Shown: one piece after another, positions 1 to 64,000 of the stretch
How the letters are laid out: every line of letters begins with the position of its first letter
Numbering within the stretch: position 1 is the stretch's first letter
Source: Escherichia phage vB_EcoD-Elw
Direction: 5' to 3' (one strand)
Length of the DNA stretch: 64,000 nucleotides
Sequence record: OR621298
The notes under the pieces: generated by a model
The model's database searches: none
What the model was told of the DNA's origin: nothing
The model's input: the letters and a program-made list of their open reading frames with translations, nothing else
Program-made: the position numbers and the translations under genes

Positions 1-109
1 GTCCACTGGCTGGCTAGATGAGAATGAGTCTCATTACCGCCCGGTACTTAGCAGGCTAATAGTCACGGCATGTTATCATTACACACCGTGACTATTTCAA
101 CTTTAATTA

Positions 110-844
110 TTACGCAACTTTTAATTTCTCAATATATTGTTGCGGGCTGCAACTATATTCTGCGCGTTCTTCCTCGGTCATACTTTCCCAACATAATTGC
201 AGGCGGTCGGCTAGGAACTGATAATCATTATCATCCTCAAGAGATTCATCAATAAAGGTTTCACCTATCAATGTAACCCCAATCGATAGAATATCGTTAA
301 CGGCTTGCGCGTCCAGCGTTTTAAATCCGTATGATGCCGCCGCTGATAGCACGCCTTTATGATCATCAATCATCGTGAAATCAGCGTTCGGATATAATTG
401 TTTAAATAACTCAAAGTAATGGCTTTTATAAATAGCGTCTTTGCTGTGGTATATCTCGCTAACTTTATCAGCCTCAAAATATTTGTGTAGTGTATCGCGG
501 GAAAATACACGGATATTACTATCCCCACGCCCTCGCAATCCTTGTTTGCGCAAATAATAATAATCCGACTTGCTCATTAGTCGAGCGGTGCAAATAATGT
601 TTAACGTGTTAACGTCATTCATACATTGGCGCATATATGTAACAAGGGGCAATAGTGTATCTTGCATTATTAAATCATGTTTGCAGGCTTCATTTTTATA
701 CTTATTTAAATCTAAATTGCCCTCGCTATCAAAGCAAGGCGCTACGCGATGGAAAGAATTAATGATAGTGCCGTCCAGATCCCAAATCATGACGCGGGAA
801 ATATGCGGGAAATTACGGGTAATATTCGTTTTAACTTGATTCAT
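110..844 (-). CDS. dmp: 5'-deoxyribonucleotidase-like HAD-superfamily phosphatase (T5 Dmp-like)
   Basis: 244-aa ORF; HAD motif I DLDGT near N-terminus; RBS GGAGAA upstream; sits ahead of A1-like gene as in T5 pre-early region. Confidence 0.6.
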   Translation of the reverse strand: MNQVKTNITRNFPHISRVMIWDLDGTIINSFHRVAPCFDSEGNLDLNKYKNEACKHDLIMQDTLLPLVTYMRQCMNDVNTLNIICTARLMSKSDYYYLRKQGLRGRGDSNIRVFSRDTLHKYFEADKVSEIYHSKDAIYKSHYFELFKQLYPNADFTMIDDHKGVLSAAASYGFKTLDAQAVNDILSIGVTLIGETFIDESLEDDNDYQFLADRLQLCWESMTEEERAEYSCSPQQYIEKLKVA

Positions 845-924
845 TTTGTTACGTTCTCCATTTAAGGGATTAGATTAATTCAGCATTACCCGCTATTTAT
901 AAGCGGGTAATAATAAATTAACTA

Positions 925-1317
925 TTAAAGACCATACGCCAACGCATCAGCAATAAAACTAATATCTTCACCAGATACACCGGAACGAATGCCCGCGCAG
1001 GTATATACCTTTGCGCTGGTCAATTGATCATCGAGGCAAGCGGGGCAAGGCGCGACAACTGCAAAGGCTAGGCCGGATTTTACGGCGTCGATGATAATCG
1101 TTTCTTGTTTCACAGTGTCAACATAAACACCTTTTGCTTTAATATGGCTAGTTAGTTTACCTTGCGTATAGGCAAAGGTAGTAACCTGCAAAGCGTCGTT
1201 AAAGTCCAATAGCTCATCAATAACGTGCCCCGCCTCGACGTGGTAACGTTCACCATTAGAATAAACCAGAACAATGGAAGATTGAGCGCGATCGAATGGG
1301 ATATTTTGCTTTTTCAT
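925..1317 (-). CDS. hypothetical protein (contains PCPAC motif)
   Basis: 130-aa ORF from track, same strand as neighbours. Confidence 0.45.
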   Translation of the reverse strand: MKKQNIPFDRAQSSIVLVYSNGERYHVEAGHVIDELLDFNDALQVTTFAYTQGKLTSHIKAKGVYVDTVKQETIIIDAVKSGLAFAVVAPCPACLDDQLTSAKVYTCAGIRSGVSGEDISFIADALAYGL

Positions 1318-1357
1318 ATTTATAAAACTCCAATTAATTTAATAAAGGGTATTTAAT

Positions 1358-1615
1358 TTACTTGATAATAATCTGCATTTGATACGGCGTTAATTCACCA
1401 TTTACGGGTAAATTATTATCGCTTAGCCACTCATAAAAAGCGTCATCATCGTCAAAAGGGATAATATCATTATCACGATAATCGACCGTAATAATCCCAT
1501 CCGTATTAGTTTTGGCGGCTAGGATAGGCCCGAAGCTGTAAACTTTATCGGATTCCATTTCATCCGGTGAAATAAATGCTTTTTCGTCCAGCGTTTTGGG
1601 TAATGTAACTTTCAT
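1358..1615 (-). CDS. hypothetical protein
   Basis: 85-aa ORF from track. Confidence 0.45.
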   Translation of the reverse strand: MKVTLPKTLDEKAFISPDEMESDKVYSFGPILAAKTNTDGIITVDYRDNDIIPFDDDDAFYEWLSDNNLPVNGELTPYQMQIIIK

Positions 1616-1671
1616 TCTAATTTAGCTCCTATAATAGCGGCTATATTTCAAGCCGCTAGGGTATTAATTAT

Positions 1672-3336
1672 TTACGCAAAAAATTTACCGTTCTTAAAAT
1701 CGATCAAAGTACGCTGACCATTTGCATAGGTAATTAAATGCGTTTGTGTCCAGCTTGACGCGCCAACGTTGTAACCCATGTCCAGACTACCAGCCACGCC
1801 AGCGGTATATACCCCGCCGTAAATGCTGGCGGTATGAGTGTGCCCCGTGTTTAATTTGCCCAATTTCTTAAACTGTTTCGGATTGCCACGGCTGCCGTTT
1901 ATGCCATTGTGACCGTGTACGCCGCATTCAATGCCTGCAATTTTAAATGATTGGTCAGTCGTTAGGAAAATGGCGTTAAACTCGCAACCTGCAACCTTAC
2001 GCAGCGCATAATCTAGCACGTTGAAAGTATCGTCTTTTTCTGCAATAGCTCCGTAAATCGCGGCATTCAGGCGGTGATATAGTTCCGCGTTCGCTGGGTC
2101 GTCTTTAATGTTAGCATTACGATCATCAAGCCAACGGGATAGCGCCAAATCGTGATTCGATTCAACAATGATTGTTTGCGAGAAATCGCGCTCCATTGAT
2201 TCCAGTACGCGCCCCGTATCGATGAGATCATCCAGAACTTTATCACGTCCGGCGGCGTATTGTTTTGCTAGGAATACACCCGAAGCGCGGTTGTGATGGT
2301 TGCGTGATGTAAAATCGTGAACGTCATGGATAAACTGATATTTTGGTTTAAGAATATCAAGCAAGCTATTTTCGCCAGCCCATGACGCAATGGCACAATC
2401 ATCATCAAGTTTTTCGGCGTGTATGTCGCCATATTGCAAGCCTAAAACATGCCCCGATGTTTCATAGCATCCGGCGGGAGTAGCGCAAACATTCAGATCA
2501 TAAAACACCCCGCTTTCGTCCATTGTTTCAAGCTGGCGAACAAAAAACTCACCGTCTTCGTCGAACTCAACAATCAGCGCACCGAAGTTATGCAGTGCTT
2601 CCGCTTTCTGTCCTGCTTTCTGCTGGATGTAATTTTTAAGCGTTGCCGTGCCAGTTGAATACATGCGGCGCACTACTTCACCTTTTAAAGCTGGCACGCT
2701 TTCGGCGGTGATTTTAGCGTGACCAATTGCCAGACCTTCCAGATTAAGCGCGGTTGCAGTTTCAGCGAATCCAGAAAGCGGATAATCTGCGGTGGGCAAA
2801 ACATTAATTTCAGCCATGAAAGCAAAACGGCGATTATTCAAAAACACGTTTTTGCTGCAAATATATTTATCGAACGCGGAATCATATTTTATTCCATCCG
2901 CGCCCTCGCCATTTTGGAATCCGTTTTTATTATAAATATACTTGCTAACCAGCAAATCAGCGCCGATATATTTAGCAAATTGCTCCAGTGAGGCTAAAAA
3001 GTTTTTATGCGGGAACGTATTATTCTGAATCGATGTAATAATAAAGCGTTTGCCTTGTTTTACTTCCCAGCTTTCCACCGTGCTAGAAACAATCCCCGCC
3101 GCTTCTGGGCGCTCATCGTTTTTAATGGCTTTTGCTACTTTCGCCGCTTTCGGTTTCGCTGGTTTATTTGCTTCCAGCCAATCACAAATAGCGGTGGAAT
3201 GTTTTGGAGTATCGTAAACCGCTTTTGATATATCGTCACAAACTTCCAATTTAGTGGCGCGCAGGCGTTTACCGTAGAAATTAAAGTCAGCGGCCATTTT
3301 CAGGATAACGGTTTGTTTTTCTGCGGAAATAATCAT
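1672..3336 (-). CDS. A1: A1-like pre-early protein (calcineurin-like metallophosphoesterase fold, probable nuclease)
   Basis: 554-aa ORF; metallophosphoesterase-type motifs (GDIH, GHTH); ATG with RBS; size and position match T5 A1. Confidence 0.7.
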   Translation of the reverse strand: MIISAEKQTVILKMAADFNFYGKRLRATKLEVCDDISKAVYDTPKHSTAICDWLEANKPAKPKAAKVAKAIKNDERPEAAGIVSSTVESWEVKQGKRFIITSIQNNTFPHKNFLASLEQFAKYIGADLLVSKYIYNKNGFQNGEGADGIKYDSAFDKYICSKNVFLNNRRFAFMAEINVLPTADYPLSGFAETATALNLEGLAIGHAKITAESVPALKGEVVRRMYSTGTATLKNYIQQKAGQKAEALHNFGALIVEFDEDGEFFVRQLETMDESGVFYDLNVCATPAGCYETSGHVLGLQYGDIHAEKLDDDCAIASWAGENSLLDILKPKYQFIHDVHDFTSRNHHNRASGVFLAKQYAAGRDKVLDDLIDTGRVLESMERDFSQTIIVESNHDLALSRWLDDRNANIKDDPANAELYHRLNAAIYGAIAEKDDTFNVLDYALRKVAGCEFNAIFLTTDQSFKIAGIECGVHGHNGINGSRGNPKQFKKLGKLNTGHTHTASIYGGVYTAGVAGSLDMGYNVGASSWTQTHLITYANGQRTLIDFKNGKFFA

Positions 3337-3433
3337 AGTAATAAAACTCCATTAAAGGGATTAAAAAACGTTTGTTATTGGCAAATATTGCCAAATATAA
3401 CGCCTATTATTTGAGGCGTTATAATTTGCAACA

Positions 3434-3679
3434 TTAATTTAAAGGCATAAGGCTAGAACTAACACCACAAACAACGGCGGCAATAAAACAAATCAGACCT
3501 AAACGCTTTGCTAACTTAGATTTACGTTTAAAATAATATGAATCTAAATCATTTTGAAAATAAGCGAATAGTAATGAGGCCGCCATAATAAATAAGCCTA
3601 GAATTAAGGATTCAGTAGGGTAAAAGATCATTTTAATAACTCCAGTCAAAGGGAAATTATAGTGGGGAATATTCCCCAC
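3434..3679 (-). CDS. small membrane protein
   Basis: 81-aa ORF with two hydrophobic segments. Confidence 0.4.
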   Translation of the reverse strand: MGNIPHYNFPLTGVIKMIFYPTESLILGLFIMAASLLFAYFQNDLDSYYFKRKSKLAKRLGLICFIAAVVCGVSSSLMPLN

Positions 3680-3688
3680 TAATTAAAT

Positions 3689-4105
3689 TTATTCGCCTGC
3701 GGCTTGTTTCACTTCATCGGCAACGCCTAACAGTTGCGCCACGGCGTCCAGCGTTTCCAGTTTTGCGCTTTCCAGTGATGCCAGATCGTCGGCGTCTTTG
3801 ATAATGCCGGAATCGATAGCGTGTTTTGCAATAACGCGCACATAATGCGCTTTGCGGATTGAGCTACCGCCGCCAACTTTGCGCGGCTTATCGCTTTTCT
3901 GATACGCTTTTGCGCTGGTCAATTTTGAGCGAACGGACACGGGGGAGGCCGCGCCAACTGCTTTTGCAATCTCTTTCAGGCCGTCGCTATTTGCGAAATC
4001 TAAACCGTTTTCATTAATTAACTGCTGGTACATGGTAACAGCTTTTTGGGTGTTTTCTTCATTCCATGCAAATTTTGCGGATTTTTCGGTTTTAACGTTA
4101 GCCAT
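3689..4105 (-). CDS. A2: A2-like pre-early protein
   Basis: 138-aa ORF directly downstream of A1-like gene; RBS AGGAG; assignment by size and synteny only. Confidence 0.5.
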   Translation of the reverse strand: MANVKTEKSAKFAWNEENTQKAVTMYQQLINENGLDFANSDGLKEIAKAVGAASPVSVRSKLTSAKAYQKSDKPRKVGGGSSIRKAHYVRVIAKHAIDSGIIKDADDLASLESAKLETLDAVAQLLGVADEVKQAAGE

Positions 4106-4204
4106 GATTGTAGCTCCTATTAGTTTAATTTAAGGGATAAGATTAACATAATGTTAATCGTTATATCCCCCGAACTACTAGGGGGATATAAAGTTAACAC
4201 TAAA

Positions 4205-4456
4205 TTATAAAACAGCTTCCCATTTTTCGTTACGCTGGACAACCTTTACAACGTCGCCGGATTTAACGCGAACGCTAAAAACGGTTTTGCCGTTGTTACT
4301 CCGTTCCGTTTCAGCGTATACCGCGTCGATTGTATCGAACGGCATAAGCGCCGCGCCTTTAATGCGTTCGGCCTTTCCGGTTAATTCATCCGTTTTAGTA
4401 ACGAAAGGAATAAAAACGGATTGACCAACTTTCGGCGCGGTAATAACGTTTTGCAT
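4205..4456 (-). CDS. hypothetical protein
   Basis: 83-aa ORF from track. Confidence 0.45.
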   Translation of the reverse strand: MQNVITAPKVGQSVFIPFVTKTDELTGKAERIKGAALMPFDTIDAVYAETERSNNGKTVFSVRVKSGDVVKVVQRNEKWEAVL

Positions 4457-4654
4457 AATATAAACTCCTAGTTATTTGGGGATTGTTCCGCATTACCTGC
4501 TAGAAAGTAACAGCAGGTAATAAGTAACAATCCGCTCGCCAATATAATCAATTTAAAGAACTCCACGCAGGCCGCTATATCCCAGTTAGGGGGCGGGGCA
4601 CATTATGGTAAGTGCCGACCGTCAAATTTTATCAAGTTATCGCTCTTATCGAAC

Positions 4655-4947
4655 TGGGTACATCTTAAAGCCTATCGGCTAGGGTGTCAAACAATTTTTT
4701 GCAGTTTTTTATGATTTTCTTTTAAGTCAATCATAATATTACGCCAGATCATTTCCAGACCTTGCTGGCGGCCTTTCTTGTACTGCTTAAATCGATATTT
4801 TACCGATCTTTGCGCTACTGTCAACAAATTTTTTGTTTTGCTGTCCAGTGCCTTGCTAGGTTTACCAGTGATCAATAAAGTTTGTTTCATATCGTCGATT
4901 CCTTATAATGTATAAGTTTACCGCCGATAGGCTTTAAGATGTACCCA
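4655..4947. repeat. 25-bp perfect inverted repeat pair (4655-4679 and 4923-4947) flanking a 67-aa ORF
   Basis: tgggtacatcttaaagcctatcggc at 4655-4679 and its exact reverse complement at 4923-4947. Confidence 0.85.
4687..4890 (-). CDS. small basic protein, inverted-repeat-flanked
   Basis: 67-aa K/R-rich ORF lying entirely between the 25-bp inverted repeats. Confidence 0.4.
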   Translation of the reverse strand: MKQTLLITGKPSKALDSKTKNLLTVAQRSVKYRFKQYKKGRQQGLEMIWRNIMIDLKENHKKLQKIV

Positions 4948-5177
4948 ATTTTTAAAGAGCGCGGCGGTAAACTTCCCGCCGTGTAGTTCGTCATTGCCGC
5001 CCTACGAGATAAATAATAGGGGATTCCCGAAAATGGCGCAACCTTATTTTTGTAAAGAAATGTAAAGACAAACGCCACCGGACACCATGCGGCGACCGGG
5101 GCGCGGCGCATTAAAATTAAAAGAAACGGGCGCGCGAATACCATAAAACCCAGCAGGTTGGCAAGTAATTTTTTCAT
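4887..5177 (-). CDS. hypothetical protein with hydrophobic N-terminus
   Basis: 96-aa ORF; N-terminal signal/TM-like segment. Confidence 0.35.
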   Translation of the reverse strand: MKKLLANLLGFMVFARPFLLILMRRAPVAAWCPVAFVFTFLYKNKVAPFSGIPYYLSRRAAMTNYTAGSLPPRSLKIGYILKPIGGKLIHYKESTI

Positions 5178-5348
5178 TTATATTTGCCTTGCCCTACTTG
5201 ACAAAACTTAAAAAGCTCGTGGTAGCGATAAACGAGGGTAGGCAATGCAATGGCATGGCTAAAACTTTCATCGCGTTCTAGGGCGTTTTAGGCGCATTCT
5301 AGCCTTGTTGATAACTTATCCCCAAAAGCAAAAATGAAATTTTCCTAG

Positions 5349-5746
5349 TTATCCACTTGACTTTTATTTTCCAGTGGATAACTACTTATTTTATGAAATA
5401 AATTAATTGACTTTTATTTGTTAGTATGCATCGGAAGAATAGCAGACTAATAATTACTAGAATAATAATCATGCTGGTGGATTGTAACGGCCTAAACTAT
5501 CAGCAGACTATTAATCACGAAAAATCTCGTTAGCTAACTAACTATTTCATGATGTATAATATACATATAAATTAATGAGAAATAATAATTATAATAAATA
5601 ATAACTACAGTAAATAATAACTATAAGAAACTATCGGCCTAAGTGAGAACCACTATCATTTAAGTTATACACAAAGTTATCCACAGCACTTTTTGACTTT
5701 ACACGATAGGCGGCGATATAAGGACTTTTACACAGACTTATCCACA
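5349..5746. promoter_or_regulatory. DnaA-box cluster (5349-5357, 5373-5381 inverted, 5677-5685, 5738-5746)
   Basis: TTATCCAC(A/T) matches; the first two form a 9-bp inverted pair with a 15-bp spacer. Confidence 0.55.
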
Positions 5747-5756
5747 GGTTATTCCA

Positions 5757-5772
5757 CTGTATAAATATACAG
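5757..5772. promoter_or_regulatory. LexA-box-like palindrome CTGTATAAATATACAG
   Basis: CTGT-N8-ACAG with AT-rich spacer, next to a perfect DnaA box. Confidence 0.4.
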
Positions 5773-6039
5773 GGTAAAAAGGTAGTGTTAACAACTGCAA
5801 TCAATTTTAAGCGGCTTAAATCGCATTCTAACGAGCTAAACGCTGCGGGGTAATATTAAAGTAAAGCCTTAATGCGTCACCCTGGTGGCTTCGCCGTGGT
5901 TTGCTCTTTATTGCACCGCTGCGCGGTTAGCATAAAAATAGGCGCTAGGCAAGGAAAATAAAAAGGTAAAATAATATTTGCCTATGCTAGAAATTTACCT
6001 TTATCATTCACTCACCGATTAACGAGGGAGGCCGAACAA

Positions 6040-7050
6040 ATGAGGCTTTATAAACCTGATAATGCCACCGTTTTAAAAGGTGCATTGCGCAACCTGCTGG
6101 ATGGTAGCAAGTCAACCAGCATTAAACATTTTATTAACAAGATTGAAACTATTCATCAAAACTTTTTTGATGATTATGACGCTTATGATATGGATAGTTT
6201 TCTACCCTTATATAGACAAGGGGCAACGCTAGTTTTATATAATCGGGATTGCCATATCTTTACAGGCAGGGGAGCGGGGCCGGATACCGATTTTATTGTT
6301 GCGCAGGGTAATAATATTGTTGCGTATCATAGCAATTCAGGCCGTCAATCATTTAATATAAATAGTTTTGAGCTTATTGGACTTGATCTGATAAATGGAC
6401 TTTCTAGCATTGAGGGATTTTTAGATGTTATCTGGAAGTATTTACCCGCTGGATGGCATAAGCCGGATAACGACGGATCTCAATATACCGGTATAATGGC
6501 TTTTGATGGCGACGGTAATTTTTTGTTACCACGGGAGCTATACCCATATATTTATGATGGGGATATAGAAAGCGCTGGTTTTTCTTTCTGGAAAGATGAA
6601 GATCAGATTATTGACAGCGTAGAAAACCATGCTGTAAATTCTAACACTCAAAGCGTTAACACTCAAACTACTGAAAACAAAGGAAAAAACACTATGACCA
6701 AGATTGCTAACATCGTTGCCGCTAATAAATCCGCCGTTGTAAATGCTGCAAAACTGGAAGCGGGTAAAATTGCACTGACTCAAATTACGAAAGTAGCGGC
6801 TAAAAAAGCACCGTTTATGATTAAAGGTTATATTGATACACCTATCGGTCGAGTAGTGATTGCCAACCTGCTGGGCGTAGCGGTTGACCAGTACGCCACA
6901 AGTAACCAAAAGGCGAAAGCGGTGGCAGGTGCAGCTATGGAAGCGGCTATGTTAGAAATGGTGCAAAGTTTTAACATCGCTGAGATGATTGATGAAATGG
7001 TAAAAGGTATTGATATTTCTACTTTTACCACTAGCACCGAAAGCGAGTAA
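6040..7050 (+). CDS. hypothetical protein
   Basis: 336-aa ORF; RBS GAGGGAGG upstream of ATG. Confidence 0.6.
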   Translation: MRLYKPDNATVLKGALRNLLDGSKSTSIKHFINKIETIHQNFFDDYDAYDMDSFLPLYRQGATLVLYNRDCHIFTGRGAGPDTDFIVAQGNNIVAYHSNSGRQSFNINSFELIGLDLINGLSSIEGFLDVIWKYLPAGWHKPDNDGSQYTGIMAFDGDGNFLLPRELYPYIYDGDIESAGFSFWKDEDQIIDSVENHAVNSNTQSVNTQTTENKGKNTMTKIANIVAANKSAVVNAAKLEAGKIALTQITKVAAKKAPFMIKGYIDTPIGRVVIANLLGVAVDQYATSNQKAKAVAGAAMEAAMLEMVQSFNIAEMIDEMVKGIDISTFTTSTESE

Positions 7051-7115
7051 TAATATTAAGCGGGGATTGTTACCCCGCTTTACTATTCCCTTGTTAACTA
7101 ATAGGAGGCTAATAA

Positions 7116-7610
7116 ATGGCTGATGAAAAATATGGCTTCTCACTGGGAGAAGTGAGCACGGCAAAACATGATATGATCATTTTGGTCGATTGTCATACTG
7201 GCTATTGCGGGGAAGGGAACACCGAGGAATATTTTGTTCCTGCTGGTACGGATCTGGACGCTTTCGCTCAGGAAATGGCTATTGATAATGCTTCTCGTTT
7301 TGGTAGCGATGGTTACGAAGACGAAGAAACTGGCGAATGGTATGAAAATGAAAACGTATATGCAAGCCTTTATCATTATCAATTAAGTAAATCCGGCACA
7401 TATGTAAACGGCGGCGATCCTATTAATTCCGTCATGAGATTAATTATTAAATATGGCGGCGTCGAGATAGTTGGTAACAAAGCGGTAATATACGCAAATC
7501 GATTAAAACAGCTTGTTTATATTCCTGATAGTACCCGATGGGATGAATATGCTGTTTTGCATGACGAATTGAAACGATGTTTCAATATTGAATCCTTACA
7601 AGTAGTCTAA
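7116..7610 (+). CDS. hypothetical protein
   Basis: 164-aa ORF; RBS AGGAGG upstream. Confidence 0.6.
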   Translation: MADEKYGFSLGEVSTAKHDMIILVDCHTGYCGEGNTEEYFVPAGTDLDAFAQEMAIDNASRFGSDGYEDEETGEWYENENVYASLYHYQLSKSGTYVNGGDPINSVMRLIIKYGGVEIVGNKAVIYANRLKQLVYIPDSTRWDEYAVLHDELKRCFNIESLQVV

Positions 7611-7623
7611 TGTAAAGTTTTGT

Positions 7624-7656
7624 AAAGGTCGCCTTTTATGGTGGCCTTTTTTGTTA
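7624..7656 (+). terminator. rho-independent terminator
   Basis: stem AAAGGTCGCC/GGTGGCCTTT (with G-U pairs) followed by TTTTTGTT. Confidence 0.5.
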
Positions 7657-7715
7657 TAATGCCTTTACACCGTTTGAGGACGGTTGAAAATTTTCCCAAA
7701 AATTGGAGGCTTAAA

Positions 7716-7946
7716 ATGGTTGCTTATTCTTCTGCTAGTCATCTGTTCACCGCTCAAGGCTGGGTATCTAACCGCGTTATTATTCACGAAATGGTGCAAG
7801 AATATGGCATTGCTAAAACATACAATACCATTCAGGCGCTTTATGATAATGATCAAATCGATCAGCAAACGGCGGGCTTTTTGCTGGATACCCTGAAAGC
7901 AGAACATTGCACCAAAAAACAAGCGGCTAAAATTGTTTTAATGTAA
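7716..7946 (+). CDS. hypothetical protein
   Basis: ORF 7638..7946 trimmed to the ATG preceded by RBS GGAGG. Confidence 0.5.
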   Translation: MVAYSSASHLFTAQGWVSNRVIIHEMVQEYGIAKTYNTIQALYDNDQIDQQTAGFLLDTLKAEHCTKKQAAKIVLM

Positions 7947-7993
7947 TTAATAACGGGGCGTTATTTTCGCCCCACTAACTAGGGGGAATGAAA

Positions 7994-8143
7994 ATGGTTA
8001 TTTTTCGAGCTATTTTAGCGGGTATCTTGGGCGCTATTTTATCGTTGTTTGCAATAGCTTTCGGCGTTCACGCGGTTATTATTGGCGCGGGTATCGCTGC
8101 ATTTTCTTATCTGCTGGGCTGCATGACTAGTAAAGGAGAATAA
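7994..8143 (+). CDS. small hydrophobic membrane peptide (49 aa)
   Basis: Not in ORF track (below 60 aa); RBS GGGGGAA; hydrophobic MVIFRAILAGILGAILSLFAIAFG...; ends 3 nt before next gene. Confidence 0.35.
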   Translation: MVIFRAILAGILGAILSLFAIAFGVHAVIIGAGIAAFSYLLGCMTSKGE

Positions 8144-8145
8144 AA

Positions 8146-8358
8146 ATGATCCGCAATGTTTCCCTTGCCCGTTCGAAAGGCTTTAAGCTGGTGGATGTTA
8201 ACACGTTCGAGCGTGAAGATTGTAAAATCGAATATGTAGCACGTAATAAGAATGCCTTTCGTGTTACAGAAAAGAAATTTGACAAGCGCGGCAACGTGAT
8301 CGCTGAAACGGTTAAACACTTTGCCACCTTTTACGCTGCGTTTCGTGGGGTGTTATAA
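8146..8358 (+). CDS. hypothetical protein
   Basis: 70-aa ORF; RBS AAAGGAG upstream. Confidence 0.55.
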   Translation: MIRNVSLARSKGFKLVDVNTFEREDCKIEYVARNKNAFRVTEKKFDKRGNVIAETVKHFATFYAAFRGVL

Positions 8359-8359
8359 A

Positions 8360-8704
8360 ATGGTTATTTATGAGGGCAACCGCTTTGTTGCTAATTGCCG
8401 CCCTGCATTGCTAGCAAATTACTTAAATCAGCTTTCACCAGCTTATAAGGGCGTTATTAATATTTATGAAGGCAAGGCGCATTATAAAATCAATGCGGTC
8501 GTTGCCCGTGAACTAGCGTTTCAATTTTTGACCTTTGCATCTTGTGACGTTCAGGTCATGGGTGAAGCGTTAATTGCAGAAAATGAAGATGATTTTATTA
8601 ATATTTTTCGCAAGATATGCACCGAGCGCCTGATAATGAAAGGCGCTTATATTCAATCCACTGCGGATAGTATTGAAACAGCGTTTCGAAAGGTGGCGCA
8701 ATGA
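8360..8704 (+). CDS. hypothetical protein
   Basis: ORF 8321..8704 trimmed to first ATG just after upstream stop. Confidence 0.5.
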   Translation: MVIYEGNRFVANCRPALLANYLNQLSPAYKGVINIYEGKAHYKINAVVARELAFQFLTFASCDVQVMGEALIAENEDDFINIFRKICTERLIMKGAYIQSTADSIETAFRKVAQ

Positions 8705-8904
8705 GCAATAAAATTGTTGTAACCAAAATCAGTACAATGGTTGATGTTTTTTACGTGCCCGATACGCCGGAAAACCGGCAAGCGGTCGAGCGTGGCGAGT
8801 ATGATAAAGTGATTTATGATCACGATGGTTATTATCAGCATTTGGTCGATTCCTATGGGGAAGAGGAAAAGATCACGCATCAATTACCGGAGGATGGTTT
8901 ATGA
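8701..8904 (+). CDS. hypothetical protein
   Basis: 67-aa ORF overlapping the upstream stop by 4 nt. Confidence 0.5.
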   Translation: MSNKIVVTKISTMVDVFYVPDTPENRQAVERGEYDKVIYDHDGYYQHLVDSYGEEEKITHQLPEDGL

Positions 8905-9014
8905 AACGATGGTTTAATCACTGGTATAAGCGGTTTTTAGTACGCCGTCGCAAATCTAGACATCAAGATGAGTGGCGGGAGTGGGCAAAGCGTAACGGTT
9001 GCCCGCTACTCTGA
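8901..9014 (+). CDS. small basic protein (37 aa)
   Basis: ATGA start/stop overlap with upstream gene; not in ORF track. Confidence 0.3.
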   Translation: MKRWFNHWYKRFLVRRRKSRHQDEWREWAKRNGCPLL

Positions 9015-9155
9015 GAACGACGGGGATTAGCTCCCCGTTTTTCCATGCCTCCAGTTAAATACCCCCTTGTTTTAGTATCCCCACCAAAATTAAACGCGTT
9101 AGAATGCGATCTAGGACGTTTTAGCGGTATATTAGAATTATTCACTACATAGGAA

Positions 9156-9175
9156 TACTGTATATTTATACAGTA
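9156..9175. promoter_or_regulatory. near-consensus LexA box TACTGTATATTTATACAGTA
   Basis: 19 of 20 match to TACTGTATATATATACAGTA; immediately followed by a DnaA box. Confidence 0.5.
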
Positions 9176-9183
9176 GGATAAGC

Positions 9184-9265
9184 TGTGGATAAGTCTGTTA
9201 ATAACGCCTCAAAATGGCTAGGATTCTGTCAAGTCAAATCGTGCTGTTAATAAGTCTGTGGATAA
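9184..9265. promoter_or_regulatory. DnaA boxes (9184-9192 and 9257-9265, both TGTGGATAA)
   Basis: Two perfect reverse-complement matches to TTATCCACA within direct repeats of aagtctgttaataa. Confidence 0.55.
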
Positions 9266-9289
9266 CTTAAATAATAGTGTTTCTCACTT

Positions 9290-9440
9290 CCATTCTTAAA
9301 TGCAAATCATTATCATTCGCATTTCACTTTCTAAATGAGAATCATTTCACTTCTTGAATAGTTCTCATTTCACTTTTTAAATGCGAATTATTATCATTCT
9401 CATTTCGCTTTTTAAATGATTCTTATTATCATTCGCATTC
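9290..9440. repeat. degenerate tandem repeats (~25-30 bp unit, catttcacttt...aaatgagaat) with internal inverted symmetry
   Basis: 4-5 reiterations of TCATTTCACTTTYTRAATG-like units. Confidence 0.6.
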
Positions 9441-9444
9441 AGGC

Positions 9445-9466
9445 GCGCAGGGCAATTGCCCTGCGC
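9445..9466. repeat. 22-bp perfect palindrome followed by a T-run
   Basis: GCGCAGGGCAATTGCCCTGCGC then TTTT; terminator-like or protein-binding site. Confidence 0.7.
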
Positions 9467-9470
9467 TTTT

Positions 9471-10070
9471 GTGCAAATCCGACATTGCTCCACGGGTGTT
9501 ACGTGCGGGCGTGTATGTGCGAATCCGACAATTTTTGGTAGTGTGCAAATCCGACCCGAAAAATTTTTATAGTGTGCAAATCCGACAATGAATTTTCCCA
9601 AAAACTCCAGCAATCCGATGCTGCGCATCAATCCTGTGGAATTAGCTAGAATATGTGCAAATCCGACATGGGTTTATTTGTGCGAATCCGACAAGATTTT
9701 TGTGACTTTGATTGGAGGGTGTGTGATTGTATGGGTTTGAGGAGAAGATGAGAGAGCGAGAAAAATTTGAGGGAACTGTGAGAGGGGCGCAGGATTGGTG
9801 CGGAGCACCTGATTTGCGGGGATTTTGGGGAAGAGTTGAGATAATTTGGGAAGATTTGGGATAGGTGCAGATAAAGTAAAATTTTATTAGCAAAACGAGG
9901 CAAAATAGCTTGACAAGTGAAAATTTCTGTGGCTCTAAAAACTCAGGCAATCATGGGCCTTCGGCCCGAAATAATGCTGCTATTTTCAGGAGATTATATG
10001 TTCCTAAAAACTTAGGCGTTTGTGCAAATCCGATCATAAATTTCTAGAAATGCAGTGTGCAAATCCGACA
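9471..10070 (+). repeat. array of 8 direct 14-bp iteron-like repeats GTGC(A/G)AATCCGACA
   Basis: Copies at 9471, 9517, 9543, 9574, 9655, 9680, 10022, 10057, all same orientation, irregular spacing; non-coding. Confidence 0.8.
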
Positions 10071-10578
10071 GTAATTTCTGGAAATGTGTTTTCAAAAAAT
10101 GTCTTCTAGAAATAACCGCCCTCCCTATAACCGCCTATTGCTGGAGTTTCTAGGAACAATGAAAACCGCCTGAGTTGGCTAGAGAAACAGATTTAAAGTT
10201 TAATGTAAACTCTAGAGTTAGTGCTCAACTATTCCTAGAAACTCAGGAGTCTAGAAGAAAGTGTTGTGCCATCCTAGCAGATGAGCAGCAACAGGTGTAT
10301 CATCTTGAACACAGATATTGCCTTTAAATATTCTCTTGTAAATAAAATTAATAGTTTCCCCAATCTCGTGAGTCTGCTGCTCTAGGCGTTCAAGATCTGT
10401 ATGCTAATCCCGTGAGAACTGCTGCAGAATACATCCTATCGCCGGAGGCGTCGGTGTACTCTTCGAGTTGGGATAGCAATAATCTTGTTGCCTAGAGCTA
10501 AAAACAGAAGTTGTTTTTAATCTATGAGATTATTATAACATGTTTGGGTATGAGAATGCAAGAAATTTTTGCTACTAT

Positions 10579-11310
10579 TTATTCCTTTCGTCTGTATTTG
10601 AGAACGATGCCCTTCGAAACCATGAAGAGGAAAGTTGCTAGATAGGAATGTGGGCTTTTAAGCGCATCATAATCTACTGTCCCGAAAGAACCTTCGCCGA
10701 AAACTTCAGAGTTCTCAAATGTAGGAAGTAAACGTGCCAATCCTACAGCTCCTATAATCTTAAAGAATTGATCCCAGTCATTTAACATTGCTTTATGTGC
10801 AGACTGTAAGATTAATGGCATCTCTAGGTTCTTTTCGAGACATAGATGAACCTGCGCAATCGTAGAGGCAATCCCTAGCAACACTTCATCTTTTGTATAA
10901 GGGAATCCAGTATCTTTTCTTTGGAGTCTAGGAAGATGATCATATTCACAACGTTTAGGTGGGATGAACTTTTCCTCGGGATATAATTCTAATGCAACTC
11001 TAACGTTTCCTTCTTTAAATACTGGAAGTTCCTGATCTGCAAAGACATGATATGAATCTGCCTTGAACCCTACAATCTTATCACCAACAGAATTGATGAT
11101 CTTTCTCATTGCAATATAAGAAGGGGATAGAGTTACGAATTTTTCTTCTTTATTATATTTAACAATTCCAGCTTCTGTATAAGCTGCGGGATGAAACTCA
11201 GAACAGAATGCTACTGCATGAGCTTCATCAGGAGTTAGTTCAGAAACACATTTGCCGTCAGCATTCTTAGCCAGCTTAATAATAGTCTTTAAATTCTCAC
11301 TAATACTCAT
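10579..11310 (-). CDS. hypothetical protein
   Basis: 243-aa ORF from track. Confidence 0.55.
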   Translation of the reverse strand: MSISENLKTIIKLAKNADGKCVSELTPDEAHAVAFCSEFHPAAYTEAGIVKYNKEEKFVTLSPSYIAMRKIINSVGDKIVGFKADSYHVFADQELPVFKEGNVRVALELYPEEKFIPPKRCEYDHLPRLQRKDTGFPYTKDEVLLGIASTIAQVHLCLEKNLEMPLILQSAHKAMLNDWDQFFKIIGAVGLARLLPTFENSEVFGEGSFGTVDYDALKSPHSYLATFLFMVSKGIVLKYRRKE

Positions 11311-11311
11311 A

Positions 11312-11695
11312 TCAAGCCTCCTGAACTTTGTCTGCCGGGTAGAAATCTTCTAGTGAATTGTAGTGAGCGGTAAAGAATTCAAAACTTAAGTAATCAGCAG
11401 TATTCTGGATGTAACGCAGCTCATTAATAAAAGACTCTTTGAAGATCTTGCGATTAGGTTTGAGCTTTATAATTTCTTCTACCAAAGTCTCTAGGATCTT
11501 TTTTGCGTCTTCAACTTGGTATGCAGCTAAGGCTTGAGATTCATAGATTACTTCATCTACTCCATTAGTAATTAAAGATACTTCTATGATTATTCCATCC
11601 TCTTCTGGATGGACTCTATTTGCATCCAGCTCACGAATGATAACACGAGTTTGACTAGTTATTTGACGATTTAACGCGATTGTGTAATGTAACAT
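11312..11695 (-). CDS. hypothetical protein
   Basis: 127-aa ORF, 1-nt gap to downstream gene. Confidence 0.55.
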   Translation of the reverse strand: MLHYTIALNRQITSQTRVIIRELDANRVHPEEDGIIIEVSLITNGVDEVIYESQALAAYQVEDAKKILETLVEEIIKLKPNRKIFKESFINELRYIQNTADYLSFEFFTAHYNSLEDFYPADKVQEA

Positions 11696-11767
11696 ATTAT
11701 TCTCCTAATGTGCCTCCCCCAGTAAAAGGTCTGAGGAGGCGTAGACCTATAAATTAATTAACGATCT

Positions 11768-12500
11768 TTATTGATCCTTTTTACTCTCATTAAGAGCAGC
11801 CCCCAACGCCTCAAGGATAGTATCATTTATGCTCCCAGGCCTAAGATTATTAAAGTGAGTAACATAGATGGGACTTTTAAAACCTTCAGCATTCGCAGGT
11901 GCTACGCTTCGCATATCAGATTCAAAAGCTTCTTGAGTATGTTTCAGCTGTACAGAAGGCCCATAATCTTCACCAACTCGATATGAGGAACTATTTTCTA
12001 TAGTGCCGCCGCATGGAACATTGTGCATTTCCGACGTTATTTTAGAATTAAATGCGATACCACTTTTGGTCCAGGAACCTCCAACAGTCACAGGAGTACT
12101 AGGACGATTCACCTCAGTCTTCACGAGTTTATAACCAGCATCTATTAATGCGTTAATAAGGTTATCAGCTGGAATCCGAGCCTTGCCAAAGATCTTACGA
12201 GCTTCTTTTAATTTATGCTCAAGATCTTTACAGGCTTTAATATCAGTGTACGAGTTTATAACCAGCATCTATTAATGCGTTAATAAGGTTATCAGCTGGA
12301 ATCCGAGCCTTGCCAAAGATCTTACGAGCTTCTTTTAATTTATGCTCAAGATCTTTACAGGCTTTAATATCAGTGTGCGCAAAGGTTAATTTCATAGATT
12401 TGAACTGTACAGTGGCAGTTAAGTCTTTAAAATCATAATCCCATGTATTTAATTCATGGTCTGGTACTACTTGAACAGGTTGTTGTGCATATAAAGTCAT
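11768..12500 (-). pseudogene. gene disrupted by an internal 127-bp tandem duplication (track ORFs 12243..12500 and 11768..12268)
   Basis: The two ORFs share an identical 42-aa stretch (TDIKACKDLEHKLKEARKIF...); 127 is not a multiple of 3, so the duplication shifts the frame. Confidence 0.5.
12123..12376. repeat. perfect 127-bp tandem direct duplication (12123-12249 and 12250-12376)
   Basis: Two adjacent identical copies read directly from the sequence. Confidence 0.85.
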
Positions 12501-12685
12501 TACTTATTCTCCAATTTGTCTAACAGCTTATGAGCTGCTAGGTTATATTGTTTAAGTTCACGGTTAAGGATTTGGTTCTCACACTTTAACTCTAAATTCT
12601 TATTATTAAGAATATTACAGATTAGTAGAAGTGCTAGTATAACTAGCAGGGAACCTACTAGCATTAAAAGAAAAAGAGTTTCCAT
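12500..12685 (-). CDS. small membrane protein
   Basis: 61-aa ORF, N-terminal TM then charged tail. Confidence 0.45.
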   Translation of the reverse strand: METLFLLMLVGSLLVILALLLICNILNNKNLELKCENQILNRELKQYNLAAHKLLDKLENK

Positions 12686-12909
12686 TATTTAATTCCCATG
12701 TAACGTTTGAGATACGTGATGAAGTCTTCTGTTGTATGTTCTACGCTACCCTGAACCACAAACAACTTTAAAGCCTCACGCTGTAATTTAAGAGCAGCTA
12801 ACTCACCACGTATATCTTCCGCTAGTTCTCTAGCTCTGCGCATAATAGCAAATGATACAAATGTTACAATAAATAACATAACTGCTAAAATAATTACTAT
12901 GATCTCCAT
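12685..12909 (-). CDS. small membrane protein
   Basis: 74-aa ORF, N-terminal TM then helical charged segment. Confidence 0.45.
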   Translation of the reverse strand: MEIIVIILAVMLFIVTFVSFAIMRRARELAEDIRGELAALKLQREALKLFVVQGSVEHTTEDFITYLKRYMGIK

Positions 12910-13187
12910 ATTAACATCCAGCTCTTATCGTATATTTGGGCATGTTCTACTAATTCATTTATCGATATAGAATTATCGTAGATACCCTCTAGTAAACGTT
13001 TTCTGTCAAATTTATCAACCAAATACTCTGTGCCATTTATCGCTACCCTATACAGCTCTGGAACTAAAGGGTGTTTGTTTGGTATTGGACGACTACCTAA
13101 GTCTATCTCATTATATCCCCAAGTTGTTTTAAATAGTTTGTTACTAAGTGCTGCTAGTGGATTTGACCATACAATATAGCTACTCAC
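12897..13187 (-). CDS. hypothetical protein
   Basis: 96-aa ORF. Confidence 0.45.
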   Translation of the reverse strand: MSSYIVWSNPLAALSNKLFKTTWGYNEIDLGSRPIPNKHPLVPELYRVAINGTEYLVDKFDRKRLLEGIYDNSISINELVEHAQIYDKSWMLIWRS

Positions 13188-13728
13188 TACTTATCTCCAT
13201 TCTTAGCTTTGAAAACTTATTATACCAAACTATATGATTATCGTCAATTACAAATTTATGGTAACATGCTGGTACGGTATAAGTTCCATAATCCGTGACG
13301 CGCTGCACAACCTTGTGTGCACACAGTCGACAACCATGCCCTTCTAAATGAGATCTAGCAGTCTGCCAGTAATAACCATCATGATCTGGACAATAAATCT
13401 CGACTTGCTGCTGCATTGTTTTATAATTTACACGCTCATATCCGAAGAAAGCCCCGTGAGCTGCAACGGCTTTCTTGATAAATATAAGGTTTAGTGCTTC
13501 TTGCTGGAAGTCGGGATGTAGCTGCTTAATCTTAGTTCTATTAATAGAACCATCCGATTTAATGAACCTATTTATTGGAAAGTTGTTAGCTTCCTCGATT
13601 AATAATTCATTTACTTTCTCTCTCATATTAAATAGTCTCACAGTTAAGGTAGAAACATTCGTAAGCATCTCCAGTAAACTCTTTATCTTGTAGTAAACAC
13701 TTAGTTTGGTCTTCCGGTACTCCAGCAT
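13180..13728 (-). CDS. hypothetical Cys/His-rich protein (possible zinc-binding)
   Basis: 182-aa ORF with CPDHDGYYW...HGCRLCAH cluster; start may be later. Confidence 0.4.
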   Translation of the reverse strand: MLEYRKTKLSVYYKIKSLLEMLTNVSTLTVRLFNMREKVNELLIEEANNFPINRFIKSDGSINRTKIKQLHPDFQQEALNLIFIKKAVAAHGAFFGYERVNYKTMQQQVEIYCPDHDGYYWQTARSHLEGHGCRLCAHKVVQRVTDYGTYTVPACYHKFVIDDNHIVWYNKFSKLRMEISSE

Positions 13729-13906
13729 CTAATAATTGTTGTTTACTTGGCTTTTCAGCGAATACTTTTACAAAATACTCACCATCCTGATTATACTCAT
13801 TTATATCTCTGGTAAGGACATATACTTGCATTTGAAGTTCCTTGAAAACATAAAAGGCCAGAACAATTAAGTCCTGGCCTCTAGAATTAGTGAAGTTGTT
13901 TACCAC
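13628..13906 (-). CDS. hypothetical protein
   Basis: 92-aa ORF; overlaps neighbour at its 3' end. Confidence 0.35.
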   Translation of the reverse strand: MVNNFTNSRGQDLIVLAFYVFKELQMQVYVLTRDINEYNQDGEYFVKVFAEKPSKQQLLDAGVPEDQTKCLLQDKEFTGDAYECFYLNCETI

Positions 13907-14260
13907 TTCGTAACATAGTGGCCGTTTCCATAAGACCTAGCGTAGTATCACGCTTATTGATCTGTTTACCAAGTTCATCGGTACGTTTACCAATGTAAAC
14001 GTTAATAGCCATATTCATAGCTGTAGCGAGATCTTCTTTGGTTATCTCTTCATCGTCTAAAGCTAATTTAGCCAAAGAATCAAATGTGCTAGAGAGTCCT
14101 ATAAGATCGGAGGTTTCTTTGGCCAAAATAGGATTAATATTATCTACTGTTACTTCTAGCATGGAGTTAACAATATCTTCTCCGTCTACTAGACCAGATT
14201 CAATATTACTCTCCCACTCCTTCATCTGCTCCAATAATGGATTTTTCTTTTCTGTCATGG
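13887..14260 (-). CDS. hypothetical protein
   Basis: ORF 13887..14324 trimmed to internal ATG (MTEKKNPLL) to relieve overlap. Confidence 0.4.
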
Positions 14261-14667
14261 TAGAGGTTTCCTGTGTCAGTTGGTAAGAAGGATGATTGAG
14301 CTTTAGGCGGATGTTGTTTAGCAATCCAGTTAAGAATCAGTACACGACTAGGAACAATATCAGTGTTGTACCAGAAATCATGGACCCATTGACGAGCATC
14401 CTCAAACTTACCAAATTTATATGCTTTCTTAAATAATTCAAACCCAAAACAATCTGGTGTAAAGTCTACTTCACGATATTGAACTACTTTAGAACCAGTT
14501 AGGTCTTGGATCGCTGCATTAATTTCTGTATGCGAGAATTTTGTTTCGTGAAACTTGTTAAAGAATCGGTAGTTGAAGCGTCCGTTCGTTTCGACAAATA
14601 ACTGGATAAAGAGATCGTTAAATTGGTTATCAAACCAGTAATTCTGTAGTTGTTGTAGTGCTGTCAT
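14206..14667 (-). CDS. hypothetical protein
   Basis: 153-aa ORF. Confidence 0.45.
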   Translation of the reverse strand: MTALQQLQNYWFDNQFNDLFIQLFVETNGRFNYRFFNKFHETKFSHTEINAAIQDLTGSKVVQYREVDFTPDCFGFELFKKAYKFGKFEDARQWVHDFWYNTDIVPSRVLILNWIAKQHPPKAQSSFLPTDTGNLYHDRKEKSIIGADEGVGE

Positions 14668-14864
14668 TTACGAACTCCGTTAATTGCCACGATGATGCCT
14701 TCGTACATAAAAGGAAGTAGCCCAGAAGTGTAGAAGATATTTTCCGTTATTCCTAGATGTCGAAAAAGTATATTAAATAATGCTGTTAGAAATACAATCT
14801 GAGGCAGTAATACAAAATACTCAGTTACAATCTTTGGTGCCTGATAAACAAGACGTTTTATCAT
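14664..14864 (-). CDS. small membrane protein
   Basis: 66-aa hydrophobic ORF. Confidence 0.35.
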   Translation of the reverse strand: MIKRLVYQAPKIVTEYFVLLPQIVFLTALFNILFRHLGITENIFYTSGLLPFMYEGIIVAINGVRK

Positions 14865-14963
14865 TGTTTTTAAGTCTCCTTATTACTTTGGCCTGCTCCA
14901 CAATAATAAAAACTGCAAGCACTAATAGTGCTATTAGCCCCGCAGTAATTGGTATTAAATCAA

Positions 14964-15308
14964 TCATGGGAGACGCCATACGTAATTAGCTGTCTGTAGA
15001 ACCTTAGGTGTGTCATCATGATACATTACTACAGACTTTGGTGAATAACTATCAGCTAGCTCTTTACGAATCATCTTACATTCTTCACCAGTATCGATAT
15101 TTTTAACTATCACTTTCATATTAAGAGGTGTTAATACAGAAAGCGGTTTCCAAGAGTCCTCAATTTCAATTCCTACCTTTTTCTCGATTACCATGAGAAC
15201 TTCTAGTGTATCATCTGGAATACTAATATTATTATTCACAAACTGTAATATCTCATGTAAGGTATTTAATTCATTAAAATTAAGCTTCATCTTTAAGAAT
15301 ATCCTCAA
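14964..15308 (-). CDS. hypothetical protein
   Basis: 114-aa ORF. Confidence 0.5.
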   Translation of the reverse strand: MRIFLKMKLNFNELNTLHEILQFVNNNISIPDDTLEVLMVIEKKVGIEIEDSWKPLSVLTPLNMKVIVKNIDTGEECKMIRKELADSYSPKSVVMYHDDTPKVLQTANYVWRLP

Positions 15309-15525
15309 TCATATCACAGGACTGTTGCAATTCGTCAGCAATGCGCTTAACATCTGTTTTTGTTACTTTACCTATTAACATCACCAGTAACATAGAAAGT
15401 ATAATAAGTGGAACTGGGATAACAAACAGTGCTACCTTAACAACATTCTTTGGTGCCCATGTATGGTACTTAGTAACTAGAACCCCTACCACGATTATAT
15501 AAAATGCTAGAATAAACATCATCAT
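15280..15525 (-). CDS. small membrane protein
   Basis: 81-aa ORF with two TM-like segments. Confidence 0.45.
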   Translation of the reverse strand: MMMFILAFYIIVVGVLVTKYHTWAPKNVVKVALFVIPVPLIILSMLLVMLIGKVTKTDVKRIADELQQSCDMIEDILKDEA

Positions 15526-15803
15526 TTTTTAATCTCCGTGATTATCTGTGTACGCATTACTTTAGCAGGTAATTTATTATTCCCAACTATTGCTTCTATA
15601 TTATTTAATTTTTCTTTTAGAATATCTGAGCGTCTCTGTGCTAGTTCAATATCTTGTTCTTGTTCTATTAAGCGGCAGTGAAGTCCACTATTAGTAGTAA
15701 GCATACTCTCTATATTTTTTCGCATGCTTACAATACCAATAATCCCGCCAATCGCTACTAGTGTCATAAGCACTAGCAATCCAATGAGAATTTCAGTTAA
15801 CAT
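15522..15803 (-). CDS. small membrane protein with coiled-coil tail
   Basis: 93-aa ORF. Confidence 0.45.
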   Translation of the reverse strand: MLTEILIGLLVLMTLVAIGGIIGIVSMRKNIESMLTTNSGLHCRLIEQEQDIELAQRRSDILKEKLNNIEAIVGNNKLPAKVMRTQIITEIKK

Positions 15804-15966
15804 TAAATGCCCCTACATTTTTCGTTATTTGGCGTTACTTTGCAAATCTCTACGTTTAGCTCATGAAGAGCCTTGTCTACTTCAGTTAAGCGTATGTTAA
15901 GAGAAACCATATTATATATTAGTATTCCTATAAGGAATGACAGTATTGAAATTGATACTCTTTCCA

Positions 15967-16218
15967 TTATTTCTTACCTTTCAGTTGCTTAACTTCACGC
16001 TCAAAAGATGCTGCACGACGTTCGGCAGTCGCTTGATGCTCTTTAGCAAAACGTGCTTCCTGTTTTGCAAGGTTGAATGCCATAGCATTCTTATTCAGAG
16101 AATCATACATCTTTTTCATTGCCGGAATAGACATCTTCATGAGCTGACCCTCAAAACCCTGCATGTCGAGGAGAATTGCCAGAACGTTAGCCATTTCATT
16201 TTTAGTCATGTTTTCCAT
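15967..16218 (-). CDS. hypothetical protein
   Basis: ORF 15967..16236 trimmed to M7; the first track ATG lies inside the promoter downstream box, RBS GAGAGGAAG precedes M7. Confidence 0.5.
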   Translation of the reverse strand: MENMTKNEMANVLAILLDMQGFEGQLMKMSIPAMKKMYDSLNKNAMAFNLAKQEARFAKEHQATAERRAASFEREVKQLKGKK

Positions 16219-16250
16219 TAGAACTTCCTCTCTCATTAATTTATGAACTT

Positions 16251-16279
16251 ATTATACAGAATTTTAAGGCTTAAAGCAA
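16251..16279 (-). promoter_or_regulatory. T5-type early promoter (-35 TTGCTT, 17-bp spacer, -10 TATAAT)
   Basis: Reverse complement of attata...17 nt...aagcaa with conserved ATAAATT downstream box. Confidence 0.6.
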
Positions 16280-16296
16280 CTGAATTTTTTAATTAC

Positions 16297-16728
16297 TTAC
16301 CAATCATTAACAACGCCGGAGAACTCAGAAGCAAAAACTTTTTCAAATTTCTCTGTAATTTCAGGATGATCTTTGCAGATCAGCTCAATGCATGCTTCTG
16401 GAGTCATTCCTTCATCTTCAGGATCACCATAGTATTTATCCCAAAGATCATCGGGGATGATGTGCTCCGCCAAATCTTGGAAAGAGATTAGCTGATAACG
16501 TTCTGCTTCCTCGGGGATAAGGATTTCACAAAGATCTTTATCTATATCGCTACGATAATCCGCAATTAATAGGGCATTGCAAGCATGACACTCCCAAACC
16601 ATCAAGCGTTCAGAAATAGGATTAGACTTATCCTGAACGTAAGACTGAAACAGGGTTCGGAAAGTTGCCTTAACTTGTTCAAACTTATCTGCTGCTGCGA
16701 AAACTAGAGCTTTATCAACTTTGTTCAT
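16297..16728 (-). CDS. hypothetical protein
   Basis: 143-aa ORF; RBS GAGAAGGAA. Confidence 0.55.
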   Translation of the reverse strand: MNKVDKALVFAAADKFEQVKATFRTLFQSYVQDKSNPISERLMVWECHACNALLIADYRSDIDKDLCEILIPEEAERYQLISFQDLAEHIIPDDLWDKYYGDPEDEGMTPEACIELICKDHPEITEKFEKVFASEFSGVVNDW

Positions 16729-16758
16729 TTTGATTCCTTCTCATCAATTTATAAAGTA

Positions 16759-16787
16759 ATTATACAGAAACTTAAGCATTTTAGCAA
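16759..16787 (-). promoter_or_regulatory. T5-type early promoter (-35 TTGCTA, -10 TATAAT)
   Basis: Same architecture, 17-bp spacer. Confidence 0.6.
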
Positions 16788-16895
16788 ATAAAACTTTTAG
16801 TTAAAATGCCTAATCCTGTGCCAATAGCAATACAAATGATTATAAGTATTGCTACTGTTTGTATGATTCGTTTAATAATAGCCTCAGCTATATAC

Positions 16896-17486
16896 TTAGA
16901 CATTTATATCTCCACGCAATACGGCAGCTACATCTTCCCCTATTTGTAATACTTCGCCGGTAGTACAATTAACTACTCTATCATAGCTAGTAAACTTACC
17001 AGATACAATATCCTCCAGTGGGATTGGAGTTTTACTCATTTCAAATGAGACATTAATATAATGTGGATCACGTAGAGAAGTAGTATGTACATGTCCGTGA
17101 ATATTTAGTTTGCCACGAAGTTCATTAGGGTGCAAAGGGCAGTGAGATAGCCAAAACTTTTTGCCGCCTCCAGTCTGTTTACCTAGAGCCTGGATATCGT
17201 CATAAACTTCCGCTAAATCCCTGATGCTCAGTCCTTGACGTTCCGCATCATGATTACCCATAATAAGTTGATTAGGGACATTGTGGATAACCGACTTTAA
17301 TTTGGTTAGACCTTCACGACCTACTGCAATATCTCCTAGCAAAATAAGTTTTGTTCGTTTACCAATATGCTTAGACAAAGTATCTAGAATATACTCATCG
17401 TGCTCTTTCATGTTCTTAAACCACGGACGGAAACGTAACGCTCCAGGGTGGTCTAGATGCAAGTCTGACCAGAATTTAACTTTCAT
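16896..17486 (-). CDS. calcineurin-like metallophosphoesterase
   Basis: 196-aa ORF; motifs GDIAVGREG, GNHD, GHVH. Confidence 0.65.
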   Translation of the reverse strand: MKVKFWSDLHLDHPGALRFRPWFKNMKEHDEYILDTLSKHIGKRTKLILLGDIAVGREGLTKLKSVIHNVPNQLIMGNHDAERQGLSIRDLAEVYDDIQALGKQTGGGKKFWLSHCPLHPNELRGKLNIHGHVHTTSLRDPHYINVSFEMSKTPIPLEDIVSGKFTSYDRVVNCTTGEVLQIGEDVAAVLRGDINV

Positions 17487-17775
17487 TACTCTTTTCCTTA
17501 TTCTGTATTAAACTATCAACCCAAGAGGTTAACACTTTGGTTTTAAACTCCTCGGGAGTCTCTCCTTCCTTAAGATCTACCTCATTAAGGTAGGTAGTAA
17601 GCCTTGTTTCTATCTCTATTTCAGCAGGAGAATTAAAACAAAAATTGACTGCTATTCCAGAATATATTACTCCGGTGTCTCCTTTGACGAAAGCATTAAC
17701 TAATGCCCTCCAACGAAGGGCATCAATACGCATTGCTCGTAATTCTTCTTGTACTTCTTTCATTCTATCATTCAT
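17476..17775 (-). CDS. hypothetical protein
   Basis: 99-aa ORF. Confidence 0.45.
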   Translation of the reverse strand: MNDRMKEVQEELRAMRIDALRWRALVNAFVKGDTGVIYSGIAVNFCFNSPAEIEIETRLTTYLNEVDLKEGETPEEFKTKVLTSWVDSLIQNKEKSNES

Positions 17776-18650
17776 TAAAGGATCCTCTGTACACCGCAGC
17801 TATCATTTTTGTCTGTGGTAAATGTGGTGATTTTGCCAGTTTCATCGTTAACCTGCGCAACCGTCAACTGCCCGTTGAAAACACCGCCAGTATCTAGGTA
17901 AACACGGTTCTGGTATAAAATCGGGTAAGGTACTCCGGTATGCCCATGAAATACAAAGTCTACTCCATTAACCGGAGGTACTTCTACCATGTATTTCTCT
18001 TTAAACCCTGCATAACGCTGGAAATGTGAGTGTTCTTCACCATTTTTAGCTAAGTGAAAACCTATTTCTTGGATTACATCTCGATCCCATAAGTATGGCT
18101 CAACATGGTATCCAGGATGGTCATGTGGGTCTTCCTTAGCTGCTTCTACTTGTGCAATAAGGCTATCCCATACTGGGGTTTCTACTTCGTTACCACATTC
18201 TTTGTACGTAAAAGGTACACCACCATGAACAACACCATACTTTTTACCACGATGCAATACAGTCAGAAATACTGGCATTTTTTCAGCCATGTCTTCAGCA
18301 ATATTTTTAATGGTATCTGCATCTAGTTCATTCATGGCCCACATACCACCGTTATACATCCAGTTAGCCCAATCTCCCACAATCATAAATTGGTCATGAT
18401 TACCACGGACACTGATAAAGCGTGGATTATACAGGAATTTGGCTAAAACTTGTAGGTTCTGCGTGCCTCGATCAATTAAATCTCCCACGCATACAACGCA
18501 GTCTTTCTTGCCATTATAGCCAGCTAATTGTAGTGCATCTTCTAGTAAATCGTTGCATCCATGAATATCACCAACAAAGAATAAGTTAACATCATCAGGT
18601 ACTACTAGTGTTTTATGCACATTAAATTCTTTTTTCATAATTATTCCCAA
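17775..18650 (-). CDS. serine/threonine protein phosphatase (PPP family, lambda-phosphatase-like)
   Basis: 291-aa ORF; GDIHG, GDLIDRG and GNHD motifs in canonical order. Confidence 0.8.
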   Translation of the reverse strand: MGIIMKKEFNVHKTLVVPDDVNLFFVGDIHGCNDLLEDALQLAGYNGKKDCVVCVGDLIDRGTQNLQVLAKFLYNPRFISVRGNHDQFMIVGDWANWMYNGGMWAMNELDADTIKNIAEDMAEKMPVFLTVLHRGKKYGVVHGGVPFTYKECGNEVETPVWDSLIAQVEAAKEDPHDHPGYHVEPYLWDRDVIQEIGFHLAKNGEEHSHFQRYAGFKEKYMVEVPPVNGVDFVFHGHTGVPYPILYQNRVYLDTGGVFNGQLTVAQVNDETGKITTFTTDKNDSCGVQRIL

Positions 18651-18886
18651 ATAACAGTTAAAATAGTTGTGCCATACTCATTAGATAACTGGAGAGTATA
18701 ACCCTCTTTATTGAGGGCTTTTATAGCTTCATAACTAATTTCGTCACGATTAAGCTGTACAAAGGAACCTCCAATCTCTACAGAAGATACTATCCTCCGC
18801 TTAACCCATCTATACGTTTTCTTTCGGCTCTTAAGGAGTGCAGCTCTATTTATTCTAGCTAAACGTTTTGCTTGTTCTGCTAACAT
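18641..18886 (-). CDS. hypothetical protein
   Basis: 81-aa ORF; RBS AGGAGG. Confidence 0.5.
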   Translation of the reverse strand: MLAEQAKRLARINRAALLKSRKKTYRWVKRRIVSSVEIGGSFVQLNRDEISYEAIKALNKEGYTLQLSNEYGTTILTVIWE

Positions 18887-18913
18887 TTAATCCTCCTATC
18901 AATTTATATAAGT

Positions 18914-18942
18914 ATTATACCAAAATTTTTAGCTGAAAGCAA
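18914..18942 (-). promoter_or_regulatory. T5-type early promoter
   Basis: -10 TATAAT and -35 TTGCTT (reverse complement on plus), 17-bp spacer. Confidence 0.55.
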
Positions 18943-18943
18943 G

Positions 18944-18976
18944 TAAAATAAAAGCCTGATCCGCTAAGATCAGGCT
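18944..18976 (-). terminator. rho-independent terminator
   Basis: stem GCCTGATC/GATCAGGC then U-run in minus sense, just downstream of the thioredoxin-like gene. Confidence 0.6.
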
Positions 18977-18983
18977 TGGTTTA

Positions 18984-19274
18984 TTAATCCTCTGGATTAT
19001 CATCCAGGAAATTTTTAATAGCTTCGTGCATAGTTTCTTTACGAAGCTGACGTCCAATCAAAATATGATTAGCTTCTACTCGACCATTAGGTAAGCGATC
19101 CGCTAGAACTACTACAGGAACTTGGCGTACACCAAATTTCTGCATTAATTCTGTATTATCAGTCTCTTTATGGACTTCCAAATTATAGTCATTGACTACT
19201 TTATCAAATACTGGCTCGAAAAGTTTACACGGGTTACAAGTAGAACCTTTCAATAGATATACTAATTTACTCAT
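18984..19274 (-). CDS. thioredoxin/glutaredoxin-like protein
   Basis: 96-aa ORF with CNPC (CxxC) motif near N-terminus. Confidence 0.55.
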   Translation of the reverse strand: MSKLVYLLKGSTCNPCKLFEPVFDKVVNDYNLEVHKETDNTELMQKFGVRQVPVVVLADRLPNGRVEANHILIGRQLRKETMHEAIKNFLDDNPED

Positions 19275-19698
19275 AGTTATTAATGGCCTCTAAGAAGTTT
19301 TTCATAGTTTTTACGGTTGCGGTGCTCAGATCAAGATTTACACCCAAACACTCGGTTAATGCTTCCTGATAGGGAGCCTTTAATCTGCCTTCCGGGACTT
19401 CTACCTTCTTATATTCTTTATTTTTGACCTTTTTAATCATAGTCTCTAGTACAAGAAGTGGTAATTTAGCACCTTCAATATCAGTACCCAAAAGTTCAGT
19501 TAAAATTTTATTAAGATCAAGACGAGTTAACTTTTTGCCTTTAGACATAGGAGCACCTACCTTTGTACCAATAGATTTTTCCGCTTTCTTTTCGAGCTTT
19601 TTGTACTCAGGAGAGTCATGATCACGGAGTGCAATGTTTAGCTCGTAATGTGGTATACGAAAATGTTCCGCCATTTGAGTATAGAAACGATCAGACAT
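19267..19698 (-). CDS. hypothetical protein
   Basis: 143-aa ORF. Confidence 0.5.
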   Translation of the reverse strand: MSDRFYTQMAEHFRIPHYELNIALRDHDSPEYKKLEKKAEKSIGTKVGAPMSKGKKLTRLDLNKILTELLGTDIEGAKLPLLVLETMIKKVKNKEYKKVEVPEGRLKAPYQEALTECLGVNLDLSTATVKTMKNFLEAINNYE

Positions 19699-19773
19699 AA
19701 TATATACCTCTCTTAACTAATTTATGTATATATTATATAATAACTAGGGCTAAAAGTCAACTACTTTTTTATC

Positions 19774-20190
19774 TTAATCTACTGCATGTATAAATCTTTT
19801 CCTAACTAGATACATAGTTATTGGGTAAATTGAGTACATAAGTATCGGGGAGAAAAGGGTGAAATACGCTGTAACTCCCCCAGCTAACATCAAAGGTATT
19901 AATGCTAGAGTAAGGGCCATAAGAATCATGCCGAATGAAACAGCCAAAGCTATGGATATAGGATTCTCTAGTTCCATCCATAACCAACAATATTTCGTAT
20001 CTCTATGGCAATTGCATTTACAAACGCCGAATGAACCCATAATTATATACTCTAGTCCGTGAATAACCTTTATTAATAAGCTATTTCGGGTAGTTAATGC
20101 AATGATAGTAAAGACTATCATTAAAACGAATACTACTAGACTTATTTTCCAGATACCTAGCAGCATCATAGTGAATAGTTCTGCAAACAT
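19774..20190 (-). CDS. multi-pass membrane protein
   Basis: 138-aa ORF, 3-4 hydrophobic segments, adjacent to lysis genes. Confidence 0.45.
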   Translation of the reverse strand: MFAELFTMMLLGIWKISLVVFVLMIVFTIIALTTRNSLLIKVIHGLEYIIMGSFGVCKCNCHRDTKYCWLWMELENPISIALAVSFGMILMALTLALIPLMLAGGVTAYFTLFSPILMYSIYPITMYLVRKRFIHAVD

Positions 20191-20253
20191 GGCTTTCTCC
20201 TATCTTCAAAAATTATTAAAGCCCCCTTTGCCTAAAAAGGCGGGAGTATTCCC

Positions 20254-20278
20254 GCCTAAGTTATTAATTAAACTAGTT
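20254..20278 (-). terminator. rho-independent terminator
   Basis: stem GGCGGGA/TCCCGCC followed by UUUUU in minus sense at the endolysin 3' end. Confidence 0.55.
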
Positions 20279-20681
20279 CGACATGACCGCCATCATAGGT
20301 ACCACGTTTTATTTCATCGTGATAGTCTCCCGAAGCATTCCAATCAGCACCAAAACGAAGCTTAATGCCTAGTTCTTTACCAGCTTGTTCAAAAGCCTTT
20401 TTAACTGCCCAAAATGCTTCTAAGTCATTCCAATCAATTTTGCCATTAATGTATGGAGCAAAATCAAGAGCATCCCCAGTAATATGCTTACTTTTACTAG
20501 GATCCTTTAAAAATGAAGTACCATTAGCAATATTCTGGGCACTTTGTGCTACTGTACGAATACCTTGTACGATCGTAAAATCATATGGAGATAATTCTAA
20601 AGCTCTACGAGCTACTTTTTGTAGCTCTGGCTTAACGGTAGCTAATTGTTTTTCGCTATTTTTACCAAATTTAAAACTCAT
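20268..20681 (-). CDS. lys: endolysin, L-alanyl-D-glutamate peptidase type (M15-like)
   Basis: 137-aa ORF; size, C-terminal GDYHDEIKRGTYDGGHVEL and position next to holin-like gene match T5 endolysin. Confidence 0.65.
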   Translation of the reverse strand: MSFKFGKNSEKQLATVKPELQKVARRALELSPYDFTIVQGIRTVAQSAQNIANGTSFLKDPSKSKHITGDALDFAPYINGKIDWNDLEAFWAVKKAFEQAGKELGIKLRFGADWNASGDYHDEIKRGTYDGGHVELV

Positions 20682-21334
20682 ATTGATCTACCTAAAGATC
20701 TCTGTTGTGGGGAACAGAGCTTTGTTAAATACTCGTTAAATTTCTCAGAATCGGCTGCATCTACAGGATTATCTTTCCAAGCAATACCAATATATCCAGC
20801 ATAGATATTGTTTAGATTGAAATACGGACAAGTGTATATGTAATTAAAAGTAACGTTCTTAAACGCAGGTATATTTAACCCCATGTATTTATTTACTTTT
20901 ACACTTAAATCCGATGCGTAGTTAAAGCCTTCCAAGTGACGTCTATATAGCTCAGACGTTTTATTTACCGCTTTATCGGCCAAGTCAGCCCTATCTAATT
21001 GCGCATTGCTTTCCCATGCAATAATGTTAGAATAATCATTAATGGCATCGGGTTTATACTTGACGACAAAAACAGCATCCGCACCCGTTTGAGAAAAGAG
21101 TACCATGCTCTTTTCTCTAGCTACATTAGGAAAGTTATCTATCCTTTGAGTTTGAACATCCTGTAGAACCGCAGACGTGGAGAAAGTCTTTAAGAATGAC
21201 ATCACCTCGCTAGTATTACTAACAAATAAGAAAATAATGACAGCAACTAAGATAGTTAGCAGACGTTTAAGAAGCGATGCTGGATCTTTCGCTTCTTGGA
21301 GCAGTACCGTTAATAATTGTAAGAACTTTTCCAA
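20678..21334 (-). CDS. holin-like membrane protein
   Basis: 218-aa ORF with N-terminal TM, directly upstream of and overlapping the endolysin gene. Confidence 0.5.
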   Translation of the reverse strand: MEKFLQLLTVLLQEAKDPASLLKRLLTILVAVIIFLFVSNTSEVMSFLKTFSTSAVLQDVQTQRIDNFPNVAREKSMVLFSQTGADAVFVVKYKPDAINDYSNIIAWESNAQLDRADLADKAVNKTSELYRRHLEGFNYASDLSVKVNKYMGLNIPAFKNVTFNYIYTCPYFNLNNIYAGYIGIAWKDNPVDAADSEKFNEYLTKLCSPQQRSLGRSI

Positions 21335-21489
21335 TTGTAACCTCCTCTAACCAGTACCATTATACTAATTTTGGAGGAAAATTTCAATGGGTTTTTAAAT
21401 GTTACACTTGGAGCACAAAATTATGTCGTTGTCAAGAAGAATTTTAGATAAAAGAAAAGCCAGGGTACTTAACCCTGGCTTAAAATTAC

Positions 21490-22086
21490 TTACTCTTCGT
21501 TGTGCTCTTCTGATTGAGGTAACTGGGCTTTATTATATTGCTCAGATCGATATTTTGCCAAGATTTCAATACGCTTACGGATTTCCTTGCTATCTAGATA
21601 GATATTTTTGTTGTCTTTTACCATCTCGTCGATTTCATCTATTGAGAAGAACGGATAGTAGACATCTAGCATCATATCTTCTACAAACTTGTTGTAAGAT
21701 TCATAGGCTTTCTTGATTTCTTGACCTTTCTCACAGAACCCGCCAGAGAACGTGTGTCCCATTAGCGTAGCATGTGGATGTACTACCCATCCATGACAGG
21801 ATAGGAAAATTGTGCAGTAAGCAGAAGCACTAGGACCAATCAGGTGTCCTATAACTGTTCCACGGCAATTAGCAATTAAGTTAGATAACTGTGCAGCAGT
21901 ATCAACATAACCACCCGGACCATTAATCATCAGATTAATTTCGTCGTCCTCATTTGCCTGCATAAGTACCATTGATAAATCACGGTATTCATCCGGCGGG
22001 CCTAATTCTTCATCAAAGAAGAAGGTATACTCGTTAGATTGGCGAATGGAGTGAAACAGATTAGTCTTTTCTTTTTTATTAGCCAT
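21490..22086 (-). CDS. ClpP-like serine protease
   Basis: 198-aa ORF; GPGGYVDTAAQLSNLI segment typical of ClpP/S14 family. Confidence 0.55.
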   Translation of the reverse strand: MANKKEKTNLFHSIRQSNEYTFFFDEELGPPDEYRDLSMVLMQANEDDEINLMINGPGGYVDTAAQLSNLIANCRGTVIGHLIGPSASAYCTIFLSCHGWVVHPHATLMGHTFSGGFCEKGQEIKKAYESYNKFVEDMMLDVYYPFFSIDEIDEMVKDNKNIYLDSKEIRKRIEILAKYRSEQYNKAQLPQSEEHNEE

Positions 22087-22098
22087 AGCGATCCTTGA

Positions 22099-22851
22099 TT
22101 ATCCAACTAGTGGTTCTAGCTCTAAGTCACAGAAGTTATAAACTTCTAGTTTAAGGTTATTGATACCATCGAATTTATTAACTAATTCGTGAGTAATATA
22201 TTTTGCAGGAATACCACTTTCAGATGGATGATCTGATTTAATAGTGAACTTCTGCTCAGCGGGTACTACATTTACTATCAAAGAATCCATATCTAAATGG
22301 TTTGTTTCTCTGAGTAACTCTCCTTCATTGGGGAATCTAACATCTGTTATTACGGCGACATCTGGGTCGTCTTTAGCGATGGATTGCTCCAGAATTATGA
22401 GCCAAATGCGTTCATGCACCAGCTGCCTTCCTAGCTCTGTCCCTACGAGCTGTAACATTTTTCTCGGAGAAATAAATAAACTATAAAGTCCGTCTTCTTT
22501 ATTCTCTGAGATAAGTTGTTGAGGATTAAGATATTTTTCCTCAAAAATAGGCCAAACGTACGAGAAGTCTTCAAACTTATCGATACCGTACTTAAACCAC
22601 ACATCTCTGGCTCGCTCCAGTTGAGATTGTGTGACCGTAAACCATTGGTCAATCTCTTTTCCCCTGCGCTCTCCTAAAAACTCTGGAGTTACACCGAGGA
22701 TTACGGATGCAAGTTCATAAACGGGCTTAGCAAAACTATAACGACGGGATAAACACGTTGGATACGTGTCATTACACCAATCGATAATTAATTTTGCAAC
22801 GGTATCTTTTCCCGAACCAGCTTCACCATGTAAACCGACTAATACTGACAT
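22099..22851 (-). CDS. dnk: deoxynucleoside monophosphate kinase
   Basis: 250-aa ORF; P-loop GEAGSGKDT near N-terminus. Confidence 0.6.
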   Translation of the reverse strand: MSVLVGLHGEAGSGKDTVAKLIIDWCNDTYPTCLSRRYSFAKPVYELASVILGVTPEFLGERRGKEIDQWFTVTQSQLERARDVWFKYGIDKFEDFSYVWPIFEEKYLNPQQLISENKEDGLYSLFISPRKMLQLVGTELGRQLVHERIWLIILEQSIAKDDPDVAVITDVRFPNEGELLRETNHLDMDSLIVNVVPAEQKFTIKSDHPSESGIPAKYITHELVNKFDGINNLKLEVYNFCDLELEPLVG

Positions 22852-23204
22852 TAATCTTTCCTATTGTTAATTGGTGGATAGTAAACTAAGCAACGTTTTT
22901 CTTGTAAATCTTGGCGATAGAAGCAAACCATACCAGTCAGTCGTGAAATGTAAGAGTAAACTGCTTCCTCACATTTTGCTTTTGCATTCCAATCTTTATA
23001 CGGTACAACAACTACTACGCCATCTTCTCCATTTGTAGCTAATTTCTTTTCAAACTTAAAGTCAAAGCTACAAGGTTGAAGTCCTTTAGGCCAGTCTACA
23101 TGAGCTTGCTTTAACTCATGAGATGGCTCTGGTTTTATTTCTTCTGCACAGCCTGTGATTGTGATTGTGGCTGCGAGCAGTACTCCAAGTTTCCAGTTAA
23201 ACAC
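22851..23204 (-). CDS. lipoprotein (possible outer-membrane spanin component)
   Basis: 117-aa ORF; signal peptide with lipobox ITGC; overlaps upstream gene in another frame. Confidence 0.4.
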   Translation of the reverse strand: MFNWKLGVLLAATITITGCAEEIKPEPSHELKQAHVDWPKGLQPCSFDFKFEKKLATNGEDGVVVVVPYKDWNAKAKCEEAVYSYISRLTGMVCFYRQDLQEKRCLVYYPPINNRKD

Positions 23205-23584
23205 GCTAATCTTTCCTCGAACTCTTTATTCTGCTTTTTAGCAATTAATGTTACCAATCCAGGCTTTGCAGCGATAACATCTTGGCGACTAAGAGCTTTA
23301 TCTAGCTGCTTAATCTTTTTGTCTAGATCTGCTTGAGATACATTATTCAGTGTAAAATATTGATTCATGCGTGTCTCACGACGTTCACTCTCAACTTTTA
23401 CATTATTCAAGGAAGTTTCTAGAGAAGAGATCTTTTTAGTAGCTACCGCAAGATCACCCGCTAAAGTCTCCACTTTATCTACTAAGTGATAAGCACCGAA
23501 CCCGATGCCTATTGCTAGACCTGCTCCCAGGATACACCACTTACCGTGCCATATTCCTGAAAGAAGTTTTTGTATCAAATCCAT
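23135..23584 (-). CDS. membrane-anchored coiled-coil protein (possible inner-membrane spanin component)
   Basis: 149-aa ORF; N-terminal TM then long coiled-coil; overlaps downstream lipoprotein gene by ~70 nt. Confidence 0.4.
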   Translation of the reverse strand: MDLIQKLLSGIWHGKWCILGAGLAIGIGFGAYHLVDKVETLAGDLAVATKKISSLETSLNNVKVESERRETRMNQYFTLNNVSQADLDKKIKQLDKALSRQDVIAAKPGLVTLIAKKQNKEFEERLACLTGNLEYCSQPQSQSQAVQKK

Positions 23585-24239
23585 GCGCTGCTAACCTGTC
23601 TTTATCTGATACTTTAATCATATCAGGCTCACCAGTTCCTAGTACACCGAAGATATACTGTTCGAGAACTTGGTGTAAACGGTATAAGTTACTTTCAATT
23701 TCCTGCCACGGAATACCGGACTGATGGAAACGAATGTTAGTCTGAATTACGAAGTTACGAACATCATCGTTATCGTTCTTTTTAATACCTTTCACATATG
23801 CAATTGGTACACGCAGTTCGGATAAGATACGTTCTGCTTTAGGTTTTGCTTCAGCGAGCAGATCACGCATTGTTTCACGAACATCTCCACGACTCTTATC
23901 CATTAAGTAAGAGCGAGCATGTAATCCCATCTCTTCCATTTTATCAAACATAGTGTCGAGATTAAACGTTTTGAAGCTAAATGCTGGATGCCAGCAGTAC
24001 AGCTCGTGTAACCAGTAAACTTCACCTGCAACAAACAGTGGGTTTACAAAGTATTCGAAGTCGCCACGGAAAGATAGTGAACCATCCCGAAATACTTGGC
24101 GAGTATGCACAATGTTCTTTTCTGCATCATCAGTTACCTTAACCAGTAGCTCTTCAGTTTTACGCTCCCAAACACGATCGGGGTCGAACAAACTGTTCTG
24201 CAAATCATACACATCGGCGAACTTAGAAATAATCCTCAT
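23541..24239 (-). CDS. hypothetical protein
   Basis: 232-aa ORF; RBS AGAGGA. Confidence 0.55.
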   Translation of the reverse strand: MRIISKFADVYDLQNSLFDPDRVWERKTEELLVKVTDDAEKNIVHTRQVFRDGSLSFRGDFEYFVNPLFVAGEVYWLHELYCWHPAFSFKTFNLDTMFDKMEEMGLHARSYLMDKSRGDVRETMRDLLAEAKPKAERILSELRVPIAYVKGIKKNDNDDVRNFVIQTNIRFHQSGIPWQEIESNLYRLHQVLEQYIFGVLGTGEPDMIKVSDKDRLAAHGFDTKTSFRNMAR

Positions 24240-24270
24240 ATTTAATCCTCTTGCCTCAATCTATAAACAT

Positions 24271-24299
24271 ATTATACAAAAGTTTGGGCATCTAAGCAA
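24271..24299 (-). promoter_or_regulatory. T5-type early promoter
   Basis: -10 TATAAT, -35 TTGCTT, 17-bp spacer. Confidence 0.55.
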
Positions 24300-24309
24300 C
24301 TAAAATTTT

Positions 24310-24349
24310 ATTATAAAAATAGCCCAGTCGCAAAAGTGCGTGCTGGGCT
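24310..24349 (-). terminator. rho-independent terminator
   Basis: stem AGCCCAG/CTGGGCT with AT-rich run in minus sense. Confidence 0.5.
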
Positions 24350-24393
24350 TTGTCATTATTTGCTTTTGCTAGTAAGTTGACTTAGTGTCAATC

Positions 24394-24774
24394 TTATGTA
24401 ATATTAGTTTCTCTAGCTTTGCGTAGTACCCCTGCATTTCTCCATAACTTAATATCGTCTACTGTTTCTTTATAAGGAGCTATGGTAAAACCTAGTGGGC
24501 CAGCACTAAATAACCCTAAGAATCCTATTGCACGCATATAGAACAAGCATTCTTCGCCTGTCATTTCTTCAACTGCTTTTCTTTGTTTTTCGTTTTCAAA
24601 CTCGTGCTCCTTGTTGTCTATACGAAGGTGTTTAATGAACCATTCAGCAGAATATTCATCTAAGTGTCTAAGTATAGCTACTGCATACCCAGCGCCAATT
24701 AAAAACCAAGTGGTAACAAGAATTAGTATTATAGTCATATAATCTCCAGTTAAGGTCAGCGACCAACTCACCAC
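24394..24774 (-). CDS. membrane protein
   Basis: 126-aa ORF with TM segments. Confidence 0.45.
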   Translation of the reverse strand: MVSWSLTLTGDYMTIILILVTTWFLIGAGYAVAILRHLDEYSAEWFIKHLRIDNKEHEFENEKQRKAVEEMTGEECLFYMRAIGFLGLFSAGPLGFTIAPYKETVDDIKLWRNAGVLRKARETNIT

Positions 24775-24848
24775 TTACCGCACTAAGGGGCACGACTCCC
24801 TTATCCGTAACAGTTGCAGGTGACGCAACTCGGTCCTACGCGAGTTCT

Positions 24849-25133
24849 TTAGGTATTCTGCATTTCAGCTTTAAATTTTTTCATATTACGAGTCTTTCTA
24901 TAAAAGAAAAACACAGATGTTGGGCCTAGAAGAATATCCACAATAAATATCATAGATCTAGCACATCTGAGTAATGTTTTATCATCAAGAGGAGGCAGAT
25001 CTAACGGTCGAGTTTTATGTATAACGTATAATATTACATCTTTATTCTTAGAAATATACAGATCATCAACCAAGCTGTAAATAGCTACTATAGATCCAAT
25101 GACGAACCAAAGAGCAAATGGAGAGATAATCAT
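24849..25133 (-). CDS. membrane protein
   Basis: 94-aa ORF. Confidence 0.45.
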   Translation of the reverse strand: MIISPFALWFVIGSIVAIYSLVDDLYISKNKDVILYVIHKTRPLDLPPLDDKTLLRCARSMIFIVDILLGPTSVFFFYRKTRNMKKFKAEMQNT

Positions 25134-25426
25134 TTCAGATCCTTTTCATTAATTAGAATATTAGTAAACAGTGGAATAACCCCTAGACTCATAGCAGGTC
25201 CAAACGTATTCATAGCTACCCACAGCTGCATAGTGATCATCCCATCTTTAATCTCTGGATCTTTATATTCTTCGATACGTTTTTTGGCAAAGGCAACTAC
25301 ATCTGGATTATTTTTATTTTCCTGAATATAGTCATGCCAAAACTGGGTATTCTCACTACGTAGGAATGTTAAAACATCCTTAGTTGCTGGAATCTGCACC
25401 GTGCTGTTGATGTTTAGCTTTTTCAC
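25130..25426 (-). CDS. hypothetical protein
   Basis: 98-aa ORF. Confidence 0.45.
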   Translation of the reverse strand: MKKLNINSTVQIPATKDVLTFLRSENTQFWHDYIQENKNNPDVVAFAKKRIEEYKDPEIKDGMITMQLWVAMNTFGPAMSLGVIPLFTNILINEKDLK

Positions 25427-25823
25427 GTTCTTCTCTCCTACGTTTGCATTCTTTCATCATATGAGCTGCTACAACTTCATGGTAGTAGTCATTAATGTTA
25501 CCTTCTGGCAAGAAATGCTTAATAGTCTCTAGCTGACAAATAACTCGATGAAGATGGTTATTTGGTAGACACAATTTTATACCTGCAACAAATCCAGAGA
25601 AGCCTGGAACACTGAACATGGGTTGGGCTTCCACTCTACCTTCAGAGTTGATATTAAGATCAATTGAGATACCCATTTTCATGCTATAAAGCTGGCAATA
25701 TTCTCCATTACCAGATCTTGACCAAACAGTGAAATCCTCATCAATTTGATCTTGGATTTCTGTAATTGCAAATTTAATTCTAGGGTCTAAATTATTCATC
25801 TTCACCTTCAAAGTCGCAATCAT
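25380..25823 (-). CDS. hypothetical protein
   Basis: 147-aa ORF. Confidence 0.45.
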   Translation of the reverse strand: MIATLKVKMNNLDPRIKFAITEIQDQIDEDFTVWSRSGNGEYCQLYSMKMGISIDLNINSEGRVEAQPMFSVPGFSGFVAGIKLCLPNNHLHRVICQLETIKHFLPEGNINDYYHEVVAAHMMKECKRRREEREKAKHQQHGADSSN

Positions 25824-26157
25824 AACGACAAGTAAAAGAACTGGAGCTATTAGTACGTTGAGTGGTTATTTCACCGCGTTTGCTAATAGTAACGGCTGGA
25901 GTAGAGAAGTTTTTATTAGTATATATTTCTACTTTACCATTACGTTCCTTAACATCACGAACTTTACCATACTCGGTAATAATGCCGTTCTGTTGGACTT
26001 TAACATTACCATTTTTCATAGAAACTTTGGTAGATGCCAGAGAACCGAAACTAACTGTGGAGATCATCAGTGCAATAATAAACTTATTCATCTTCATCCT
26101 CCCCACTACAATCACGACATACATCATAATCGTTGAAAGAACGTTCGTGAGCTTCAC
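25792..26157 (-). CDS. secreted/periplasmic protein (signal peptide)
   Basis: 121-aa ORF; N-terminal hydrophobic signal-like segment. Confidence 0.45.
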   Translation of the reverse strand: MKLTNVLSTIMMYVVIVVGRMKMNKFIIALMISTVSFGSLASTKVSMKNGNVKVQQNGIITEYGKVRDVKERNGKVEIYTNKNFSTPAVTISKRGEITTQRTNSSSSFTCRYDCDFEGEDE

Positions 26158-26365
26158 ACCACCAAGAACAAGAATCGCAGAGAAACATTTCGGTTTTCTC
26201 TAGTGCTTGACCTAAAAGATCATCAGCTTCCTCAGCAGTAATCTTCAATCCGCACACATCTGCCACACGTTCTTTAATTAAACGACCTGCTTCGTGATAA
26301 GACATACAGGTTCCCACAACATCATGTTCAAGAACATGAACAGCACAGTCTAGACGAGTTTTCAT
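26084..26365 (-). CDS. Cys-rich acidic protein
   Basis: 93-aa ORF; CDSCSWWC and CRDC clusters; RBS GAGAGG. Confidence 0.45.
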   Translation of the reverse strand: MKTRLDCAVHVLEHDVVGTCMSYHEAGRLIKERVADVCGLKITAEEADDLLGQALEKTEMFLCDSCSWWCEAHERSFNDYDVCRDCSGEDEDE

Positions 26366-26395
26366 TTCAAACCTCTCTCATCAATTTATAAATAT

Positions 26396-26424
26396 ATTAT
26401 AGCAAGAAAAGAGAGGTTTAGCAA
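26396..26424 (-). promoter_or_regulatory. T5-type early promoter
   Basis: -35 TTGCTA, 17 bp, -10 TATAAT, then ATAAATTGATGAGAGAGG leader. Confidence 0.6.
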
Positions 26425-26441
26425 ATGAATTATTTCAGAAT

Positions 26442-26789
26442 TTAGTCATAGCACCACCATAATCCACGCTTACGCATGTCATGATCGCGATTATAATCAT
26501 AATTTTCTGGATCTTTCATCACGCGGTGGAGTTCTTGACGATTCCCTTGACGAACCATTTTATTAGAATGCCACTTAACATTCTTACTAATAGAATTCCA
26601 GTTATAACCATCCTTTTTCTCATTACGAATGGTTGCTTCCTTCATTTCCTGTTCTACATCATCCCAGGATTTAGCATAAATAACACGAATCCAGTAGCCA
26701 TTTTCTTTGATGAAAGAATATTCTTGAGAGAATTGTTCTTTAGACTTCCACCACTGATCACCAGATTGTTTACGATAAGTACGGCTCAT
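26442..26789 (-). CDS. hypothetical protein
   Basis: 115-aa ORF; RBS GGAGG. Confidence 0.5.
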   Translation of the reverse strand: MSRTYRKQSGDQWWKSKEQFSQEYSFIKENGYWIRVIYAKSWDDVEQEMKEATIRNEKKDGYNWNSISKNVKWHSNKMVRQGNRQELHRVMKDPENYDYNRDHDMRKRGLWWCYD

Positions 26790-26910
26790 ATTACCTCCAT
26801 TAAGTCTTTTAAATTAACCTAATGTGGATGAATTTTGTTATACATATATTATGTACCTTTATACAGAAAAACCCCAGACTACTTATTCAATAGCTGGGGT
26901 TTGTTATTAA

Positions 26911-27225
26911 TTACAGATCGGGGCGTTCATCTTCGAAACAGCCTGAGCTAATTCCTTCTCCGAATCCTACAAAGCCATCAAATTCATCATTTGAGATGCC
27001 CATAATCATTGCTTCCATTTTCCTAACCTCCGAAATTTTCATGCCTGCTTTACTATTCTTATAATATTTGCGAGGGTTCCCGCACATCCAACAAGAACAG
27101 ATGCAAGGAGTAGTAGTGATAATACCTAACCGCTTAGGGCTTTCTTCATGTGGGAAGACTGTCCAATACTTCTTGCGGTTGTTCTTCACACGTTGCCGGT
27201 GATGGCGTCTTAATGCTCGATCCAC
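26911..27225 (-). CDS. Cys-rich basic protein
   Basis: 104-aa ORF with CICSCWMCG cluster. Confidence 0.45.
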   Translation of the reverse strand: MDRALRRHHRQRVKNNRKKYWTVFPHEESPKRLGIITTTPCICSCWMCGNPRKYYKNSKAGMKISEVRKMEAMIMGISNDEFDGFVGFGEGISSGCFEDERPDL

Positions 27226-27306
27226 ACATTTCTCCTAAAACTTGGGAGATAAACGGAGTTTGCTCGACTACCTTGCGTAGCTGGGAGAAATCGTATCCAA
27301 ACCCCA

Positions 27307-27675
27307 TTACATCGCCTGAGTAAATGTACGACTAATAACGTCGTTCTGTTGTTCACGAGTCAGTGCATTAAATCGAACAGCGTAGCCAGAGACACGGATG
27401 GTCAACTGAGGATATTTTTCAGGATGTTTCTGCGCATCCAAAAGCTGATCACGGCTTAACACATTGACATTTAGGTGCTGACCACCTTCGATTTGAGGGG
27501 CGACTTCCACCTTAACTTCACGGAAGGCTTCGGGATCGAATTGTGGTGTGATACCTTCTAGATCTTCAACTAGAACTTTCTGTTTAAGTTCACCATTGTC
27601 GGAGTATAGCTGAATAATCTGGTTTTCATGAACAAGGTTAATTACGCCAGACTTAAGATTTTGATATGCTTTCAT
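27307..27675 (-). CDS. grcA: GrcA/YfiD-like autonomous glycyl-radical cofactor
   Basis: 122-aa ORF; C-terminal [11 protein letters not shown]...[36 protein letters not shown] matches the glycyl-radical domain of E. coli GrcA as I recall it. Confidence 0.75.
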
Positions 27676-27717
27676 TAGATCTCCCTGATGTTAGAATTTG
27701 GCTCAGCTCTTTATTGT

Positions 27718-27912
27718 CTATAGTTTACCACGATATACAGAAACTGTCTTACCAGTTTGGTTCATAACGTATGCTACTTCATCTTCTTTTAAGAAGATTG
27801 CTTGATCTATTCCAGAAATAGCTATGCTTTTATTTCTGGGATTAAACCCTACGCTTTTACCAACATGAATCTGCTCACCACCATCAGTGGACATTATTTT
27901 AACTGTTAACAT
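27718..27912 (-). CDS. hypothetical protein
   Basis: 64-aa ORF. Confidence 0.4.
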   Translation of the reverse strand: MLTVKIMSTDGGEQIHVGKSVGFNPRNKSIAISGIDQAIFLKEDEVAYVMNQTGKTVSVYRGKL

Positions 27913-27949
27913 AATTGCTCCTATATTTAGCTATCTCTAGCTCTTTTAA

Positions 27950-28025
27950 TGGTAGTTAGTAGTGGATTTGAACCACTGTAGTCGCTCCGTATGAAGGAGG
28001 TGCATAACCACTCTGCCAACTAACT
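27950..28025 (-). tRNA. tRNA anticodon CAT (Met or Ile-lysidine)
   Basis: Hand fold: 7-bp acceptor AGTTAGT/ACTAACT, T-loop TTCAAAT, anticodon loop TTCATAC, encoded CCA. Confidence 0.55.
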
Positions 28026-28121
28026 GTTATGTTTTACTAGACTAAGTAAGTATTCTTTATACTCTTTAGACCAATTAGCTTTTTTAAACTTTCCTGGACG
28101 CATAGTCTTAATTCCTAGATT

Positions 28122-28198
28122 TGGTACTCCGGGAGGGATTTAAACCCCCGATCTCTCGGTTATCAGCCGAGTGCTTTAGATCGCTAAGCTACCGAAGT
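28122..28198 (-). tRNA. tRNA-Ile (GAT)
   Basis: Hand fold: anticodon arm CTCGG-CTGATAA-CCGAG, acceptor with one G-U, encoded CCA. Confidence 0.6.
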
Positions 28199-28213
28199 AT
28201 TAGAATATTTACA

Positions 28214-28504
28214 TCATACACTGTCTAAGTAAGAAGTATAATGGAATTTAGCTTCTCCAGTCTTATCTACTTCTACCTCAGTTCGTGGTACTTGACGAAC
28301 CACACCATGAATCATCTTATAGCGAATGCCTTTAGCTGGTTCATGATCTTTTGGGAATACTTGTTTAACCGTTACTACTTTATATCCTTCACGCGGTGTT
28401 AACACTACTACTTGATCACCTTCTTTGATTTTCCAAGAAGATGGAAATTCATAGGTATATCTTTGACCACCAGTTTGGAATACTACAGAAAGATAACGTT
28501 TCAT
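28214..28504 (-). CDS. hypothetical protein
   Basis: 96-aa ORF; RBS GAGAGGGAAA. Confidence 0.45.
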   Translation of the reverse strand: MKRYLSVVFQTGGQRYTYEFPSSWKIKEGDQVVVLTPREGYKVVTVKQVFPKDHEPAKGIRYKMIHGVVRQVPRTEVEVDKTGEAKFHYTSYLDSV

Positions 28505-28578
28505 TTGGTTTCCCTCTCATTAATTTATATAGATAGTATAACAAGAAATAAGAGAGAAGGCAAATGAATTTTTAAATT

Positions 28579-28653
28579 TGGTGCTCCCACCAGGAATCGA
28601 ACCCGGTTCAGATGCTTACAAGGCAACTGCATCGCCAGCAATGCTTTAGGAGC
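28579..28653 (-). tRNA. tRNA-Thr (TGT)
   Basis: Hand fold: anticodon loop CTTGTAA, T-loop TTCGATT, CCA encoded. Confidence 0.55.
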
Positions 28654-28820
28654 GATGATCCCGTTATTTCAACGGGATTTCTTTTTCAATAACAGGAGAC
28701 TTATCAGTCATAACTGTCATTGCCATTTGTTGTAGAAATTCAAAGGTGAAGGCTACACGTTCTTCACCAATCTCTACTTCTACACGTTTCTTTTGTTTAT
28801 CGATCTTGACTTTTAGGTTG

Positions 28821-29042
28821 TCAGCCATCTTCGGGTTCTCGTTGCTGCGCTACTTCTAGCCAGTCTGGTAGAAGAAACTTTGTACGAAATTCTTCGTAAG
28901 TTTCTTTGGGATAAAAGCTAAAACCTCCTTTCTCATCATTCAGGATAACAGAACCGTCAGTTTGTTCGTATGCTCGGTATGTTTCCCCAATAACAATAAC
29001 TCGTTTATCAGTACTTTTATTACGAAACTCAAAAACGTGCAT
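28821..29042 (-). CDS. hypothetical protein
   Basis: 73-aa ORF. Confidence 0.4.
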   Translation of the reverse strand: MHVFEFRNKSTDKRVIVIGETYRAYEQTDGSVILNDEKGGFSFYPKETYEEFRTKFLLPDWLEVAQQREPEDG

Positions 29043-29058
29043 AATGTTCCCTTAAAGT

Positions 29059-29134
29059 TGGAGCGGCTAGAGGGAATCGAACCCTACTCAGCGAGGCTTG
29101 GAAGGCCTGCGACACAACCCGTGTGCTTAACCGC
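29059..29134 (-). tRNA. tRNA-Gly (TCC)
   Basis: Hand fold: anticodon loop CTTCCAA, T-loop TTCGATT, acceptor GCGGTTA/TAGCCGC, CCA encoded. Confidence 0.6.
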
Positions 29135-29142
29135 TTATTGTT

Positions 29143-29220
29143 TGGCAGGGGATATTGGATTTGAACCAATGATCTCGACTTCAAAGGCCGAAGCTTTAGA
29201 CCAGGCTAAGCTAATCCCCA
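29143..29220 (-). tRNA. tRNA-Gln (TTG)
   Basis: Hand fold: anticodon arm TCGGC-CTTTGAA-GTCGA; position 1:72 unpaired (U-U); CCA encoded. Confidence 0.55.
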
Positions 29221-29226
29221 ACTGTT

Positions 29227-29302
29227 TGGCAGAAGGTAGTAGGTTCGAACCACTGATCGGGGTTTCAGAGACCCCAGCCTTAACCGACTTGGCTAACCTT
29301 CT
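29227..29302 (-). tRNA. tRNA-Gln (CTG)
   Basis: Hand fold: perfect acceptor AGAAGGT/ACCTTCT, anticodon arm GGGGT-CTCTGAA-ACCCC, CCA encoded. Confidence 0.6.
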
Positions 29303-29486
29303 TCTTAATACTTTTTGGATCTTCTAAACGTTTGCCTTCATGATCTACTCGAATAACTCCGCACCCTTCGCAAACCACAACTACACCATAACCTTCTTTG
29401 ACCTCAGCTTCTGTAATCAAACCAGAAAGATCACCAGTATCTCTGCCCCACATATCAATGGAGCATTGTTTGCAGAAATCAGCCAT
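29280..29486 (-). CDS. small zinc-ribbon-like protein
   Basis: 68-aa ORF with CKQC and CEGCG pairs; 3' end overlaps tRNA-Gln by ~23 nt. Confidence 0.4.
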   Translation of the reverse strand: MADFCKQCSIDMWGRDTGDLSGLITEAEVKEGYGVVVVCEGCGVIRVDHEGKRLEDPKSIKKKVSQVG

Positions 29487-29511
29487 ATTTTATTTCCTAT
29501 TTAAGTTAATT

Positions 29512-29588
29512 TGGGGTGGCTAGTGGAATTCGAATCCACATAGGCCTGATTCACAATCAGGATCATTAACCAATTATGATATAGCCAC
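29512..29588 (-). tRNA. tRNA-His (GTG)
   Basis: Hand fold: acceptor GTGGCTA/TAGCCAC, anticodon arm CCTGA-TTGTGAA-TCAGG, T-loop TTCGAAT, CCA encoded. Confidence 0.65.
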
Positions 29589-30088
29589 AATTGAAAACTC
29601 GCAGGGTTAGCGAAACCTTCCTCAATTAGCATGTTCTAGAATACTAATCAAGTTATCTCCTATTGCACGCAGCTCAAGACGAGTACGAATTTTCAATTGT
29701 GGTGGCTCTCAGAAACTCTTCTACTCTAGCCTTAGCAGCTTACTCCCGAACGCATGTCGGGGAAGTCTTACTAAGAGCTTCGAATAGCACCGTTACACTT
29801 TGAGCCATAGATGTATCAAGAAGCAGAAGGACTTGAACCTTCACGAGATAGACCATTTATCTCAGCCGCTTTATGAGGTATGTTGCAGGGAGTGGATGTT
29901 CCCTATAAACCTTTTAGGCAGCCCCGTCTACCGATTCCAGCATACTTCAAGAATTTTTATAAACCAGCAGAAGCCTCATTTAAAGCATCAACAATAGCTT
30001 CACGTTGGGTCATTCCATACCCAGTGGAATCTAGGTGTGGCAAATAAGCCATCCATCCCTTATCTGTTTCATGAAGGCATGCTTTAAA

Positions 30089-30107
30089 TTTTTTTTTTTT
30101 TTTTTTT
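30089..30107. repeat. 19-nt poly(T) homopolymer (poly(A) on the coding minus strand)
   Basis: 19 consecutive T read directly; lies inside a short minus-strand ORF that starts at 30143 behind RBS AAGGAA. Confidence 0.9.
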
Positions 30108-30163
30108 ACCGTCCTTCATTGTTACAGTAACTGTTTTGCTCATAATGATTCCTTATAGTTAAT

Positions 30164-30253
30164 TGGAGGAAGGTAATGGAGTCGAACCATCACCGTATCA
30201 CTACAGCGGGCTAGTTTTCAAGACTAGTTGCGTACCACTACGCCCTACCTTCC
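30164..30253 (-). tRNA. tRNA-Ser (TGA), class II
   Basis: 90 nt; acceptor GGAAGGT/ACCTTCC, anticodon arm CTAGT-CTTGAAA-ACTAG, long variable arm, CCA encoded. Confidence 0.6.
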
Positions 30254-30260
30254 ATTTGTT

Positions 30261-30351
30261 TGGCGGAAGAGGAGAGATTTGAACTCTCAAGCCGTTTTAC
30301 CAGTCAGCCACTTTCCAAGCGGTTTTCGTCGCCAATTCGATTTGCTCTTCC
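30261..30351 (-). tRNA. tRNA-Ser (GGA), class II
   Basis: 91 nt; acceptor GGAAGAG/CTCTTCC, T-arm GAGAG-TTCAAAT-CTCTC, long variable arm; anticodon assignment tentative. Confidence 0.45.
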
Positions 30352-30384
30352 AATAATAAGATGATGCCTCTATCACACCAGGCA

Positions 30385-30460
30385 GTTACGCCTCGCTGGG
30401 ATTCGAACCCATTAAAACAGCTCAACCGAGATAGTAGATTTAATTTACTCTGACCATCAA
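30385..30460 (-). other. tRNA-like element with canonical T-arm but no foldable acceptor stem
   Basis: GGGTTCGAATCCC T-arm motif present; no 7-bp acceptor pairing or CCA found by hand. Confidence 0.3.
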
Positions 30461-30463
30461 ATT

Positions 30464-30540
30464 TGGTGCGTGACAAGGGATTCGAACCCTCAAAACCCGA
30501 CTTCTAAGGACGGTATGTATGCCAATTCCATCAATCACGC
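30464..30540 (-). tRNA. tRNA with anticodon TAG (Leu-type anticodon) in a short 77-nt class-I-like body
   Basis: Acceptor GCGTGAT/GTCACGC (one G-U), T-arm GAGGG-TTCGAAT-CCCTT, anticodon loop CTTAGAA, discriminator A, CCA encoded. Confidence 0.45.
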
Positions 30541-30545
30541 GTATT

Positions 30546-30620
30546 TGGTGGACAAAGAGGGACTCGAACCCTCCCTACCAGATTGCAAATCTGGTGTGCT
30601 CCCGCTGACACTATTCGCCC
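30546..30620 (-). tRNA. tRNA-Ala (TGC)
   Basis: Anticodon arm CCAGA-TTTGCAA-TCTGG, T-arm GAGGG-TTCGAGT-CCCTC, acceptor with two G-U pairs, CCA encoded. Confidence 0.6.
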
Positions 30621-30997
30621 AAATTTATTAATCCAGCATGTACTTCTCTATGGCAGTTAGAGCATAATAGTACGCACTTTTTAAGTTCTGCTATTACTAC
30701 TTCTCTGTTTCTACGAGAAGTTCTAAACCTTGCAATGGAGTATTCCTTTTCTTCTGGATTAGTATGGTGGAAATCTAAGGCTTGTTTACACCTATTATAT
30801 CCACAAATACTACATTCTAATACAGGAAATACTTCTTTAATTAATTCTTCATGTCCAGCTACTCGTTCAGCTTTTTCACATGCTTTACATGTTGGCTTCC
30901 ACTTCTTTGTGCCATTAGGAGTAAATCCATTCGAATAAAAATATTCGGTTGTTAACGGATATTCATTCCCACAGGCTCTACATGTTTTTGTACACAC
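30611..30997 (-). CDS. HNH homing endonuclease
   Basis: 128-aa ORF; N-terminal Cys pairs and C-terminal HNH signature (DFHHTNP...CSNCH); 3' end overlaps tRNA-Ala by 10 nt. Confidence 0.7.
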   Translation of the reverse strand: MCTKTCRACGNEYPLTTEYFYSNGFTPNGTKKWKPTCKACEKAERVAGHEELIKEVFPVLECSICGYNRCKQALDFHHTNPEEKEYSIARFRTSRRNREVVIAELKKCVLLCSNCHREVHAGLINLGE

Positions 30998-31357
30998 TGC
31001 GTTAACCCCTGTAAGTTTACTAAGGCTATTAGCTCGGCGTAACTACAGCACCTTCGCTTCGAGCGGAAGGAACTGCGTCATCTCGCAAACCCGATACACT
31101 ATTCAGTTGCCGCTGAATCTAGTGGACTAATCTAGAACTTCTCCCGAATTGTAGGGATCGTGCTTTTTGGCAGCCAGTCCTAGGTCGAGCTAATACCTTA
31201 GTGAACTAAATTGATGGATACCAGACTAATTTTGCTACGACGTTTATCCTGAGGATCTCTTTTTCGGTAGCTCTGCTAGTGTAGACGTCATACACCTGGT
31301 ATCTAGGCAGCTATTTTCGCATCAATTTATATAAATATTATAACAAGAAATTAAGCA

Positions 31358-31720
31358 TTAAGCAAGTACATTTTTAGCGATTTCCTGTAGTTCCTTTACA
31401 TCACGAACGTAAAGGTAATCAGAGCTTCCAGAGTGCATACTTTGCATAACCACACCTTCATCTGGTGCATTATCCTTCAAGGTAATTCCTAGCCAGAACT
31501 CGGCAAAACTAGGTGTTATCTCACCTTGACTTGCCTTGAATACATCATATTCTGTAAGTTCTTGACCAGTAGATAATCCCAAATAGACAGAACTAAGATC
31601 AATCTCTTTATGAGACTCATAAAATTCCGATAGATCTTTTTCCATATCCCAGCCATGCTGCAATGCGAACTCCATTGTCACATGACCGAAATAACCTTGA
31701 ATCTTGTTTGATAATTGCAT
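31358..31720 (-). CDS. hypothetical protein
   Basis: Track ORF 31358..31726 starts at TTG; trimmed to ATG with RBS AAGGA. Confidence 0.45.
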   Translation of the reverse strand: MQLSNKIQGYFGHVTMEFALQHGWDMEKDLSEFYESHKEIDLSSVYLGLSTGQELTEYDVFKASQGEITPSFAEFWLGITLKDNAPDEGVVMQSMHSGSSDYLYVRDVKELQEIAKNVLA

Positions 31721-31745
31721 TTGCAATTCCTTATTTTGAGTTAAT

Positions 31746-31819
31746 TGGTACTCGGTGATAGAATCGAACTATCACAACCGCCGTGTAAAGACGGGGTTCT
31801 CCCATTAAACTAACCGAGC
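31746..31819 (-). tRNA. tRNA-Val (TAC)
   Basis: 74 nt; anticodon arm CCGTC-TTTACAC-GGCGG, T-arm GATAG-TTCGATT-CTATC, CCA encoded. Confidence 0.6.
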
Positions 31820-31823
31820 AATT

Positions 31824-31901
31824 TGGTAGATCGCCTGGGATTCGAACCCAGAACTGACGGATTAAAGGTCCGCTACTCTTATCCAGTTGAGCTAGCGATC
31901 T
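31824..31901 (-). tRNA. tRNA-Lys (TTT)
   Basis: Perfect acceptor AGATCGC/GCGATCT, T-arm CTGGG-TTCGAAT-CCCAG, anticodon loop CCTTTAA (C at position 33 is unusual). Confidence 0.5.
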
Positions 31902-31902
31902 A

Positions 31903-32070
31903 TTAGTAACCATTATATACCTCTTTAATAGAGTGAACTTTCAAGTAAGGGTGATTAGTATTAAACTCTGCCATTACTTCATCCCAATTTTTACCATAAT
32001 GTGCAAGTAAGGATCTTGAGGTATTATTACCTAAACGTTTGTCACTTACTACTAATCGAAATACTTTCAT
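31903..32070 (-). CDS. small protein (55 aa)
   Basis: Not in ORF track; ATG with RBS AGAGGA; translated by hand; fills the gap between tRNA genes. Confidence 0.35.
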   Translation of the reverse strand: MKVFRLVVSDKRLGNNTSRSLLAHYGKNWDEVMAEFNTNHPYLKVHSIKEVYNGY

Positions 32071-32090
32071 TTCGAAATCCTCTATTAAAG

Positions 32091-32167
32091 TGGAAGCGGG
32101 TGCAGGAATCGAACCTACCTCTTTCTAGCTTATGAGACTAGCGATCTCTACCAGAGATCTAACCCGC
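32091..32167 (-). tRNA. tRNA anticodon CAT (Met or Ile-lysidine)
   Basis: Anticodon arm CTAGT-CTCATAA-GCTAG at canonical position; acceptor and T-stem contain mismatches. Confidence 0.45.
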
Positions 32168-32174
32168 AATTGTT

Positions 32175-32252
32175 TGGTCTCCGTGGGAGGATTTGAACCC
32201 CCGACCCTATCGCCCCAAACGAAACGCTCTGGCCAAACTGAGCTACACGGAG
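32175..32252 (-). tRNA. tRNA-Pro (TGG)
   Basis: Acceptor CTCCGTG/CACGGAG, D-stem GCTC/GAGC, anticodon loop TTTGGGG, T-loop TTCAAAT, CCA encoded. Confidence 0.55.
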
Positions 32253-32256
32253 AATA

Positions 32257-32415
32257 TTATTTCTTCAACCACAACAAAGATAAGCCCAGCATACTAAAGC
32301 CGCTAACTAATCCGATACATTTTTCTTCTATAGTAAAAGTATCTAGATTAAATGCTGTTATAGCTATTGGCATACACCATAATGTCATAAAAACTTGAGC
32401 TATCTTGTGTTTCAT
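32257..32415 (-). CDS. small hydrophobic protein (52 aa)
   Basis: Not in ORF track; ATG with RBS GAGAAGGAAAG; sits immediately upstream of tRNA-Pro. Confidence 0.35.
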   Translation of the reverse strand: MKHKIAQVFMTLWCMPIAITAFNLDTFTIEEKCIGLVSGFSMLGLSLLWLKK

Positions 32416-32725
32416 TTTGCTTTCCTTCTCTTCACTTTATAAAATATATTATACAGATAATATAGCAGAATAGCAAATGAATTTTTAATAAATTTACTTA
32501 TTGTGTAGGCCACCTGGAGGCTACCAACCCCACGGCTGACAAAGAAGTTTGCGAGACCTCTCTTAAATGCCAGAATAGACCCGCCGATCTATCGGAACCT
32601 ACATAATAAGTAAACTTTCGTTTACTTACGCCCCGTTAGAGGGACTTTAGCGACTAGAACCGGCCGGAAACTTCATCGCCTTGTTTATTCAGAAGTCCGT
32701 TCTCTAGGGAGCAGAAATCTAAATT

Positions 32726-32800
32726 TGGTGGAGTTTGGGAGACTACGTGTTACTCCCTCTGTCCGAAGTAGGATAGTGCTTAACCGTTTAGCTGAACCCC
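32726..32800 (-). other. tRNA-like element (acceptor- and D-arm-like stems, CCA end, non-canonical T and anticodon arms)
   Basis: Plus-strand AAATTTGG junction as at true tRNA 3' ends; acceptor GGGGTTC/AAACTCC pairs 6 of 7; 5-bp GGGAG/CTCCC stem with 11-nt loop replaces the T-arm. Confidence 0.3.
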
Positions 32801-32979
32801 TTTAAATATTTATACGTTTTATCTAACAACTCTTGTTTAGAGATTATACCATCACGATATTCAGTAATAAAATTATCTATGTTGGAGTCCTTTGATACAA
32901 CGTTATCAGATAGCTCTGTGAATTTATTTGCTAAAAGATCTAATTCTTTGTAATTCACAAAACCTCCAGAATATGCCAT
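32788..32979 (-). CDS. hypothetical protein
   Basis: 63-aa ORF. Confidence 0.4.
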   Translation of the reverse strand: MAYSGGFVNYKELDLLANKFTELSDNVVSKDSNIDNFITEYRDGIISKQELLDKTYKYLKGFS

Positions 32980-33219
32980 TCTAGACAGGACTCGAACCTG
33001 CTATCACTTGTGCGGACTTACGAGAACCATTCTTTCACTCGAATCGAACGAGCTTCTGCCCTAGCCAAGCTGGTTTCCCCATCAACCACGCTAGAATGTT
33101 TGATTGTTTTCAGTGCAAGAGTCCGAGTCTTGGACACGACCGCTTCGCAAGTACATAGGCAGCTTATCATGAGTCAGCACTTCCGAATTGCTAGCTCCGT
33201 GTTCTGCACTGAGATTTTG

Positions 33220-33567
33220 TTAATTTAATAGTAAAGTACGATCTACTTCACCATTAATTGTTCGGCATTCCTCTGGAATTGCTGGTGTAGTCTTATATTC
33301 CCACCATTCAGAACCATCATATTCACCACGTTCTAACCAAGTTCCATCAGTAAACCATACGTTACCATAAAGCAATTGTCCACCGAAACCAGAATCATAT
33401 TTAAAGTCTAGATTATTTAGAAAATCTTCAATATCTTTTTCTGTATAACCTACGGGTAATACCCAAACTTCTTTGTCTCCATAATAACCGAATTCTATCT
33501 TAATACACTTAACTTCAGAATTAGTATTCTTTAGGGCAAGTAACAATTCTTCTTTAGCATTAATCAT
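33220..33567 (-). CDS. hypothetical protein
   Basis: 115-aa ORF. Confidence 0.45.
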   Translation of the reverse strand: MINAKEELLLALKNTNSEVKCIKIEFGYYGDKEVWVLPVGYTEKDIEDFLNNLDFKYDSGFGGQLLYGNVWFTDGTWLERGEYDGSEWWEYKTTPAIPEECRTINGEVDRTLLLN

Positions 33568-33593
33568 AGCATATTTCTCATACTAAATTAATT

Positions 33594-33669
33594 TGGTACA
33601 CCCACTAGGACTTGAACCTAGAACCCTCCGCTTAAGAGGCGGTAGCTCTAACCATTGAGCTATGGGTGT
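33594..33669 (-). tRNA. tRNA-Lys (CTT)
   Basis: 76 nt with canonical numbering: acceptor ACACCCA/TGGGTGT, D-stem GCTC/GAGC, anticodon loop CTCTTAA, T-arm CTAGG-TTCAAGT-CCTAG, CCA. Confidence 0.6.
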
Positions 33670-33675
33670 ATTAAA

Positions 33676-33828
33676 TTACTTTTCCAGTTCATCAGCTATG
33701 GCTTTGATTTTTTCAAAGTTTACATCACTAATAATGATACCTTCCAGTGACAGAGATATTCTAGCATTTTTCATAGCAGATTCTTTTATCTGCTCTATTT
33801 CTTCTGGAGTAAACTCCCTACGTTCCAT
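33676..33828 (-). CDS. small acidic protein (50 aa)
   Basis: Not in ORF track; ATG with RBS AAGGTAGG; between two tRNA genes. Confidence 0.3.
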   Translation of the reverse strand: MERREFTPEEIEQIKESAMKNARISLSLEGIIISDVNFEKIKAIADELEK

Positions 33829-33845
33829 AGCTAACCTACCTTATT

Positions 33846-33922
33846 TGGCGCGACCGATGGGATTTGAACCCACATTCCCTCCCGTGACAGGAGAGTACCA
33901 TTACCAAGCCAGCCCCGGTCGC
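33846..33922 (-). tRNA. tRNA-Asp (GTC)
   Basis: Acceptor GCGACCG/CGGTCGC, anticodon arm CTCTC-CTGTCAC-GGGAG, T-loop TTCAAAT, CCA encoded. Confidence 0.6.
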
Positions 33923-33931
33923 ATAATTCAT

Positions 33932-34117
33932 TTACTCAGCTTTGAGCTTTTCAATAGCTGCATTAAGTTCTTTAAGAAACTCTTTTCGTACATTAAGACG
34001 ATTGAGACTTACTAGTATATCGTGTTTAAGTTCTTCGATGTATTTCTTTTCAACTTCAATATTGTTGATAGTGCTATCACGATGAACTTCTAGCTGCGCA
34101 ATTACATTCTTGGACAT
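33932..34117 (-). CDS. hypothetical coiled-coil protein
   Basis: 61-aa ORF. Confidence 0.4.
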   Translation of the reverse strand: MSKNVIAQLEVHRDSTINNIEVEKKYIEELKHDILVSLNRLNVRKEFLKELNAAIEKLKAE

Positions 34118-34144
34118 GCTTGTTTCCTCAGTTATTAATGAAAA

Positions 34145-34215
34145 TGGTATCTGTGGCTGAATTCGATGTCAGCAATGATAGCTGGTTGGCTACCGGTTTA
34201 CTTAACTCTACACAG
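34145..34215 (-). other. tRNA-like element with 8-nt T-loop and imperfect acceptor
   Basis: 3' ...GATACCA end and GCTGA/TCAGC stem around a CATCGAAT loop; no standard anticodon arm found. Confidence 0.25.
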
Positions 34216-34219
34216 AATT

Positions 34220-34297
34220 TGGCGGTTCCTGCTGGATTCGAACCAGCAAACCTCAACTTAACAAGATGCCGCTCTAACCAATTAGAGCTAAGGAACC
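34220..34297 (-). tRNA. tRNA-Asn (GTT)
   Basis: Perfect acceptor GGTTCCT/AGGAACC, D-stem GCTC/GAGC, T-arm GCTGG-TTCGAAT-CCAGC, anticodon loop TTGTTAA on a weak 3-bp stem. Confidence 0.5.
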
Positions 34298-34792
34298 ATA
34301 TAAGTCAGAACTAGAGTTAATACGTTCTAGATATTTACTAAGATCCCTAGAATTTATACTAAACCACTCATGTTCTTTTAAATCTTTGAAATACTGGTGA
34401 ATTAGTTTTTCACCTTTTCGTTTGTCAAACCAAAACGACCAATGCTCTAATTTATAATCCCTATATGGGGAATAGGTCTGATATTGAGCTAATCTCTCTT
34501 TTGGATTTTGACTCATACCTATTTTATACTGATTTTTCCATGCAGGATTACTAATACAGTATACAAAACCTTCAGAAATAGGAAGTTTATTTTCCTGCTT
34601 AAACTTTATAAAGGAAAGTGCGGCAAGTTTTCTCGAATACATAGTATTCGTATTCTTTTTGGTATTACCATTAGTTCCTGAAAGATTTATATATTCTTCC
34701 ATAAATCTTTGGATTAGTTCTGCGGTTATACAGAAAGGCCCATTAGTAACAACGCCTTTCTTTACCAAACTATCAAAAACTTTTGTATGCAC
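34274..34792 (-). CDS. T5orf172-type GIY-YIG-like domain protein (putative homing endonuclease)
   Basis: 172-aa ORF (GTG start in track); GFVYCISNPAWKNQYKIGMSQNPKERL resembles the GIY-YIG-like T5orf172 domain; 3' end overlaps tRNA-Asn. Confidence 0.6.
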   Translation of the reverse strand: MHTKVFDSLVKKGVVTNGPFCITAELIQRFMEEYINLSGTNGNTKKNTNTMYSRKLAALSFIKFKQENKLPISEGFVYCISNPAWKNQYKIGMSQNPKERLAQYQTYSPYRDYKLEHWSFWFDKRKGEKLIHQYFKDLKEHEWFSINSRDLSKYLERINSSSDLYGSLALIG

Positions 34793-34813
34793 TACTTCTT
34801 TCCTTTAGTAAAT

Positions 34814-34889
34814 TGGACGACCGCATGAGATTTGAACTCACATAAAAAGGATTTGCAATCCTTCGCCTAAGCCCTTCAGCCAACGGTCG
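34814..34889 (-). tRNA. tRNA-Cys (GCA)
   Basis: Anticodon arm AAGGA-TTGCAAA-TCCTT, T-loop TTCAAAT, acceptor CGACCGT/GCGGTCG, CCA encoded. Confidence 0.6.
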
Positions 34890-34958
34890 GTTTATCTTGT
34901 TCTGTCATGTTGCTTCTCCAGTTCAATTTATGTAATTATTATACAGAACTTTTGGAAA

Positions 34959-35231
34959 CTAAGCAACTACATTTTTTAAGAATTTGATGCCTTTCTTTTT
35001 CTTCTTATATTTCCACGTTAATGGATTCTGTCGATTATGAACGCTTGAGATCTTTGTCTCGTCAAAGTTCTTCAATATCATGTAATCACAGGATAATTGT
35101 TCTAGTAGAATGTGATCACCGTCAAAAGCGTATACATAAGGCTGTTGACTAACACGATAATGATAGACTTTGTTAATTCTACGTTTCAGCGACTTATCAG
35201 CGCAGTAAATAAAGAAGTTTTCAGGATGCAT
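34959..35231 (-). CDS. hypothetical protein
   Basis: Track ORF 34959..35246 starts at TTG; trimmed to ATG (MHPENFF) with RBS AAGGAG. Confidence 0.45.
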   Translation of the reverse strand: MHPENFFIYCADKSLKRRINKVYHYRVSQQPYVYAFDGDHILLEQLSCDYMILKNFDETKISSVHNRQNPLTWKYKKKKKGIKFLKNVVA

Positions 35232-35248
35232 CAGCAGCTCCTTCAATT

Positions 35249-35323
35249 TGGTGCACCCTGTTCGTATCGAACGAACCTCTCAAGCTCTTCAGGCAAGCGC
35301 TAATCCATCTCAGCTAAAGGTGC
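35249..35323 (-). tRNA. tRNA-Phe (GAA)
   Basis: Perfect T-arm GTTCG-TTCGATA-CGAAC, acceptor GCACCTT/AGGGTGC; anticodon loop CTGAAGA on a weak stem. Confidence 0.45.
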
Positions 35324-35329
35324 AAATTT

Positions 35330-35406
35330 TGGCAAACCTACTAGGACTCGAACCTAGACCGTACGGTTTTGGAGACCGACATGCTGTCCAGTAACACTCT
35401 AGGAAT
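35330..35406 (-). tRNA. tRNA-Trp (CCA)
   Basis: Anticodon arm TCGGT-CTCCAAA-ACCGT, T-arm CTAGG-TTCGAGT-CCTAG; acceptor stem has two U-U mismatches. Confidence 0.4.
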
Positions 35407-35414
35407 GCAGAAAT

Positions 35415-35491
35415 TGGCGTCCTGTGCGGGGATCGAACCCGCAAATCCTACCTTGAAAGGGTAGTGACTTTACCAGTTTGTCTAACAGGAC
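35415..35491 (-). tRNA. tRNA-Glu (TTC)
   Basis: Perfect acceptor GTCCTGT/ACAGGAC, anticodon arm CTACC-CTTTCAA-GGTAG, T-arm GCGGG-TTCGATC-CCCGC, CCA. Confidence 0.65.
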
Positions 35492-35498
35492 TTAAATT

Positions 35499-35589
35499 TG
35501 GTGTTGGATGATGGAGTCGAACCACCCGAGACCCTTCCGAGTCGGCAGATTTACAGTCTGCTTCGCTACCTCTACGATACTAATCCAAC
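35499..35589 (-). tRNA. tRNA-Tyr (GTA), class II
   Basis: 91 nt; perfect acceptor GTTGGAT/ATCCAAC, anticodon arm GCAGA-CTGTAAA-TCTGC, long variable arm, CCA. Confidence 0.6.
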
Positions 35590-35719
35590 ATATTTAGAAG
35601 TATTCAAAAATTCTCATTTAAACACTTTTAAATATGCTTTCAAATTAGGTAACTATTATACCAAGTTTTAAGGCACTGAGCAAGTCAAATTTTAAAGAAC
35701 TTGCTCAGTGCTATATTAG

Positions 35720-35995
35720 TTAGTCGAACTTAGGAGTGACAGTTAAGGAGAACGGAAGTTCGAAAACTTCTTCACCCTCATTACTAACGGTAACTACACG
35801 ACCTTTAAGTTCAGACATTAAAATATCAATATCAGCTTTTGCATCTGGAGCCATGCCAGCTTCAATACATTTAGCTTTAACCTCCGGTAGAAGATCTACG
35901 TTATAGAGATAGAGCCACTCAATCTCACCTTCCCAGTCTTCCCAGGATTTGCAGATTGCACTTTCAATACCAGTTGCTACAACACGATTTTGCAT
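35720..35995 (-). CDS. hypothetical protein
   Basis: 91-aa ORF; RBS GAAGGAG. Confidence 0.5.
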   Translation of the reverse strand: MQNRVVATGIESAICKSWEDWEGEIEWLYLYNVDLLPEVKAKCIEAGMAPDAKADIDILMSELKGRVVTVSNEGEEVFELPFSLTVTPKFD

Positions 35996-36085
35996 TCGTT
36001 AACTCCTTCATCAATTTATACAACTATTATATCAGAAATTTAAAGCAAAAGGCAAGTACATTTTTAAAAATTCTGTTTGGAGGAG

Positions 36086-36292
36086 CTAAACTCCAGATTC
36101 TTCAGCTAAGTCTAGGCTAATAAGAGTTATAGCCATAATTGCTGCACCGTGTTCTTTTTCTCCGGTGTTTTTAGCAGAGTCTATAATAGTCTTAATCTGT
36201 TCGTAATAGCCTTTTACTTCTTGTTCAATACCTGCCTCGGCTATCATGCCTTTAGTCATGATTCGTTGCATAGTAATTTCACGGTTAGCCAT
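36086..36292 (-). CDS. hypothetical protein
   Basis: 68-aa ORF. Confidence 0.45.
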   Translation of the reverse strand: MANREITMQRIMTKGMIAEAGIEQEVKGYYEQIKTIIDSAKNTGEKEHGAAIMAITLISLDLAEESGV

Positions 36293-36452
36293 GATGTTTC
36301 TCCAGCTTCATTTTTAATAGTTTACAAATGAAATCAACGTCTTCATCTGTACCTAGATCTCTATCTTCAAGAGTTGCCTTGAAGTTTTTAGTCAATTCCA
36401 TGAGGATAACTTCTCTAGAACGACGTGTTGGCGGAGGTGGATGTCTATACAT
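36285..36452 (-). CDS. small Pro-rich protein (55 aa)
   Basis: Not in ORF track; hand-translated; 8-nt overlap with the downstream start codon. Confidence 0.35.
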   Translation of the reverse strand: MYRHPPPPTRRSREVILMELTKNFKATLEDRDLGTDEDVDFICKLLKMKLEKHHG

Positions 36453-36467
36453 CTTATTTCCTTAGTT

Positions 36468-36544
36468 TGGTAGGGGTGGTGGGATTCGAACCCACAAAAC
36501 CTGAATTTTAAGTCCAGTACCTATGCCAATTCGATTACACCCCC
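36468..36544 (-). tRNA. tRNA with anticodon TAA (Leu-type anticodon) in a short 77-nt class-I-like body
   Basis: Perfect anticodon arm CTGGA-CTTAAAA-TTCAG, T-arm GTGGG-TTCGAAT-CCCAC, discriminator A, CCA; variable region only 5 nt. Confidence 0.5.
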
Positions 36545-36551
36545 GTGTAGT

Positions 36552-36740
36552 TTAGTCAATTACTTTTGAGGCTTCAAGGTAGTCGATATAGTGTATGTTT
36601 TCTACCGTAATCATATAATCTGCCACTTTATCCATAGCTTGGGCTTCAGAGGTAGCTCTGGCTAACCTATATCCTTTTTTATATTCATCCGGGTATTCTC
36701 TATCTTGGATAAACACAACATAAACTATATATAGATCCAT
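36552..36740 (-). CDS. hypothetical protein
   Basis: 62-aa ORF. Confidence 0.4.
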   Translation of the reverse strand: MDLYIVYVVFIQDREYPDEYKKGYRLARATSEAQAMDKVADYMITVENIHYIDYLEASKVID

Positions 36741-36759
36741 TTGTGACCTCTATTTAATT

Positions 36760-36837
36760 TGGTGGCTCCCCGAGGATTCGAACCTACGTACCTTCCGGTT
36801 ATGAGCCGGGTGCTCATACCATATGAGCTTGAGAACC
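36760..36837 (-). tRNA. tRNA anticodon CAT (Met or Ile-lysidine)
   Basis: Anticodon arm CCCGG-CTCATAA-CCGGA; acceptor pairs with two G-U; T-stem only 3 bp. Confidence 0.45.
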
Positions 36838-36843
36838 AGAATT

Positions 36844-36932
36844 TGGCGGAAGAAGCGGGAATCGAACCCACAAGGCTATATTTCAAACCGACAGATTAGC
36901 AATCTGCTGCAATACCGTTATGCTATTCTTCC
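36844..36932 (-). tRNA. tRNA-Ser (GCT), class II
   Basis: 89 nt; perfect acceptor GGAAGAA/TTCTTCC, anticodon arm GCAGA-TTGCTAA-TCTGT, long variable arm, T-loop TTCGATT, CCA. Confidence 0.6.
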
Positions 36933-36953
36933 GAATTTATAAGATATATTATA

Positions 36954-37472
36954 TTAGAAATTTAGCTTCATAGCAAGAAAATTTTTCAAGTTTTCGGTAG
37001 ACATCTCATCCACATCTACGGGAGAAACAAAGCCGTTTAATTTTCTAGCAAATTTTTCACCCGCAGGATCATTATCTCCGACAGCTACCAATTTAAAAGG
37101 TAGTAATTTCAGTTGCTTTAATAACGCTTTTCCTGGAGAAGAACCCAACATTGCTAGGGCTGGATAACCAGCATTATGTAACGCAACTGCCTTAAATACA
37201 GATTCAGCAATCAATACTACTTTTTCATCTCCATTGAGAGTTTCTAGTCCCCATACACACTGGGTAGTAGAATAAGTAAAGTATTTAGCTTCAAAGGGGC
37301 ACTTACCATGACCTTTTGGAGCAGAAGGATTATAAGTTTGATAGCCCCTCAACATCCCAGAGAAGTCATACAACGGGACTGTTAGCCATCCTTCCGGACT
37401 TAACCAGCAATGATATTTATCTGTATCAAATCCTCTAGATAAGAGGTGCTGTGTTAGCTCATCAACATTCAT
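36954..37472 (-). CDS. Toprim-domain protein (DnaG/primase-like catalytic core)
   Basis: Track ORF trimmed to M18 (the first 17 codons are the promoter read backwards); VAVGDNDPAGEKFA is a Toprim DxD signature; RBS AAGAGGAA. Confidence 0.5.
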   Translation of the reverse strand: MNVDELTQHLLSRGFDTDKYHCWLSPEGWLTVPLYDFSGMLRGYQTYNPSAPKGHGKCPFEAKYFTYSTTQCVWGLETLNGDEKVVLIAESVFKAVALHNAGYPALAMLGSSPGKALLKQLKLLPFKLVAVGDNDPAGEKFARKLNGFVSPVDVDEMSTENLKNFLAMKLNF

Positions 37473-37502
37473 ATTTGGTTCCTCTTTCAAATTTATAGAT
37501 AT

Positions 37503-37531
37503 ATTATACAGAGAATTTAGCATTCAAGCAA
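37503..37531 (-). promoter_or_regulatory. T5-type early promoter
   Basis: -10 TATAAT, -35 TTGCTT, 17-bp spacer, conserved downstream box. Confidence 0.6.
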
Positions 37532-37646
37532 TCAAATTTTTTAACTTTTTAGAGGAAAATCATAGGGCACTTAAGGATAGCAGATAAGTGGTGAGGACCA
37601 AAATTTGTGACCCCACTAAAAATTCAGGGGCAATTTTTAAAGACCC

Positions 37647-37675
37647 CTTGACATTTTCGCTGGGGTAGTGTAAAG
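37647..37675 (+). promoter_or_regulatory. sigma70-like promoter (-35 TTGACA, -10 TAAAGT) for the plus-strand cassette
   Basis: Consensus -35 with 17-bp spacer; -10 matches 4 of 6; preceded by a GGGG...CCCC hairpin. Confidence 0.4.
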
Positions 37676-37737
37676 TATATGTTATGGATGAGTGATCAAA
37701 GAGACACACATTTTCTATATACTAGGAGGTGTCAAAA

Positions 37738-38721
37738 ATGACAGAAGAAGTAGCTAAGAGTCCTGAGACCGTCGCTAGCGTTGCAGCAGAACTGCACCGT
37801 CACGAGGAATCAGATAAGAAAAAGTGGGAGAAGGTCAGAGCCTACGAAGAAAAACATCGTGAACACGATGATGAAGAAGATGATGATGAACATTGTCATA
37901 AATATGGAAAACATAAAATGCAAGAACCAGTAAACGTATTTACTAGTGGCTTCCCTGGCCTACTGGGTGGTTACCCAGCAAACGCAGGTGCTTTCGGTGG
38001 TGAAGGTATGGGACTATTCGGAGCTATCCTAATCGGTGCTCTATTAACAGGCGGATTCGGTGGTTTCGGTGGATTCGGTGGACGTGGTGTAGTTGGTGAT
38101 GGTACCGCAGTTGATGCAGTACTTCAGAACCAAGATACCGCTAGTATTCTAGCAGCTATTAACACTACTCGTACAGAAGCTAACCAGGGTACTGGAGCTG
38201 TTTTAAGCGCAGTTAACAATGGGTTTAGCCAGACATCCCAAAACCAGAGCCGTGATACTCAGTCTGTACTAACTACGATCTATGGTACAGGTGCTAATCT
38301 GTCTAATCAGATCTGTCAGGAAACTCGCAACGTTATTCAGGGTCAGTTCGATCTTTCTCGCCAGATTGATCAATCTTTCGCAGCTAATCAGATAGCTCGT
38401 GCACAAGATAAGTTTGATTCTGCACAGATCGCTTTCCAGCAGACTTTACAAACTAATAACCAGTTTGCCGCTGTTCAGGCTCAGATGTGTGCTAACCAGA
38501 ACTCTCTGGAACGTCAGATCGCTGAATGTTGCTGTGAACTTCAGACTGCGATCGCTGGTGTAACTACTGCGCGTATTCAGGATGAGTTAGATGCATGTCG
38601 CCTACGTGAAGCAATCGCTGCGGGTAACGGTGCTAACGGTCAGGTAATTAATCAAATCGCTGTAAGTCTTGGTGCTATCACTCAGACTCTGGCTGGTCTG
38701 CAGGCTAAACTGCCGGCTTAA
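37738..38721 (+). CDS. low-complexity protein: acidic/His N-terminus, Gly-rich hydrophobic segment, Q/N-rich C-terminus
   Basis: Track ORF 37729..38721 (GTG) trimmed to ATG 9 nt after RBS AGGAGG; GGFGGFGGFGG and hydrophobic GLFGAILIGALLTGG segment. Confidence 0.55.
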   Translation: MTEEVAKSPETVASVAAELHRHEESDKKKWEKVRAYEEKHREHDDEEDDDEHCHKYGKHKMQEPVNVFTSGFPGLLGGYPANAGAFGGEGMGLFGAILIGALLTGGFGGFGGFGGRGVVGDGTAVDAVLQNQDTASILAAINTTRTEANQGTGAVLSAVNNGFSQTSQNQSRDTQSVLTTIYGTGANLSNQICQETRNVIQGQFDLSRQIDQSFAANQIARAQDKFDSAQIAFQQTLQTNNQFAAVQAQMCANQNSLERQIAECCCELQTAIAGVTTARIQDELDACRLREAIAAGNGANGQVINQIAVSLGAITQTLAGLQAKLPA

Positions 38722-38742
38722 TATTAAGGGGAGGAGCCCATT

Positions 38743-39159
38743 ATGAGTAAATATGGTTTTGTAAATAACGGACTTAATCAAAGTATGGGCTCCCAGCAGC
38801 CCATTCCGGGTCTGGATAACCCCTACTTACAACAATTGCAACAGCGTTTAGCAGAAGCGCAACAGATGCAGCAACAACTCCAGCAAAACCCTGGAAGTGT
38901 GAGTCCTATGCAAATGATGCAGCAAATGAGCGGGCAGTCGCAAATGCCTCAACAAATGCAGCAACAGGTGCCGCAGCAGCAAGCTCAGCAGCAAACCCAA
39001 CAACCGCAGGTTTCTGCGGAAGGACAGGCAGTACTAGCCCTTTTCGAAGACTTCGCAAAGACAGAGGATGGTAAGCAGCTTGTATCACTTATGGGTAAGT
39101 TTAATAGCTTCTGCCAAAGCCAGGTTGCAAAAGCTCAAAATAGTGGTAATAACTCCTAA
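38743..39159 (+). CDS. Gln-rich low-complexity protein
   Basis: 138-aa ORF; RBS GGGGAGGAG; central QQ/MQ repeats. Confidence 0.5.
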   Translation: MSKYGFVNNGLNQSMGSQQPIPGLDNPYLQQLQQRLAEAQQMQQQLQQNPGSVSPMQMMQQMSGQSQMPQQMQQQVPQQQAQQQTQQPQVSAEGQAVLALFEDFAKTEDGKQLVSLMGKFNSFCQSQVAKAQNSGNNS

Positions 39160-39168
39160 GGAGGAATT

Positions 39169-39363
39169 ATGTGTTGCAGAAAATCTGTTTCGTGCTGCCC
39201 AATGCCTGTAGCACGTTGTTGCTCTCCAGCAATGTTTACGCAAATACCGGCGTTCAATCCGTTTGCCTTTAAGCCTACTCTTATCCTGCCCCCTAGAGTA
39301 GATTTTCAGTCAAGATTGGCCTCCCGTATGGGTGGTTGCTGTAATAAGAGTATATGGTTCTGA
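39169..39363 (+). CDS. Cys/Pro-rich small peptide (64 aa)
   Basis: RBS AGGAGG; paired CC motifs (MCCRK, SCC, RCC, GGCC). Confidence 0.45.
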   Translation: MCCRKSVSCCPMPVARCCSPAMFTQIPAFNPFAFKPTLILPPRVDFQSRLASRMGGCCNKSIWF

Positions 39364-39377
39364 AGAACCAAACAATA

Positions 39378-39413
39378 AAGCCCCTAGTCGAAAGACTTAG
39401 GGGCTTTTCTTTT
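39378..39413 (+). terminator. rho-independent terminator
   Basis: stem AAGCCCCTAG/CTAGGGGCTT followed by TTTTCTTTT. Confidence 0.65.
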
Positions 39414-39420
39414 ATCTTAA

Positions 39421-39460
39421 ATACAGAAAAGCCCTGCGCTCTCCAGGAAACGCAGGGCTT
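39421..39460 (-). terminator. rho-independent terminator (convergent)
   Basis: stem AGCCCTGCG/CGCAGGGCT with U-run in minus sense, downstream of the SPFH gene. Confidence 0.55.
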
Positions 39461-39483
39461 ATTTCAGATGTTACATGCGGGTA

Positions 39484-40431
39484 TTACTTATTACGCATAT
39501 CCATAATCATTTGGCCATCATAGCCAGTGCCAACCACAGTCTGCGGTACACCACCTTGGTATTTCTGAGCACGAATCATTTCAACTTCCAGTTGCTTCCA
39601 GCGAATCATCTCAGGAGTAATGGTACGTTGCAACGCGGCGTTAGCTTCAGCTTCTTTCTTAGCTGCGTACAGTTTGGCATCTGCGTCACGCTCATTGGCA
39701 ATAGCTTGGTTATTACGAGCTTCGCGATCTGCTTCTGCTTGTTTAACCTTCTGCTGTGCTTCTTGTTCAACACGAGCCAGTTCAGCTTTCGCAGCATTAA
39801 CTTGCTCTTCACGAACTTTGGTATTCTGTACCTGTTCCATGATTACCGGTGGCAAAGTAATATCCTGAAGGAATACCTGCTTAACTGTATAACCATATGG
39901 GCGTGCATACTCTTCAACTTCCTGTTGAATTGCAGTTTGCAATTGAGCCTGAATTTTAGCATCAAACAAATCTTGTGCTTTAGGTACAGACTTACCAAAC
40001 TCACGAATAGTAGACAGTAATTTTTCAGTTACATATTTGTCTAGCGCTTGATCCTGAGTACCTGCGTTAATACGGTTAATCGGTGCCTTAGAACCATCAA
40101 ACTGCAACATAACAGTCAGGTCAACAGTGGATTTAAACTTATCCTGACTAGGAACCTGAAGTTTATCTAATTTTAGAGCAATATCTTTAGTACTAAAAGT
40201 ATCGAAAGAAGCAAAAGGATTTACAATATGAAAGCCGGGTAGTACTGGGCTAGGGTCAACTTTACCCAGGAAAGTCTGGGTTTTAACAGTACCGTCTTGA
40301 ACAACGGTATAAGAGTTAAAGGCTAGAATCAAGCCTGCTAAACCAACTATAGCACCAATACCCCAACGTTTAATAGTACGAATTACTTTCTGCTCAGAAG
40401 TCAGTTCTTTCATATTTTTAGTATTAAACAT
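39484..40431 (-). CDS. SPFH/band-7 (prohibitin/HflC-like) membrane protein
   Basis: 315-aa ORF; N-terminal TM, SPFH-like core, C-terminal coiled-coil rich in E/A/Q/K. Confidence 0.6.
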   Translation of the reverse strand: MFNTKNMKELTSEQKVIRTIKRWGIGAIVGLAGLILAFNSYTVVQDGTVKTQTFLGKVDPSPVLPGFHIVNPFASFDTFSTKDIALKLDKLQVPSQDKFKSTVDLTVMLQFDGSKAPINRINAGTQDQALDKYVTEKLLSTIREFGKSVPKAQDLFDAKIQAQLQTAIQQEVEEYARPYGYTVKQVFLQDITLPPVIMEQVQNTKVREEQVNAAKAELARVEQEAQQKVKQAEADREARNNQAIANERDADAKLYAAKKEAEANAALQRTITPEMIRWKQLEVEMIRAQKYQGGVPQTVVGTGYDGQMIMDMRNK

Positions 40432-40465
40432 ATATTTCCTTTGTTTTAGTTACAGTTAATAAAAT

Positions 40466-40540
40466 TGGCCGAGGTGACAGGATTCGAACCTGCATAAAGG
40501 AATTTAGAAGACTCCTGCCTCTCCATTAGACTACACCCCG
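40466..40540 (-). tRNA. tRNA-Arg (TCT)
   Basis: Anticodon arm GGAGT-CTTCTAA-ATTCC, T-arm GCAGG-TTCGAAT-CCTGT, acceptor CGGGGTG/CACCTCG, CCA. Confidence 0.6.
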
Positions 40541-41337
40541 TTTAAGTATTTTTAAGAACTCTCGTAAAAACTCTTAAAAATACAGACGATACCGGGAGAG
40601 TCATAAGTCTCACTCATTAAGTATTTCAAGACAAAATACAGTAACGTCTATTATTTTCCAGTTTAAGTCAAGGTGACTTAGTGGTTATGTCCTGCGGTAT
40701 ACTGAGGACTCGGTTAGGATTGGGGTCATGACTTCCCGCCTTTTGCTGCTACTCAACAGGAGTTATCGCGAATTACCTGTGCTATTGTGCACCATTAGTG
40801 ACATCTCTCATGTCAGCATTTCCCACTTTGTGGATAGCTTGAAAAACTACTCCGATATGGAGAAAGAACTTCACTATCCTAGAATACCTTCTAAAGTTCT
40901 TCTTTAGCCTGGACATAGTTAAATCGTAATAAAACTATTCAGCAGACTAGTTGGTTAGTCTGGAACCAACTACCGCGTGGTTTAGGCAGTGCGCAACTAA
41001 CCTCGGAAGCTTTTACGTTAAAAGCATCAGTTATCCAGTTCTTACCGACCGTAGGATTCGAACCTACATCTTCCACCAGTTACGGCTTGATAATACCAAT
41101 TATACTAGGACGGCAGTGTTACTACATAAGTGATTTCCACACCCCACTATTTATAAATTAGGGAAGAGTTTAGGGGAGAGGTTTCAGACGCCTCATTTTA
41201 TACGTTCTAGCCACTAACCGGGATTGCCGCCCCCTGTGTACTAGTTTTACAACTAACCCACCGACTCTATTCAATGCGCTCCGGTTGGGATTCTGCACTC
41301 AGCGTAATCGGCTCGCTGTTCCCTAATTTATGAATAT

Positions 41338-41366
41338 ATTATACAGAATTTATAAGCATTTAGCAA
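41338..41366 (-). promoter_or_regulatory. T5-type early promoter reading into the 40.5-41.3 kb non-coding region and tRNA-Arg
   Basis: -10 TATAAT, -35 TTGCTA, 17-bp spacer. Confidence 0.55.
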
Positions 41367-41374
41367 ATGAATTT

Positions 41375-41809
41375 TTAGAAAAATTCACTAGCGATCAAAG
41401 CAGTTGTTTTACCGTCATAACGTCCAGGAAATTCTGCCTTAATAGTTTTCATTAATAGAGCTTTGGTAATACCTGGATTTAATTTAACCAGTTCTGCAAA
41501 ATACTCACGAATCTGAACTTCAGTTAACTGCTCCAGAGCATATTCATGCTCTAGACCTGCTAACAAGTCGAGATATTCAGCATCTGGAGTATATTCGATA
41601 TTTGCTTTTGCAGCAGAAGTCATTGTATTCTCAATTGCTTTGAACTGTGATTTAACCCAGTTAGTAAACTCTAGTCTAGATACGCAATCTTTATCAATTC
41701 GTTGTAAGTCGCCTAAAATCGTACTAAGGTGCTTGACTGACACAGTATCACCGTGTTTGCGAGCTTTTTCAATTAATTCTCGCAGCACACGAATCATATT
41801 CGTACCCAT
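41375..41809 (-). CDS. hypothetical protein
   Basis: 144-aa ORF; start overlaps upstream stop (TAATG). Confidence 0.5.
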   Translation of the reverse strand: MGTNMIRVLRELIEKARKHGDTVSVKHLSTILGDLQRIDKDCVSRLEFTNWVKSQFKAIENTMTSAAKANIEYTPDAEYLDLLAGLEHEYALEQLTEVQIREYFAELVKLNPGITKALLMKTIKAEFPGRYDGKTTALIASEFF

Positions 41810-41979
41810 TATTTCATCCCCAATGCTTGGTTAAAAGATTGTTCTGTCATAACTGCTGAGACTTTGGCGAAATCAAACTTTTTAGGGTTCGTAGTGATTT
41901 CAGCAACGTTAGAAGTTTTAACAGTTTTCGTAGTACGAATACCACGAGTGTTAACACCAATAATTACAACTGATTTCAT
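41809..41979 (-). CDS. small protein (56 aa)
   Basis: Not in ORF track; ATG with RBS GAGAGGAAG; stop overlaps the next start. Confidence 0.4.
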   Translation of the reverse strand: MKSVVIIGVNTRGIRTTKTVKTSNVAEITTNPKKFDFAKVSAVMTEQSFNQALGMK

Positions 41980-42047
41980 ATTTCGCTTCCTCTCATTAAT
42001 TTATGAAAGTATTATACAGAAATTTAAGTAGTTAAGCAAGTAAATTT

Positions 42048-42497
42048 TTAAGTTTTAGTGACAACAGGTTTATAAAACGTATGTCCCTTAATCTTAGTTG
42101 TTTTCTTAAACTTCTTTGTCCAGTAAGGTTTATCTTTACCACTATGGAAGTATAGTGCTCCATGTGTAGGATCTTGTGGTAAATCAACGTAGTATATCAC
42201 TCTAGCTAAATTCTTAGCGGTTTGCCAAGCCTCATCAGTTTTATCAACTTTTGGTCTCTTAGATACCCAAGAGAACTGGTTAGACTGATATACTACTTTA
42301 CAGTAGGAATCTGGGAATTTACCGGAGTTTACACGGTTTTTAGTAACATATGCAATCGCCGTCATTCCCTTTATGCCCTCACCACGACTTTCGAAATAGA
42401 TATTTTTAGCAATGCAATCTATTTCTTTTGCATCGTGCGATGCCTGACTACTAAAGCTGAAGGTAAGGGCAGCTACTAAAAGCAAAGCTGCCTTCAT
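42048..42497 (-). CDS. secreted cell-wall hydrolase (SleB/CwlJ-like)
   Basis: Track ORF trimmed to MKAALLL (signal peptide); NIYFESRGEG and YCKVVYQSNQFSW motifs; RBS AGGAG. Confidence 0.55.
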   Translation of the reverse strand: MKAALLLVAALTFSFSSQASHDAKEIDCIAKNIYFESRGEGIKGMTAIAYVTKNRVNSGKFPDSYCKVVYQSNQFSWVSKRPKVDKTDEAWQTAKNLARVIYYVDLPQDPTHGALYFHSGKDKPYWTKKFKKTTKIKGHTFYKPVVTKT

Positions 42498-42502
42498 TCT
42501 TT

Positions 42503-42820
42503 TTACTCCTGCCAATCATATTCAACACGATTGGGATTTTCTTTATACCCTAAGTCAAGCAAATCATTACGCATATTTTGCTTAGCTACTGGGTTCGAGG
42601 TTACTAGTACCACTTTCTTTGGTCTCTGTCCAAATTCTAAGAGTAAACGAAGAATTTGATAACCTTCCATACCATCTACAGCCAAGTCATTATCCATATA
42701 AACGAAATGGCCTGTGGTATCAGTTTTATTCAGAAACTCTACAGCGGCTTCTGGGGTTCGAATGATAATGTCCATTCCGTGAAGATTGCGCACATCATCA
42801 ATCAAAATATGAAAAGTCAT
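42503..42820 (-). CDS. stand-alone receiver (CheY-like REC) domain protein
   Basis: 105-aa ORF; acidic pocket residues (DD near N-terminus, central D, later T/S and K) spaced as in receiver domains. Confidence 0.4.
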   Translation of the reverse strand: MTFHILIDDVRNLHGMDIIIRTPEAAVEFLNKTDTTGHFVYMDNDLAVDGMEGYQILRLLLEFGQRPKKVVLVTSNPVAKQNMRNDLLDLGYKENPNRVEYDWQE

Positions 42821-43262
42821 AATAGCCTCGTTTCATCAATTTAAAAATATATTATACACATAATTTAGTAAATTAGCAAATACATTTTTAAATTGTGAAA
42901 CTAGTAAACCGATAAACAGCCTAGAGGCGCCACAGGCCATATCTTATGAGCCATGTACCTTTGATCTAGGGTTTGAATCATCAACGAATACTTTGCATCT
43001 TTTAGCTTTAGAAGTTTAGAAGTTTGAGTTCTTTAAACTTTTCAGCTTTCATACTTAAATGTTGATCTTTGAAGTTGTGTCGGTAATATCAACGACGCTT
43101 TGTTTTTACGTGTCAGATTAAATGTCTGATGTAATAAACATAATCTCCAATAGATTATACTTTATAGTATGGTCAGCGGTCTTATTTAACCTCGTATTTC
43201 AACCGCTGCTGCGAGGTAAGATGCTTGGGCTTTCGTCTACCGATTTACTAGCTTTTAAATTA

Positions 43263-43901
43263 TTACTCTACTTCAATGAAGGTAGAGGCGTTAGACTCGG
43301 ACAGAACAAAGTCAACATTTGTTGCAAAGTCCTGATATTCCTCGTCATGCTGCTTAATCAGCTTCTCCAGTTCCAGCGGATCAATCAAGAATGGAGTATT
43401 CTTGAGTTCCAGCAGGTTGAGCTGCATTTTAACCTCATCTTCGGAAGTTTTCTTATCGCGGGTAGCCATGCTATCCTGCAAACGCTCATATTTAGTATCA
43501 AACTGTGCTTTCTGCGTATTAAACTTAACCGTAGCGGCGTGGAACTGCTTACGCATGTTAGCCAGCAGTTGAGCTTTAAGTTCCATAGAACGCTTAGCTT
43601 CAATTGCTTCCGCAACAGTCATCTTACGAGAACCAATCTCAACTACTGTTTCCGCATTGCTCTTAATCAGAGCAGCTTTGATACGATCACGCTGGGACAT
43701 CATATCCAGGAGAGATTGGAAATCTGCCTTAATACGAGCAGATAGATCGTCTACTTCGATTGCAGCGCCAACTACAACCTTATTTTTATCCTTACCTTCA
43801 CCAACAGCGATCAGAAGCTGTTGTTCAGTAGCTTTACGGATTTTAGCTTCCAGAGATTTGATAGTTGCCAGAGCGCGAGTTTTAGAGATACGAGTAGTCA
43901 T
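43263..43901 (-). CDS. coiled-coil protein
   Basis: 212-aa ORF; RBS AAGGAAG. Confidence 0.5.
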   Translation of the reverse strand: MTTRISKTRALATIKSLEAKIRKATEQQLLIAVGEGKDKNKVVVGAAIEVDDLSARIKADFQSLLDMMSQRDRIKAALIKSNAETVVEIGSRKMTVAEAIEAKRSMELKAQLLANMRKQFHAATVKFNTQKAQFDTKYERLQDSMATRDKKTSEDEVKMQLNLLELKNTPFLIDPLELEKLIKQHDEEYQDFATNVDFVLSESNASTFIEVE

Positions 43902-43954
43902 TATTTGCTTCCTTATATGAAGTTTGAGATTTGAATTTGTTTAAATTTGGTCTA

Positions 43955-44137
43955 TTACAGACCAATTGCCAGCAGAGTGCGCAGAACAGTATCGTTACTG
44001 TTATCAATTTTAGGATTAGCACGATTTAGCAGATCAAAGATTTTCTGGATACCTGATTGACGTTCAGCCATACGACGGATACCCAGATTACGAGTAGCTT
44101 TCTTACCATTTTTACGAACATTTTTAGATACTGGCAT
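43955..44137 (-). CDS. small basic protein
   Basis: 60-aa ORF; RBS AAGGAAAA. Confidence 0.45.
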   Translation of the reverse strand: MPVSKNVRKNGKKATRNLGIRRMAERQSGIQKIFDLLNRANPKIDNSNDTVLRTLLAIGL

Positions 44138-44207
44138 ATTTGTTTTCCTTTTATTGTTTTCTCAAATTTATGAATATATTATACAGAATTTTGGAGCCGG
44201 AAGCAAA

Positions 44208-44909
44208 TCAAATTTTCATTTTTTCGATCATAGCTGCAACACAATAGCTCTCAACTAAGGCATCAAATGCTGGGTCGTGCTTAACCGGATAGATCCCATA
44301 ACGAATGGTGTCCATCTTCTCCATTTTAGCTTTTGCCCAGCTAATACCTTCAGCTTCTAGATCTTTGTAACTATAACCAGCTTGCATCCAGAGATTACGA
44401 AGAGATCGAACATTGCCCAAATTCCAGAATTTCCACGGAACTACCTCTTCATTGGTTCCAGCATGGAACGTGTTTGCCGAGTAGATAGTCATATCAAACT
44501 CTGGGCCATTGCCGTAATACAAAGCATTTTCGCCTAGAGCCAACTCCATAATATTTTGAGCCATAGAGAAGGCAGCATAGTTAGAGCCAAGTTTATTAGT
44601 GCAATGATGTTTACCATTTTGGAAGGCAATCAGCTTTGGATTACGCCCGTTCATAGCTTCCATAATGTGGATAGCAGACGGGCTATTTTTAGCTTGATCC
44701 ATCCAGAATGCTAGAGTAGATGCTGTAACTTTGGCACCAGAATTAAGTTGATCTTGTACATCCAAAGTAACAAATACTAGATCAGGGTCTTTATCAATTC
44801 CATGCATAGCCACAAAAGCGAATGAAGGCATCGCGATATGAGTAGTACCACAATCTCCTGGAGTTCCTAGAGATTCAATATCTAGCATACCAAATGGTTT
44901 TACTTTCAT
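44208..44909 (-). CDS. DEDDh-type 3'-5' exonuclease-like protein
   Basis: 233-aa ORF; N-terminal LDIESLG (Exo I-like DxE) and C-terminal HDPAFDA (Exo III-like). Confidence 0.45.
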   Translation of the reverse strand: MKVKPFGMLDIESLGTPGDCGTTHIAMPSFAFVAMHGIDKDPDLVFVTLDVQDQLNSGAKVTASTLAFWMDQAKNSPSAIHIMEAMNGRNPKLIAFQNGKHHCTNKLGSNYAAFSMAQNIMELALGENALYYGNGPEFDMTIYSANTFHAGTNEEVVPWKFWNLGNVRSLRNLWMQAGYSYKDLEAEGISWAKAKMEKMDTIRYGIYPVKHDPAFDALVESYCVAAMIEKMKI

Positions 44910-44937
44910 AACTTATCCTTTATTGTGTAGAAAACTA

Positions 44938-45174
44938 TTAAAGAGCTGTCTCTTTAATAGACTCCCACTTCTTGGGGTCTTTAAAACCAGGAAGCATATC
45001 CTCACTGACATCCCAGTTCTCTTCCATAGAAAAGTCAGGCCATTCATTCCAGCTACCTTCCAGCTCTTCATAACAGGTATCCATTATCTCATGACTAGAA
45101 AGTCGTGTATAATCCCTAGCAGACTTATGAGTGCTAGCACGGTTAAAATCATTCTTTGCTACAAAATTACGCAT
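44938..45174 (-). CDS. hypothetical acidic protein
   Basis: 78-aa ORF; RBS GGAGAAA. Confidence 0.45.
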   Translation of the reverse strand: MRNFVAKNDFNRASTHKSARDYTRLSSHEIMDTCYEELEGSWNEWPDFSMEENWDVSEDMLPGFKDPKKWESIKETAL

Positions 45175-45215
45175 AGTTTCTCCAAATAAGAGGGGCTTTC
45201 GCCCCCTGATTTAAA

Positions 45216-45431
45216 TCACTTGCCCAGCAGTTTAAGGATATTTTCCATAATAGTTTGGGCAGACTTTTCACTCTTGTTGGTTTCAGCCAACTTTAAAGCG
45301 AGTTCTTCCTGCTGTTTCTGAATATCCGCAGCAATTTTTTGATCAGCCTCAATACGAGCTTGAAGCTCATCAGTGATAGTGGTAAAGGAAGCAACGATTT
45401 CAGTAACGGAGCGTGGTTTCTTAGAGAACAT
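45216..45431 (-). CDS. hypothetical coiled-coil protein
   Basis: 71-aa ORF; RBS AAGGATA; hairpin terminator downstream. Confidence 0.45.
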   Translation of the reverse strand: MFSKKPRSVTEIVASFTTITDELQARIEADQKIAADIQKQQEELALKLAETNKSEKSAQTIMENILKLLGK

Positions 45432-45495
45432 AAAAAATATCCTTGATTAGTTAGAGAATTAGTAGATTGTAGGGGCTTCTGCCCCTATTTATCTA

Positions 45496-46011
45496 TTACT
45501 TCGCTTTACGCTTGCGAGCTGGTTTAGCAGATTTACGAGCAGAATCACCCGTGAACTTAATGCCTACACCGTAACACAGAGCACGAACGTTATCTTTGCT
45601 ATACTCTACACCGAAGATATTTGGCTTAACAGAACCAAACTGTCCACGAGCATCACGCAGTACATCTGCCGTTGGTTTGCGTTTCTGGTTAACTGATTTC
45701 TCGTAATCTTTCATGGCCATGCCATTACGAGGGAACAATTCTGCTCCAGCATTGAAACTCAGTGTTACTGGAACAGATTTGTGACCATAACCTTGTACAT
45801 AGGTCACAAGGCGGGCTACAGAACGAGTAGCGTTCTTAGCCTTCGGCTTTTGACGAATCGGGGCCGGACGATTCAGTGCCTGTGCAGCTTGAGCATCAGT
45901 AGGGTGTTTGCGCAGGTGGCGTTCCAGACGAGCTTTGCGGTTAGCCTCAGTCTGAGGGAAAGTTTTAACTGCCGGAGCTGCTTGAGTTTTTGCGTTTTTC
46001 TGCTTAGCCAT
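45496..46011 (-). CDS. basic protein, probable nucleic-acid binding
   Basis: 171-aa ORF; K/R-rich N- and C-termini; RBS AAAGGAAAA. Confidence 0.5.
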   Translation of the reverse strand: MAKQKNAKTQAAPAVKTFPQTEANRKARLERHLRKHPTDAQAAQALNRPAPIRQKPKAKNATRSVARLVTYVQGYGHKSVPVTLSFNAGAELFPRNGMAMKDYEKSVNQKRKPTADVLRDARGQFGSVKPNIFGVEYSKDNVRALCYGVGIKFTGDSARKSAKPARKRKAK

Positions 46012-46049
46012 TATTTGTTTTCCTTTTTGTTTATCAATTTATGAAGTAT

Positions 46050-46078
46050 ATTATACGGTAATTTGAAGCGTTTAGCAA
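46050..46078 (-). promoter_or_regulatory. T5-type early promoter
   Basis: -10 TATAAT, -35 TTGCTA, 17-bp spacer. Confidence 0.55.
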
Positions 46079-46086
46079 ATGAATTT

Positions 46087-46536
46087 TTAATTTATTAACT
46101 GTAAGCTTCTTTTAATTTCAGACCTTACCTGCATCAAAAGAACTCCTAAAGTATTGTCCCCGATGCCTCGGCAAACACCCCAATATGTATCTCCCCAGGT
46201 ATTTCCTTCGATCAAAGTTGCATTTTTTGTTGCTAACAGTTTGTCTCTCAAATCAGGGATTGCAAACTTTAACCGTAAAAGCTCTAGCATTACATCATCT
46301 TTTACCTTATCCCAGTCAGAGCGTAGAGTTAATTTACGTCCTCTACGTTTGGCAACTCCTGCATTTAGGGAGCGCAGTACATGAGCTACATCATCTTTTT
46401 GGTCAGATTTCATAGCCTGAAAAGCATGTTCTACAGTATCAGCATGCCATATTTCATTTAGATATTCGAAAGTAATTGGTGATAAATAAAAGTTAGATAA
46501 GAAACTATAAGTACCTTTAAATTCAGTAATCTTCAT
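46087..46536 (-). CDS. NADAR-family (YbiA-like, DUF1768) protein
   Basis: 149-aa ORF; FKGTYSFLSNFY...EHAFQAMK matches the NADAR core as I recall it. Confidence 0.6.
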   Translation of the reverse strand: MKITEFKGTYSFLSNFYLSPITFEYLNEIWHADTVEHAFQAMKSDQKDDVAHVLRSLNAGVAKRRGRKLTLRSDWDKVKDDVMLELLRLKFAIPDLRDKLLATKNATLIEGNTWGDTYWGVCRGIGDNTLGVLLMQVRSEIKRSLQLIN

Positions 46537-46817
46537 TTTTTACGCCCCGCATCTTTAGCCTCCTCGGCTGTATAGATATACTGATAAGCCCCTTTGGAGT
46601 AGGCTGGAGCAGTACACATTTTCTTACGCTCAATCTCTTCTTGAGCTTTTCTTTCGCGTTCAGCTAATTCTTCGTCCAGATAAACTAAACGTTGTTCTGG
46701 AGGAGGTGGAAGACGTGTTTCTGGCTCACCAATATTAGCCTTTCTTATTTGACGAGGTGATTGTGCACGTTTTCTCAATGGTTTAAATCCTAGTGAATTT
46801 GAGTTATAAATCCGCAT
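46533..46817 (-). CDS. hypothetical protein
   Basis: 94-aa ORF; RBS GGAGG; stop overlaps NADAR start (ATGA). Confidence 0.5.
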   Translation of the reverse strand: MRIYNSNSLGFKPLRKRAQSPRQIRKANIGEPETRLPPPPEQRLVYLDEELAERERKAQEEIERKKMCTAPAYSKGAYQYIYTAEEAKDAGRKK

Positions 46818-46893
46818 AAAGCCCTCCTCACTTTCAATACGAATATTATACTAAATTAGAGAGCTTTAAGCAAGAGAATTTTTAATTTATTTA

Positions 46894-47370
46894 TTACATC
46901 TCAGCCATTTCAGCTTCAGTAATAACTGTGTTACACAGTGCATCTACAGCTTCATTACCACTAATACCAGAATGTCCTTTAACCTTAATAAAGGTAGGAT
47001 TAGTATTATGAAAGTTGATATACTGCTGTGTTAATTTAAATGCTTCCTGCCAAAGTTCTAGATTAAGAGGAACTTCACCATCTGCTTTCTTCCAGCCTTT
47101 CCTTTGCCAAGAAAACATCCAACTTTCCATACCATTTTTGCAATAAGCAGAATCAGTATAGATAACAATTGGTCTATTATCTTTTTTAACTGACCAACGT
47201 AGAGCCTCTACAATAGCCGTGAGTTCCATCTCATTATTTGTAGTTTTAGGACTATATCCAGATTTAGAACCTAAACGATCATCGTTATCATCATAGACAA
47301 TAAATCCCCAAGCACCTGGACCTGGGTTAGACTTACAAGCACCATCTGTGTAAATGTGGAAAACCGACAT
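46894..47370 (-). CDS. rnh: ribonuclease H (RNase HI-like)
   Basis: 158-aa ORF; YTDGAC, TNNEMELTA, YTDS and C-terminal D motifs in RNase HI order. Confidence 0.8.
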   Translation of the reverse strand: MSVFHIYTDGACKSNPGPGAWGFIVYDDNDDRLGSKSGYSPKTTNNEMELTAIVEALRWSVKKDNRPIVIYTDSAYCKNGMESWMFSWQRKGWKKADGEVPLNLELWQEAFKLTQQYINFHNTNPTFIKVKGHSGISGNEAVDALCNTVITEAEMAEM

Positions 47371-47639
47371 TATTTGCTCCAGTCAATTTCAAGCCAAAAA
47401 CCTTCACGCTGCTCATACTTAGCTTCTACGACATAGCCTAGTTTAGTGAGTCGTTGCATAACGCTGTTTCTGGCGTTTTCTGAATATTCAGTTAATCCCT
47501 GAATATGGCAGTTAAATTCTTTTTCTTTGATTGCTTTATCAATCTCTACGGCAATAAGTGACTCTAGATTAAGTACTTCCTGTTTAATAACAGCAATAGT
47601 ATTTTGTTTTGCTTCTAAAGCAGATAAAAGAATAGACAT
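47370..47639 (-). CDS. hypothetical protein
   Basis: 89-aa ORF; translationally coupled to neighbours. Confidence 0.45.
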   Translation of the reverse strand: MSILLSALEAKQNTIAVIKQEVLNLESLIAVEIDKAIKEKEFNCHIQGLTEYSENARNSVMQRLTKLGYVVEAKYEQREGFWLEIDWSK

Positions 47640-47893
47640 TAGTTTTCGCCTTCTATAATTACCCTAGTCGCTGGAGGAATTGGCGGCATAGGAGGAATAC
47701 ATGGTTGACCTCTCTGTGCATCATTTAGTACTCTTGGCGGTTCAGGTCTAATTGCCTTTAATTCCTTTTCTAGGAATTGTTCTAACGCCCGTTCTACAAA
47801 ATGATCGAAAGGTAAGTGATAATACTGAGACAGAGCTAAGAACCTACGTTCTTGACTTTGTGTTAAATAAACTTTCTTTTTAAATAGTCCCAT
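47639..47893 (-). CDS. hypothetical protein
   Basis: Track ORF trimmed to M15 (the N-terminal 14 codons are the promoter read backwards); RBS GGAGA. Confidence 0.45.
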   Translation of the reverse strand: MGLFKKKVYLTQSQERRFLALSQYYHLPFDHFVERALEQFLEKELKAIRPEPPRVLNDAQRGQPCIPPMPPIPPATRVIIEGEN

Positions 47894-47917
47894 AGTTGTC
47901 TCCGATTTATAAAATAT

Positions 47918-47946
47918 ATTATATCTAAATTTCACTCAGTAAGCAA
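47918..47946 (-). promoter_or_regulatory. T5-type early promoter
   Basis: -10 TATAAT, -35 TTGCTT, 17-bp spacer. Confidence 0.55.
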
Positions 47947-47985
47947 ATGAAATTTAAATATAATAGCCCCGAAGGGCTATTTGAG

Positions 47986-48825
47986 TTAAGAAGACATCTT
48001 AGCTTTAAGAGCTGGGTGAGGATCGTACCCCTCTAAATGGAATGACCAAGCTGCAGTATTATTCTCCAGTAAATCGTAGAGATCTACAAATTCTGGCATT
48101 ACTAGAGTTGGTAAAGAACGAGGTTTACGTTTTACCTGTTCTTCTACCTGTTCCATATGGTCATTATAGATATGAGTATCACCGCCACTAAAGATAAGGT
48201 AGCGAGGTTTTAATCCAGTCAGTTTTGCCAGGATATGTGTTAATAAAGCATAACTAGCAATATTGAAAGGTAAACCGAGGAAACAATCCACAGAGCGTTG
48301 TGTCCATTTAAGATCTAGGTATCCATCGTTACTTACATAGCACTGGAAGCCGTAGTGACAAGGTGGTAATGCCATTTTATCAAGTTCAGCTACGTTCCAC
48401 GCAGAAACTAGATGTCTGCGGCCATGAGGATTATTCTTGAGTCCTTCAATAAGTTCTAGAATCTGATCTCGCCCACCAAAGTTACGCCACTGTTTACCAT
48501 ATACCGGTCCTAGATTACCCTTATCATACCCCATACTTATAGCTTGGTCTTCATAATTTGGAGTCCAGATGGTCCACTGTCCTTCGTCACGACCAAATGT
48601 GAATACACGTAGATCATGGAGATTTGTGGAACCAGACAAGAACCATAAGAGTTCTCCTACTACGGATTTCCAAGCTAGACGTTTAGTGGTTACAGCTGGG
48701 AATCCCTCACGTAGATCGAATTTAGCGTAAGAATCAAAAATTGAAACTGTGCCTGTTCCTGTACGGTCATTACGGGGTTCACCTAGTAAAATTACATCTG
48801 TCAAAATTTTTAAGTATTGTTGCAT
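47986..48825 (-). CDS. thyA: thymidylate synthase
   Basis: 279-aa ORF; ThyA active-site region LPPCHYGFQCYV and overall ThyA-like sequence. Confidence 0.9.
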   Translation of the reverse strand: MQQYLKILTDVILLGEPRNDRTGTGTVSIFDSYAKFDLREGFPAVTTKRLAWKSVVGELLWFLSGSTNLHDLRVFTFGRDEGQWTIWTPNYEDQAISMGYDKGNLGPVYGKQWRNFGGRDQILELIEGLKNNPHGRRHLVSAWNVAELDKMALPPCHYGFQCYVSNDGYLDLKWTQRSVDCFLGLPFNIASYALLTHILAKLTGLKPRYLIFSGGDTHIYNDHMEQVEEQVKRKPRSLPTLVMPEFVDLYDLLENNTAAWSFHLEGYDPHPALKAKMSS

Positions 48826-49358
48826 TAATAAGTAACCAATTCCTGTACAAATCGCAGGCTGTTATCACTGTTTGCGCCAACTGCATAGACTAATCGAGTG
48901 GATTCATAGTTATAATCCAGTATCATACTATCTAGGTGTGTATCTGCCTCTAGCTTCTGTTCGCTAAAGATTGTAGATACAAAAGCGCTTTCAATATGCC
49001 CATGTTGGTACATTTCTAGAAGAAGATTAGCCCCACCTAGAACTACTGTTTGTTGATCTTTTAGAAAAGTAGGTAATGTATCACCTATCATTGATATGGG
49101 AGTGTAAATATCATGTGTAATATCGTCTGGCAGTGGACGATCAGCACGAATAAATAGGTCAGAAGCTCCAATCATACGTTCTCTAACGGCGTATGGAAGA
49201 GCTAAATAAGTACCCGCACCAATGATAATATTATCTGGATTCAACACGTCCAGTTGAGAATAGAAAGCATCTAGTTCTTCTTTGAAGGAACCCCATGGAA
49301 GTTTACCGCGGAGGCCGAACTCCCCATTCGGCCCAACTGCATACATTGCTGTAATCAT
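48825..49358 (-). CDS. dihydrofolate reductase
   Basis: 177-aa ORF; N-terminal MITAMYAVGPNGEFG...LPW pattern; coupled to thyA and nrdB. Confidence 0.75.
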   Translation of the reverse strand: MITAMYAVGPNGEFGLRGKLPWGSFKEELDAFYSQLDVLNPDNIIIGAGTYLALPYAVRERMIGASDLFIRADRPLPDDITHDIYTPISMIGDTLPTFLKDQQTVVLGGANLLLEMYQHGHIESAFVSTIFSEQKLEADTHLDSMILDYNYESTRLVYAVGANSDNSLRFVQELVTY

Positions 49359-50500
49359 AAGAAATCTCCAAATTCATTACCCAGATCTTTCAGAGTATCA
49401 GTAGAGGTCTCAGTTACCTGACCTACACGGTAGGCTGCACCAATCTGGATTTCTTGCGGAGCAGGCTGTAGAGAAGTAGTATCCAACCAGTTCATGATCC
49501 ACGGAATAGGGTTTTTGGTGATTACTGGTAAGTGACTAGGCCATTCTACACCAATGTGCATAAATGCATTACGCCCCACAAAGTACAGATATTCTTCTAG
49601 AAGTTCTGCGTTCAAGCCAATCAGACTACGACCTTTGAAAATGAAATGACCCCATTCAATTTCAGTTTTCAGAGTTTTCAGGAGCTGTGCTGGTGCTTTA
49701 GCCACTGCTTCATCTACCAGATCTTTATCAAACTGCTGGAACATAATCTGGATGATTGCTTTAGACATCTGGGTGTGCAGAGCCTCATCTTTAGCGATTA
49801 ATTGCAGATTTTTAGCAATACCTTGCAGAATATCGTTCTCTGCTAATGCAAAGGTACATGCAAAGGATGCGTAAAACTGCATTGCTTCCAGACCATAGAT
49901 AGCAAAGTAAGCGTCTAATAGTTTAGCCTGAGTTTCACGTTTAACTTCAGGGAACTCCGTTTCTGGATATGTATTGTCGCCACGATGATCGCGTACTGCG
50001 ATGAAATACTGACCTAACTGGTACAGTTCATCGAATAGTTCAACAGAATCAGCGATGCGTGCGAATGCTTCTTGGTTTTTGGTTACAGAATCAATAAATT
50101 CTGCTGGGTCAGTCAGCACATTACGAATAATATTGCTATAAGCACGACTATGCAGGTCTTCAAAATAGCTCCACTGTTTGAGCATACCTTCCAATTCTGG
50201 ACGACTTACAAGTGGCATAATAGCTGCTTCAGGGGCACGACTGATAAAGGAATCAGTTTGAGTCTGCCATGCTAGGTTCAGGAGTGTAATTTCCTGAATT
50301 TCCCGTGGGAGGTTAGGCCATTGTTTCTTATCTGCTTCCAGACTGATTTCAGTTTCAGTCCAAAATTGAGAGCGTTGCAGAAGTGCCAGACGTTCTAGTT
50401 CTGGATGTGCTACACGTACATAATCTGCGATACCGAGAGAATCTCCCAGGAAAAGGTCAGCATTAGTATGCTCCCAATTCAGGTTTAGTAAAGTAGTCAT
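49355..50500 (-). CDS. nrdB: ribonucleotide reductase class Ia beta subunit
   Basis: 381-aa ORF; size, ferritin-like iron-ligand spacing, position next to nrdA. Confidence 0.8.
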   Translation of the reverse strand: MTTLLNLNWEHTNADLFLGDSLGIADYVRVAHPELERLALLQRSQFWTETEISLEADKKQWPNLPREIQEITLLNLAWQTQTDSFISRAPEAAIMPLVSRPELEGMLKQWSYFEDLHSRAYSNIIRNVLTDPAEFIDSVTKNQEAFARIADSVELFDELYQLGQYFIAVRDHRGDNTYPETEFPEVKRETQAKLLDAYFAIYGLEAMQFYASFACTFALAENDILQGIAKNLQLIAKDEALHTQMSKAIIQIMFQQFDKDLVDEAVAKAPAQLLKTLKTEIEWGHFIFKGRSLIGLNAELLEEYLYFVGRNAFMHIGVEWPSHLPVITKNPIPWIMNWLDTTSLQPAPQEIQIGAAYRVGQVTETSTDTLKDLGNEFGDFL

Positions 50501-50531
50501 TGATTTTCCTCTTTCTCACTATTTCAGGAAT

Positions 50532-50560
50532 ATTATAGCAAATCTGGTAGCGATTAGCAA
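50532..50560 (-). promoter_or_regulatory. T5-type early promoter
   Basis: -10 TATAAT, -35 TTGCTA, 17-bp spacer upstream of nrdB. Confidence 0.5.
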
Positions 50561-50606
50561 GTAAAATTTCAAAGAAAAAGGAGACCCGAAGATCTCCTTA
50601 TTTTTA

Positions 50607-52937
50607 TTAAATAGTACAACCACCGGATGCACAACCGGCTGCTTCTTCTCCAGCACCTCCACCATTTGCGGTATTGAAGTTAGCATAATACCAAGTTTTC
50701 CACCCATACTTAACAGCAGTCATGAAATCACGAACTACTACTGGACCAGGAATGATTTCATTCTCAAACTTGGTGTAGTCATAGTACATATTCGTACTGA
50801 TAGACTGACTGAAGAATTTCTGCATAGTTGCTACCCATTTGATCCACTCGATACGATCTACATCATAAGCCAGTTTATAGCTCATTAACGTTTCCCAATC
50901 GGTTGCACCCGGAGCAATTGCAATTACTTTATTCACTGCACTACCCTTGATAGATACAATCTTACGAGGCGGTTCAATAGAGTTAGTAACACCTAACAGA
51001 ACAGAAGAACTTTCTCCCGGCATCTGAGCAGTCAGAACAGAGTTACGCATACCGTATTTCAGAATATCTGCACGCAGAGACTCCCAATCCATTTCTAGAC
51101 CTACGGATACCAGTTCATCAACAGTTTTCTTGTACGTGTCTATTACCAGAATTCCTTTAGATGGTTTAGTACGATCAAACCACTCACATGCACCCTGTTC
51201 TTTAGCTAGGCGTACAGAGGCTTTATGCAGGAAGTAAGACAGTTTTTCAGCCTCACGGTGAATCCAGTTACGGGCTTCAATACCTTCATAAGCCAGACCT
51301 TCTGCTGCCATTGCACCTGCTGCGTTCATCAGGCCAATACCAACATTACGACGTTTCTTAGCCGTATATTCCATAGTTGGGAACGGATAATCCTGAATTT
51401 CAATAATTGTATCAACGAATTTCAGAAGGATGTAGCAAGTTTTTTCCCACTCAGCCAGAGATTCCATGCGCCCCAGTACAACACCACCTAAGTTACACAG
51501 AGATACTTCACCAATGTCCTCCGGCTTCATTTGATCAAGCTGCTCTTTTGTCTTATACAGCTCTGTAATGTGATGGAATGGGCGTGTAGGCTGAGTAATC
51601 TCAACACAAAGGTTTGTCATACGGATCGGATCAAGGAAATTACCGTGACGATTAGATTCCCCGATATGATGAGCATACATACGTCCTGTTTCCATTCGGA
51701 TACGTAGCCAAGTATCTAGGATTTCTTTTGCAGAGACTTTAGGAGCTGCAGGAACTGTTTTTCCTTCGTGGTCGATCTTTGTAAGAGATGCCACACGTTT
51801 CTCCGCTGCCACGTAGATTTCTTCAAATTTAGCCTCGTCATCACTATAAAACGCTTCATGAACTTCTGGAGCATAGAAGTATGACATTAGCGTAATATCT
51901 TCATTTTTCAGATAACGTTTTAACAAAAGATTGTTGAAACTCAGAGAATAATCCATCTTATCGATTTTATTCTCATCTGTAGCACGTTGTTGCTTAACCT
52001 GCATCAATTGAATGATTTCAGGGTCGAAGTACGGATAAGACACTGTAGCAGAACCACCACGAGTTTGCTGAGTATTGGCCTTTACTGAGCGGTCAATGTG
52101 TCGATAATATGGCAGTTTTCCGGAATGCGGGAATGCCCCATTTCGCACCGGATCAGCAATTGATCGGCTTTCAAGATGATACCCGATTCCCGCTCTGGCT
52201 GCGACCATTTTGAAGACGATGTGCTCGGCGGTGTCGATTGAATCCAACGTGTCAGTGGAATCCACGAGGCAGCAACTAGCAAATCCACGGTCACTAGAGC
52301 GCAGACCAACCAGTGGCGGCGTAGGAACGTTGATTTTGTGGAGTGACATTGCGTTGTAGAGGTCGATTGCATCTAGAATTGTCCAGTTAGGTTGAGATAG
52401 CATCGCCATTGCCATACCCATGTAGGCAAACTGCGGGGTTTCATAAATTTCACCAGTGGCTATATTACGACGGGAATATTTATCAAAGAACTGTTTCAGC
52501 CCACCACTAGTAAAAAGACGGTCACGATCATGGTCGATAACCTGATTCAGAGCTTCAAATTGCTCATCGGTAATCCATGCACTCATGTCTTCCCATGCAC
52601 CTACGCTAACCATGTGGTCATGGAAGAAACGTAGAGAAGGTGGTTCGAAAGAGTCATAAAGGCGCTTACGCATTTGCGCAAGACGTAATTCCTTTGCTGG
52701 CACATCGTATGCTGGGTTATCTTTGATAAGACTTTCAGCAGCTTTAATTAATGCGTCCATCAGAGTGTCGGAATCTACAACCCCTTTAGGTAGAGTTTTT
52801 TGAGCAGCCATAGTAATGGCTGACCAACTTACATCAACTGTTTTGCAACCATACTCCGCCCAACCATTGAGTTTTTCAGGAGCAAAGTCTTCTACAGTAC
52901 CGTCACGTTTAATTACTTTTTCAATGCGATGGCTCAT
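50607..52937 (-). CDS. nrdA: ribonucleotide reductase class Ia alpha subunit
   Basis: Track ORF 50607..53042 trimmed to MSHRIEKVIKRDG (ATP-cone start) with RBS AAAGGAAAG. Confidence 0.85.
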   Translation of the reverse strand: MSHRIEKVIKRDGTVEDFAPEKLNGWAEYGCKTVDVSWSAITMAAQKTLPKGVVDSDTLMDALIKAAESLIKDNPAYDVPAKELRLAQMRKRLYDSFEPPSLRFFHDHMVSVGAWEDMSAWITDEQFEALNQVIDHDRDRLFTSGGLKQFFDKYSRRNIATGEIYETPQFAYMGMAMAMLSQPNWTILDAIDLYNAMSLHKINVPTPPLVGLRSSDRGFASCCLVDSTDTLDSIDTAEHIVFKMVAARAGIGYHLESRSIADPVRNGAFPHSGKLPYYRHIDRSVKANTQQTRGGSATVSYPYFDPEIIQLMQVKQQRATDENKIDKMDYSLSFNNLLLKRYLKNEDITLMSYFYAPEVHEAFYSDDEAKFEEIYVAAEKRVASLTKIDHEGKTVPAAPKVSAKEILDTWLRIRMETGRMYAHHIGESNRHGNFLDPIRMTNLCVEITQPTRPFHHITELYKTKEQLDQMKPEDIGEVSLCNLGGVVLGRMESLAEWEKTCYILLKFVDTIIEIQDYPFPTMEYTAKKRRNVGIGLMNAAGAMAAEGLAYEGIEARNWIHREAEKLSYFLHKASVRLAKEQGACEWFDRTKPSKGILVIDTYKKTVDELVSVGLEMDWESLRADILKYGMRNSVLTAQMPGESSSVLLGVTNSIEPPRKIVSIKGSAVNKVIAIAPGATDWETLMSYKLAYDVDRIEWIKWVATMQKFFSQSISTNMYYDYTKFENEIIPGPVVVRDFMTAVKYGWKTWYYANFNTANGGGAGEEAAGCASGGCTI

Positions 52938-53007
52938 TTGGCTTTCCTTTTTATATTTATCAGGATTTAAGGAATATTCTACTTTATTATTGGTCATTAG
53001 GCAAATA

Positions 53008-53040
53008 AAATTTTCTGATAGAAAAGGCCCGGGTATTTTC
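53008..53040 (-). terminator. rho-independent terminator
   Basis: stem GGGCCTGGGTA/TACCCGGGCC followed by UUUU in minus sense. Confidence 0.55.
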
Positions 53041-53079
53041 ATACCCAGGCCCTGTATATTACCAGTCTAGCTTTTTAGC

Positions 53080-53301
53080 TTATTCAATTACTTTAGCTCT
53101 AGCCACTTCTTTTAATAGAATATCTATGGAGGTGCTCAGCTCGTTATAATTGAATGGTTTATTTGGATTTGAGGTTACAATTTTCCACGCTAGGGTTGTC
53201 TTAGGACTTTCTTCCCCTTCCTTACGTGTAATCATATTGGCAGCACTCAGTGAAGTACGATGTATTTTAGTTTTACGGCTCAGATGAACGACGTTTCCCA
53301 T
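53080..53301 (-). CDS. hypothetical protein
   Basis: Track ORF 53080..53370 trimmed to ATG just after the phoH stop; RBS GGGGAAGG. Confidence 0.4.
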   Translation of the reverse strand: MGNVVHLSRKTKIHRTSLSAANMITRKEGEESPKTTLAWKIVTSNPNKPFNYNELSTSIDILLKEVARAKVIE

Positions 53302-53302
53302 A

Positions 53303-54055
53303 TTACACCTTCCCCATGTCTTTAAAGATGTCATAGAATGCTTTAGACTCAACAGAACGAACGTTATCAATCAATTCAATCATTGAGAATGGGGCATTTT
53401 CGTATTTCTCATAGACTTCCATAAGGAGTGCTAGACCTGAGTCACCTTTAATGTCTTTCTGAGCTATATCTCCGCAGATAATTAAACGGCAGTCTTGCCC
53501 TACACGAGTTAGAAGACAAATCATTGCCTCAACGGAAATATTCTGAGCTTCATCGACAATTACATAGGAGTTGTTGAAAGTTCTGCCACGAGCATGTTCG
53601 ACAGCCAAAAATTTAATTTTCTGACGTTCGACATATCCCTTATAGGCGTGATCGCCGATGGCCCATTTCATACCATCAGCTATTGGCTCTAACCAAGGCT
53701 CTAGCTTTTCCGCTAGATCACCAGGAAGCATACCAAGAGACTTACCTAGAGGTTCATTAGGACGTACGAGAATCACTTGCTCAATATCTGAGTGAATGTC
53801 TACGAGTTCCTGAGCTGCAAGAACGGACGGAATAAAGGTTTTACCAGTACCTGGCTCACCGATACCCACAGTTACTGTGTTGTTCTTGATCATATTGATA
53901 TATGATTTTTGCTCGCGGTTTTTACCTACTAGGGATTTAGCAACTGGGTTAGCGTAATCATTAGAAAAATCAGCCTGAATTACGTTATTCTCATATTTGT
54001 TGCCACGCTTTCTTGAACCATTGCGGTTCTCTCTTTTTTGACGTGCTTTTCCCAT
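53303..54055 (-). CDS. phoH: PhoH-like P-loop ATPase
   Basis: Track ORF (GTG) trimmed to ATG with RBS AGGAG; Walker A GEPGTGKT. Confidence 0.75.
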   Translation of the reverse strand: MGKARQKRENRNGSRKRGNKYENNVIQADFSNDYANPVAKSLVGKNREQKSYINMIKNNTVTVGIGEPGTGKTFIPSVLAAQELVDIHSDIEQVILVRPNEPLGKSLGMLPGDLAEKLEPWLEPIADGMKWAIGDHAYKGYVERQKIKFLAVEHARGRTFNNSYVIVDEAQNISVEAMICLLTRVGQDCRLIICGDIAQKDIKGDSGLALLMEVYEKYENAPFSMIELIDNVRSVESKAFYDIFKDMGKV

Positions 54056-54128
54056 AAATAACACTCCTATAGTGTACTTCGCTAACAGAGGATCAACAAA
54101 AAGATCTTGTTTATCAACTTACAAATAT

Positions 54129-54157
54129 ATTATACCAATATATACAGTAAAAAGCAA
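54129..54157 (-). promoter_or_regulatory. T5-type early promoter
   Basis: -10 TATAAT, -35 TTGCTT, 17-bp spacer upstream of phoH. Confidence 0.55.
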
Positions 54158-54349
54158 CTACAATTTTAAATAAGCCTATGATATTGCATTTAAATAAAAA
54201 ATTTGCTTGCTTTTAACGTGAGATGTGTGATACTAGATAATCATTTTATATCGCGTGCACGAGTGCGTGATTATACAATTTTTAATAGAAATTGGCAAAT
54301 AAAATTTTTTGACTCAGATCATGTTGCAGAACTTTATAGTAAAATATTG

Positions 54350-54378
54350 TTGACATCCGCCCTCGAATGAGTTATAAT
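54350..54378 (+). promoter_or_regulatory. consensus sigma70 promoter (-35 TTGACA, -10 TATAAT) for nrdD
   Basis: Perfect hexamers with 17-bp spacer, ~30 nt upstream of the nrdD start. Confidence 0.65.
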
Positions 54379-54407
54379 AGTAGTCTTAGTTAGAGAAGGA
54401 GAGTGTA

Positions 54408-56282
54408 ATGAATCGTAATGAAGAACTAAAATATAAAGAAATGCAGGCGTTAATTAGAAACTGCAAAGAGATTATCGAAGGGTCAGCGGATGAAGAGCTG
54501 CTGTTTAATAATGCCAATAAACCCTCAGAACGTTTCCCTACACAGAGGGATATGCTTGCAGGTGAATTGAGTAAGTATCTGATTCTAGAAGAAATGCCAA
54601 TTCAGATTCGAAATGCTCATATGATTGGGGATATTCATTTCCATGATGCTGATTATGCTGCATTAGGCATGACTAATTGTTGTCTGGTAGCTCTGGAAGA
54701 TATGTTGAAGAATGGTATGAAGGTTGGTAATGCTGAAATTAGCACTCCAAACTCTATCACTACTGCAGCGGCTATTACTGCTCAGATTATCACTCAAGTT
54801 AGCTCCCATCAGTATGGGGGCACTTCCGTGGATCGCCTTGATGAAGTATTAGCTCCTTATGTTCGTAAATCCTATGACAAAAATCATGCGTTTGCAAAAC
54901 GTTGGACTAAGGATGAAGCCAAAGCATCAGTAATGGCTACGGAGATGACTGAAAAAGAAGTCTATGACGCTTGTCAGGGTTTAGAATATGAAATCAATAC
55001 CATGTTCAACTCTAATGGTCAGAGTCCATTTATTACCTTTGGTTTTGGTCTAGGAACTTCTTGGGAAGCACGTCTAGTACAGAAAGCAATATTGAAAGTA
55101 CGCATGGATGGTTTAGGTATCAATAAACGTACAGCTATCTTCCCGAAACTGGTATTTGTACTTCGTGATGGCGTAAATATGAAACCAGGGGATGTTAGTT
55201 ATGACATCAAGAAGTTAGCTATGAAATGTACTGCTGAACGTATGTATCCAGATTATATCAGCTATGACAAGGTTGTAGAAGTTACTGGAGACTATAAAGT
55301 TTCTATGGGCTGCCGTTCATTCCTAGCTGCTACAGAAGATGGTGAAACTGCTGGTCGTAATAACTTAGGTGTTGTTTCTGTAAACTTGCCTAGAATTGCT
55401 ATCGAAGCTGAAGGAAATATTGATCTATTCTTTGATTTGCTTGAGCTACGTGTGGATACAGCGTTAAAAGCATTGGAGTGGAGAGTTGATCGCTTAAAAT
55501 ACATCCAAGCTAAAGCTGCACCCATCCTCTATATGTCAGGAGCCTTTGGGTTACGCTTGGAGCCTGATGAATATGTATTCGATCATTTCTATAACCGTGC
55601 TTCTGTATCTCTAGGATATATTGGTTGCCATGAAATGCTACAGTTCATGTTTGGCAAAGATGTAGATACAATGTCCGAGACCTGCATCAAGTTTGTTCAG
55701 CGTGTGCTGCAGTACATGCGAGATAGAGTCGATCAGAAGAAGGAGGAGACTAAGTTAGGTTATAGCCTGTATGCTACACCGTCGGAATCCCTATGCGATC
55801 GTTTTTGTCGTCTAGACCGTGAATATTTCCCGGAGCATGAAGATATTCTGTCCAAAGGATACTACACTAACTCTCACCACCTTGATGTGGAACGTAAAGT
55901 TGCTCCCAACGTGAAATTTGATTATGAATCTAACTTTACTCCGATTGCTTCTGGTGGGTGTATTTCCTATGTAGAACTACCGGATATGAAACGATTCCCA
56001 GATGCACTAGAATGGGTTATTAATTATGCTGCTAGTAAAGTTCATTACTTCGGTATTAATACTCCGGTGGATTCTTGTGGTAAATGTGGATTCTTAGGTG
56101 AAACAGTAGCATCCGAAGATGGGTTTAAGTGCCCTATCTGTGGTAATCATGACCCCGAAACTCTTGAAGTAACTCGTCGAGTTTGTGGGTATCTTGGAAA
56201 TCCAGGTGCTCGTCCATTTAACCCAGGCAAACAGCATGAGGTTATGGGCAGAGTGAAACATCAGGATATTCGAGCTAAATAA
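54408..56282 (+). CDS. nrdD: anaerobic ribonucleoside-triphosphate reductase (class III)
   Basis: 624-aa ORF; C-terminal Cys cluster (CGKCG...CPICG) and glycyl-radical motif RVCGYLG; RBS GAAGGAGAG. Confidence 0.85.
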   Translation: MNRNEELKYKEMQALIRNCKEIIEGSADEELLFNNANKPSERFPTQRDMLAGELSKYLILEEMPIQIRNAHMIGDIHFHDADYAALGMTNCCLVALEDMLKNGMKVGNAEISTPNSITTAAAITAQIITQVSSHQYGGTSVDRLDEVLAPYVRKSYDKNHAFAKRWTKDEAKASVMATEMTEKEVYDACQGLEYEINTMFNSNGQSPFITFGFGLGTSWEARLVQKAILKVRMDGLGINKRTAIFPKLVFVLRDGVNMKPGDVSYDIKKLAMKCTAERMYPDYISYDKVVEVTGDYKVSMGCRSFLAATEDGETAGRNNLGVVSVNLPRIAIEAEGNIDLFFDLLELRVDTALKALEWRVDRLKYIQAKAAPILYMSGAFGLRLEPDEYVFDHFYNRASVSLGYIGCHEMLQFMFGKDVDTMSETCIKFVQRVLQYMRDRVDQKKEETKLGYSLYATPSESLCDRFCRLDREYFPEHEDILSKGYYTNSHHLDVERKVAPNVKFDYESNFTPIASGGCISYVELPDMKRFPDALEWVINYAASKVHYFGINTPVDSCGKCGFLGETVASEDGFKCPICGNHDPETLEVTRRVCGYLGNPGARPFNPGKQHEVMGRVKHQDIRAK

Positions 56283-56289
56283 GCTAATC

Positions 56290-56320
56290 AGCCGGGTTGC
56301 TAGTCGACCTGGCTTTTATT
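56290..56320 (+). terminator. rho-independent terminator
   Basis: GC-rich imperfect stem followed by TTTTATTTTATT. Confidence 0.5.
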
Positions 56321-56324
56321 TTAT

Positions 56325-56353
56325 TTGCTTTCAGCCAAAAATTTATATATAAT
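56325..56353 (+). promoter_or_regulatory. T5-type promoter (-35 TTGCTT, -10 TATAAT), PN25-like architecture
   Basis: 17-bp spacer; downstream ATAAATTTGAGAGGAG leader. Confidence 0.65.
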
Positions 56354-56381
56354 AGATTTATAAATTTGAGAGGAGAAAGAT

Positions 56382-56762
56382 ATGGAATTAAAGCACTATA
56401 TAGTTGAATCTACATGTGGTAGTTTCCATCTGGGTGTAGATGATGTTGCTGAGGCTGTCTTTGCTGCCACAGGTGATTACTCGCATATAGAGGGTGTTGG
56501 ATACCCTACCATTATTGGCGATTGGGTGGGAACAAATCTAGATGTATCACCTTATAACCCATATTGCTTGTTTGATGAAGACAGAGATGAAGTAAAATGT
56601 AATCTTGAATTTGTGTATAATAGAGTGTTAAAAGTATACCAACGTAGCCCCAATGGGTACGAAGATATTACTTGGAGTATTAAACAGTATCTTAAAGATG
56701 TGTACTCTAGTTTTTCTGACGAAGACCTAGAAACAGTTGCAGTGGAGTTTAATAATGACTAA
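56382..56762 (+). CDS. hypothetical protein
   Basis: 126-aa ORF; RBS GAGGAGAAAG. Confidence 0.55.
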   Translation: MELKHYIVESTCGSFHLGVDDVAEAVFAATGDYSHIEGVGYPTIIGDWVGTNLDVSPYNPYCLFDEDRDEVKCNLEFVYNRVLKVYQRSPNGYEDITWSIKQYLKDVYSSFSDEDLETVAVEFNND

Positions 56763-56961
56763 GAATGTGAAACACCTTAAATATCGCTTAATTTACAACG
56801 GACGTATGGAAACAGAAGATCTGGCCCAGTTAGCTATTAATTCTAATGAGGTTACGGTGCGTGCGCTGGCAATTGAAAAGTTGCGTGCTTCTTATGAAAA
56901 TCGTGTTATGGAACTAGAGGAGAAACTTTATGGCATTCTCGAAGCCGATGCTACCAGATAA
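56737..56961 (+). CDS. hypothetical protein
   Basis: 74-aa ORF overlapping neighbours. Confidence 0.4.
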   Translation: MQWSLIMTKNVKHLKYRLIYNGRMETEDLAQLAINSNEVTVRALAIEKLRASYENRVMELEEKLYGILEADATR

Positions 56962-57151
56962 GGGTTTAAACTCCGCTTTGGAAAACGCATTAATGCAGCA
57001 CTGGGAAACTGGCTATAAGGATGGTGTTGAATCCTGCGCTACTATGCTAGAAGTTATTGCTAATACCTTAATGGAGAAAGGCAATAAAGAATTAGCTGAG
57101 CTATTAGACAGTATTGGGCAAAACTTCAGAGAACAGGTGAAAAATGCGTAG
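56930..57151 (+). CDS. hypothetical protein
   Basis: 73-aa ORF. Confidence 0.4.
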   Translation: MAFSKPMLPDKGLNSALENALMQHWETGYKDGVESCATMLEVIANTLMEKGNKELAELLDSIGQNFREQVKNA

Positions 57152-57968
57152 ATTAATTATTATTAGCGGTGCAGGTTTGAGTGTTGAAAGTGGTGTACGA
57201 GCTTTTCGTACTGATACTGCTAGTGGTAAAGCACTGTGGGATGATTATGATCTAGAAGAAGTATGTAATATTCATGCCTTTCGTGGTAATTTTTATCATA
57301 AAACCCATATGTTTTACAACAAGCGTCGTGAAGAGCTAAAAACTGTTGAACCTAACCTTGCGCATCTTCGTATTGGTGAGTGGTATAAACAATACCCAGG
57401 TCAAGTAGTAAACTTGACTACCAATGTTGATGACCTTATTGAACGTGCTGGCGTTCCACATAGTGACATTCTGCACATTCACGGATATTTAAAAGAGGTT
57501 GTTGTAGCTGACAGCTACAATAGTAGTAATAAACGAATTATTGATGTTGGGTATAACTCTATTGACCCAGATGATTATAAATGGGTTAAACCTAATGTAA
57601 TCTTCTTTGGTGAGCATGCTCCAGCATATACAGAAATGTACAATGTTTTTGATGGTATTACCAGTCAAGATATGATCATTGTGGTTGGTTGCTCTAACCA
57701 AGTAATTAACTTCTACTGGGAATTATTTCCTGTTCTTAATTTGACTGCTGCCAAATTAATGGTAGTTAACTACTATGATAGTGCCCTAGCGACAGAGCCG
57801 GGCTACCAAGGTATGACTCGTAGTGAGATGTACCAGCTGGAAGAACGCGGTATCCCTTACTGGAGTAAAGGGGCTGTAGATGCCTTCAGTGACCCTGATT
57901 TTATTGCTCGTGTAGAAGCTCATCTAGAGGGTAGACCTTATATGCCGGGGAAACAAATATGTCCATAA
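57144..57968 (+). CDS. Sir2-family NAD-dependent deacylase/ADP-ribosyltransferase-like protein
   Basis: 274-aa ORF; N-terminal GAGLSVESGVRAFR matches the Sir2 NAD-binding motif. Confidence 0.6.
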   Translation: MRRLIIISGAGLSVESGVRAFRTDTASGKALWDDYDLEEVCNIHAFRGNFYHKTHMFYNKRREELKTVEPNLAHLRIGEWYKQYPGQVVNLTTNVDDLIERAGVPHSDILHIHGYLKEVVVADSYNSSNKRIIDVGYNSIDPDDYKWVKPNVIFFGEHAPAYTEMYNVFDGITSQDMIIVVGCSNQVINFYWELFPVLNLTAAKLMVVNYYDSALATEPGYQGMTRSEMYQLEERGIPYWSKGAVDAFSDPDFIARVEAHLEGRPYMPGKQICP

Positions 57969-58141
57969 TTAAATCTGTGTATACACACCCTGATGATATA
58001 TTTGTATGGGCGGACGGTAGTTGGTGTTATCGCTGTGAGTTGTGGGAAATGGACTATAAATCCGATGACTATGGTGTTATATATGTGGATACGGTTGAGT
58101 ATGATACGTTCTTAGAAAGGAACAAAAATGGAAATAAGTAA
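57959..58141 (+). CDS. hypothetical protein
   Basis: 60-aa ORF. Confidence 0.35.
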   Translation: MSIIKSVYTHPDDIFVWADGSWCYRCELWEMDYKSDDYGVIYVDTVEYDTFLERNKNGNK

Positions 58142-58634
58142 TACTCCAATTATTTTTCTAGACATTGATGGGGTGCTCAATTCGAGCATCTCCCACCATC
58201 ATGCACCTGATGATGAAAAGATTTTCTTTGGAAGTGACTGGGTTTTCAAACCACTTCTCAAGGCTTTTCAGGACTTTATTCGTCCTTCTCCGATAATGAT
58301 TGTTGGAGTATCCTCATGGTTCTCTGTCAGGAATGAGATGGAGAACGTTCAGATTATGACCGGATTAGGTCTTATCGATCGTTTTCTTGGTACAACGGAT
58401 TTTACCGGGGGTGGATTATCTAGGGGTAATTCTGTTCTTCGCTTCGTTGAAAAGCATAAGCTCAAACATTGGTGTGTGCTGGATGATGCCGGTGCTATGA
58501 TGTATCAGTATCCAACGGTTATAGTCAATGGTAGAACAGGAATAAATCTTCAGGATTTAAAAGCTGTTAGCTATATGCTAGAATTTAGCCCAGATCTTGA
58601 AATGTGTAAATCCTTACAACAATTTAAGGTGTAA
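58128..58634 (+). CDS. HAD-superfamily hydrolase-like protein
   Basis: 168-aa ORF; motif I FLDIDGVLN at N-terminus. Confidence 0.5.
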   Translation: MEISNTPIIFLDIDGVLNSSISHHHAPDDEKIFFGSDWVFKPLLKAFQDFIRPSPIMIVGVSSWFSVRNEMENVQIMTGLGLIDRFLGTTDFTGGGLSRGNSVLRFVEKHKLKHWCVLDDAGAMMYQYPTVIVNGRTGINLQDLKAVSYMLEFSPDLEMCKSLQQFKV

Positions 58635-58636
58635 AT

Positions 58637-59065
58637 ATGTTCAATAATGTATTCTCTAAAGAAGCTAACCCAATTTTGGTTAACTTTTGGCGTACTCTCC
58701 CGGCTAGCCTGTATAATGAGGCTATTAACTCCTTGAAAATATGGTGTGAGAATAACGAAATCTCCTTTGCTTTTAAAGATGATATTGATGAGGCCCCCTG
58801 TATTGGTCTAGTTGTGCAGGTAGAGGAGGGTCTTGAAGAGATTGTGGGCTGGAAAGAGTTAGACGAAATGGGCTTAGTTTTTGCGTTAAATTATAAGCTG
58901 TTTATGCCTGCTAAGCATCGCCTAGTTGTTAACTATAAAACTAGTGAATCTCCTGGTTTTCAGGTTAATGAACGTTATGGTTGGTCTTACTCACCGGAAG
59001 AAGTAAATGATGGTATCCAAAAACTTCGTCGTTTTGGTTATCAAATTCCGGGTTTAACCGCCTAA
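58637..59065 (+). CDS. hypothetical protein (paralog of next gene)
   Basis: 142-aa ORF; shares PCIG, MGL..ALN and GYQIPGL-type motifs with 59075..59467. Confidence 0.5.
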   Translation: MFNNVFSKEANPILVNFWRTLPASLYNEAINSLKIWCENNEISFAFKDDIDEAPCIGLVVQVEEGLEEIVGWKELDEMGLVFALNYKLFMPAKHRLVVNYKTSESPGFQVNERYGWSYSPEEVNDGIQKLRRFGYQIPGLTA

Positions 59066-59074
59066 GGGGGCATA

Positions 59075-59467
59075 ATGGAACAAGTATATTGGCGTCAGAT
59101 TGATCCTAGTTTGGTGAAGCGTGCGGAGAAGCTGCTACAACGTTGGTTGGTGGTAAGACAAGTCTCCTTCACTTTTCCGGAGCAGCAAACGGATGATCCA
59201 TGCATTGGCGTTTTCCTGTCTGGATATGCCGGGGAATGGGAATTGGATTGGAATGAATTGTCTGCTATGGGCTTGATTGTTGCCCTAAACTTCTCTATAT
59301 TCCATCCACGTGGTTTGGCCATATGTCGTGTGCCTGATGACGGTTGTTCGCCCCATCTTTTACAGGTGGAAGATGATATTTGGGAGTACACTCCAGATAT
59401 TCTCGCAGAAGCTAAAGAACAATTAAATCGTGTTGGGATTTATGTTCCGGGCTTAAATGATGGATGA
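59075..59467 (+). CDS. hypothetical protein (paralog of previous gene)
   Basis: 130-aa ORF; RBS AAGGGGG. Confidence 0.5.
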   Translation: MEQVYWRQIDPSLVKRAEKLLQRWLVVRQVSFTFPEQQTDDPCIGVFLSGYAGEWELDWNELSAMGLIVALNFSIFHPRGLAICRVPDDGCSPHLLQVEDDIWEYTPDILAEAKEQLNRVGIYVPGLNDG

Positions 59468-59489
59468 TTTTTATTAGCTAAACTCTGAT

Positions 59490-59516
59490 TACCGAGTCAT
59501 TTTGGCTCGGTTTTAT
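59490..59516 (+). terminator. rho-independent terminator
   Basis: stem ACCGAG/CTCGGT followed by TTTTA. Confidence 0.5.
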
Positions 59517-59558
59517 CCGTACTTAAGACCAATGATAGCACCATCCGGAAAATTTTAC

Positions 59559-59587
59559 TTGCATGATGCCCAAAATCTTGATATAAT
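59559..59587 (+). promoter_or_regulatory. sigma70-type promoter (-35 TTGCAT, -10 TATAAT)
   Basis: 17-bp spacer; ~500 nt non-coding leader before the 929-aa gene. Confidence 0.5.
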
Positions 59588-60084
59588 ATTTATATTGAAT
59601 TGAGAGACATTAGTAAAAATTGATTTTGCTAATTTTTCTTGTTTACAATCCGCGATACGGAACAGTTAGGCTGCCCCATTAAGGGTTGTTTTAACTATTA
59701 CTAGTGTTTATATTGCATTAGTTAATCTTCAATTAAGTGATCTGTGTACCCTGAATTCGGAAAGGTAAATCCAAACCGTGCATATTTAGCTCGTTATATA
59801 GGCAGAGTTTTATATGGGGGTGCGAACGAAAAGAGCAGCGAATGGCGGCACGTACAGTAGTCACCTACCAATAGGATAGTGAGGACAAATAGAATCGGCT
59901 TAGCGGCCAATGACCTAGGTTCTATTCTGTATATGAGCGAAGAGAGCACAGCACTGAGATATGATAACTTATTCATATTGCTTGATGATAATTAATGTTT
60001 ACGTAAATAGTAGTAATAGTTGTTCTATTCTTTCTGAATAGTCCTAAAGAAAAGATTTCGATTAACCAACACAGGAGTATTGTT

Positions 60085-62874
60085 GTGTTTTCTATTCTCC
60101 AAGGTCACGCCGGATTTTCTCGTGATTTAGCAACAGGTATTTGGCGAGAAATCAAAGCGGAAGATTATACCTTTGCCAAGCGATTCTCGAAAAAGCATCC
60201 AGAAGGTAAACCAGCTTCTATGCCCTTCAAATTTGATGTAATAGAAGAGCATGACCCGCAAAGCCTTGCCGAAATGTTACCACTTATGAGACGTTTAACG
60301 TCTGACCCTCATATCGTTGCGGTACGAGGTCGATGTCTTGCACCTAAAAATAACGTGCGACGTAAGAAAGGTAACTTTAATGTATCTAATCCTAGTAATA
60401 TTATTGCTATGGACGTGGATGGTATCCTAGATACCGGTGGGTATGACAAGTTTAACCTTGTTGGTATGGCCCGCCACATTATTAAGATGTTGAATAGTAT
60501 TAGTGAGGACATGTTCCCTCTTGATGCAGGCTTTATAGCTCATGCATCGTCTTCGGCTGGGCTTAAACCAGGTATCCGAATGCACTTAATGCTAGAATCT
60601 AACGTCAAGGTAACTCAGGGTCAGTTAAAGTTCTTATTTACATCTATCAACGATAGTAGTAAGCAAAAATTTGGTTTTGATATTGCCGACTTAGCTTATT
60701 ATTCATCTGTCCAGCTCCACTATTTTGCCGACCCCTTATTTAGTGATGGTATTGTTGATCCGTTTAAAGCGGAGAGTAAGCCACGTCTGGTGTATGTTAA
60801 AGGTTCGAAAGTAAATTTGCCCAATAATCTGGTTGACTATGAAACAACTAGAGGGGAGTTTAAGGAAGAGTTTTATTCTTTACTTGATCAAATTAAAGGC
60901 AAAAAGATCGCGTCTGATAAAGTAGAAGAAACCATCAGCGAATTGGAAGAAGCTGAGGATGGGGTGTACCTGCGTATTATCCCCAAACTATACCATAGAG
61001 CATTAGAGGATGGTGTTGATTTTGCATGGCTAGAACGTGAGATTAAACCCGCTTTATCTGAATATATTGCAACTAAAGATAACAGTCGTAATATTCAAGA
61101 TTACTTTAATAACGGTCGTAAGCAGGCTCTCAAAGCGTTTGTTAATAATTCTAAACGTGAGATTCCATTAAATCTGAAAGGTGTTCCGCTCAAGAAGTTA
61201 GAAGTGGATTCTCCACCAGAAGTTCCGTACCTGAAGATTAACATTGTGCCTCCAAAAGGCCATATAACATTTGTTAAGGCAAGTCTTGGTACTGGTAAAA
61301 CTACGGCAGTAACTAAATGGCTGGACGCAGGTGTTCTTCCTGGCAACTTTTTAGCAGTTACAAATACTAGAGCACTGGTATCTTCAAACGCTAAGAAATT
61401 TAGCGCAGGACAATATGATAAGTCTGTAGATATGCTCAACTTTAAACGTGGAGCTATTGATCGTATGTCCACAACTATTCACTCTTTGCATAAGTTCAAA
61501 AGTTTTATTGGTCAAATAGATACCATTTTTATTGATGAATGTGATGCTGTAATGAATGATCTATTATTCGCACCTGTTGTTAAGCAACGTCGCGAATGTA
61601 TTCAAGTTCTACGTGACATCCTCATGACAGCTAAAACTGTAATTCTATCAGATGGTGATATTAGTGCCGAAACTATTGAAGCATATGGTTCTCTAATTGA
61701 TTTTGATAAACCAGTAGCATTTTATAATCATCACCGTAAGATGCTGTCAAAAGCTCATGCTTATGAGTTCCCGGATGAGTCCAGTATTTGGGTTGCACTT
61801 CAGACTTCTCTAGAGATGGGTGAGAAATCTATCCTAGTATCTGATTGTGGGCCGGATGAACTGAATGAGAAGGGCATGGCGTTGCGTCGTAATACGGGTG
61901 CATTAGTTAAGGAAATCCACTCAAACTCTACGTCTGATGTAGATATTAGACGTATTCTGGATTACACAACTAATGAGCTAATTGACCAACAAATTGATTG
62001 CTTATTATGTAGTCCATCTGTAACGAGTGGTGTTGACTTTAACTATTTTGATAACGTATTCGTTATCACTAGAACTAGCAACCAAGCGCCAAACATGCGT
62101 TTCCAAGCAATCAGGCGCGACCGTGGTGCTCAGAATATCTATTATTTTATTGATAAATCCACTAGTGGGTTCTCCGCAGGTTCTGAACAATATAATATTG
62201 ATGAAGGTTGGCTGGAGTTAGCACAGCAATTATACGCACGTCGCAGAGAACTAGAATCTAGGAACTATACTAGTACTTTACGTTATTACTTGCTTGATCA
62301 GGGTGCAACTATTGATATTTTCAGCGAAAGCTGGGGAACTATTGAAGGTGCTGGTAAAGAATACACAGAAGAGCGAATCAAAGCTATCCTACATTCAACT
62401 CCGGATTACTGTGCACCACGTCATGCGGATGCGTATGAGGCTAAACTACTTCTTGTTCGCTATTATCATCTTGAGTCTATTAAAGATGTAACAGTTGAGC
62501 ATGTTGAACAATATATCAAAGATAAACCGAATGATCGAGCTGCATTCTTCCATAAGATGCACGAGATGTTCTGGGAAGATATTAAGAAGTGTTCAAATGT
62601 GACCATTAAACCATTCATAGAGGCTCTGAAAGGTAAGAAGAAAGACTTCTTCCTTAAAACAGGTCAGAGTGCTAACCCAAAATATGCTAGAATGTATCTT
62701 GGTATGATGGGTATTGGTAAGGATATGAACACTGAAAATATTGTAGACTGGTACAGAACCTATTGTAAAATCGAGTGTATGCCAATCCCATATAAGTTTA
62801 TGACTGATGAGGAGAAACATATGCATGATGAAGCAATGGCAGAGCTAGGTGCTAGAAATGACAGTGAAGAATAA
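60085..62874 (+). CDS. large P-loop NTPase, helicase-like (possible replication-associated protein)
   Basis: 929-aa ORF, GTG start after RBS CAGGAG; Walker A ASLGTGKTTAV and DExD-like FIDECDAV. Confidence 0.55.
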   Translation: MFSILQGHAGFSRDLATGIWREIKAEDYTFAKRFSKKHPEGKPASMPFKFDVIEEHDPQSLAEMLPLMRRLTSDPHIVAVRGRCLAPKNNVRRKKGNFNVSNPSNIIAMDVDGILDTGGYDKFNLVGMARHIIKMLNSISEDMFPLDAGFIAHASSSAGLKPGIRMHLMLESNVKVTQGQLKFLFTSINDSSKQKFGFDIADLAYYSSVQLHYFADPLFSDGIVDPFKAESKPRLVYVKGSKVNLPNNLVDYETTRGEFKEEFYSLLDQIKGKKIASDKVEETISELEEAEDGVYLRIIPKLYHRALEDGVDFAWLEREIKPALSEYIATKDNSRNIQDYFNNGRKQALKAFVNNSKREIPLNLKGVPLKKLEVDSPPEVPYLKINIVPPKGHITFVKASLGTGKTTAVTKWLDAGVLPGNFLAVTNTRALVSSNAKKFSAGQYDKSVDMLNFKRGAIDRMSTTIHSLHKFKSFIGQIDTIFIDECDAVMNDLLFAPVVKQRRECIQVLRDILMTAKTVILSDGDISAETIEAYGSLIDFDKPVAFYNHHRKMLSKAHAYEFPDESSIWVALQTSLEMGEKSILVSDCGPDELNEKGMALRRNTGALVKEIHSNSTSDVDIRRILDYTTNELIDQQIDCLLCSPSVTSGVDFNYFDNVFVITRTSNQAPNMRFQAIRRDRGAQNIYYFIDKSTSGFSAGSEQYNIDEGWLELAQQLYARRRELESRNYTSTLRYYLLDQGATIDIFSESWGTIEGAGKEYTEERIKAILHSTPDYCAPRHADAYEAKLLLVRYYHLESIKDVTVEHVEQYIKDKPNDRAAFFHKMHEMFWEDIKKCSNVTIKPFIEALKGKKKDFFLKTGQSANPKYARMYLGMMGIGKDMNTENIVDWYRTYCKIECMPIPYKFMTDEEKHMHDEAMAELGARNDSEE

Positions 62875-63091
62875 AAAATGGGAAACAAGGAAGTTCCCAG
62901 TAAAAGAACGTAAAGTTCCTGTTTATGATACTTCGGAAAAGCTATGTAGGGTGGTACCACGTAGATTAGCTGGTATCCCTAACATATCCGAGTGGTTACT
63001 TAAACAACGGAAAACAAACGTGTCTCTTCGCATCGGCTTTGAATTAGATAAAGTCTATGCTGAACTTGCTTCTTTGCTCAAGGAATCGTAA
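62858..63091 (+). CDS. hypothetical protein
   Basis: Track ORF 62849..63091 trimmed to ATG with RBS AGGTG; overlaps the end of the upstream gene. Confidence 0.35.
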   Translation: MTVKNKKWETRKFPVKERKVPVYDTSEKLCRVVPRRLAGIPNISEWLLKQRKTNVSLRIGFELDKVYAELASLLKES

Positions 63092-63099
63092 AAATTTAT

Positions 63100-63128
63100 T
63101 TGCTTTCAGGAAAAATTTTCTGTATAAT
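63100..63128 (+). promoter_or_regulatory. PN25-type strong T5 promoter
   Basis: aaaatttatttgctttcaggaaaaattttctgtataatagattcataaatttgagagaggag is near-identical to the published T5 PN25 sequence as I recall it. Confidence 0.8.
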
Positions 63129-63159
63129 AGATTCATAAATTTGAGAGAGGAGTTTAAAT

Positions 63160-63864
63160 ATGGCCGGTTCTCGCAGAAAGAAACATATCCATGAAATCCC
63201 GGATGAAGTCTTTAAAAAAGTTATAGAGCATCTGGAGAACGGTGGTACTAAGAAAGCAGCTTGTGAGATGCTCGGCGTATCATCCAATCCAACTATGGAA
63301 AGGATGATTGAAGAGTGGCAAGACCGCCAGATTCAAGTTGCCGAAATGAAGAAAAAGAAACGTGGCACACTCATTGAAGGTATTGAGTTGGCCAACGTTA
63401 TTGAACAGTATTTATCTGGTGATTCTTTTGAAGAGATTGCCGATCGTAATTATCGCTCTGTAGCAATGGTTAAATCTGTTCTGGAACGCTATGGTGCTCT
63501 GCTTCGTTTGAACGATATTGTAGACCCGTTGAATCCTCCTATTATTCCTGATGATGCTGTAGCAGAAGAATTTGAAGTTGGTGAGCTTGTTTGGGTTCCT
63601 GGATACCAGTGTATCGGTGAAATCAAAAAAGCAATGGATAATCCTGTTGGTTGCTACCGTGTATGGCTTCTATCGGAAGGCAAACAACAGAACGTTCATT
63701 ATATGAATTATGAGCTGGCTTCTGTTAAACACCTGGAAAAGTTAGGAGTTGATGTAAAATCTCTGGGGTATAAATGGACTCGGGAAGAAGTCATTACGTT
63801 GATTAACGAAGCTGTTAAGGCCGCCTTGAAACTTGATAAAGAAAAAGGAAAACGCCGTGAGTAG
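63160..63864 (+). CDS. hypothetical protein transcribed from the PN25-type promoter
   Basis: 234-aa ORF; RBS GAGAGGAG 8 nt upstream of ATG. Confidence 0.6.
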   Translation: MAGSRRKKHIHEIPDEVFKKVIEHLENGGTKKAACEMLGVSSNPTMERMIEEWQDRQIQVAEMKKKKRGTLIEGIELANVIEQYLSGDSFEEIADRNYRSVAMVKSVLERYGALLRLNDIVDPLNPPIIPDDAVAEEFEVGELVWVPGYQCIGEIKKAMDNPVGCYRVWLLSEGKQQNVHYMNYELASVKHLEKLGVDVKSLGYKWTREEVITLINEAVKAALKLDKEKGKRRE

Positions 63865-64000
63865 ACTAACTGATTTACTTAAAGATGGGGAAGTAAAAAC
63901 ACTATATCGTAGAAGCTGGGGTAACGATAATAACGGCTTAGTATTACTAACTTTAGATGCTGACTCGGATGTAGCTACTCAGCATACCTGGGTAGCCGGT

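Follow-up and report, generated by a model that had tools for sequence, protein, structure and literature searches.

The repeated module found in the window (the whole stretch of DNA that was analysed, 64 kb) is, judged from its sequence, the known family of strong T5 early promoters in a close T5 relative, and is real but ordinary. There are 27 copies of a single module of approximately 60–75 bp, all inside 16251–63128, and these are very probably early-class sigma-70 promoters of Tequintavirus in which the start sequence aids polymerase escape. What is added to the known picture is that the start sequence, a box ATAAATT, also stands before RNA genes, recurs across the Demerecviridae and is absent from pre-early and late T5 promoters.

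The core pattern TTGCTW-N17-TATAAT, with no more than one mismatch, has 26 matches in the window compared to 2.01 expected, the largest number in any shuffle being 7, and two of the 26 (32417, plus strand, and 58890, minus strand) are chance-like. A PWM trained on the UP, -35 and -10 blocks only recovered 27 copies, scoring 16.7–39.1 against a null maximum of 13.7 in the window, and gained three (28535, 36026 and 52976) outside the pattern used originally. Both counts bear out the original prediction of at least 20 copies of one strong promoter architecture. The position claimed for it, upstream of most early genes, holds for most early transcription units but not for genes, as there are 27 promoters for approximately 90 CDS and 24 or more tRNAs. 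The copies are divided between the minus (24) and plus (3) strands, and 26 of the 27 have a 17-bp spacer. A generic sigma-70 scan of the window, where the DNA is AT-rich, revealed no enrichment (48 vs 52 expected); hence, the signal is specific to this promoter family.

The module runs from an A-tract at -45 to -41 through a -35 TTGCTW, the 17-bp spacer, a -10 TATAAT and an AT-rich discriminator to ATAAATTRA at +1. Alignment of the copies did yield a motif: in a sequence logo of 23 copies the UP A-tract is seen at -45 to -41, TTGC and TATAAT are invariant, and the discriminator (A at -6 in 22/23, T at -3 in 20/23, a pyrimidine at -1 in 23/23) has the consensus ATATTY. The +1 position is A in 15 of the 23, T+2, A+3 to A+5 and T+6/T+7 are each found in 16–20, and a purine-rich Shine-Dalgarno (SD) stretch comes next. 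In the same 23 copies, spacer positions -29 to -27 and -23/-22 hold <0.31 bit and +2 to +7 hold 0.8–1.2 bit. ATAAAKT lies 5–7 nt past TTG-N(19–21)-TATAAT at 17 of 32 cores, where shuffles give 0.00, and after TATAAT lacking a -35 TTG in one of 59 cases. In total, ATAAAKT occurs 69 times in the window, compared with 53 expected; promoters account for 17 of the 69, and the non-promoter occurrences are at chance level. Three copies (46845, 50532 and 54270) are clearly promoters yet do not include the box, which is thus not obligatory.

The window covers 64 kb at the left end of a T5-like phage, and is collinear with T5 and ~92 % identical to it (84–98 %). Twenty-six of the 27 copies are orthologues of promoters annotated in the T5 record NC_005859 (86–100 % identity), 24 assigned by short BLAST to the promoter features of that record and two by collinear offset; the named ones are PN25, PH207, PD/E33, P11, P13a/b, P14a/b, P15a/b/c and P16-17. 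The copy at 63100–63128 is PN25, as had been proposed, with 70/73 aligned positions identical and one substitution between -35 and +20. When promoters of relatives were picked without reference to the initial transcribed sequence (ITS) before consensus building, ATAAATT at +1 to +7 was recovered in T5 and in Salmonella, Klebsiella, Proteus and two Vibrio phages of the Demerecviridae. Orthologues of the promoter upstream of D2 across this family have unrelated spacers but keep the box, and in Vibrio phage Morian it precedes tRNA-Ile. It was not found in the pre-early (PH22, p6411), late (PG25, PJ5) and most TTGACA-type promoters of T5. As the spacer is low in information while +2 to +7 are informative, and the consensus crosses the family with unrelated spacers, conservation of the module probably reflects selection rather than recent copying.

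The first copy on the minus strand (-47 to +10, 16235–16291; core 16251–16279, +1 16244, leader ATAAATTAA) is the orthologue of T5 promoter 16245–16319, with 100 % identity to T5 over 74 nt, and has a 26-nt 5′ UTR followed by an 83-aa ORF. Further minus-strand copies (with core, +1, leader and T5 orthologue in brackets) are at 16743–16799 (16759–16787, 16752, ATAAATTGA; P-F30), 18898–18954 (18914–18942, 18907, ATAAATTGA; 18550–18624), where the T-tract of an upstream hairpin takes the place of the UP region, 24255–24311 (24271–24299, 24264, ATAGATTGA; 24443–24517) and 26380–26436 (26396–26424, 26389, ATAAATTGA; 26722–26796), and a weaker copy, TTGCCT/TATACT, is at 28519–28575 (28535–28563, 28528, ATAAATTAA; P11). 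The P13b orthologue at 31321–31377 (31337–31365, 31330, ATAAATTGA) has no SD-linked ORF downstream and flanks that are non-homologous to T5 on both sides; P13b itself precedes stable RNA2H. The P13a orthologue, with a 7-nt discriminator, is at 32432–32488 (32448–32476, 32440, ATAAAGTGA).

In the tRNA region, the P14b orthologue at 34922–34978 (34938–34966, 34931, ATAAATTGA) is followed by tRNA-Cys from +43, the small ORF T5.070 being mostly deleted there, and that of P14a at 35639–35695 (-35 TTGCTC, core 35655–35683, degenerate leader CTAATTTGA) by a tRNA-Tyr/Glu/Trp/Phe cluster from +60. The P15c orthologue at 36010–36067 (36026–36055, 36019, ATAAATTGA) has TTGCCT, an 18-bp spacer and 100 % identity over 74 nt. 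The P15b orthologue at 36932–36988 (36948–36976, 36940, ATAAATTC) drives tRNA-Ser(GCT), which begins directly at +9 (36932) with no SD, and P15a, the orthologue of the copy at 37487–37543 (37503–37531, 37496, ATAAATTTG), has early kinetics by primer extension in T5. Downstream of the copy at 41322–41378 (41338–41366, 41331, ATAAATTAG; P16-17, stable RNAX) is non-coding DNA containing a tRNA-like element (41043–41114), and tRNA-Arg. The top PWM score, 39.1, belongs to the P-D/E33 orthologue at 41995–42051 (42011–42039, 42004, ATAAATTAA).

The next copies, with core, leader and T5 orthologue in brackets, are at 42835–42891 (42851–42879, TTAAATTGA; 43067–43141), 44162–44218 (44178–44206, 34-nt UTR, ATAAATTTG; 44393–44467), 46034–46090 (46050–46078, 7-nt discriminator, ATAAATTGA; P-H207) and, upstream of rnh, 46829–46885 (46845–46873, degenerate leader TATTGAAAGTGAGGAGG; 46337–46411). 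The copy at 47902–47958 (47918–47946, +1 47910, 17-nt UTR, ATAAATCGG; 46937–47011 by collinearity) precedes an 84-aa ORF specific to the window relative to T5. A terminator hairpin is directly upstream of the copy at 50516–50572 (50532–50560, degenerate leader CTGAAATAG; 50061–50135), and T5 carries the HNH gene hegH inserted straight after the matching promoter. The weakest copy, TTGCCT/TAGAAT at 52960–53016 (52976–53004, leader TTAAATC, score 16.7), leads via an SD and ATG to the 776-aa NrdA and is without T5 promoter annotation, the site falling inside the annotated 5′ end of T5 nrdA. Two copies stand in tandem, one at 54113–54169 (54129–54157, GTAAGTTGA; 53638–53712, 100 % over 74 nt) with a 67-nt leader before phoH, the other (54270) at 54254–54310 with UP, -35 TTGCCA and -10 followed by the GC-rich CACGCACTCGTGCACGCG, corresponding to T5 53776–53850. 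On the plus strand, the copy at 56313–56369 (56325–56353, +1 56360, ATAAATTTG; 55708–55782) takes the T-tract in the UP position from a terminator hairpin (56290–56314), and that at 59547–59603 (TTGCAT, core 59559–59587, TTGAATTGA; 58999–59073) is followed by ~490 nt with no substantial ORF and then the origin-binding-protein gene (60085). The PN25 orthologue is at 63088–63144 (63100–63128, +1 63135, ATAAATTTGAGAGAGGAG), with a 25-nt UTR to the D2 gene.

The leader ATAAATTTGAGAGAGGAG at 63135–63152 is the N25 ITS itself, and its first 7–9 nt are common to the other copies. In the numbering of Klimuk 2020, TATAATAGATTCAT spans -12 to +2 of N25, which makes the A of ATAAATT +1. In 19 copies the box is 8–20 nt upstream of a strong SD within a 17–34 nt UTR; its distance to the -10 and +1 is constant (6–7 nt) while that to the start codon ranges from 17 to 34 nt. 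The box is also kept before tRNA-Ser (+9), tRNA-Cys (+43) and the RNAX-like and RNA2H-like regions. Hence, ATAAATT is not primarily a translational signal, and of the leader only its second half, the purine-rich SD, is specific to coding genes. The conserved leader therefore combines a transcription element close to the promoter with an ordinary, strong ribosome-binding site next to it, as coding copies run the box into an SD and tRNA/stable-RNA copies keep ATAAATT only. Though a leader running into a GAGAGG-type ribosome-binding site had been described for the module as a whole, this applies to the copies before coding genes and not to those before tRNAs and stable RNAs. Nor are ORFs systematically over-extended, as had been claimed: 4/19 are, and only one of the 19 (copy 16251) through an in-frame leader ATG (+9), because TAA and TGA inside ATAAATTGA are mostly in-frame stops.

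As early promoters, the copies would be read by unmodified host RNA polymerase after the second-step-transfer DNA enters the cell. The A-tract at about -45 to -41 would be UP-element-like, TTGCTW and a perfect TATAAT at the optimal 17-bp spacing would lead to very tight polymerase binding, and the start site would be set by the AT-rich discriminator, ATATTY, together with the -1 pyrimidine and the +1 A. Through the ITS, ATAAATTRA, an AT/purine-rich native start, the polymerase could scrunch over ~11 nt at the start and leave the promoter rapidly; the native start would ease clearance because promoters of this type are limited at the escape step. In coding copies the box leads straight into a GAGAGG/AGGAG SD, producing a short (17–34 nt) unstructured 5′ UTR, and in tRNA/stable-RNA copies the ATAAATT part alone is kept. 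Replacement of the N25 ITS (+3 to +20) lowers productive transcription ~10-fold via slower promoter escape, and from this role of the start sequence in the N25 orthologue we infer the same for the other copies. The published escape experiments concern a single promoter, N25, and this drastic replacement, and a universal ITS motif for fast escape did not emerge from high-throughput or library studies, which saw only preferences dependent on promoter context and a purine correlation. Hence, escape optimisation alone is not an obvious predictor of the exact heptamer in hosts as far apart as E. coli and Vibrio, and plain AT-richness would not demand the degree of sequence specificity seen at +3 to +9.

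The idea that the leader is a regulatory target is possible given the proposal of Klimuk 2020 that the adjacent early-specific ATATT discriminator is the determinant or gpT5.026 target. Its fuller version, in which the discriminator and ATAAATTRA form a class-specific target through which a phage factor jointly shuts off the early promoters at the early-to-late switch, seems unlikely. Candidates for the factor would be gpT5.026, a protein that binds the beta subunit of polymerase, and D5, which binds DNA. In favour, T5 pre-early, late and most TTGACA-type promoters do not include the box though all classes use sigma-70, gpT5.026 cuts polymerase affinity for an N25 -12/+2 non-template oligo 8-fold and T5.026 mutant phage make more early and fewer late transcripts (Klimuk 2020). 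The T5 record describes D5 as involved in shut-off of early genes, and all five relatives that keep the box have an annotated D5, but this co-occurrence is uninformative as D5 is a core replication gene. Sequence-specific conservation past AT-richness in distant hosts would fit recognition by a conserved partner; however, the literature found includes no report of a phage protein binding +1 to +9, and the N25 ITS effect is large with pure host polymerase, which already accounts for selection.

It is unlikely that likeness among the copies is upheld by recombination or gene conversion too, the ~75-bp modules serving as portable cassette boundaries similar to the PeSL (promoter-early stem-loop) cassettes that reportedly occur in T4-type phages. 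Six of 44 window-vs-T5 homology edges fall within 10 nt of a module (1.95 expected, P ~0.013), an excess that is confounded by the preference of both breakpoints and promoters for intergenic DNA. Homology ends exactly at +1 of copy 47918 (47910), at +1 of copy 50532 (50525/50530), where T5 has hegH, at ~+11 of copy 41338 (41320) and at the UP edge of copy 46050 (46088/46089), and the sequence on either side of copy 31337 is not shared with T5. However, spacer positions vary freely between copies, and Vibrio phages whose promoters are otherwise unrelated in sequence conserve the same positions, which argues for selection on function and not homogenisation; any recombination at the repeats would follow from their presence and not be what they are for.

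Tracts rich in A and U are known to act as enhancers when they precede an SD, and with the box 8–20 nt before a strong SD in 19 copies, UTRs of 17–34 nt and almost no predicted structure (MFE 0 to -5.7 kcal/mol), the leader could be conserved mainly as RNA, an unstructured A/U-rich 5′ end aiding 30S binding (S1-type) or stabilising early mRNAs. We consider this very unlikely: the leaders, at a mean z of +0.27, are no less structured than shuffles, the box is positioned from the -10/+1 and not from the start codon, and it is kept at SD-less tRNA/stable-RNA promoters, where the tRNA-Ser leader of just 8 nt would be lost in processing. To our knowledge, the leader has no likeness to the T7 gene 10 epsilon sequence. 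A translational-enhancer reading of ATAAATT, as offered in the original prediction, is thus at odds with the box before tRNAs and stable RNAs and with the published role of N25 +3 to +20, which is transcriptional.

That TAAATT (T+2 to T+7) acts as a -10-like TAnnnT, causing a sigma-70-dependent promoter-proximal pause at ~+16 to +18, over the SD, for factor loading or coupling to the first ribosome, is highly improbable: TAAAKT is at +2 to +7 in 16/29 window promoters and in 4–20 promoters per relative, and sigma-dependent pauses from such ITS elements are reported to be common in E. coli and to be exploited by lambdoid phages, but for N25, heavily studied in vitro, the literature found describes abortive products of 2–10 nt and escape at ~+11 and no sigma-dependent pause, the pause/arrest data found are for N25anti only, which does not include the element, no Q-like antiterminator is annotated nearby, and the resemblance may simply reflect AT-richness.

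Among known systems, the lambdoid PR′ sigma-70-dependent pause elements are alike in having a -10-like TAnnnT within the first 7 transcribed bases, but no N25 pause is reported, there is no Q-binding element or Q gene here, and a pause function would be putative. As in the T4-type PeSL cassettes, many near-identical early promoters mark the borders between gene cassettes in a hyperplastic early region, with some breakpoints at module edges; unlike them, the modules have no obligatory stem-loop partner, and the evidence for recombination is weak and confounded. The T5 early promoters (PN25, PN26, PH207, PD/E33, P11–P16; Gentz & Bujard 1985) share the syntenic positions and 75-bp architecture, whereas the window is from a separate isolate with one weak additional copy (52976) and different downstream cargo at 31337, 41338, 47918 and 50532. 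The copies share ATATTY with the T5 early discriminator ATATT of Klimuk et al. 2020, who stress the discriminator only, while the conserved block here runs on unbroken to ~+9. Finally, for the N25 ITS/downstream sequence region (Kammerer et al. 1986; Hsu laboratory 2003–2025) the documented role concerns promoter escape and abortive cycling, and it is handled in that work as belonging to a single promoter, whereas here the first 7–9 nt are a class-wide and family-wide consensus, RNA genes included.

The early promoter module, a unit of about 60–75 bp comprising an A-tract, a −35 TTGCTW, a 17-bp spacer, a −10 TATAAT, a discriminator and a leader, is strongly over-represented in the window. The pattern TTGCTW-N17-TATAAT, with no more than one mismatch, was found 26 times against 2.0 expected from dinucleotide-preserving shuffles of the window (largest shuffle 7), and when the flanks were compared 24 of the 26 matches were found to have much sequence in common beyond the two hexamers. 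The matches at 32417 (plus strand) and 58890 (minus strand) were discarded as chance occurrences, as they lack the upstream A-tract (UP) block and the leader and fall below the threshold of the position weight matrix (PWM). This PWM, trained on the upstream, −35 and −10 blocks only, identified 27 copies with scores of 16.7–39.1 (null maximum 13.7), all within 16251–63128, 24 on the minus strand and three on the plus strand. Both hexamers are exact and 17 bp apart in 22 copies, two more have a single mismatch and three weaker copies were recovered via the PWM; the spacer is 17 bp in 26 of the 27. The copies at 28535, 36026 and 52976 (named, as throughout, by the start of the core) were gained over the set in the original prediction, which had claimed at least 20 copies of one promoter architecture, a number now surpassed and far above the null. 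The PWM scan found no copies in the first 16 kb, which correspond to the terminal repeat and pre-early region. A generic sigma-70 consensus scan of this AT-rich window produced 48 matches where 52 were expected, and this lack of enrichment indicates that the signal belongs to this specific promoter family. Copies with TTGCTT are missed by the generic scanner because TTGACA is matched at only three of six positions.

The alignment of copies suggested with the original prediction, made here for 23 of them on the −10 hexamer, yielded a logo with conserved blocks from −45 into the leader. TTGC at −35 to −32 and TATAAT are both invariant, and upstream of them is an A-rich block with A at −45 to −42 in 19–22 copies and T at −40 in all 23. 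This putative UP region, AAAAWTT at −45 to −39, resembles the proximal subsite of the UP element (the alpha-CTD site), which we take to lie at about −46 to −38. The spacer is conserved in part (G/C at −26 to −24, an A-tract at −21 to −19, T at −16 and G at −13), while positions −29 to −27 and −23/−22 carry almost no information. The copies do not have an extended −10 (TGnTATAAT, with TG at −15/−14); the TG that is frequently present adjoins the hexamer (cTGTATAAT; T at −14 in 12 and G at −13 in 16 of 23) and is one position off the canonical location. The discriminator consensus at −6 to −1 is A-T-a-T-t-Y (A at −6 in 22, T at −3 in 20 and a pyrimidine at −1 in all 23), matching the ATATT of Klimuk et al. 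2020, in whose Fig. S5 a UP element is also labelled. The transcript start has T at +2, A at +3 to +5 and T at +6 and +7, each in 16–20 of the 23 copies, followed by a purine-rich stretch.

Over its full length the window aligns collinearly with the left 64 kb of T5, terminal repeat included, at 84–98 % identity per segment, and 62000–64000 is 96–97 % identical to T5-like phages. The T5 reference (NC_005859) includes about 45 annotated promoter features, mostly of 75 bp and many of them named, and short BLAST searches matched 24 of the 27 copies to these features at 86–100 % identity. For 47918 and 54270 T5 promoter counterparts were assigned by collinear offset, leaving the weak copy at 52976 as the only one not annotated as a promoter in T5. 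The orthologues include PN25 (63100), PH207 (46050), PD/E33 (42011), P16-17 (41338), P15a/b/c (37503, 36948 and 36026), P14a/b (35655 and 34938), P13a/b (32448 and 31337) and P11 (28535). The identification of the plus-strand core at 63100–63128 as PN25 was borne out, with 70 of 73 aligned positions identical, a single substitution within −35 to +20, and +1 to +20 identical to N25. Early kinetics with the Escherichia coli sigma-70 polymerase are known for T5 orthologues, e.g. P15A and Ppol (primer extension), and a literature search for genome-wide start-site maps or published promoter consensus sequences of T5-like phages returned only Klimuk et al. 2020. Hence, the observation is real and highly non-random, but the objects, the T5 early promoter family with the N25 initial transcribed sequence (ITS), are present as orthologues in a close T5 relative and are already catalogued in the type phage.

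As TATAATAGATTCAT represents positions −12 to +2 of N25 (Klimuk et al. 2020), +1 is the A of ATAAATT, and the invariant pyrimidine at −1 and predominant A at +1 fit this assignment in the other copies. The copies share the ATAAATTTGA-like transcript start of the T5 early class (PN25 type). ATAAATT, here called the box, is perfect in 15 of the 27 copies and has at most one mismatch in 19, and usually begins 6 nt past the −10, in some copies 7 nt. It is carried by 17 of 32 sigma-70 cores in the window (0.00 expected) and by only one of 59 TATAAT sequences that lack a −35 TTG, and its occurrences elsewhere in the window are at chance level. The box is therefore tied to the promoter context.

An SD-linked start codon was found downstream of 19 copies, with a 5′ UTR of 17–34 nt. 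Six copies have no such gene: 36948 is followed by tRNA-Ser from +9, directly after ATAAATTC; 34938 by tRNA-Cys from +43; 35655 by a tRNA-Tyr cluster from +60; and 59559 by about 490 nt that contain no substantial ORF, while the T5 counterparts of 41338 (P16-17) and 31337 (P13b) precede the ‘stable RNAs’ RNAX and RNA2H, respectively. Four of the six retain a perfect ATAAATT and none retains the GAGAGG part, the SD element being found only before coding genes. Because the box is kept ahead of RNA genes where GAGAGG is lost, the leader consists of two adjacent elements, a start-anchored box that is present regardless of the transcribed cargo and an ordinary strong SD. A search of the window with Rfam at gathering thresholds detected only tRNAs; none of the known leader or riboswitch families matched at the promoter copies. 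Rfam tRNA model matches unreported by ARAGORN were seen on the minus strand at 41043–41114 (35.5 bits), in the region homologous to T5 ‘stable RNAX’ downstream of the 41338 promoter, and at 36763–36837 (40.3 bits), a positional match to T5 tRNA-Ile2(CAU). The stretch of about 490 nt after the 59559 start, 59595–60084 (plus strand), contains no ORF of more than 60 aa before the GTG of the origin-binding-protein gene, and T5 has an equally long leader (promoter 58999–59073, CDS from 59545). The stretch may encode a non-coding RNA, serve as a regulatory leader or belong to a replication origin.

Nearly all TTGCTW early promoters of T5 carry the box. It is missing from the pre-early PH22 and p6411, from the late PG25 and PJ5, and from most promoters of the TTGACA type (P12, PK28b, p53884 and p20998). 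About 40 kb around the origin-binding-protein gene was examined in five phages of decreasing similarity, namely Salmonella phage bombadil (87 %), Klebsiella phage IME260 (72 %), Proteus phage PL1 (68 %), Vibrio phage Morian and Vibrio phage phi 3. Though promoters were picked by an AT-rich upstream block plus TTG-N(19–21)-TATAAT, with downstream sequence unused, the +1 to +7 consensus was ATAAATT or ATAAAKT in all five loci, and core plus box occurred 4–11 times per locus against 0.00 in shuffles. A Morian copy (2419−) with ATAAATTAAG lies directly before tRNA-Ile. In the promoters upstream of D2 the spacers are unrelated and TATAAT-AGWTYC-ATAAATT is common to them, which points to selection on particular positions and not to recent duplication.

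The module had been placed upstream of most early genes; with 27 promoters for roughly 90 CDS and >24 tRNAs (homologous T5 interval), this holds for most early transcription units but not for most genes. The proposal that the ATGA of the leader systematically over-extends ORFs failed, as extension through the leader ATG was seen in only one of 19 cases (16251). A mechanical first-start rule over-extended four of the 19 downstream ORFs, three of which have their start within the promoter or still further upstream, and the TAA and TGA in ATAAATTGA more often end upstream reading frames. At 52937–53041 (minus strand, core 52976–53004) the weak copy TTGCCT/TAGAAT is followed by a good SD and an ATG leading to a 776-aa NrdA. 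The nrdA start in the T5 record is 35 codons further upstream (811 aa), placing the promoter inside the annotated CDS, and is probably over-extended.

The promoters switch from the minus strand (16251–54298) to the plus strand (56325–63128) between 54298 and 54350. The GC skew changes sign there too, at about 54 kb, and the switch marks where the two early transcription arms diverge. Within the divergent control region at 54113–54378, the tandem minus-strand copies 54270 and 54129 face a perfect-consensus TTGACA-17-TATAAT (54350–54378, plus strand) before nrdD. In place of an ATAAATT box, 54270 has at its start a GC-rich near-palindrome, CACGCACTCGTGCACGCG, a candidate operator or 5′ hairpin. 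Directly upstream of several copies are hairpins resembling intrinsic terminators (18943–18975, 56290–56324, 50578–50599 and 47947–47975). At 18914 and 56325 the terminator T-tract (CTTTTATTTTA) stands in for the usual A-tract, so that the terminator and UP region overlap.

The best-supported explanation for the box is promoter escape, demonstrated for N25 and extended by inference to the other copies. With purified polymerase, replacement of +3 to +20 of N25 by antiDSR (Kammerer et al. 1986) reduced full-length RNA to about one-tenth and raised abortive RNA, with a longer abortive ladder; escape became slower, its half-life rising from about 3 to about 45 min. Work from the Hsu laboratory concludes that evolution of the native AT-rich N25 ITS favoured rapid escape, this promoter being limited at the escape step. 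On this model the UP-like tract, the −35 and the perfect −10 would give very tight polymerase binding, the AT-rich discriminator would fix the A start, and the ITS would let the polymerase clear the promoter fast, a strong unstructured ribosome-binding site following where needed. No universal escape motif emerged from library and NGS studies, which saw only preferences that depend on context and a correlation with purines, and escape does not fully explain an exact box sequence kept from Escherichia to Vibrio hosts.

The most serious rival is that box and discriminator form a class-specific regulatory target. Klimuk et al. 2020 singled out the early-specific ATATT discriminator, and reported that the T5 protein gpT5.026 lowers the affinity of polymerase for the −12/+2 non-template segment of N25 and that without gpT5.026 early transcripts increase and late ones decrease; the T5 record links D5, a DNA-binding protein, to the shut-off of early genes. 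However, no factor is known to bind +1 to +9, and the in vitro effect of gpT5.026 is small. We consider it rather unlikely that ATAAATTRA plus ATATTY is a Demerecviridae-wide cis element of the early class, read sequence-specifically in initial transcription by the scrunching polymerase/sigma-70 or by a conserved phage factor like gpT5.026 or D5. If it were, some 30–40 promoters could be shut down jointly when early gives way to late transcription, and fast escape would be only part of the reason for box conservation.

The original suggestion that the leader may be a translational enhancer was not supported. The box is neither restricted to nor positioned from translation starts, since it also precedes tRNA and stable-RNA genes and is at a fixed distance from the −10, with 17–34 nt to the ATG. 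In mRNAs, selection on the box may be reinforced by an effect on translation or RNA stability, but such an effect cannot explain the copies ahead of RNA genes. TAAATT at +2 to +7 could in principle be a sigma-70-dependent pause element, as it fits the minimal −10 pattern TAnnnT and 16 of 29 promoters have such a sequence, but no such pause is reported for N25 in the literature examined, Strobel & Roberts 2014 being concerned only with N25anti and not with pausing at wild-type N25.

The modules may also be recombination or insertion junctions. Homology to T5 breaks at or near modules at 41320, 46088, 47910, 50525–50530 and 35632, and also at 31218–31744, the breaks falling at +1, about +11 or the UP edge. 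The edges at 47918 and 50532 are at +1, with a window-specific 84-aa ORF downstream of the former and the T5-specific HNH endonuclease gene hegH downstream of the orthologue of the latter. At 34891–34931 about 110 nt are missing relative to T5, covering most of the small ORF T5.070, and the P14b orthologue keeps the SD and ATG, yet tRNA-Cys now begins at +43. Six of the 44 edges between the window and T5 are within 10 nt of a module where about two were expected (P about 0.013), but this excess is confounded because modules and edges are both intergenic. RNA structure in the leader was rejected, as the predicted minimum free energy of the SD-linked leaders was near zero and like that of shuffles (mean z +0.27), and so was recent duplication as the cause of copy similarity, since the spacers vary and very distant relatives conserve the same positions.

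For annotation, the analysis supplies a ready, highly specific model of the promoters of T5-like phages, a family that escapes generic sigma-70 scans; 27 predicted starts of transcription units are defined in the window and at least one probable start codon (nrdA) is corrected. As escape studies found no universal ITS motif, the question of why the exact box is conserved is sharpened, and it ties into the mechanism of the T5 early-to-late switch. The T5 early promoters and the N25 leader are already textbook tools (pQE/pDS expression vectors and abortive-initiation studies) and hence nothing fundamental changes biologically. The additions to this known system are small: the first 7–9 transcribed bases are a class-wide consensus that is independent of coding context, being kept before tRNA genes, and is conserved across the Demerecviridae out to Vibrio phages.

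What the first reader, a model, noticed from the sequence alone, without database searches (positions are those of the whole stretch)
22851..23584. Possible overlapped two-component spanin pair separated from the holin-endolysin genes
A TM-anchored coiled-coil protein (23135-23584) overlaps, in a different frame, a lipoprotein gene with lipobox ITGC (22851-23204). This embedded or overlapped arrangement is typical of Rz/Rz1-type spanins, but the pair lies ~2.5 kb from the holin-like and endolysin genes (20268-21334), with the ClpP-like and dNMP kinase genes between. The lipoprotein is larger and more Cys-rich than typical o-spanins, so the assignment is tentative.
Basis: inference. Interest (0 to 1): 0.4.

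Follow-up and report, generated by a model that had tools for sequence, protein, structure and literature searches.

The report
Known T5-family overlapped spanin gene pair
These two overlapping genes are the already catalogued outer-membrane-breaking "spanin" pair of T5-like phages, distant relatives of the tested phage T4 spanins, so the finding is correct but ordinary.

Summary
On the minus strand, 23135-23584 encodes a 149-aa N-terminally membrane-anchored helical protein. 22851-23204 encodes a 117-aa lipoprotein (lipobox ITGC, Ala at +2). The genes overlap by 70 nt in different frames.

The window is a T5-like phage (Tequintavirus), 97.9% identical here to vB_EcoS_FFH_1. In that phage these two genes are listed in the published SpaninDB (Kongari et al. 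2018) as an overlapped two-component spanin with a 70-bp overlap, at coordinates offset by 34. RefSeq annotates the same layout as two "Rz-like spanins".

Both proteins match PHROG spanin families 739 and 812. The tested T4 spanins PseT.3 and PseT.2 match the same families. The two Cys that T4 PseT.2 needs for lysis align with C94 and C105 here.

The gene order spanins, dNMP kinase, Clp-like protease, terminator, promoter, holin, endolysin is conserved across Demerecviridae. Some relatives carry a homing endonuclease between the two spanin genes, and both genes stay intact.

The pair is not a sequence homologue of lambda Rz/Rz1. I found no direct experiment on a T5-family spanin. Verdict: already known, low interest.

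The parts
23135..23584 (-). i-spanin gene (149 aa): short cytoplasmic N-terminus, one TMD, helical periplasmic domain
   Evidence: ORF. phrog_739 'Rz-like spanin' at 3e-36. Same CDS annotated as Rz-like spanin in phiLLS and FGS017. SpaninDB entry for FFH1 i-spanin, 23168-23618, equals these coordinates plus 34.
22851..23204 (-). o-spanin gene (117 aa precursor, 99 aa mature lipoprotein), GTG start
   Evidence: ORF. phrog_812 'Rz-like spanin' at 5e-30. Annotated as Rz-like spanin or o-spanin in relatives. SpaninDB entry for FFH1 o-spanin is 22884-23238.
23135..23204 (-). 70-nt out-of-frame overlap: encodes the i-spanin C-terminal tail (aa 127-149) and the o-spanin signal peptide plus first mature residues
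   Evidence: The same 70 bp overlap is reported for T5 and FFH1. Mean pairwise divergence is 0.083, against 0.12 and 0.107 in the flanking single-frame parts.
23480..23536 (-). i-spanin transmembrane segment (aa 17-35, CILGAGLAIGIGFGAYHLV)
   Evidence: Hydropathy maximum 1.75. Conserved in T5, Sugarlandvirus and T4-type relatives.
23360..23479 (-). i-spanin membrane-proximal coiled-coil region (aa 36-75)
   Evidence: Heptad a/d hydrophobic periodicity of 0.85 against a shuffle mean of 0.52, reached by 0 of 1000 shuffles. SpaninDB Pepcoil gives one coiled coil at aa 33-76 in FFH1. AF2 predicts a helix.
23255..23269 (-). conserved AKPGL motif (aa 106-110) at the break between the two periplasmic helices
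   Evidence: K107, P108 and L110 are invariant from T5-like to T4-like i-spanins. The motif falls in the low-pLDDT break at residues 101-110 in AF2.
23177..23203 (-). i-spanin C128-x7-C136 motif, inside the overlap
   Evidence: Conserved in Tequintavirus, Sugarlandvirus and Priunavirus, absent from T4 and Pm5461. Retained when a homing endonuclease breaks the overlap in IrisVonRoten.
23148..23204 (-). o-spanin lipoprotein signal peptide and lipobox ITGC (Cys19 is the lipidated residue; +2 is Ala)
   Evidence: G18 and C19 are invariant in the alignment. A PROSITE lipid-attachment note is attached to the SSP1 homologue.
22890..22925 (-). o-spanin C94...C105 pair (MVCFYRQDLQEKRC), equivalent to T4 PseT.2 C87/C98
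   Evidence: Invariant C94, Y96, E102 and C105. Both Cys are required for lysis in T4 PseT.2 (PMC6139136).
23214..23218 (-). GAGGA Shine-Dalgarno sequence 9 nt upstream of the o-spanin GTG, inside the i-spanin coding sequence
   Evidence: Sequence read. Conserved in phiLLS, FGS017 and T5.
22099..22851 (-). dNMP kinase gene; its ATG overlaps the o-spanin TAA by one base (TAATG)
21490..22086 (-). Clp-like protease gene, last gene of the spanin-containing unit
   Evidence: phrog_1827 at 4e-89.
21457..21481 (-). intrinsic-terminator-like hairpin (10-bp stem, 6 G-C pairs, T tail) between the Clp-like gene and the holin gene
   Evidence: A terminator is annotated at the same place in T5 and PR1.
21359..21387 (-). 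promoter-like site TTGAAA-17-TATAAT upstream of the holin gene
   Evidence: 11 of 12 matches. It corresponds to T5 'putative early promoter T5P12'.
20678..21334 (-). holin gene (T4 T-holin family)
   Evidence: PF11031 at 8e-114. phrog_860.
20268..20681 (-). endolysin gene (T5-type peptidase)
   Evidence: phrog_465 at 2e-54. The FZ41 homologue is annotated L-alanyl-D-glutamate peptidase.

Best explanation
The locus is the two-component spanin of a T5-like phage. It performs the third and last step of Gram-negative lysis.

The upstream gene makes the i-spanin. This is a type II inner-membrane protein with a short cytoplasmic N-terminus and a TMD at aa 17-35. Its periplasmic domain is built as helix, AKPGL break, helix, followed by a C-x7-C tail.

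The downstream gene starts 70 nt before the i-spanin stop, in another frame. It makes the o-spanin, a lipoprotein cleaved and lipidated at Cys19. Because +2 is Ala, it should be sorted to the inner leaflet of the outer membrane.

The two proteins are inferred to bind through their C-terminal regions and form disulfide-stabilised complexes that span the periplasm. These complexes stay caged by the peptidoglycan until the T-type holin triggers and the endolysin destroys the wall. They then collapse and fuse the inner and outer membranes, releasing the progeny.

Shown here: the ORFs, the targeting signals, the conservation and the homology to the tested T4 PseT.3/PseT.2 pair. Inferred: localisation, complex formation, disulfide pattern and lytic function in this phage.
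For: - Anatomy.
- Family HMMs: phrog_739 at 3e-36 and phrog_812 at 5e-30, both labelled Rz-like spanin. T4 PseT.3 and PseT.2 match the same two families at 1e-37 and 5e-42.
- Direct comparison with T4: BLASTP gives 29% identity and E=2e-7 for each partner. A database-wide tblastn hit reaches the T4-like Proteus phage Pm5461 o-spanin at 3e-5.
- Conserved residues: lipobox G-C, W38, P39, C94, Y96, E102 and C105 in the o-spanin; K107, P108 and L110 in the i-spanin.
- Published catalogue: SpaninDB lists a T5 family that includes vB_EcoS_FFH1, overlapped by 70 bp at coordinates equal to the window's plus 34.
- Public annotation: RefSeq and GenBank relatives are annotated as spanins.
- Function of homologues: T4 pseT.3/pseT.2 complement lambda RzamRz1am, and both PseT.2 Cys are needed (PMC6139136).
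- Conserved context: spanins, dnk, Clp, terminator, holin, endolysin in three Demerecviridae genera.
- Natural separation: in NR01 and IrisVonRoten a homing endonuclease separates the two genes. In IrisVonRoten both products were translated. The o-spanin keeps a new N-terminus with the same lipobox, and the i-spanin keeps its C-x7-C.
Against: - A full-text search found no experimental study of a T5-family spanin. Function therefore rests on roughly 29% identical T4 homologues and on topology signals.
- No Pfam, NCBIfam or PDB match exists for either protein.
- No dedicated signal peptidase II predictor was available. The lipobox call rests on a pattern and on a PROSITE note attached to a homologue.
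- The genes appear to lie in a transcription unit separate from holin-endolysin, among nucleotide-metabolism genes. This is unusual for lambda-like cassettes but is also true of T4.
Confidence: 0.95

Rival explanations
1. The lipoprotein is not a lysis protein. It would be a receptor-blocking or superinfection-exclusion lipoprotein of the T5 Llp or Cor kind, and its overlap with a membrane protein gene would be incidental.
For: T5-like phages are known to encode a small lipoprotein, Llp, that blocks FhuA (cited in PMC4342426). The gene lies in an early-type transcription unit away from holin-endolysin. The mature protein is large and predicted to be partly folded into beta strands and a helix.
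Against: The protein is homologous over its whole length to T4 PseT.2, including the two Cys required for lysis. It is always paired with a PseT.3 homologue immediately upstream, in both Demerecviridae and T4-like phages. SpaninDB and RefSeq classify it as an o-spanin. Shivani lacks llp yet keeps this pair, so the two are different genes. I did not compare it directly with the Llp sequence.
Confidence: 0.02
2. The overlapping 117-aa frame is a chance ORF, or it is wrongly started at a GTG. Only the 149-aa membrane protein would be real.
For: The start codon is GTG. Many GenBank records leave the ORF unannotated or call it a hypothetical protein.
Against: The ORF is intact in 550 phage records, down to about 40% protein identity. 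It persists as a free-standing gene where a homing endonuclease separates the pair. It has a GAGGA Shine-Dalgarno sequence at 9 nt. Relatives use ATG at the same codon, and the difference is a synonymous GCA/GCG change in the i-spanin frame. Only 2 of 1134 candidate ORFs in the window carry such a signal. Kongari et al. report that gene callers systematically miss overlapped o-spanins.
Confidence: 0.01
3. The pair is a true spanin homologue but is dispensable or non-functional in this phage. Outer-membrane disruption would be achieved by another protein, for example a disruptin-like peptide or one of the uncharacterised membrane proteins nearby.
For: There is no experimental evidence for T5-family spanins. 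Several small membrane proteins of unknown function flank the lysis genes.
Against: Both ORFs, the lipobox, the TMD and all the Cys are conserved across hundreds of genomes and three genera. That conservation indicates purifying selection on function.
Confidence: 0.02

Closest known systems
T5 spanin family of SpaninDB (T5 ORF041/ORF040 = T5.045/T5.044; vB_EcoS_FFH1, EPS7, SPC35, AKFV33, DT57C, Stitch; Kongari et al. 2018, PMC6139136)
   Same: These are the same genes. The i-spanin is 96.6% identical to FFH1 and 90% to T5. The o-spanin is 91% identical to T5. The lengths match (149 and 117 aa), as do the 70-bp overlap and the neighbours.
   Different: Only strain-level substitutions. The o-spanin start is GTG here, as in phiLLS and FGS017, but ATG in T5. 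The cytoplasmic N-terminus of the i-spanin varies between strains.
Phage T4 PseT.3 / PseT.2 (separated two-component spanin, shown to complement lambda RzamRz1am)
   Same: Both partners are homologous: same PHROGs, 29% identity, E=2e-7. The gene order is i then o. The o-spanin is large and partly structured. The C-x10-C pair near its C-terminus is conserved, as is the AKPGL break in the i-spanin. Both pairs lie away from their holin and endolysin, and both accompany a T-type holin.
   Different: The T4 genes overlap by only 4 nt and are classed as separated, whereas these overlap by 70 nt. T4 PseT.3 has no periplasmic Cys, whereas this i-spanin has a C-terminal C-x7-C. This o-spanin has two extra Cys (C45, C78) and a 10-aa longer tail.
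Lambda Rz / Rz1 (embedded two-component spanin)
   Same: The predicted topology and division of labour are the same: a type II inner-membrane protein with coiled-coil helices plus an outer-membrane lipoprotein, with periplasmic Cys available for disulfide-linked complexes. T4 homologues of this pair can replace Rz/Rz1.
   Different: No sequence similarity was detected, since no Pfam family matched at E<=1. Rz1 is wholly embedded in Rz, is 40 aa when mature, proline-rich and unstructured. Here the overlap is partial and the lipoprotein is 99 aa with predicted strands and a helix. Lambda's spanin genes also sit directly after S and R (my own knowledge).
Phage T1 gp11 unimolecular spanin
   Same: It serves the same lysis step and also starts with a lipoprotein signal.
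   Different: gp11 is one polypeptide with a C-terminal TMD. The lipoprotein here has no second hydrophobic segment, and the membrane anchor is on a separate protein.

Membership tests
Two-component spanin (functional class, criteria of Summer 2007 / Kongari 2018) | i-spanin: a single N-terminal TMD with the bulk of the protein periplasmic and largely helical | tested here: met
   One hydrophobic segment at aa 17-35. Heptad periodicity at aa 36-75, reached by 0 of 1000 shuffles. AF2 predicts helices.
Two-component spanin (functional class, criteria of Summer 2007 / Kongari 2018) | o-spanin: lipoprotein signal with a lipobox Cys and no Asp at +2 (outer-membrane sorting) | tested here: met
   MFNWKLGVLLAATITITGC followed by A. 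G18 and C19 are invariant. This is pattern-based; no LipoP or SignalP was available.
Two-component spanin (functional class, criteria of Summer 2007 / Kongari 2018) | o-spanin gene embedded in, overlapping or immediately following the i-spanin gene on the same strand | tested here: met
   70-nt overlap, same strand, different frame.
Two-component spanin (functional class, criteria of Summer 2007 / Kongari 2018) | At least one periplasmic Cys available for intermolecular disulfides (507 of 528 systems) | tested here: met
   i-spanin C128 and C136. o-spanin C45, C78, C94 and C105.
Two-component spanin (functional class, criteria of Summer 2007 / Kongari 2018) | Required for outer-membrane disruption: spherical-cell arrest when mutated, and complementation of lambda RzamRz1am | not testable with these tools
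   Shown only for the T4 homologues (PMC6139136). No T5-family experiment was found.
T5 spanin family (SpaninDB: at least 40% identity over at least 40% of length) | Sequence identity of both partners to family members | tested here: met
   90% (i) and 91% (o) identity to T5. 96.6% to the FFH1 i-spanin. The FFH1 coordinates in SpaninDB equal the window's plus 34.
T4 PseT.3/PseT.2 family (PHROG 739 / 812) | Full-length match of both partners to the family HMMs that T4 PseT.3 and PseT.2 also match | tested here: met
   Window proteins: 3e-36 and 5e-30. T4 proteins: 1e-37 and 5e-42. Pairwise BLASTP gives 2e-7 for each partner.
T4 PseT.3/PseT.2 family (PHROG 739 / 812) | The two C-terminal o-spanin Cys that are essential in PseT.2 (C87, C98) | tested here: met
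   They align with C94 and C105 and are invariant in 6 of 6 sequences.
Lambda Rz / Rz1 sequence families (Pfam Phage_lysis and Rz1; names from memory) | A match to the Pfam models | tested here: not met
   Neither protein has a Pfam hit that reaches its curated cutoff, and no Rz or Rz1 family appears in the list of hits at E<=1. This pair is a functional analogue, not a sequence member.
Unimolecular spanin (T1 gp11 type) | An N-terminal lipobox and a C-terminal TMD in one polypeptide | tested here: not met
   The lipoprotein has its only hydrophobic segment at the N-terminus.

The most novel reading that the evidence does not exclude
The Demerecviridae branch of the PseT.3/PseT.2 spanin family may use a disulfide architecture that differs from both tested models. 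It has a C-x7-C motif at the i-spanin C-terminus, which is absent from T4-type i-spanins. In Tequintavirus and Sugarlandvirus the o-spanin also carries an extra Cys pair, C45 and C78. In the six sequences aligned, these two are either both present or both absent. This would combine lambda-like i-spanin covalent dimers with T4-like o-spanin C-terminal links and an intramolecular staple. Nobody appears to have tested this.
Probability: 0.3. Interest if true: 0.2.

Novelty: already known. Interest (0 to 1): 0.07.

Why it matters
It matters little beyond correct annotation. Many GenBank records of T5-like phages still label one or both genes "hypothetical protein", "putative terminase" or "i-spanin" for the o-spanin. 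A firm assignment therefore helps curators.

The link to T4 PseT.3/PseT.2, together with the T-type holin, shows that T5-like and T4-like phages share two of their three lysis functions. The holin and the spanins are homologous, but the endolysins differ. This gives a tested model (T4) from which to design experiments on T5 spanins.

Tried and rejected
- Pfam, NCBIfam and PDB sequence searches gave no significant match for either protein. These families have no curated model or solved structure.
- Single-sequence AF2 of the o-spanin gave a low-confidence model (pLDDT 54.1). I use it only as a weak hint of a strand-helix-hairpin fold with C94 and C105 on neighbouring strands. I did not run a fold search on it.
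- I ran no further search on building a deeper alignment, because the identity of the locus was already settled.
- A full-text search for experiments on T5 spanins found only the 2018 survey and a phiKZ paper that mentions the T5 holin.
- Summer et al. 2007 has no PMC id in the reference list that was read, so I did not consult it.
- Three literature calls failed because a search term was too short.
- The promoter scan gave no more sites than shuffles (21 against 22.7). Only the site that coincides with T5's annotated P12 is cited, and only as weak evidence.
- The second lipobox-pattern hit, at 14834-14989 (+), was rejected as antisense to minus-strand genes and internal to a 69-aa ORF.
- Divergence in the overlap is only modestly lower than in the flanks in 7 genomes. 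It is consistent with dual coding but is not a strong test by itself.

Full report
**What is in the sequence**

On the minus strand, ORF 23135..23584 (ATG, 149 aa) and ORF 22851..23204 (GTG, 117 aa) overlap by 70 nt in different frames.

- The 149-aa protein has a single hydrophobic segment at aa 17-35.
  - Heptad periodicity over aa 36-75 was reached by none of 1000 shuffles.
  - A moderately confident single-sequence AF2 model shows three helices, at 2-80, 84-101 and 108-129.
- The 117-aa protein begins MFNWKLGVLLAATITITGC.
  - This is a lipoprotein signal with lipobox ITGC.
  - Ala follows the Cys, which by the established +2 rule means sorting to the outer membrane.
- A GAGGA lies 9 nt upstream of the GTG. 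The o-spanin stop overlaps the dNMP kinase start (TAATG).
- A strict lipoprotein-signal pattern matched only two loci among 1134 candidate ORFs in six frames. The other is an antisense ORF that I reject.

**What the window is**

The region is 97.9% identical to Escherichia phage vB_EcoS_FFH_1, and 446 phage records match it, mostly from Salmonella and Escherichia phages. The matching records whose taxonomy I read are Demerecviridae. RefSeq records such as phiLLS annotate exactly this layout. Two overlapping "Rz-like spanin" CDSs of 450 and 354 nt are followed by dNMP kinase, an ATP-dependent protease, holin and endolysin. In T5 itself the genes are ORF041 and ORF040.

**Published status**

Kongari et al. 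2018 (PMC6139136) define a T5 family for both i- and o-spanins in their SpaninDB and name vB_EcoS_FFH1 among its members. They state that the T5 spanins overlap by 70 bp.

Their supplementary table lists FFH1 as "ovl", minus strand, with the i-spanin at 23168-23618, the o-spanin at 22884-23238 and an overlap of 70. These are the window's coordinates plus 34. The i-spanin is given as 149 aa with one predicted coiled coil at 33-76. The o-spanin is given as 117 aa with a 99-residue periplasmic part. The finding is therefore already catalogued.

**Deeper relationship**

- Family models.
  - Both proteins match PHROG spanin families: phrog_739 at 3e-36 and phrog_812 at 5e-30.
  - T4 PseT.3 and PseT.2 match the same two families.
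- Direct comparison with T4-type phages.
  - BLASTP gives 29% identity and E=2e-7 for each partner.
  - tblastn also reaches the T4-like Proteus phage Pm5461 o-spanin at 3e-5.
- Alignment across Tequintavirus, Sugarlandvirus, Priunavirus, Pm5461 and T4.
  - In the o-spanin the lipobox G-C, W38, P39, C94, Y96, E102 and C105 are invariant.
  - In the i-spanin K107, P108 and L110 (the AKPGL break) are invariant.
- Experimental support from T4. Its pair complements lambda RzamRz1am. Both PseT.2 cysteines, C87 and C98, are essential, and they align with C94 and C105 here.

A roughly 100-aa, partly structured, Cys-containing o-spanin is the norm for this family. Four periplasmic Cys is the documented upper bound, seen in 35 of 526 systems. 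The holin is also of the T4 T type (PF11031, 8e-114). T5-like and T4-like phages thus share a holin and spanins but not an endolysin.

**Family-specific features**

The i-spanin C128-x7-C136 motif occurs in all three Demerecviridae genera examined but not in T4 or Pm5461. The o-spanin Cys C45 and C78 occur together in Tequintavirus and Sugarlandvirus, and both are absent from PR1, Pm5461 and T4. This suggests an extra intramolecular disulfide and i-spanin covalent dimers. That is an inference and has not been tested.

**Evidence that both frames are real**

- Both ORFs are intact in seven overlapped relatives. The overlap is slightly less divergent (0.083) than the flanks (0.12 and 0.107).
- The o-spanin start is GTG here and in phiLLS and FGS017, but ATG in T5, GSW6, DT57C and SSP1.
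  - Between the window and T5, whose upstream sequence I read, the difference is a synonymous GCG/GCA Ala127 codon in the i-spanin frame.
  - The four ATG strains keep the same i-spanin residues there.
- In NR01 and IrisVonRoten a homing-endonuclease gene of about 700 bp sits between the two genes, as published for Shivani and phiR201.
  - The IrisVonRoten o-spanin has a new N-terminus (MRKIKLGILLAAAITITGC) with the same lipobox.
  - Its i-spanin keeps the C-x7-C but has a different tail.

**Context**

The order spanins, dNMP kinase, Clp-like protease, holin, endolysin is conserved in T5, Klebsiella phage FZ41 and Providencia phage PR1. A strong terminator-like hairpin (21481..21457) follows the Clp-like gene. 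An 11-of-12 promoter-like site (21387..21359) lies just upstream of the holin gene. Both match T5's annotated terminator and "putative early promoter T5P12".

The spanins therefore appear to be transcribed separately from holin-endolysin, about 1.5 kb upstream. In T4 the spanins are also unlinked from t and e.

**Mechanism**

The steps below are inferred by homology and topology and are not shown here.

1. The i-spanin inserts N-in into the inner membrane.
2. The o-spanin is lipidated at Cys19 and carried to the outer membrane.
3. The C-terminal regions bind and form disulfide-stabilised complexes that span the periplasm.
4. After holin triggering and peptidoglycan degradation by the endolysin, the complexes fuse the two membranes.

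**Limits**

- I found no experiment on a T5-family spanin.
- There are no Pfam, NCBIfam or PDB relatives.
- The o-spanin AF2 model is of low confidence.
- The lipobox call is pattern-based.

**Verdict**

The feature is real, well conserved and already described, so novelty is nil and interest is low.

Noticed in passing
window 23202-23204 (minus strand): The o-spanin start codon is GTG here, as in phiLLS and FGS017, but ATG in T5, GSW6, DT57C and SSP1. Against T5 the change is the third base of i-spanin Ala127 (GCG versus GCA). It is silent in one frame and alters the initiation codon in the other.
   Followed up: yes
L010 (Salmonella phage NR01) and L012 1907-2605 (Escherichia phage IrisVonRoten): A homing-endonuclease gene of about 700 bp is inserted exactly between the i- and o-spanin genes, turning the overlapped pair into a separated one. 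The IrisVonRoten ORF matches endonuclease and HNH PHROGs, whereas the 2018 paper calls the Shivani insert GIY-YIG.
   Followed up: partly
window 19774-20190 (-): A 138-aa protein with several hydrophobic, possibly membrane-spanning segments is encoded directly downstream of the endolysin gene (T5 ORF035). It matches phrog_5944 of unknown function and no Pfam family. A role in lysis control is conceivable but untested.
   Followed up: partly
window 24394-24774 (-) and 24849-25133 (-): Two small predicted membrane proteins of unknown function (phrog_5468 and phrog_5265) lie upstream of the spanin-containing gene block.
   Followed up: no
window 23541-24239 (-): A 232-aa protein of unknown function (phrog_4243) has a stop codon 44 nt inside the i-spanin gene. 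[quoted passage not shown]
   Followed up: partly
window 22662-22669, inside the dNMP kinase gene: T5's 'major single-stranded nick 2' is annotated on the sequence GCGCAGGG, and that sequence is conserved at the equivalent place in the window.
   Followed up: partly
window 27950-41114 (-): ARAGORN finds 24 tRNA genes, all on the minus strand. Rfam adds two more tRNA-model matches that ARAGORN did not call, at 36763-36837 (40.3 bits) and 41043-41114 (35.5 bits).
   Followed up: no
L005 4001-4330 (Klebsiella phage vB_KpnS_FZ41): In this GenBank record the o-spanin is annotated as a 120-nt fragment (4211-4330). The full 109-aa lipoprotein ORF with lipobox ASGC starts at 4001 and overlaps the i-spanin by 88 nt. 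Neighbouring products such as 'DNA polymerase III subunit epsilon' and '6-phosphofructokinase' look like mis-annotations.
   Followed up: partly
window 20678-21334 (-): The holin belongs to the T4 T-holin family (PF11031, 8e-114), while the endolysin is a T5-type peptidase and not a T4-type lysozyme. Together with the PseT.3/PseT.2-like spanins, this makes two of the three lysis functions shared with T4-like phages.
   Followed up: partly

What the first reader, a model, noticed from the sequence alone, without database searches (positions are those of the whole stretch)
27307..27675. Phage-encoded GrcA-like glycyl-radical spare-part protein, ~27 kb from nrdD
The C-terminal half closely matches the glycyl-radical domain of E. 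coli GrcA/YfiD, including the RVSGYAVRF glycine-radical loop. GrcA rescues oxygen-damaged pyruvate formate-lyase. The phage also carries a class III RNR (nrdD) with its own RVCGYLG motif, but no recognisable NrdG activase (CxxxCxxC) appears in this window. The phage may therefore tune host anaerobic glycyl-radical enzymes.
Basis: partly seen in the sequence, partly recalled or inferred. Interest (0 to 1): 0.6.

Follow-up and report, generated by a model that had tools for sequence, protein, structure and literature searches.

The report
T5-type phage copy of GrcA
This is a real, well-conserved phage gene for a small "spare-part" glycyl-radical protein of the GrcA/YfiD kind, but it is ordinary: the T4 homologue was shown to work this way in 2001 and the T5 gene has long been annotated.

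Summary
Window 27307..27675 (minus strand) is a 122-aa ORF. Its C-terminal 62 residues form a PFL-type glycyl-radical domain with RVSGYAVRF and the radical glycine at Gly97 (Pfam Gly_radical 3.7e-18; PDB GrcA 6owr 1.4e-30; PflB 5e-27). The window is a T5-like phage (Tequintavirus, about 99% identical to FFH_1 here), and the gene is the orthologue of T5.056. It aligns over its full length with T4 Vs.6/Y06I (52% identity). According to Andorfer et al. 2021 (PMC8683613), Wagner et al. 2001 showed that Y06I is activated by host PFL activase and restores oxygen-cleaved pyruvate formate-lyase. Homologues occur in 1585 phage records, many already named "autonomous glycyl radical cofactor". Both halves are under strong purifying selection (dN/dS 0.05 against T5). 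nrdD lies 26.7 kb away, at 54408..56282. No NrdG or PflA homologue exists in the window or in the part of the FFH_1 genome beyond it (record 60-108 kb), so both phage glycyl-radical proteins must rely on host activases. CxxxCxxC motifs do occur in two ORFs, but neither is a radical-SAM protein. Verdict: a correct identification of an already known phage gene family; low novelty.

The parts
27307..27675 (-). grcA-like CDS (orthologue of T5.056; homologue of T4 vs.6/Y06I), 122 aa
   Evidence: ORF list. Pfam Gly_radical 3.7e-18. PHROG 1209 full-length match, 8e-48. PDB 6owr GrcA 1.4e-30. 52% identity to T4 Vs.6 over the full length. dN/dS 0.05 against T5.
27370..27396 (-). Codons for RVSGYAVRF, the glycyl-radical loop. 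The Gly97 codon GGC is at 27385..27387.
   Evidence: Read directly from the sequence. The column is invariant in 40 homologues. It aligns with the GrcA and Pfl[10 protein letters not shown] loop, where the radical glycine is PflB Gly734 (PMC8683613). It lies between two predicted strands (92-95, 98-101) in the AF2 model.
27680..27684 (-). Shine-Dalgarno GGAGA, 4 nt before the ATG
   Evidence: Read from the sequence.
28535..28563 (-). Sigma-70-like promoter (TTGCCT-17-TATACT with a TG extension) at the position of T5 early promoter P11. It is the probable start of the transcription unit ORF57, tRNA-Ile, tRNA-Met, ORF56, grcA, ORF54.
   Evidence: Consensus scan. The T5 annotation places promoter P11 between T5.058 and tRNA-Thr. 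Functional assignment is an inference.
27718..27912 (-). 64-aa ORF upstream in the same unit, function unknown (PHROG 3909). It is absent at this position in T5.
26911..27225 (-). 104-aa ORF (T5.055 homologue) immediately downstream and co-transcribed. It has a basic N-terminus and a CICSCWMC cysteine cluster. It is not a radical-SAM activase.
   Evidence: No Pfam match. PHROG 4499, function unknown. No similarity to NrdG or PflA. Also present in Erwinia and Rhizobium phages.
26864..26899 (-). Rho-independent terminator (CCCCAG...CTGGGG followed by TTTTTCT) ending the unit
   Evidence: Read from the sequence. T5 has an annotated terminator at the equivalent place, after T5.055.
54408..56282 (+). 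nrdD, class III ribonucleotide reductase (context only). It is 54% identical to E. coli NrdD, lacks the first ~110 residues of E. coli NrdD, and has a host-like RRVCGYLG C-terminus.

Best explanation
[quoted passage not shown] It belongs to the same phage lineage as T4 Vs.6/Y06I. It is probably transcribed with the tRNA cluster from a T5 early-region promoter. The proposed mechanism, by analogy with YfiD and Y06I, has four steps. First, when the host pyruvate formate-lyase (PflB) has been cut at its radical glycine by oxygen, the small protein docks onto the cleaved enzyme and its C-terminal domain replaces the lost PflB radical domain. Second, the host activase PflA (radical SAM) then abstracts a hydrogen from Gly97 in the RVSGYAV loop. 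Third, the complex regains pyruvate to acetyl-CoA plus formate activity. Fourth, this keeps fermentative ATP and acetyl-CoA supply running in microaerobic hosts. T5 degrades host DNA early in infection (abstract of bioRxiv 10.64898/2026.04.02.716235), so the host presumably cannot make new PflB or GrcA (inference). The phage carries no activase, so this protein depends on host PflA and the phage NrdD depends on host NrdG. Shown here: identity, domain, radical glycine, full-length homology to the validated T4 protein, purifying selection and absence of an activase gene. Inferred: the operon layout, activation by PflA, docking on cleaved PflB and the benefit to the phage.
For: - The C-terminal 62 aa are 77-79% identical to E. 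coli GrcA, T4 Y06I and the PflB C-terminus, and every GRD residue invariant in 40 homologues is present.
- The strongest PDB sequence hits are GrcA (1.4e-30) and PflB (5e-27). All other glycyl-radical enzymes score 1e-12 or worse, so the domain is PFL-type.
- The AF2 model (pLDDT 73) has the YfiD NMR structure as top Foldseek hit, followed by PFL.
- BLASTP against T4 Vs.6 aligns the full length (52% identity, 5e-39), including the shared N-terminal MKAYQ. PHROG 1209 matches residues 1-122.
- PMC8683613 states that Y06I and YfiD are activated by PFL-AE and restore O2-cleaved PFL, citing Wagner et al. 2001. It also shows that the N-terminal ~60 residues of YfiD matter for binding cleaved PFL.
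- dN/dS against T5.056 is 0.05 overall and 0.10 in the N-terminal half. The C-terminal half has 0 nonsynonymous and 16 synonymous changes.
- The gene is present in about 430 T5-like records at 90% identity or more, and in 1585 phage records in all.
- No NrdG or PflA homologue was found in the window or in FFH_1 record 60-108 kb.
Against: - No experiment exists for the T5-lineage protein. I found no paper in the searchable library that discusses it.
- Its C-terminal domain is more diverged from host GrcA (48/62 identical) than that of T4 Y06I (59/62).
- It scores 121 bits against NCBIfam GrcA TIGR04365, below the curated 170-bit cut-off. The validated T4 Y06I (151 bits) is below it too.
- The N-terminal half, which in YfiD mediates binding to cleaved PFL, is only about 27% identical to E. 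coli GrcA.
Confidence: 0.8

Rival explanations
1. The chemistry is the same, but the main client is another host PFL-type enzyme such as TdcE (2-ketobutyrate formate-lyase), or inactive full-length PflB, rather than O2-cleaved PflB. This reading does not exclude the best explanation.
For: The C-terminal DNA matches a median of three places per E. coli genome, the best of them pflB. From general knowledge the other two are grcA and tdcE, so the radical domain is shared by several host proteins. Some GenBank records name the phage gene '2-ketobutyrate formate-lyase'. The title of Kammel and Sawers 2022, listed, reports that GrcA restores inactive full-length PFL in vivo.
Against: Only PFL rescue has been shown for any GrcA (PMC8683613). 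Nothing in the sequence discriminates between the possible clients.
Confidence: 0.1
2. The protein is a decoy or antagonist. It soaks up host PflA and SAM, or occupies PflB, to shut down host fermentation rather than rescue it.
For: The RVSGYAV loop is the PflA substrate motif, and a decoy would also need to keep it. The diverged N-terminal half could change how activation is regulated.
Against: The T4 homologue rescues rather than inhibits. All core-docking residues of the GRD, not only the loop, are invariant, and the C-terminal half has zero nonsynonymous changes. That fits a working catalytic insert. A lytic phage gains nothing obvious by cutting ATP supply.
Confidence: 0.05
3. The protein is a spare part for the phage's own NrdD after oxygen cleavage. 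This is the link the first reader hinted at.
For: Both genes lie in one genome that lacks an activase. NrdD is also cleaved at its radical glycine by oxygen (general knowledge).
Against: There is no detectable similarity between this protein and the NrdD C-terminal 160 aa (BLASTP E=0.79). Its domain is PFL-type. The two genes are 26.7 kb apart, on opposite strands and in different transcription units.
Confidence: 0.02
4. The ORF is a non-functional captured fragment of the host pflB or grcA 3' end.
For: The best E. coli DNA match is the pflB 3' end, at 78% identity.
Against: dN/dS is 0.05. The ORF has an intact start codon and Shine-Dalgarno sequence. It is conserved over its full length in 1585 phage records across unrelated phage families.
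Confidence: 0.01

Closest known systems
Bacteriophage T4 Vs.6 (Y06I), autonomous glycyl radical cofactor (Wagner et al. 2001, BBRC 285:456, as cited in PMC8683613)
   Same: Both are stand-alone proteins of about 120 aa. They share the N-terminal MKAYQ and align over the full length at 52% identity. Both fall in PHROG 1209. They have the same RVSGYAVRF loop and a PFL-type C-terminal domain. Both are encoded by virulent enterobacterial phages that also carry nrdD.
   Different: The T4 C-terminal domain is nearly identical to host GrcA (59/62), whereas this one is equally distant from GrcA, PflB and T4 (48-49/62). The N-terminal halves are only 37% identical. T4 is known to encode its own NrdG (general knowledge; not checked here), whereas this phage has none. 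The T5-lineage protein has not been tested biochemically.
E. coli GrcA/YfiD (PDB 6owr; NCBIfam TIGR04365; InterPro IPR011140)
   Same: The size and two-part architecture match: a variable N-terminal half followed by a PFL-type glycyl-radical domain. Identity is 74% over residues 51-122. GrcA is the top sequence and fold hit in the PDB. AF2 predicts the same beta-rich N-terminal topology for both proteins.
   Different: The N-terminal half is about 27% identical. The score against the bacterial equivalog model is below its cut-off (121 against 170). The C-terminus ends ...TQAM, resembling PflB (TQSM) rather than GrcA (TESL). The gene is phage-encoded and sits in a tRNA/early operon.
C-terminal glycyl-radical domain of pyruvate formate-lyase PflB (PDB 1h16, residues 698-759)
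   Same: 49 of 62 residues are identical, including the whole radical loop. PflB is also the best DNA-level match in E. coli (78%).
   Different: PflB is a 760-aa enzyme. This protein has no catalytic barrel and no Cys418/Cys419 site, so it can only act as an insert in another protein.

Membership tests
GrcA/YfiD autonomous glycyl radical cofactor (IPR011140 / TIGR04365) | Small stand-alone protein (about 14 kDa) with no catalytic barrel | tested here: met
   The ORF is 122 aa, and Gly_radical is its only Pfam domain.
GrcA/YfiD autonomous glycyl radical cofactor (IPR011140 / TIGR04365) | C-terminal PFL-type glycyl-radical domain with the RVSGYAV loop and the radical glycine | tested here: met
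   RVSGYAVRF is at residues 94-102, with Gly97 aligned to the radical-loop glycine of GrcA and PflB (PflB Gly734 per PMC8683613). PFL and GrcA hits are at least 15 orders of magnitude better than hits to other glycyl-radical enzymes.
GrcA/YfiD autonomous glycyl radical cofactor (IPR011140 / TIGR04365) | Score above the curated NCBIfam equivalog cut-off (170 bits) | tested here: inconclusive
   The protein scores 121 bits, below the cut-off. The experimentally validated T4 Y06I also falls below it (151 bits), while E. coli GrcA scores 234. The cut-off appears tuned to bacterial proteins and does not separate working phage members.
GrcA/YfiD autonomous glycyl radical cofactor (IPR011140 / TIGR04365) | N-terminal ~60-residue region homologous to that of GrcA (needed for binding cleaved PFL, per PMC8683613) | tested here: inconclusive
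   The region aligns without large gaps, and Gln5 is nearly invariant across 40 phage and bacterial members. Identity to E. coli GrcA is only 27%. AF2 gives a similar beta-rich N-terminal half for both proteins, but E. coli YfiD is disordered there by NMR, so the models are weak evidence.
GrcA/YfiD autonomous glycyl radical cofactor (IPR011140 / TIGR04365) | Radical installed by PFL activase, and restoration of activity to O2-cleaved PFL | not testable with these tools
   This needs EPR and enzyme assays. It has been shown only for YfiD and T4 Y06I.
Phage Vs.6/Y06I lineage (PHROG 1209) | Full-length similarity to T4 Vs.6, including the N-terminal half | tested here: met
   PHROG 1209 matches residues 1-122 against profile positions 1-121, E=8e-48. 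BLASTP against T4 Vs.6 gives 52% identity over the full length, E=5e-39.
Glycyl-radical-enzyme activase (NrdG/PflA, radical SAM): presence in the phage | An ORF with CxxxCxxC in a radical-SAM fold | tested here: not met
   In the window, only two ORFs of 100 aa or more carry the motif (26911..27225 and 30611..30997). The first has no Pfam match and the second is an HNH endonuclease. tblastn with E. coli NrdG and PflA gives a best E of 2.8 in the window and in the part of FFH_1 beyond it (record 60-108 kb), and no such motif occurs in ORFs of 80 aa or more in that part.

The most novel reading that the evidence does not exclude
The T5-lineage GrcA is an old, separately evolving branch, equally distant from host GrcA, host PflB and T4 Y06I. 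It sits in a phage with no activase of its own. T5-like phages would then depend on two host radical-SAM activases during microaerobic or anaerobic infection: PflA for this protein and NrdG for NrdD. In that case pflA and nrdG would be conditional host factors. The diverged N-terminal half might also relax the 'only when PFL is cleaved' safety rule described for YfiD.
Probability: 0.25. Interest if true: 0.35.

Novelty: already known. Interest (0 to 1): 0.12.

Why it matters
It matters little as a discovery. The family, its mechanism and its presence in phages have been established since 2001, and the gene is already annotated in T5 and its relatives. Its modest value lies elsewhere. The T5 branch is a core gene in about 430 sequenced T5-like phages of Escherichia and Salmonella, many of them proposed for biocontrol. 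It has never been tested. Together with an activase-less nrdD, it predicts that these phages rely on host PflA and NrdG in the low-oxygen gut, which is easy to test with host knock-outs.

Tried and rejected
1. The 104-aa ORF just downstream (CICSCWMC) as a hidden mini-activase: rejected.
   - It has no Pfam match, and PHROG 4499 has unknown function.
   - It shows no similarity to NrdG or PflA, and 104 aa is too short for a radical-SAM fold.
   - The family also occurs in Erwinia and Rhizobium phages, so it looks like a family with a wider distribution than the T5-likes rather than a GrcA-specific partner; whether those phages carry grcA was not checked.

2. A structured N-terminal domain as a phage-specific novelty: rejected.
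   - AF2 predicts a beta-sheet for residues 1-55 (pLDDT about 80).
   - A control run on an enterobacterial GrcA (P0107) gives the same result (pLDDT 80-86), although E. coli YfiD is disordered there by NMR.
   - The prediction therefore does not discriminate between phage and host proteins.

3. The NCBIfam cut-off as a membership test: uninformative, because the validated T4 Y06I also fails it.

4. Literature on the T5 gene: three searches combining T5 terms with glycyl radical or pyruvate formate-lyase found nothing relevant. PMC6754787 and PMC9112899 are not held.

5. NrdD spare-part idea: no similarity to the NrdD C-terminus.

6. Technical note: loci fetched in parallel were not all written to the Python sandbox. 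I re-fetched the genome remainder singly.

Full report
**1. What is in the sequence**

Window 27307..27675 on the minus strand is a 122-aa ORF. It has an ATG start and a GGAGA Shine-Dalgarno sequence 4 nt upstream. Residues 94-102 read RVSGYAVRF (nt 27370..27396), and the Gly97 codon is at 27385..27387.

The family and structure searches agree:
- Pfam finds one domain, Gly_radical, at 66.4 bits against a cut-off of 22.2.
- The best matches among solved structures are E. coli GrcA/YfiD (6owr, 1.4e-30) and the last 62 residues of pyruvate formate-lyase (1h16 and 1cm5, 5e-27).
- All other glycyl-radical enzymes score 1e-12 or worse, so the domain is specifically PFL-type.

**2. Where the window comes from**

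The region is 99.9% identical to Escherichia phage vB_EcoS_FFH_1 (Tequintavirus, Demerecviridae). It is 95% identical or more to dozens of T5-like Escherichia and Salmonella phages. The tRNA region is mosaic relative to FFH_1.

In phage T5 itself the orthologue is T5.056. It is annotated [quoted passage not shown], which is the glycine-radical domain. Other T5-like records call it "pyruvate formate-lyase", "grcA" or "autonomous glycyl radical cofactor".

**3. Relatives**

A tblastn search finds the protein in 1585 phage records:
- About 430 T5-like records match at 90% identity or more.
- About 1000 T4-like and other large phages match at about 52%.

In T4 the match is gene vs.6, annotated as GrcA in NC_000866. 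The alignment with T4 Vs.6 covers both proteins end to end (52% identity, E=5e-39) and includes a shared N-terminal MKAYQ. PHROG 1209 matches residues 1-122.

T4 Vs.6 is the protein known as Y06I. According to Andorfer et al. 2021 (PMC8683613), Wagner et al. 2001 showed two things about YfiD and Y06I. Both receive a glycyl radical from the PFL activating enzyme, and both restore activity to oxygen-cleaved PFL. They remain the only two validated spare-part proteins. The 2026 review PMC13450708 repeats this.

**4. Fine structure of the similarity**

| Comparison | Identical / aligned residues |
|---|---|
| Window C-terminal half (61-122) vs E. coli GrcA | 48/62 |
| Window C-terminal half vs T4 Y06I | 48/62 |
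| Window C-terminal half vs PflB C-terminus | 49/62 |
| T4 Y06I C-terminal half vs E. coli GrcA | 59/62 |
| Window N-terminal half vs T4 Y06I | 19/51 (37%) |
| Window N-terminal half vs E. coli GrcA | 15/56 (27%) |

The T5 lineage is thus an older, separately diverging branch, whereas the T4 domain is nearly identical to that of host GrcA. In a 40-sequence alignment of phage and bacterial members, 39 columns are invariant. They lie in the C-terminal domain (from residue 63) and include the radical loop, and Gln5 is nearly invariant.

**5. Is it a working gene?**

Against T5.056 there are 32 synonymous and 8 nonsynonymous differences, giving dN/dS 0.05. The ratio is 0.10 in the N-terminal half. 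The C-terminal half has 0 nonsynonymous changes against 16 synonymous ones. Both halves are under strong purifying selection.

**6. Structure**

The AF2 model (mean pLDDT 73) has the helix / beta-hairpin / helix arrangement of a glycyl-radical domain, with Gly97 between the two hairpin strands. Foldseek returns the YfiD NMR structure first, then PFL.

The N-terminal 55 residues are predicted as a beta-sheet with pLDDT about 80. A control run on an enterobacterial GrcA (P0107) gives the same kind of prediction (pLDDT 80-86). However, E. coli YfiD is disordered there by NMR. I therefore draw no phage-specific conclusion from the N-terminal model.

**7. Genomic context**

The gene lies at the downstream end of the minus-strand tRNA cluster, which holds 24 tRNAs. 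By comparison with the T5 annotation (promoter P11, and a terminator after T5.055), the transcription unit is probably:
- a promoter-like site at 28563..28535;
- a 96-aa ORF, tRNA-Ile, tRNA-Met and a 64-aa ORF;
- the grcA-like gene;
- a 104-aa ORF;
- a hairpin terminator at 26899..26864.

This layout, and the early-gene status it implies, is an inference and has not been shown.

**8. nrdD and the missing activase**

nrdD is at 54408..56282 on the plus strand (624 aa, Pfam NRDD 1.9e-171), 26.7 kb away. It is 54% identical to E. coli NrdD. It lacks the first ~110 residues of the E. coli protein. Its C-terminal radical region is almost the same as the host's.

A six-frame scan finds CxxxCxxC in only two ORFs of 100 aa or more:
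- the 104-aa ORF next to grcA (CICSCWMC);
- an HNH endonuclease ORF at 30611..30997.

Neither matches a radical-SAM family. tblastn with E. coli NrdG and PflA gives nothing better than E=2.8 in the window or in the part of the FFH_1 genome beyond it (record 60-108 kb).

It follows by inference that host PflA and host NrdG must activate the two phage glycyl-radical proteins.

**9. Mechanism**

The best-supported mechanism is the YfiD/Y06I one:
- The protein binds oxygen-cleaved host PflB.
- Host PflA installs the radical on Gly97.
- The complex regains PFL activity.

In a T5 infection the host chromosome is degraded early (abstract of bioRxiv 10.64898/2026.04.02.716235). A phage-encoded supply of the spare part would then keep fermentative energy metabolism alive when the host can no longer express its own; this is my inference.

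The rivals are a different PFL-type client such as TdcE, a decoy role, a spare part for NrdD, or a dead gene fragment. All are less likely:
- The protein has no similarity to the NrdD radical domain.
- The T4 homologue rescues PFL rather than inhibiting it.
- Selection on the gene is strong.

**10. Membership and novelty**

The protein meets the structural definition of a GrcA: small, stand-alone, with a PFL-type radical domain and an intact loop. It is a full-length member of the phage Vs.6/Y06I family.

It falls below the NCBIfam GrcA equivalog cut-off (121 against 170 bits). The validated T4 protein does too (151 bits), so that criterion is uninformative for phage members.

I found no paper discussing the T5-lineage gene, so its function is untested. 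The kind of gene, its mechanism and its presence in phages are all established, and public records already carry the annotation. I rate it "already known", with low interest.

Noticed in passing
window 26911..27225 (-): A 104-aa ORF (T5.055 homologue) is co-transcribed just downstream of the grcA-like gene. It has a very basic N-terminus (RRHHRQRVKNNRKK) and a CxCxCxxC cluster (CICSCWMC). It has no Pfam match, and PHROG 4499 has unknown function. Homologues occur in 489 phage records, including Erwinia and Rhizobium phages. It may be a small zinc- or nucleic-acid-binding protein.
   Followed up: partly
window 54408..56282 (+): The phage NrdD is 54% identical to E. coli NrdD but lacks the first ~110 residues of the host protein, which by general knowledge hold its ATP-cone. 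No nrdG accompanies it anywhere in the window or in FFH_1 record 60-108 kb, so it presumably depends on host NrdG.
   Followed up: partly
window 29950..34810: The tRNA-cluster region is mosaic relative to the otherwise 96-99% identical phage FFH_1, with blocks of 87-90% identity and unmatched stretches. It includes an extra 128-aa HNH endonuclease ORF at 30611..30997 that overlaps tRNA-Ala (30546..30620) by 10 nt.
   Followed up: partly
window 57144..57968 and 58128..58634 (+): In the cluster downstream of nrdD, FFH_1 annotates two ORFs as Sir2 (NAD-dependent deacetylase). Of their window counterparts, the 274-aa ORF does look Sir2-like, but the 168-aa ORF does not obviously look like Sir2. 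I did not examine them further.
   Followed up: no
window 27718..27912 (-): A 64-aa ORF (PHROG 3909, function unknown) lies between tRNA-Met and the grcA-like gene. It is absent at this position in T5, where tRNA-Met directly abuts T5.056.
   Followed up: no
P0107, P0100: Some enterobacterial GrcA homologues combine a GrcA-type N-terminal half with a C-terminus ending ...LTKEQQQDVITRTFTQSM, as in PflB. E. coli GrcA ends ...TESL. This hints at gene conversion between grcA and pflB 3' ends in bacteria.
   Followed up: no
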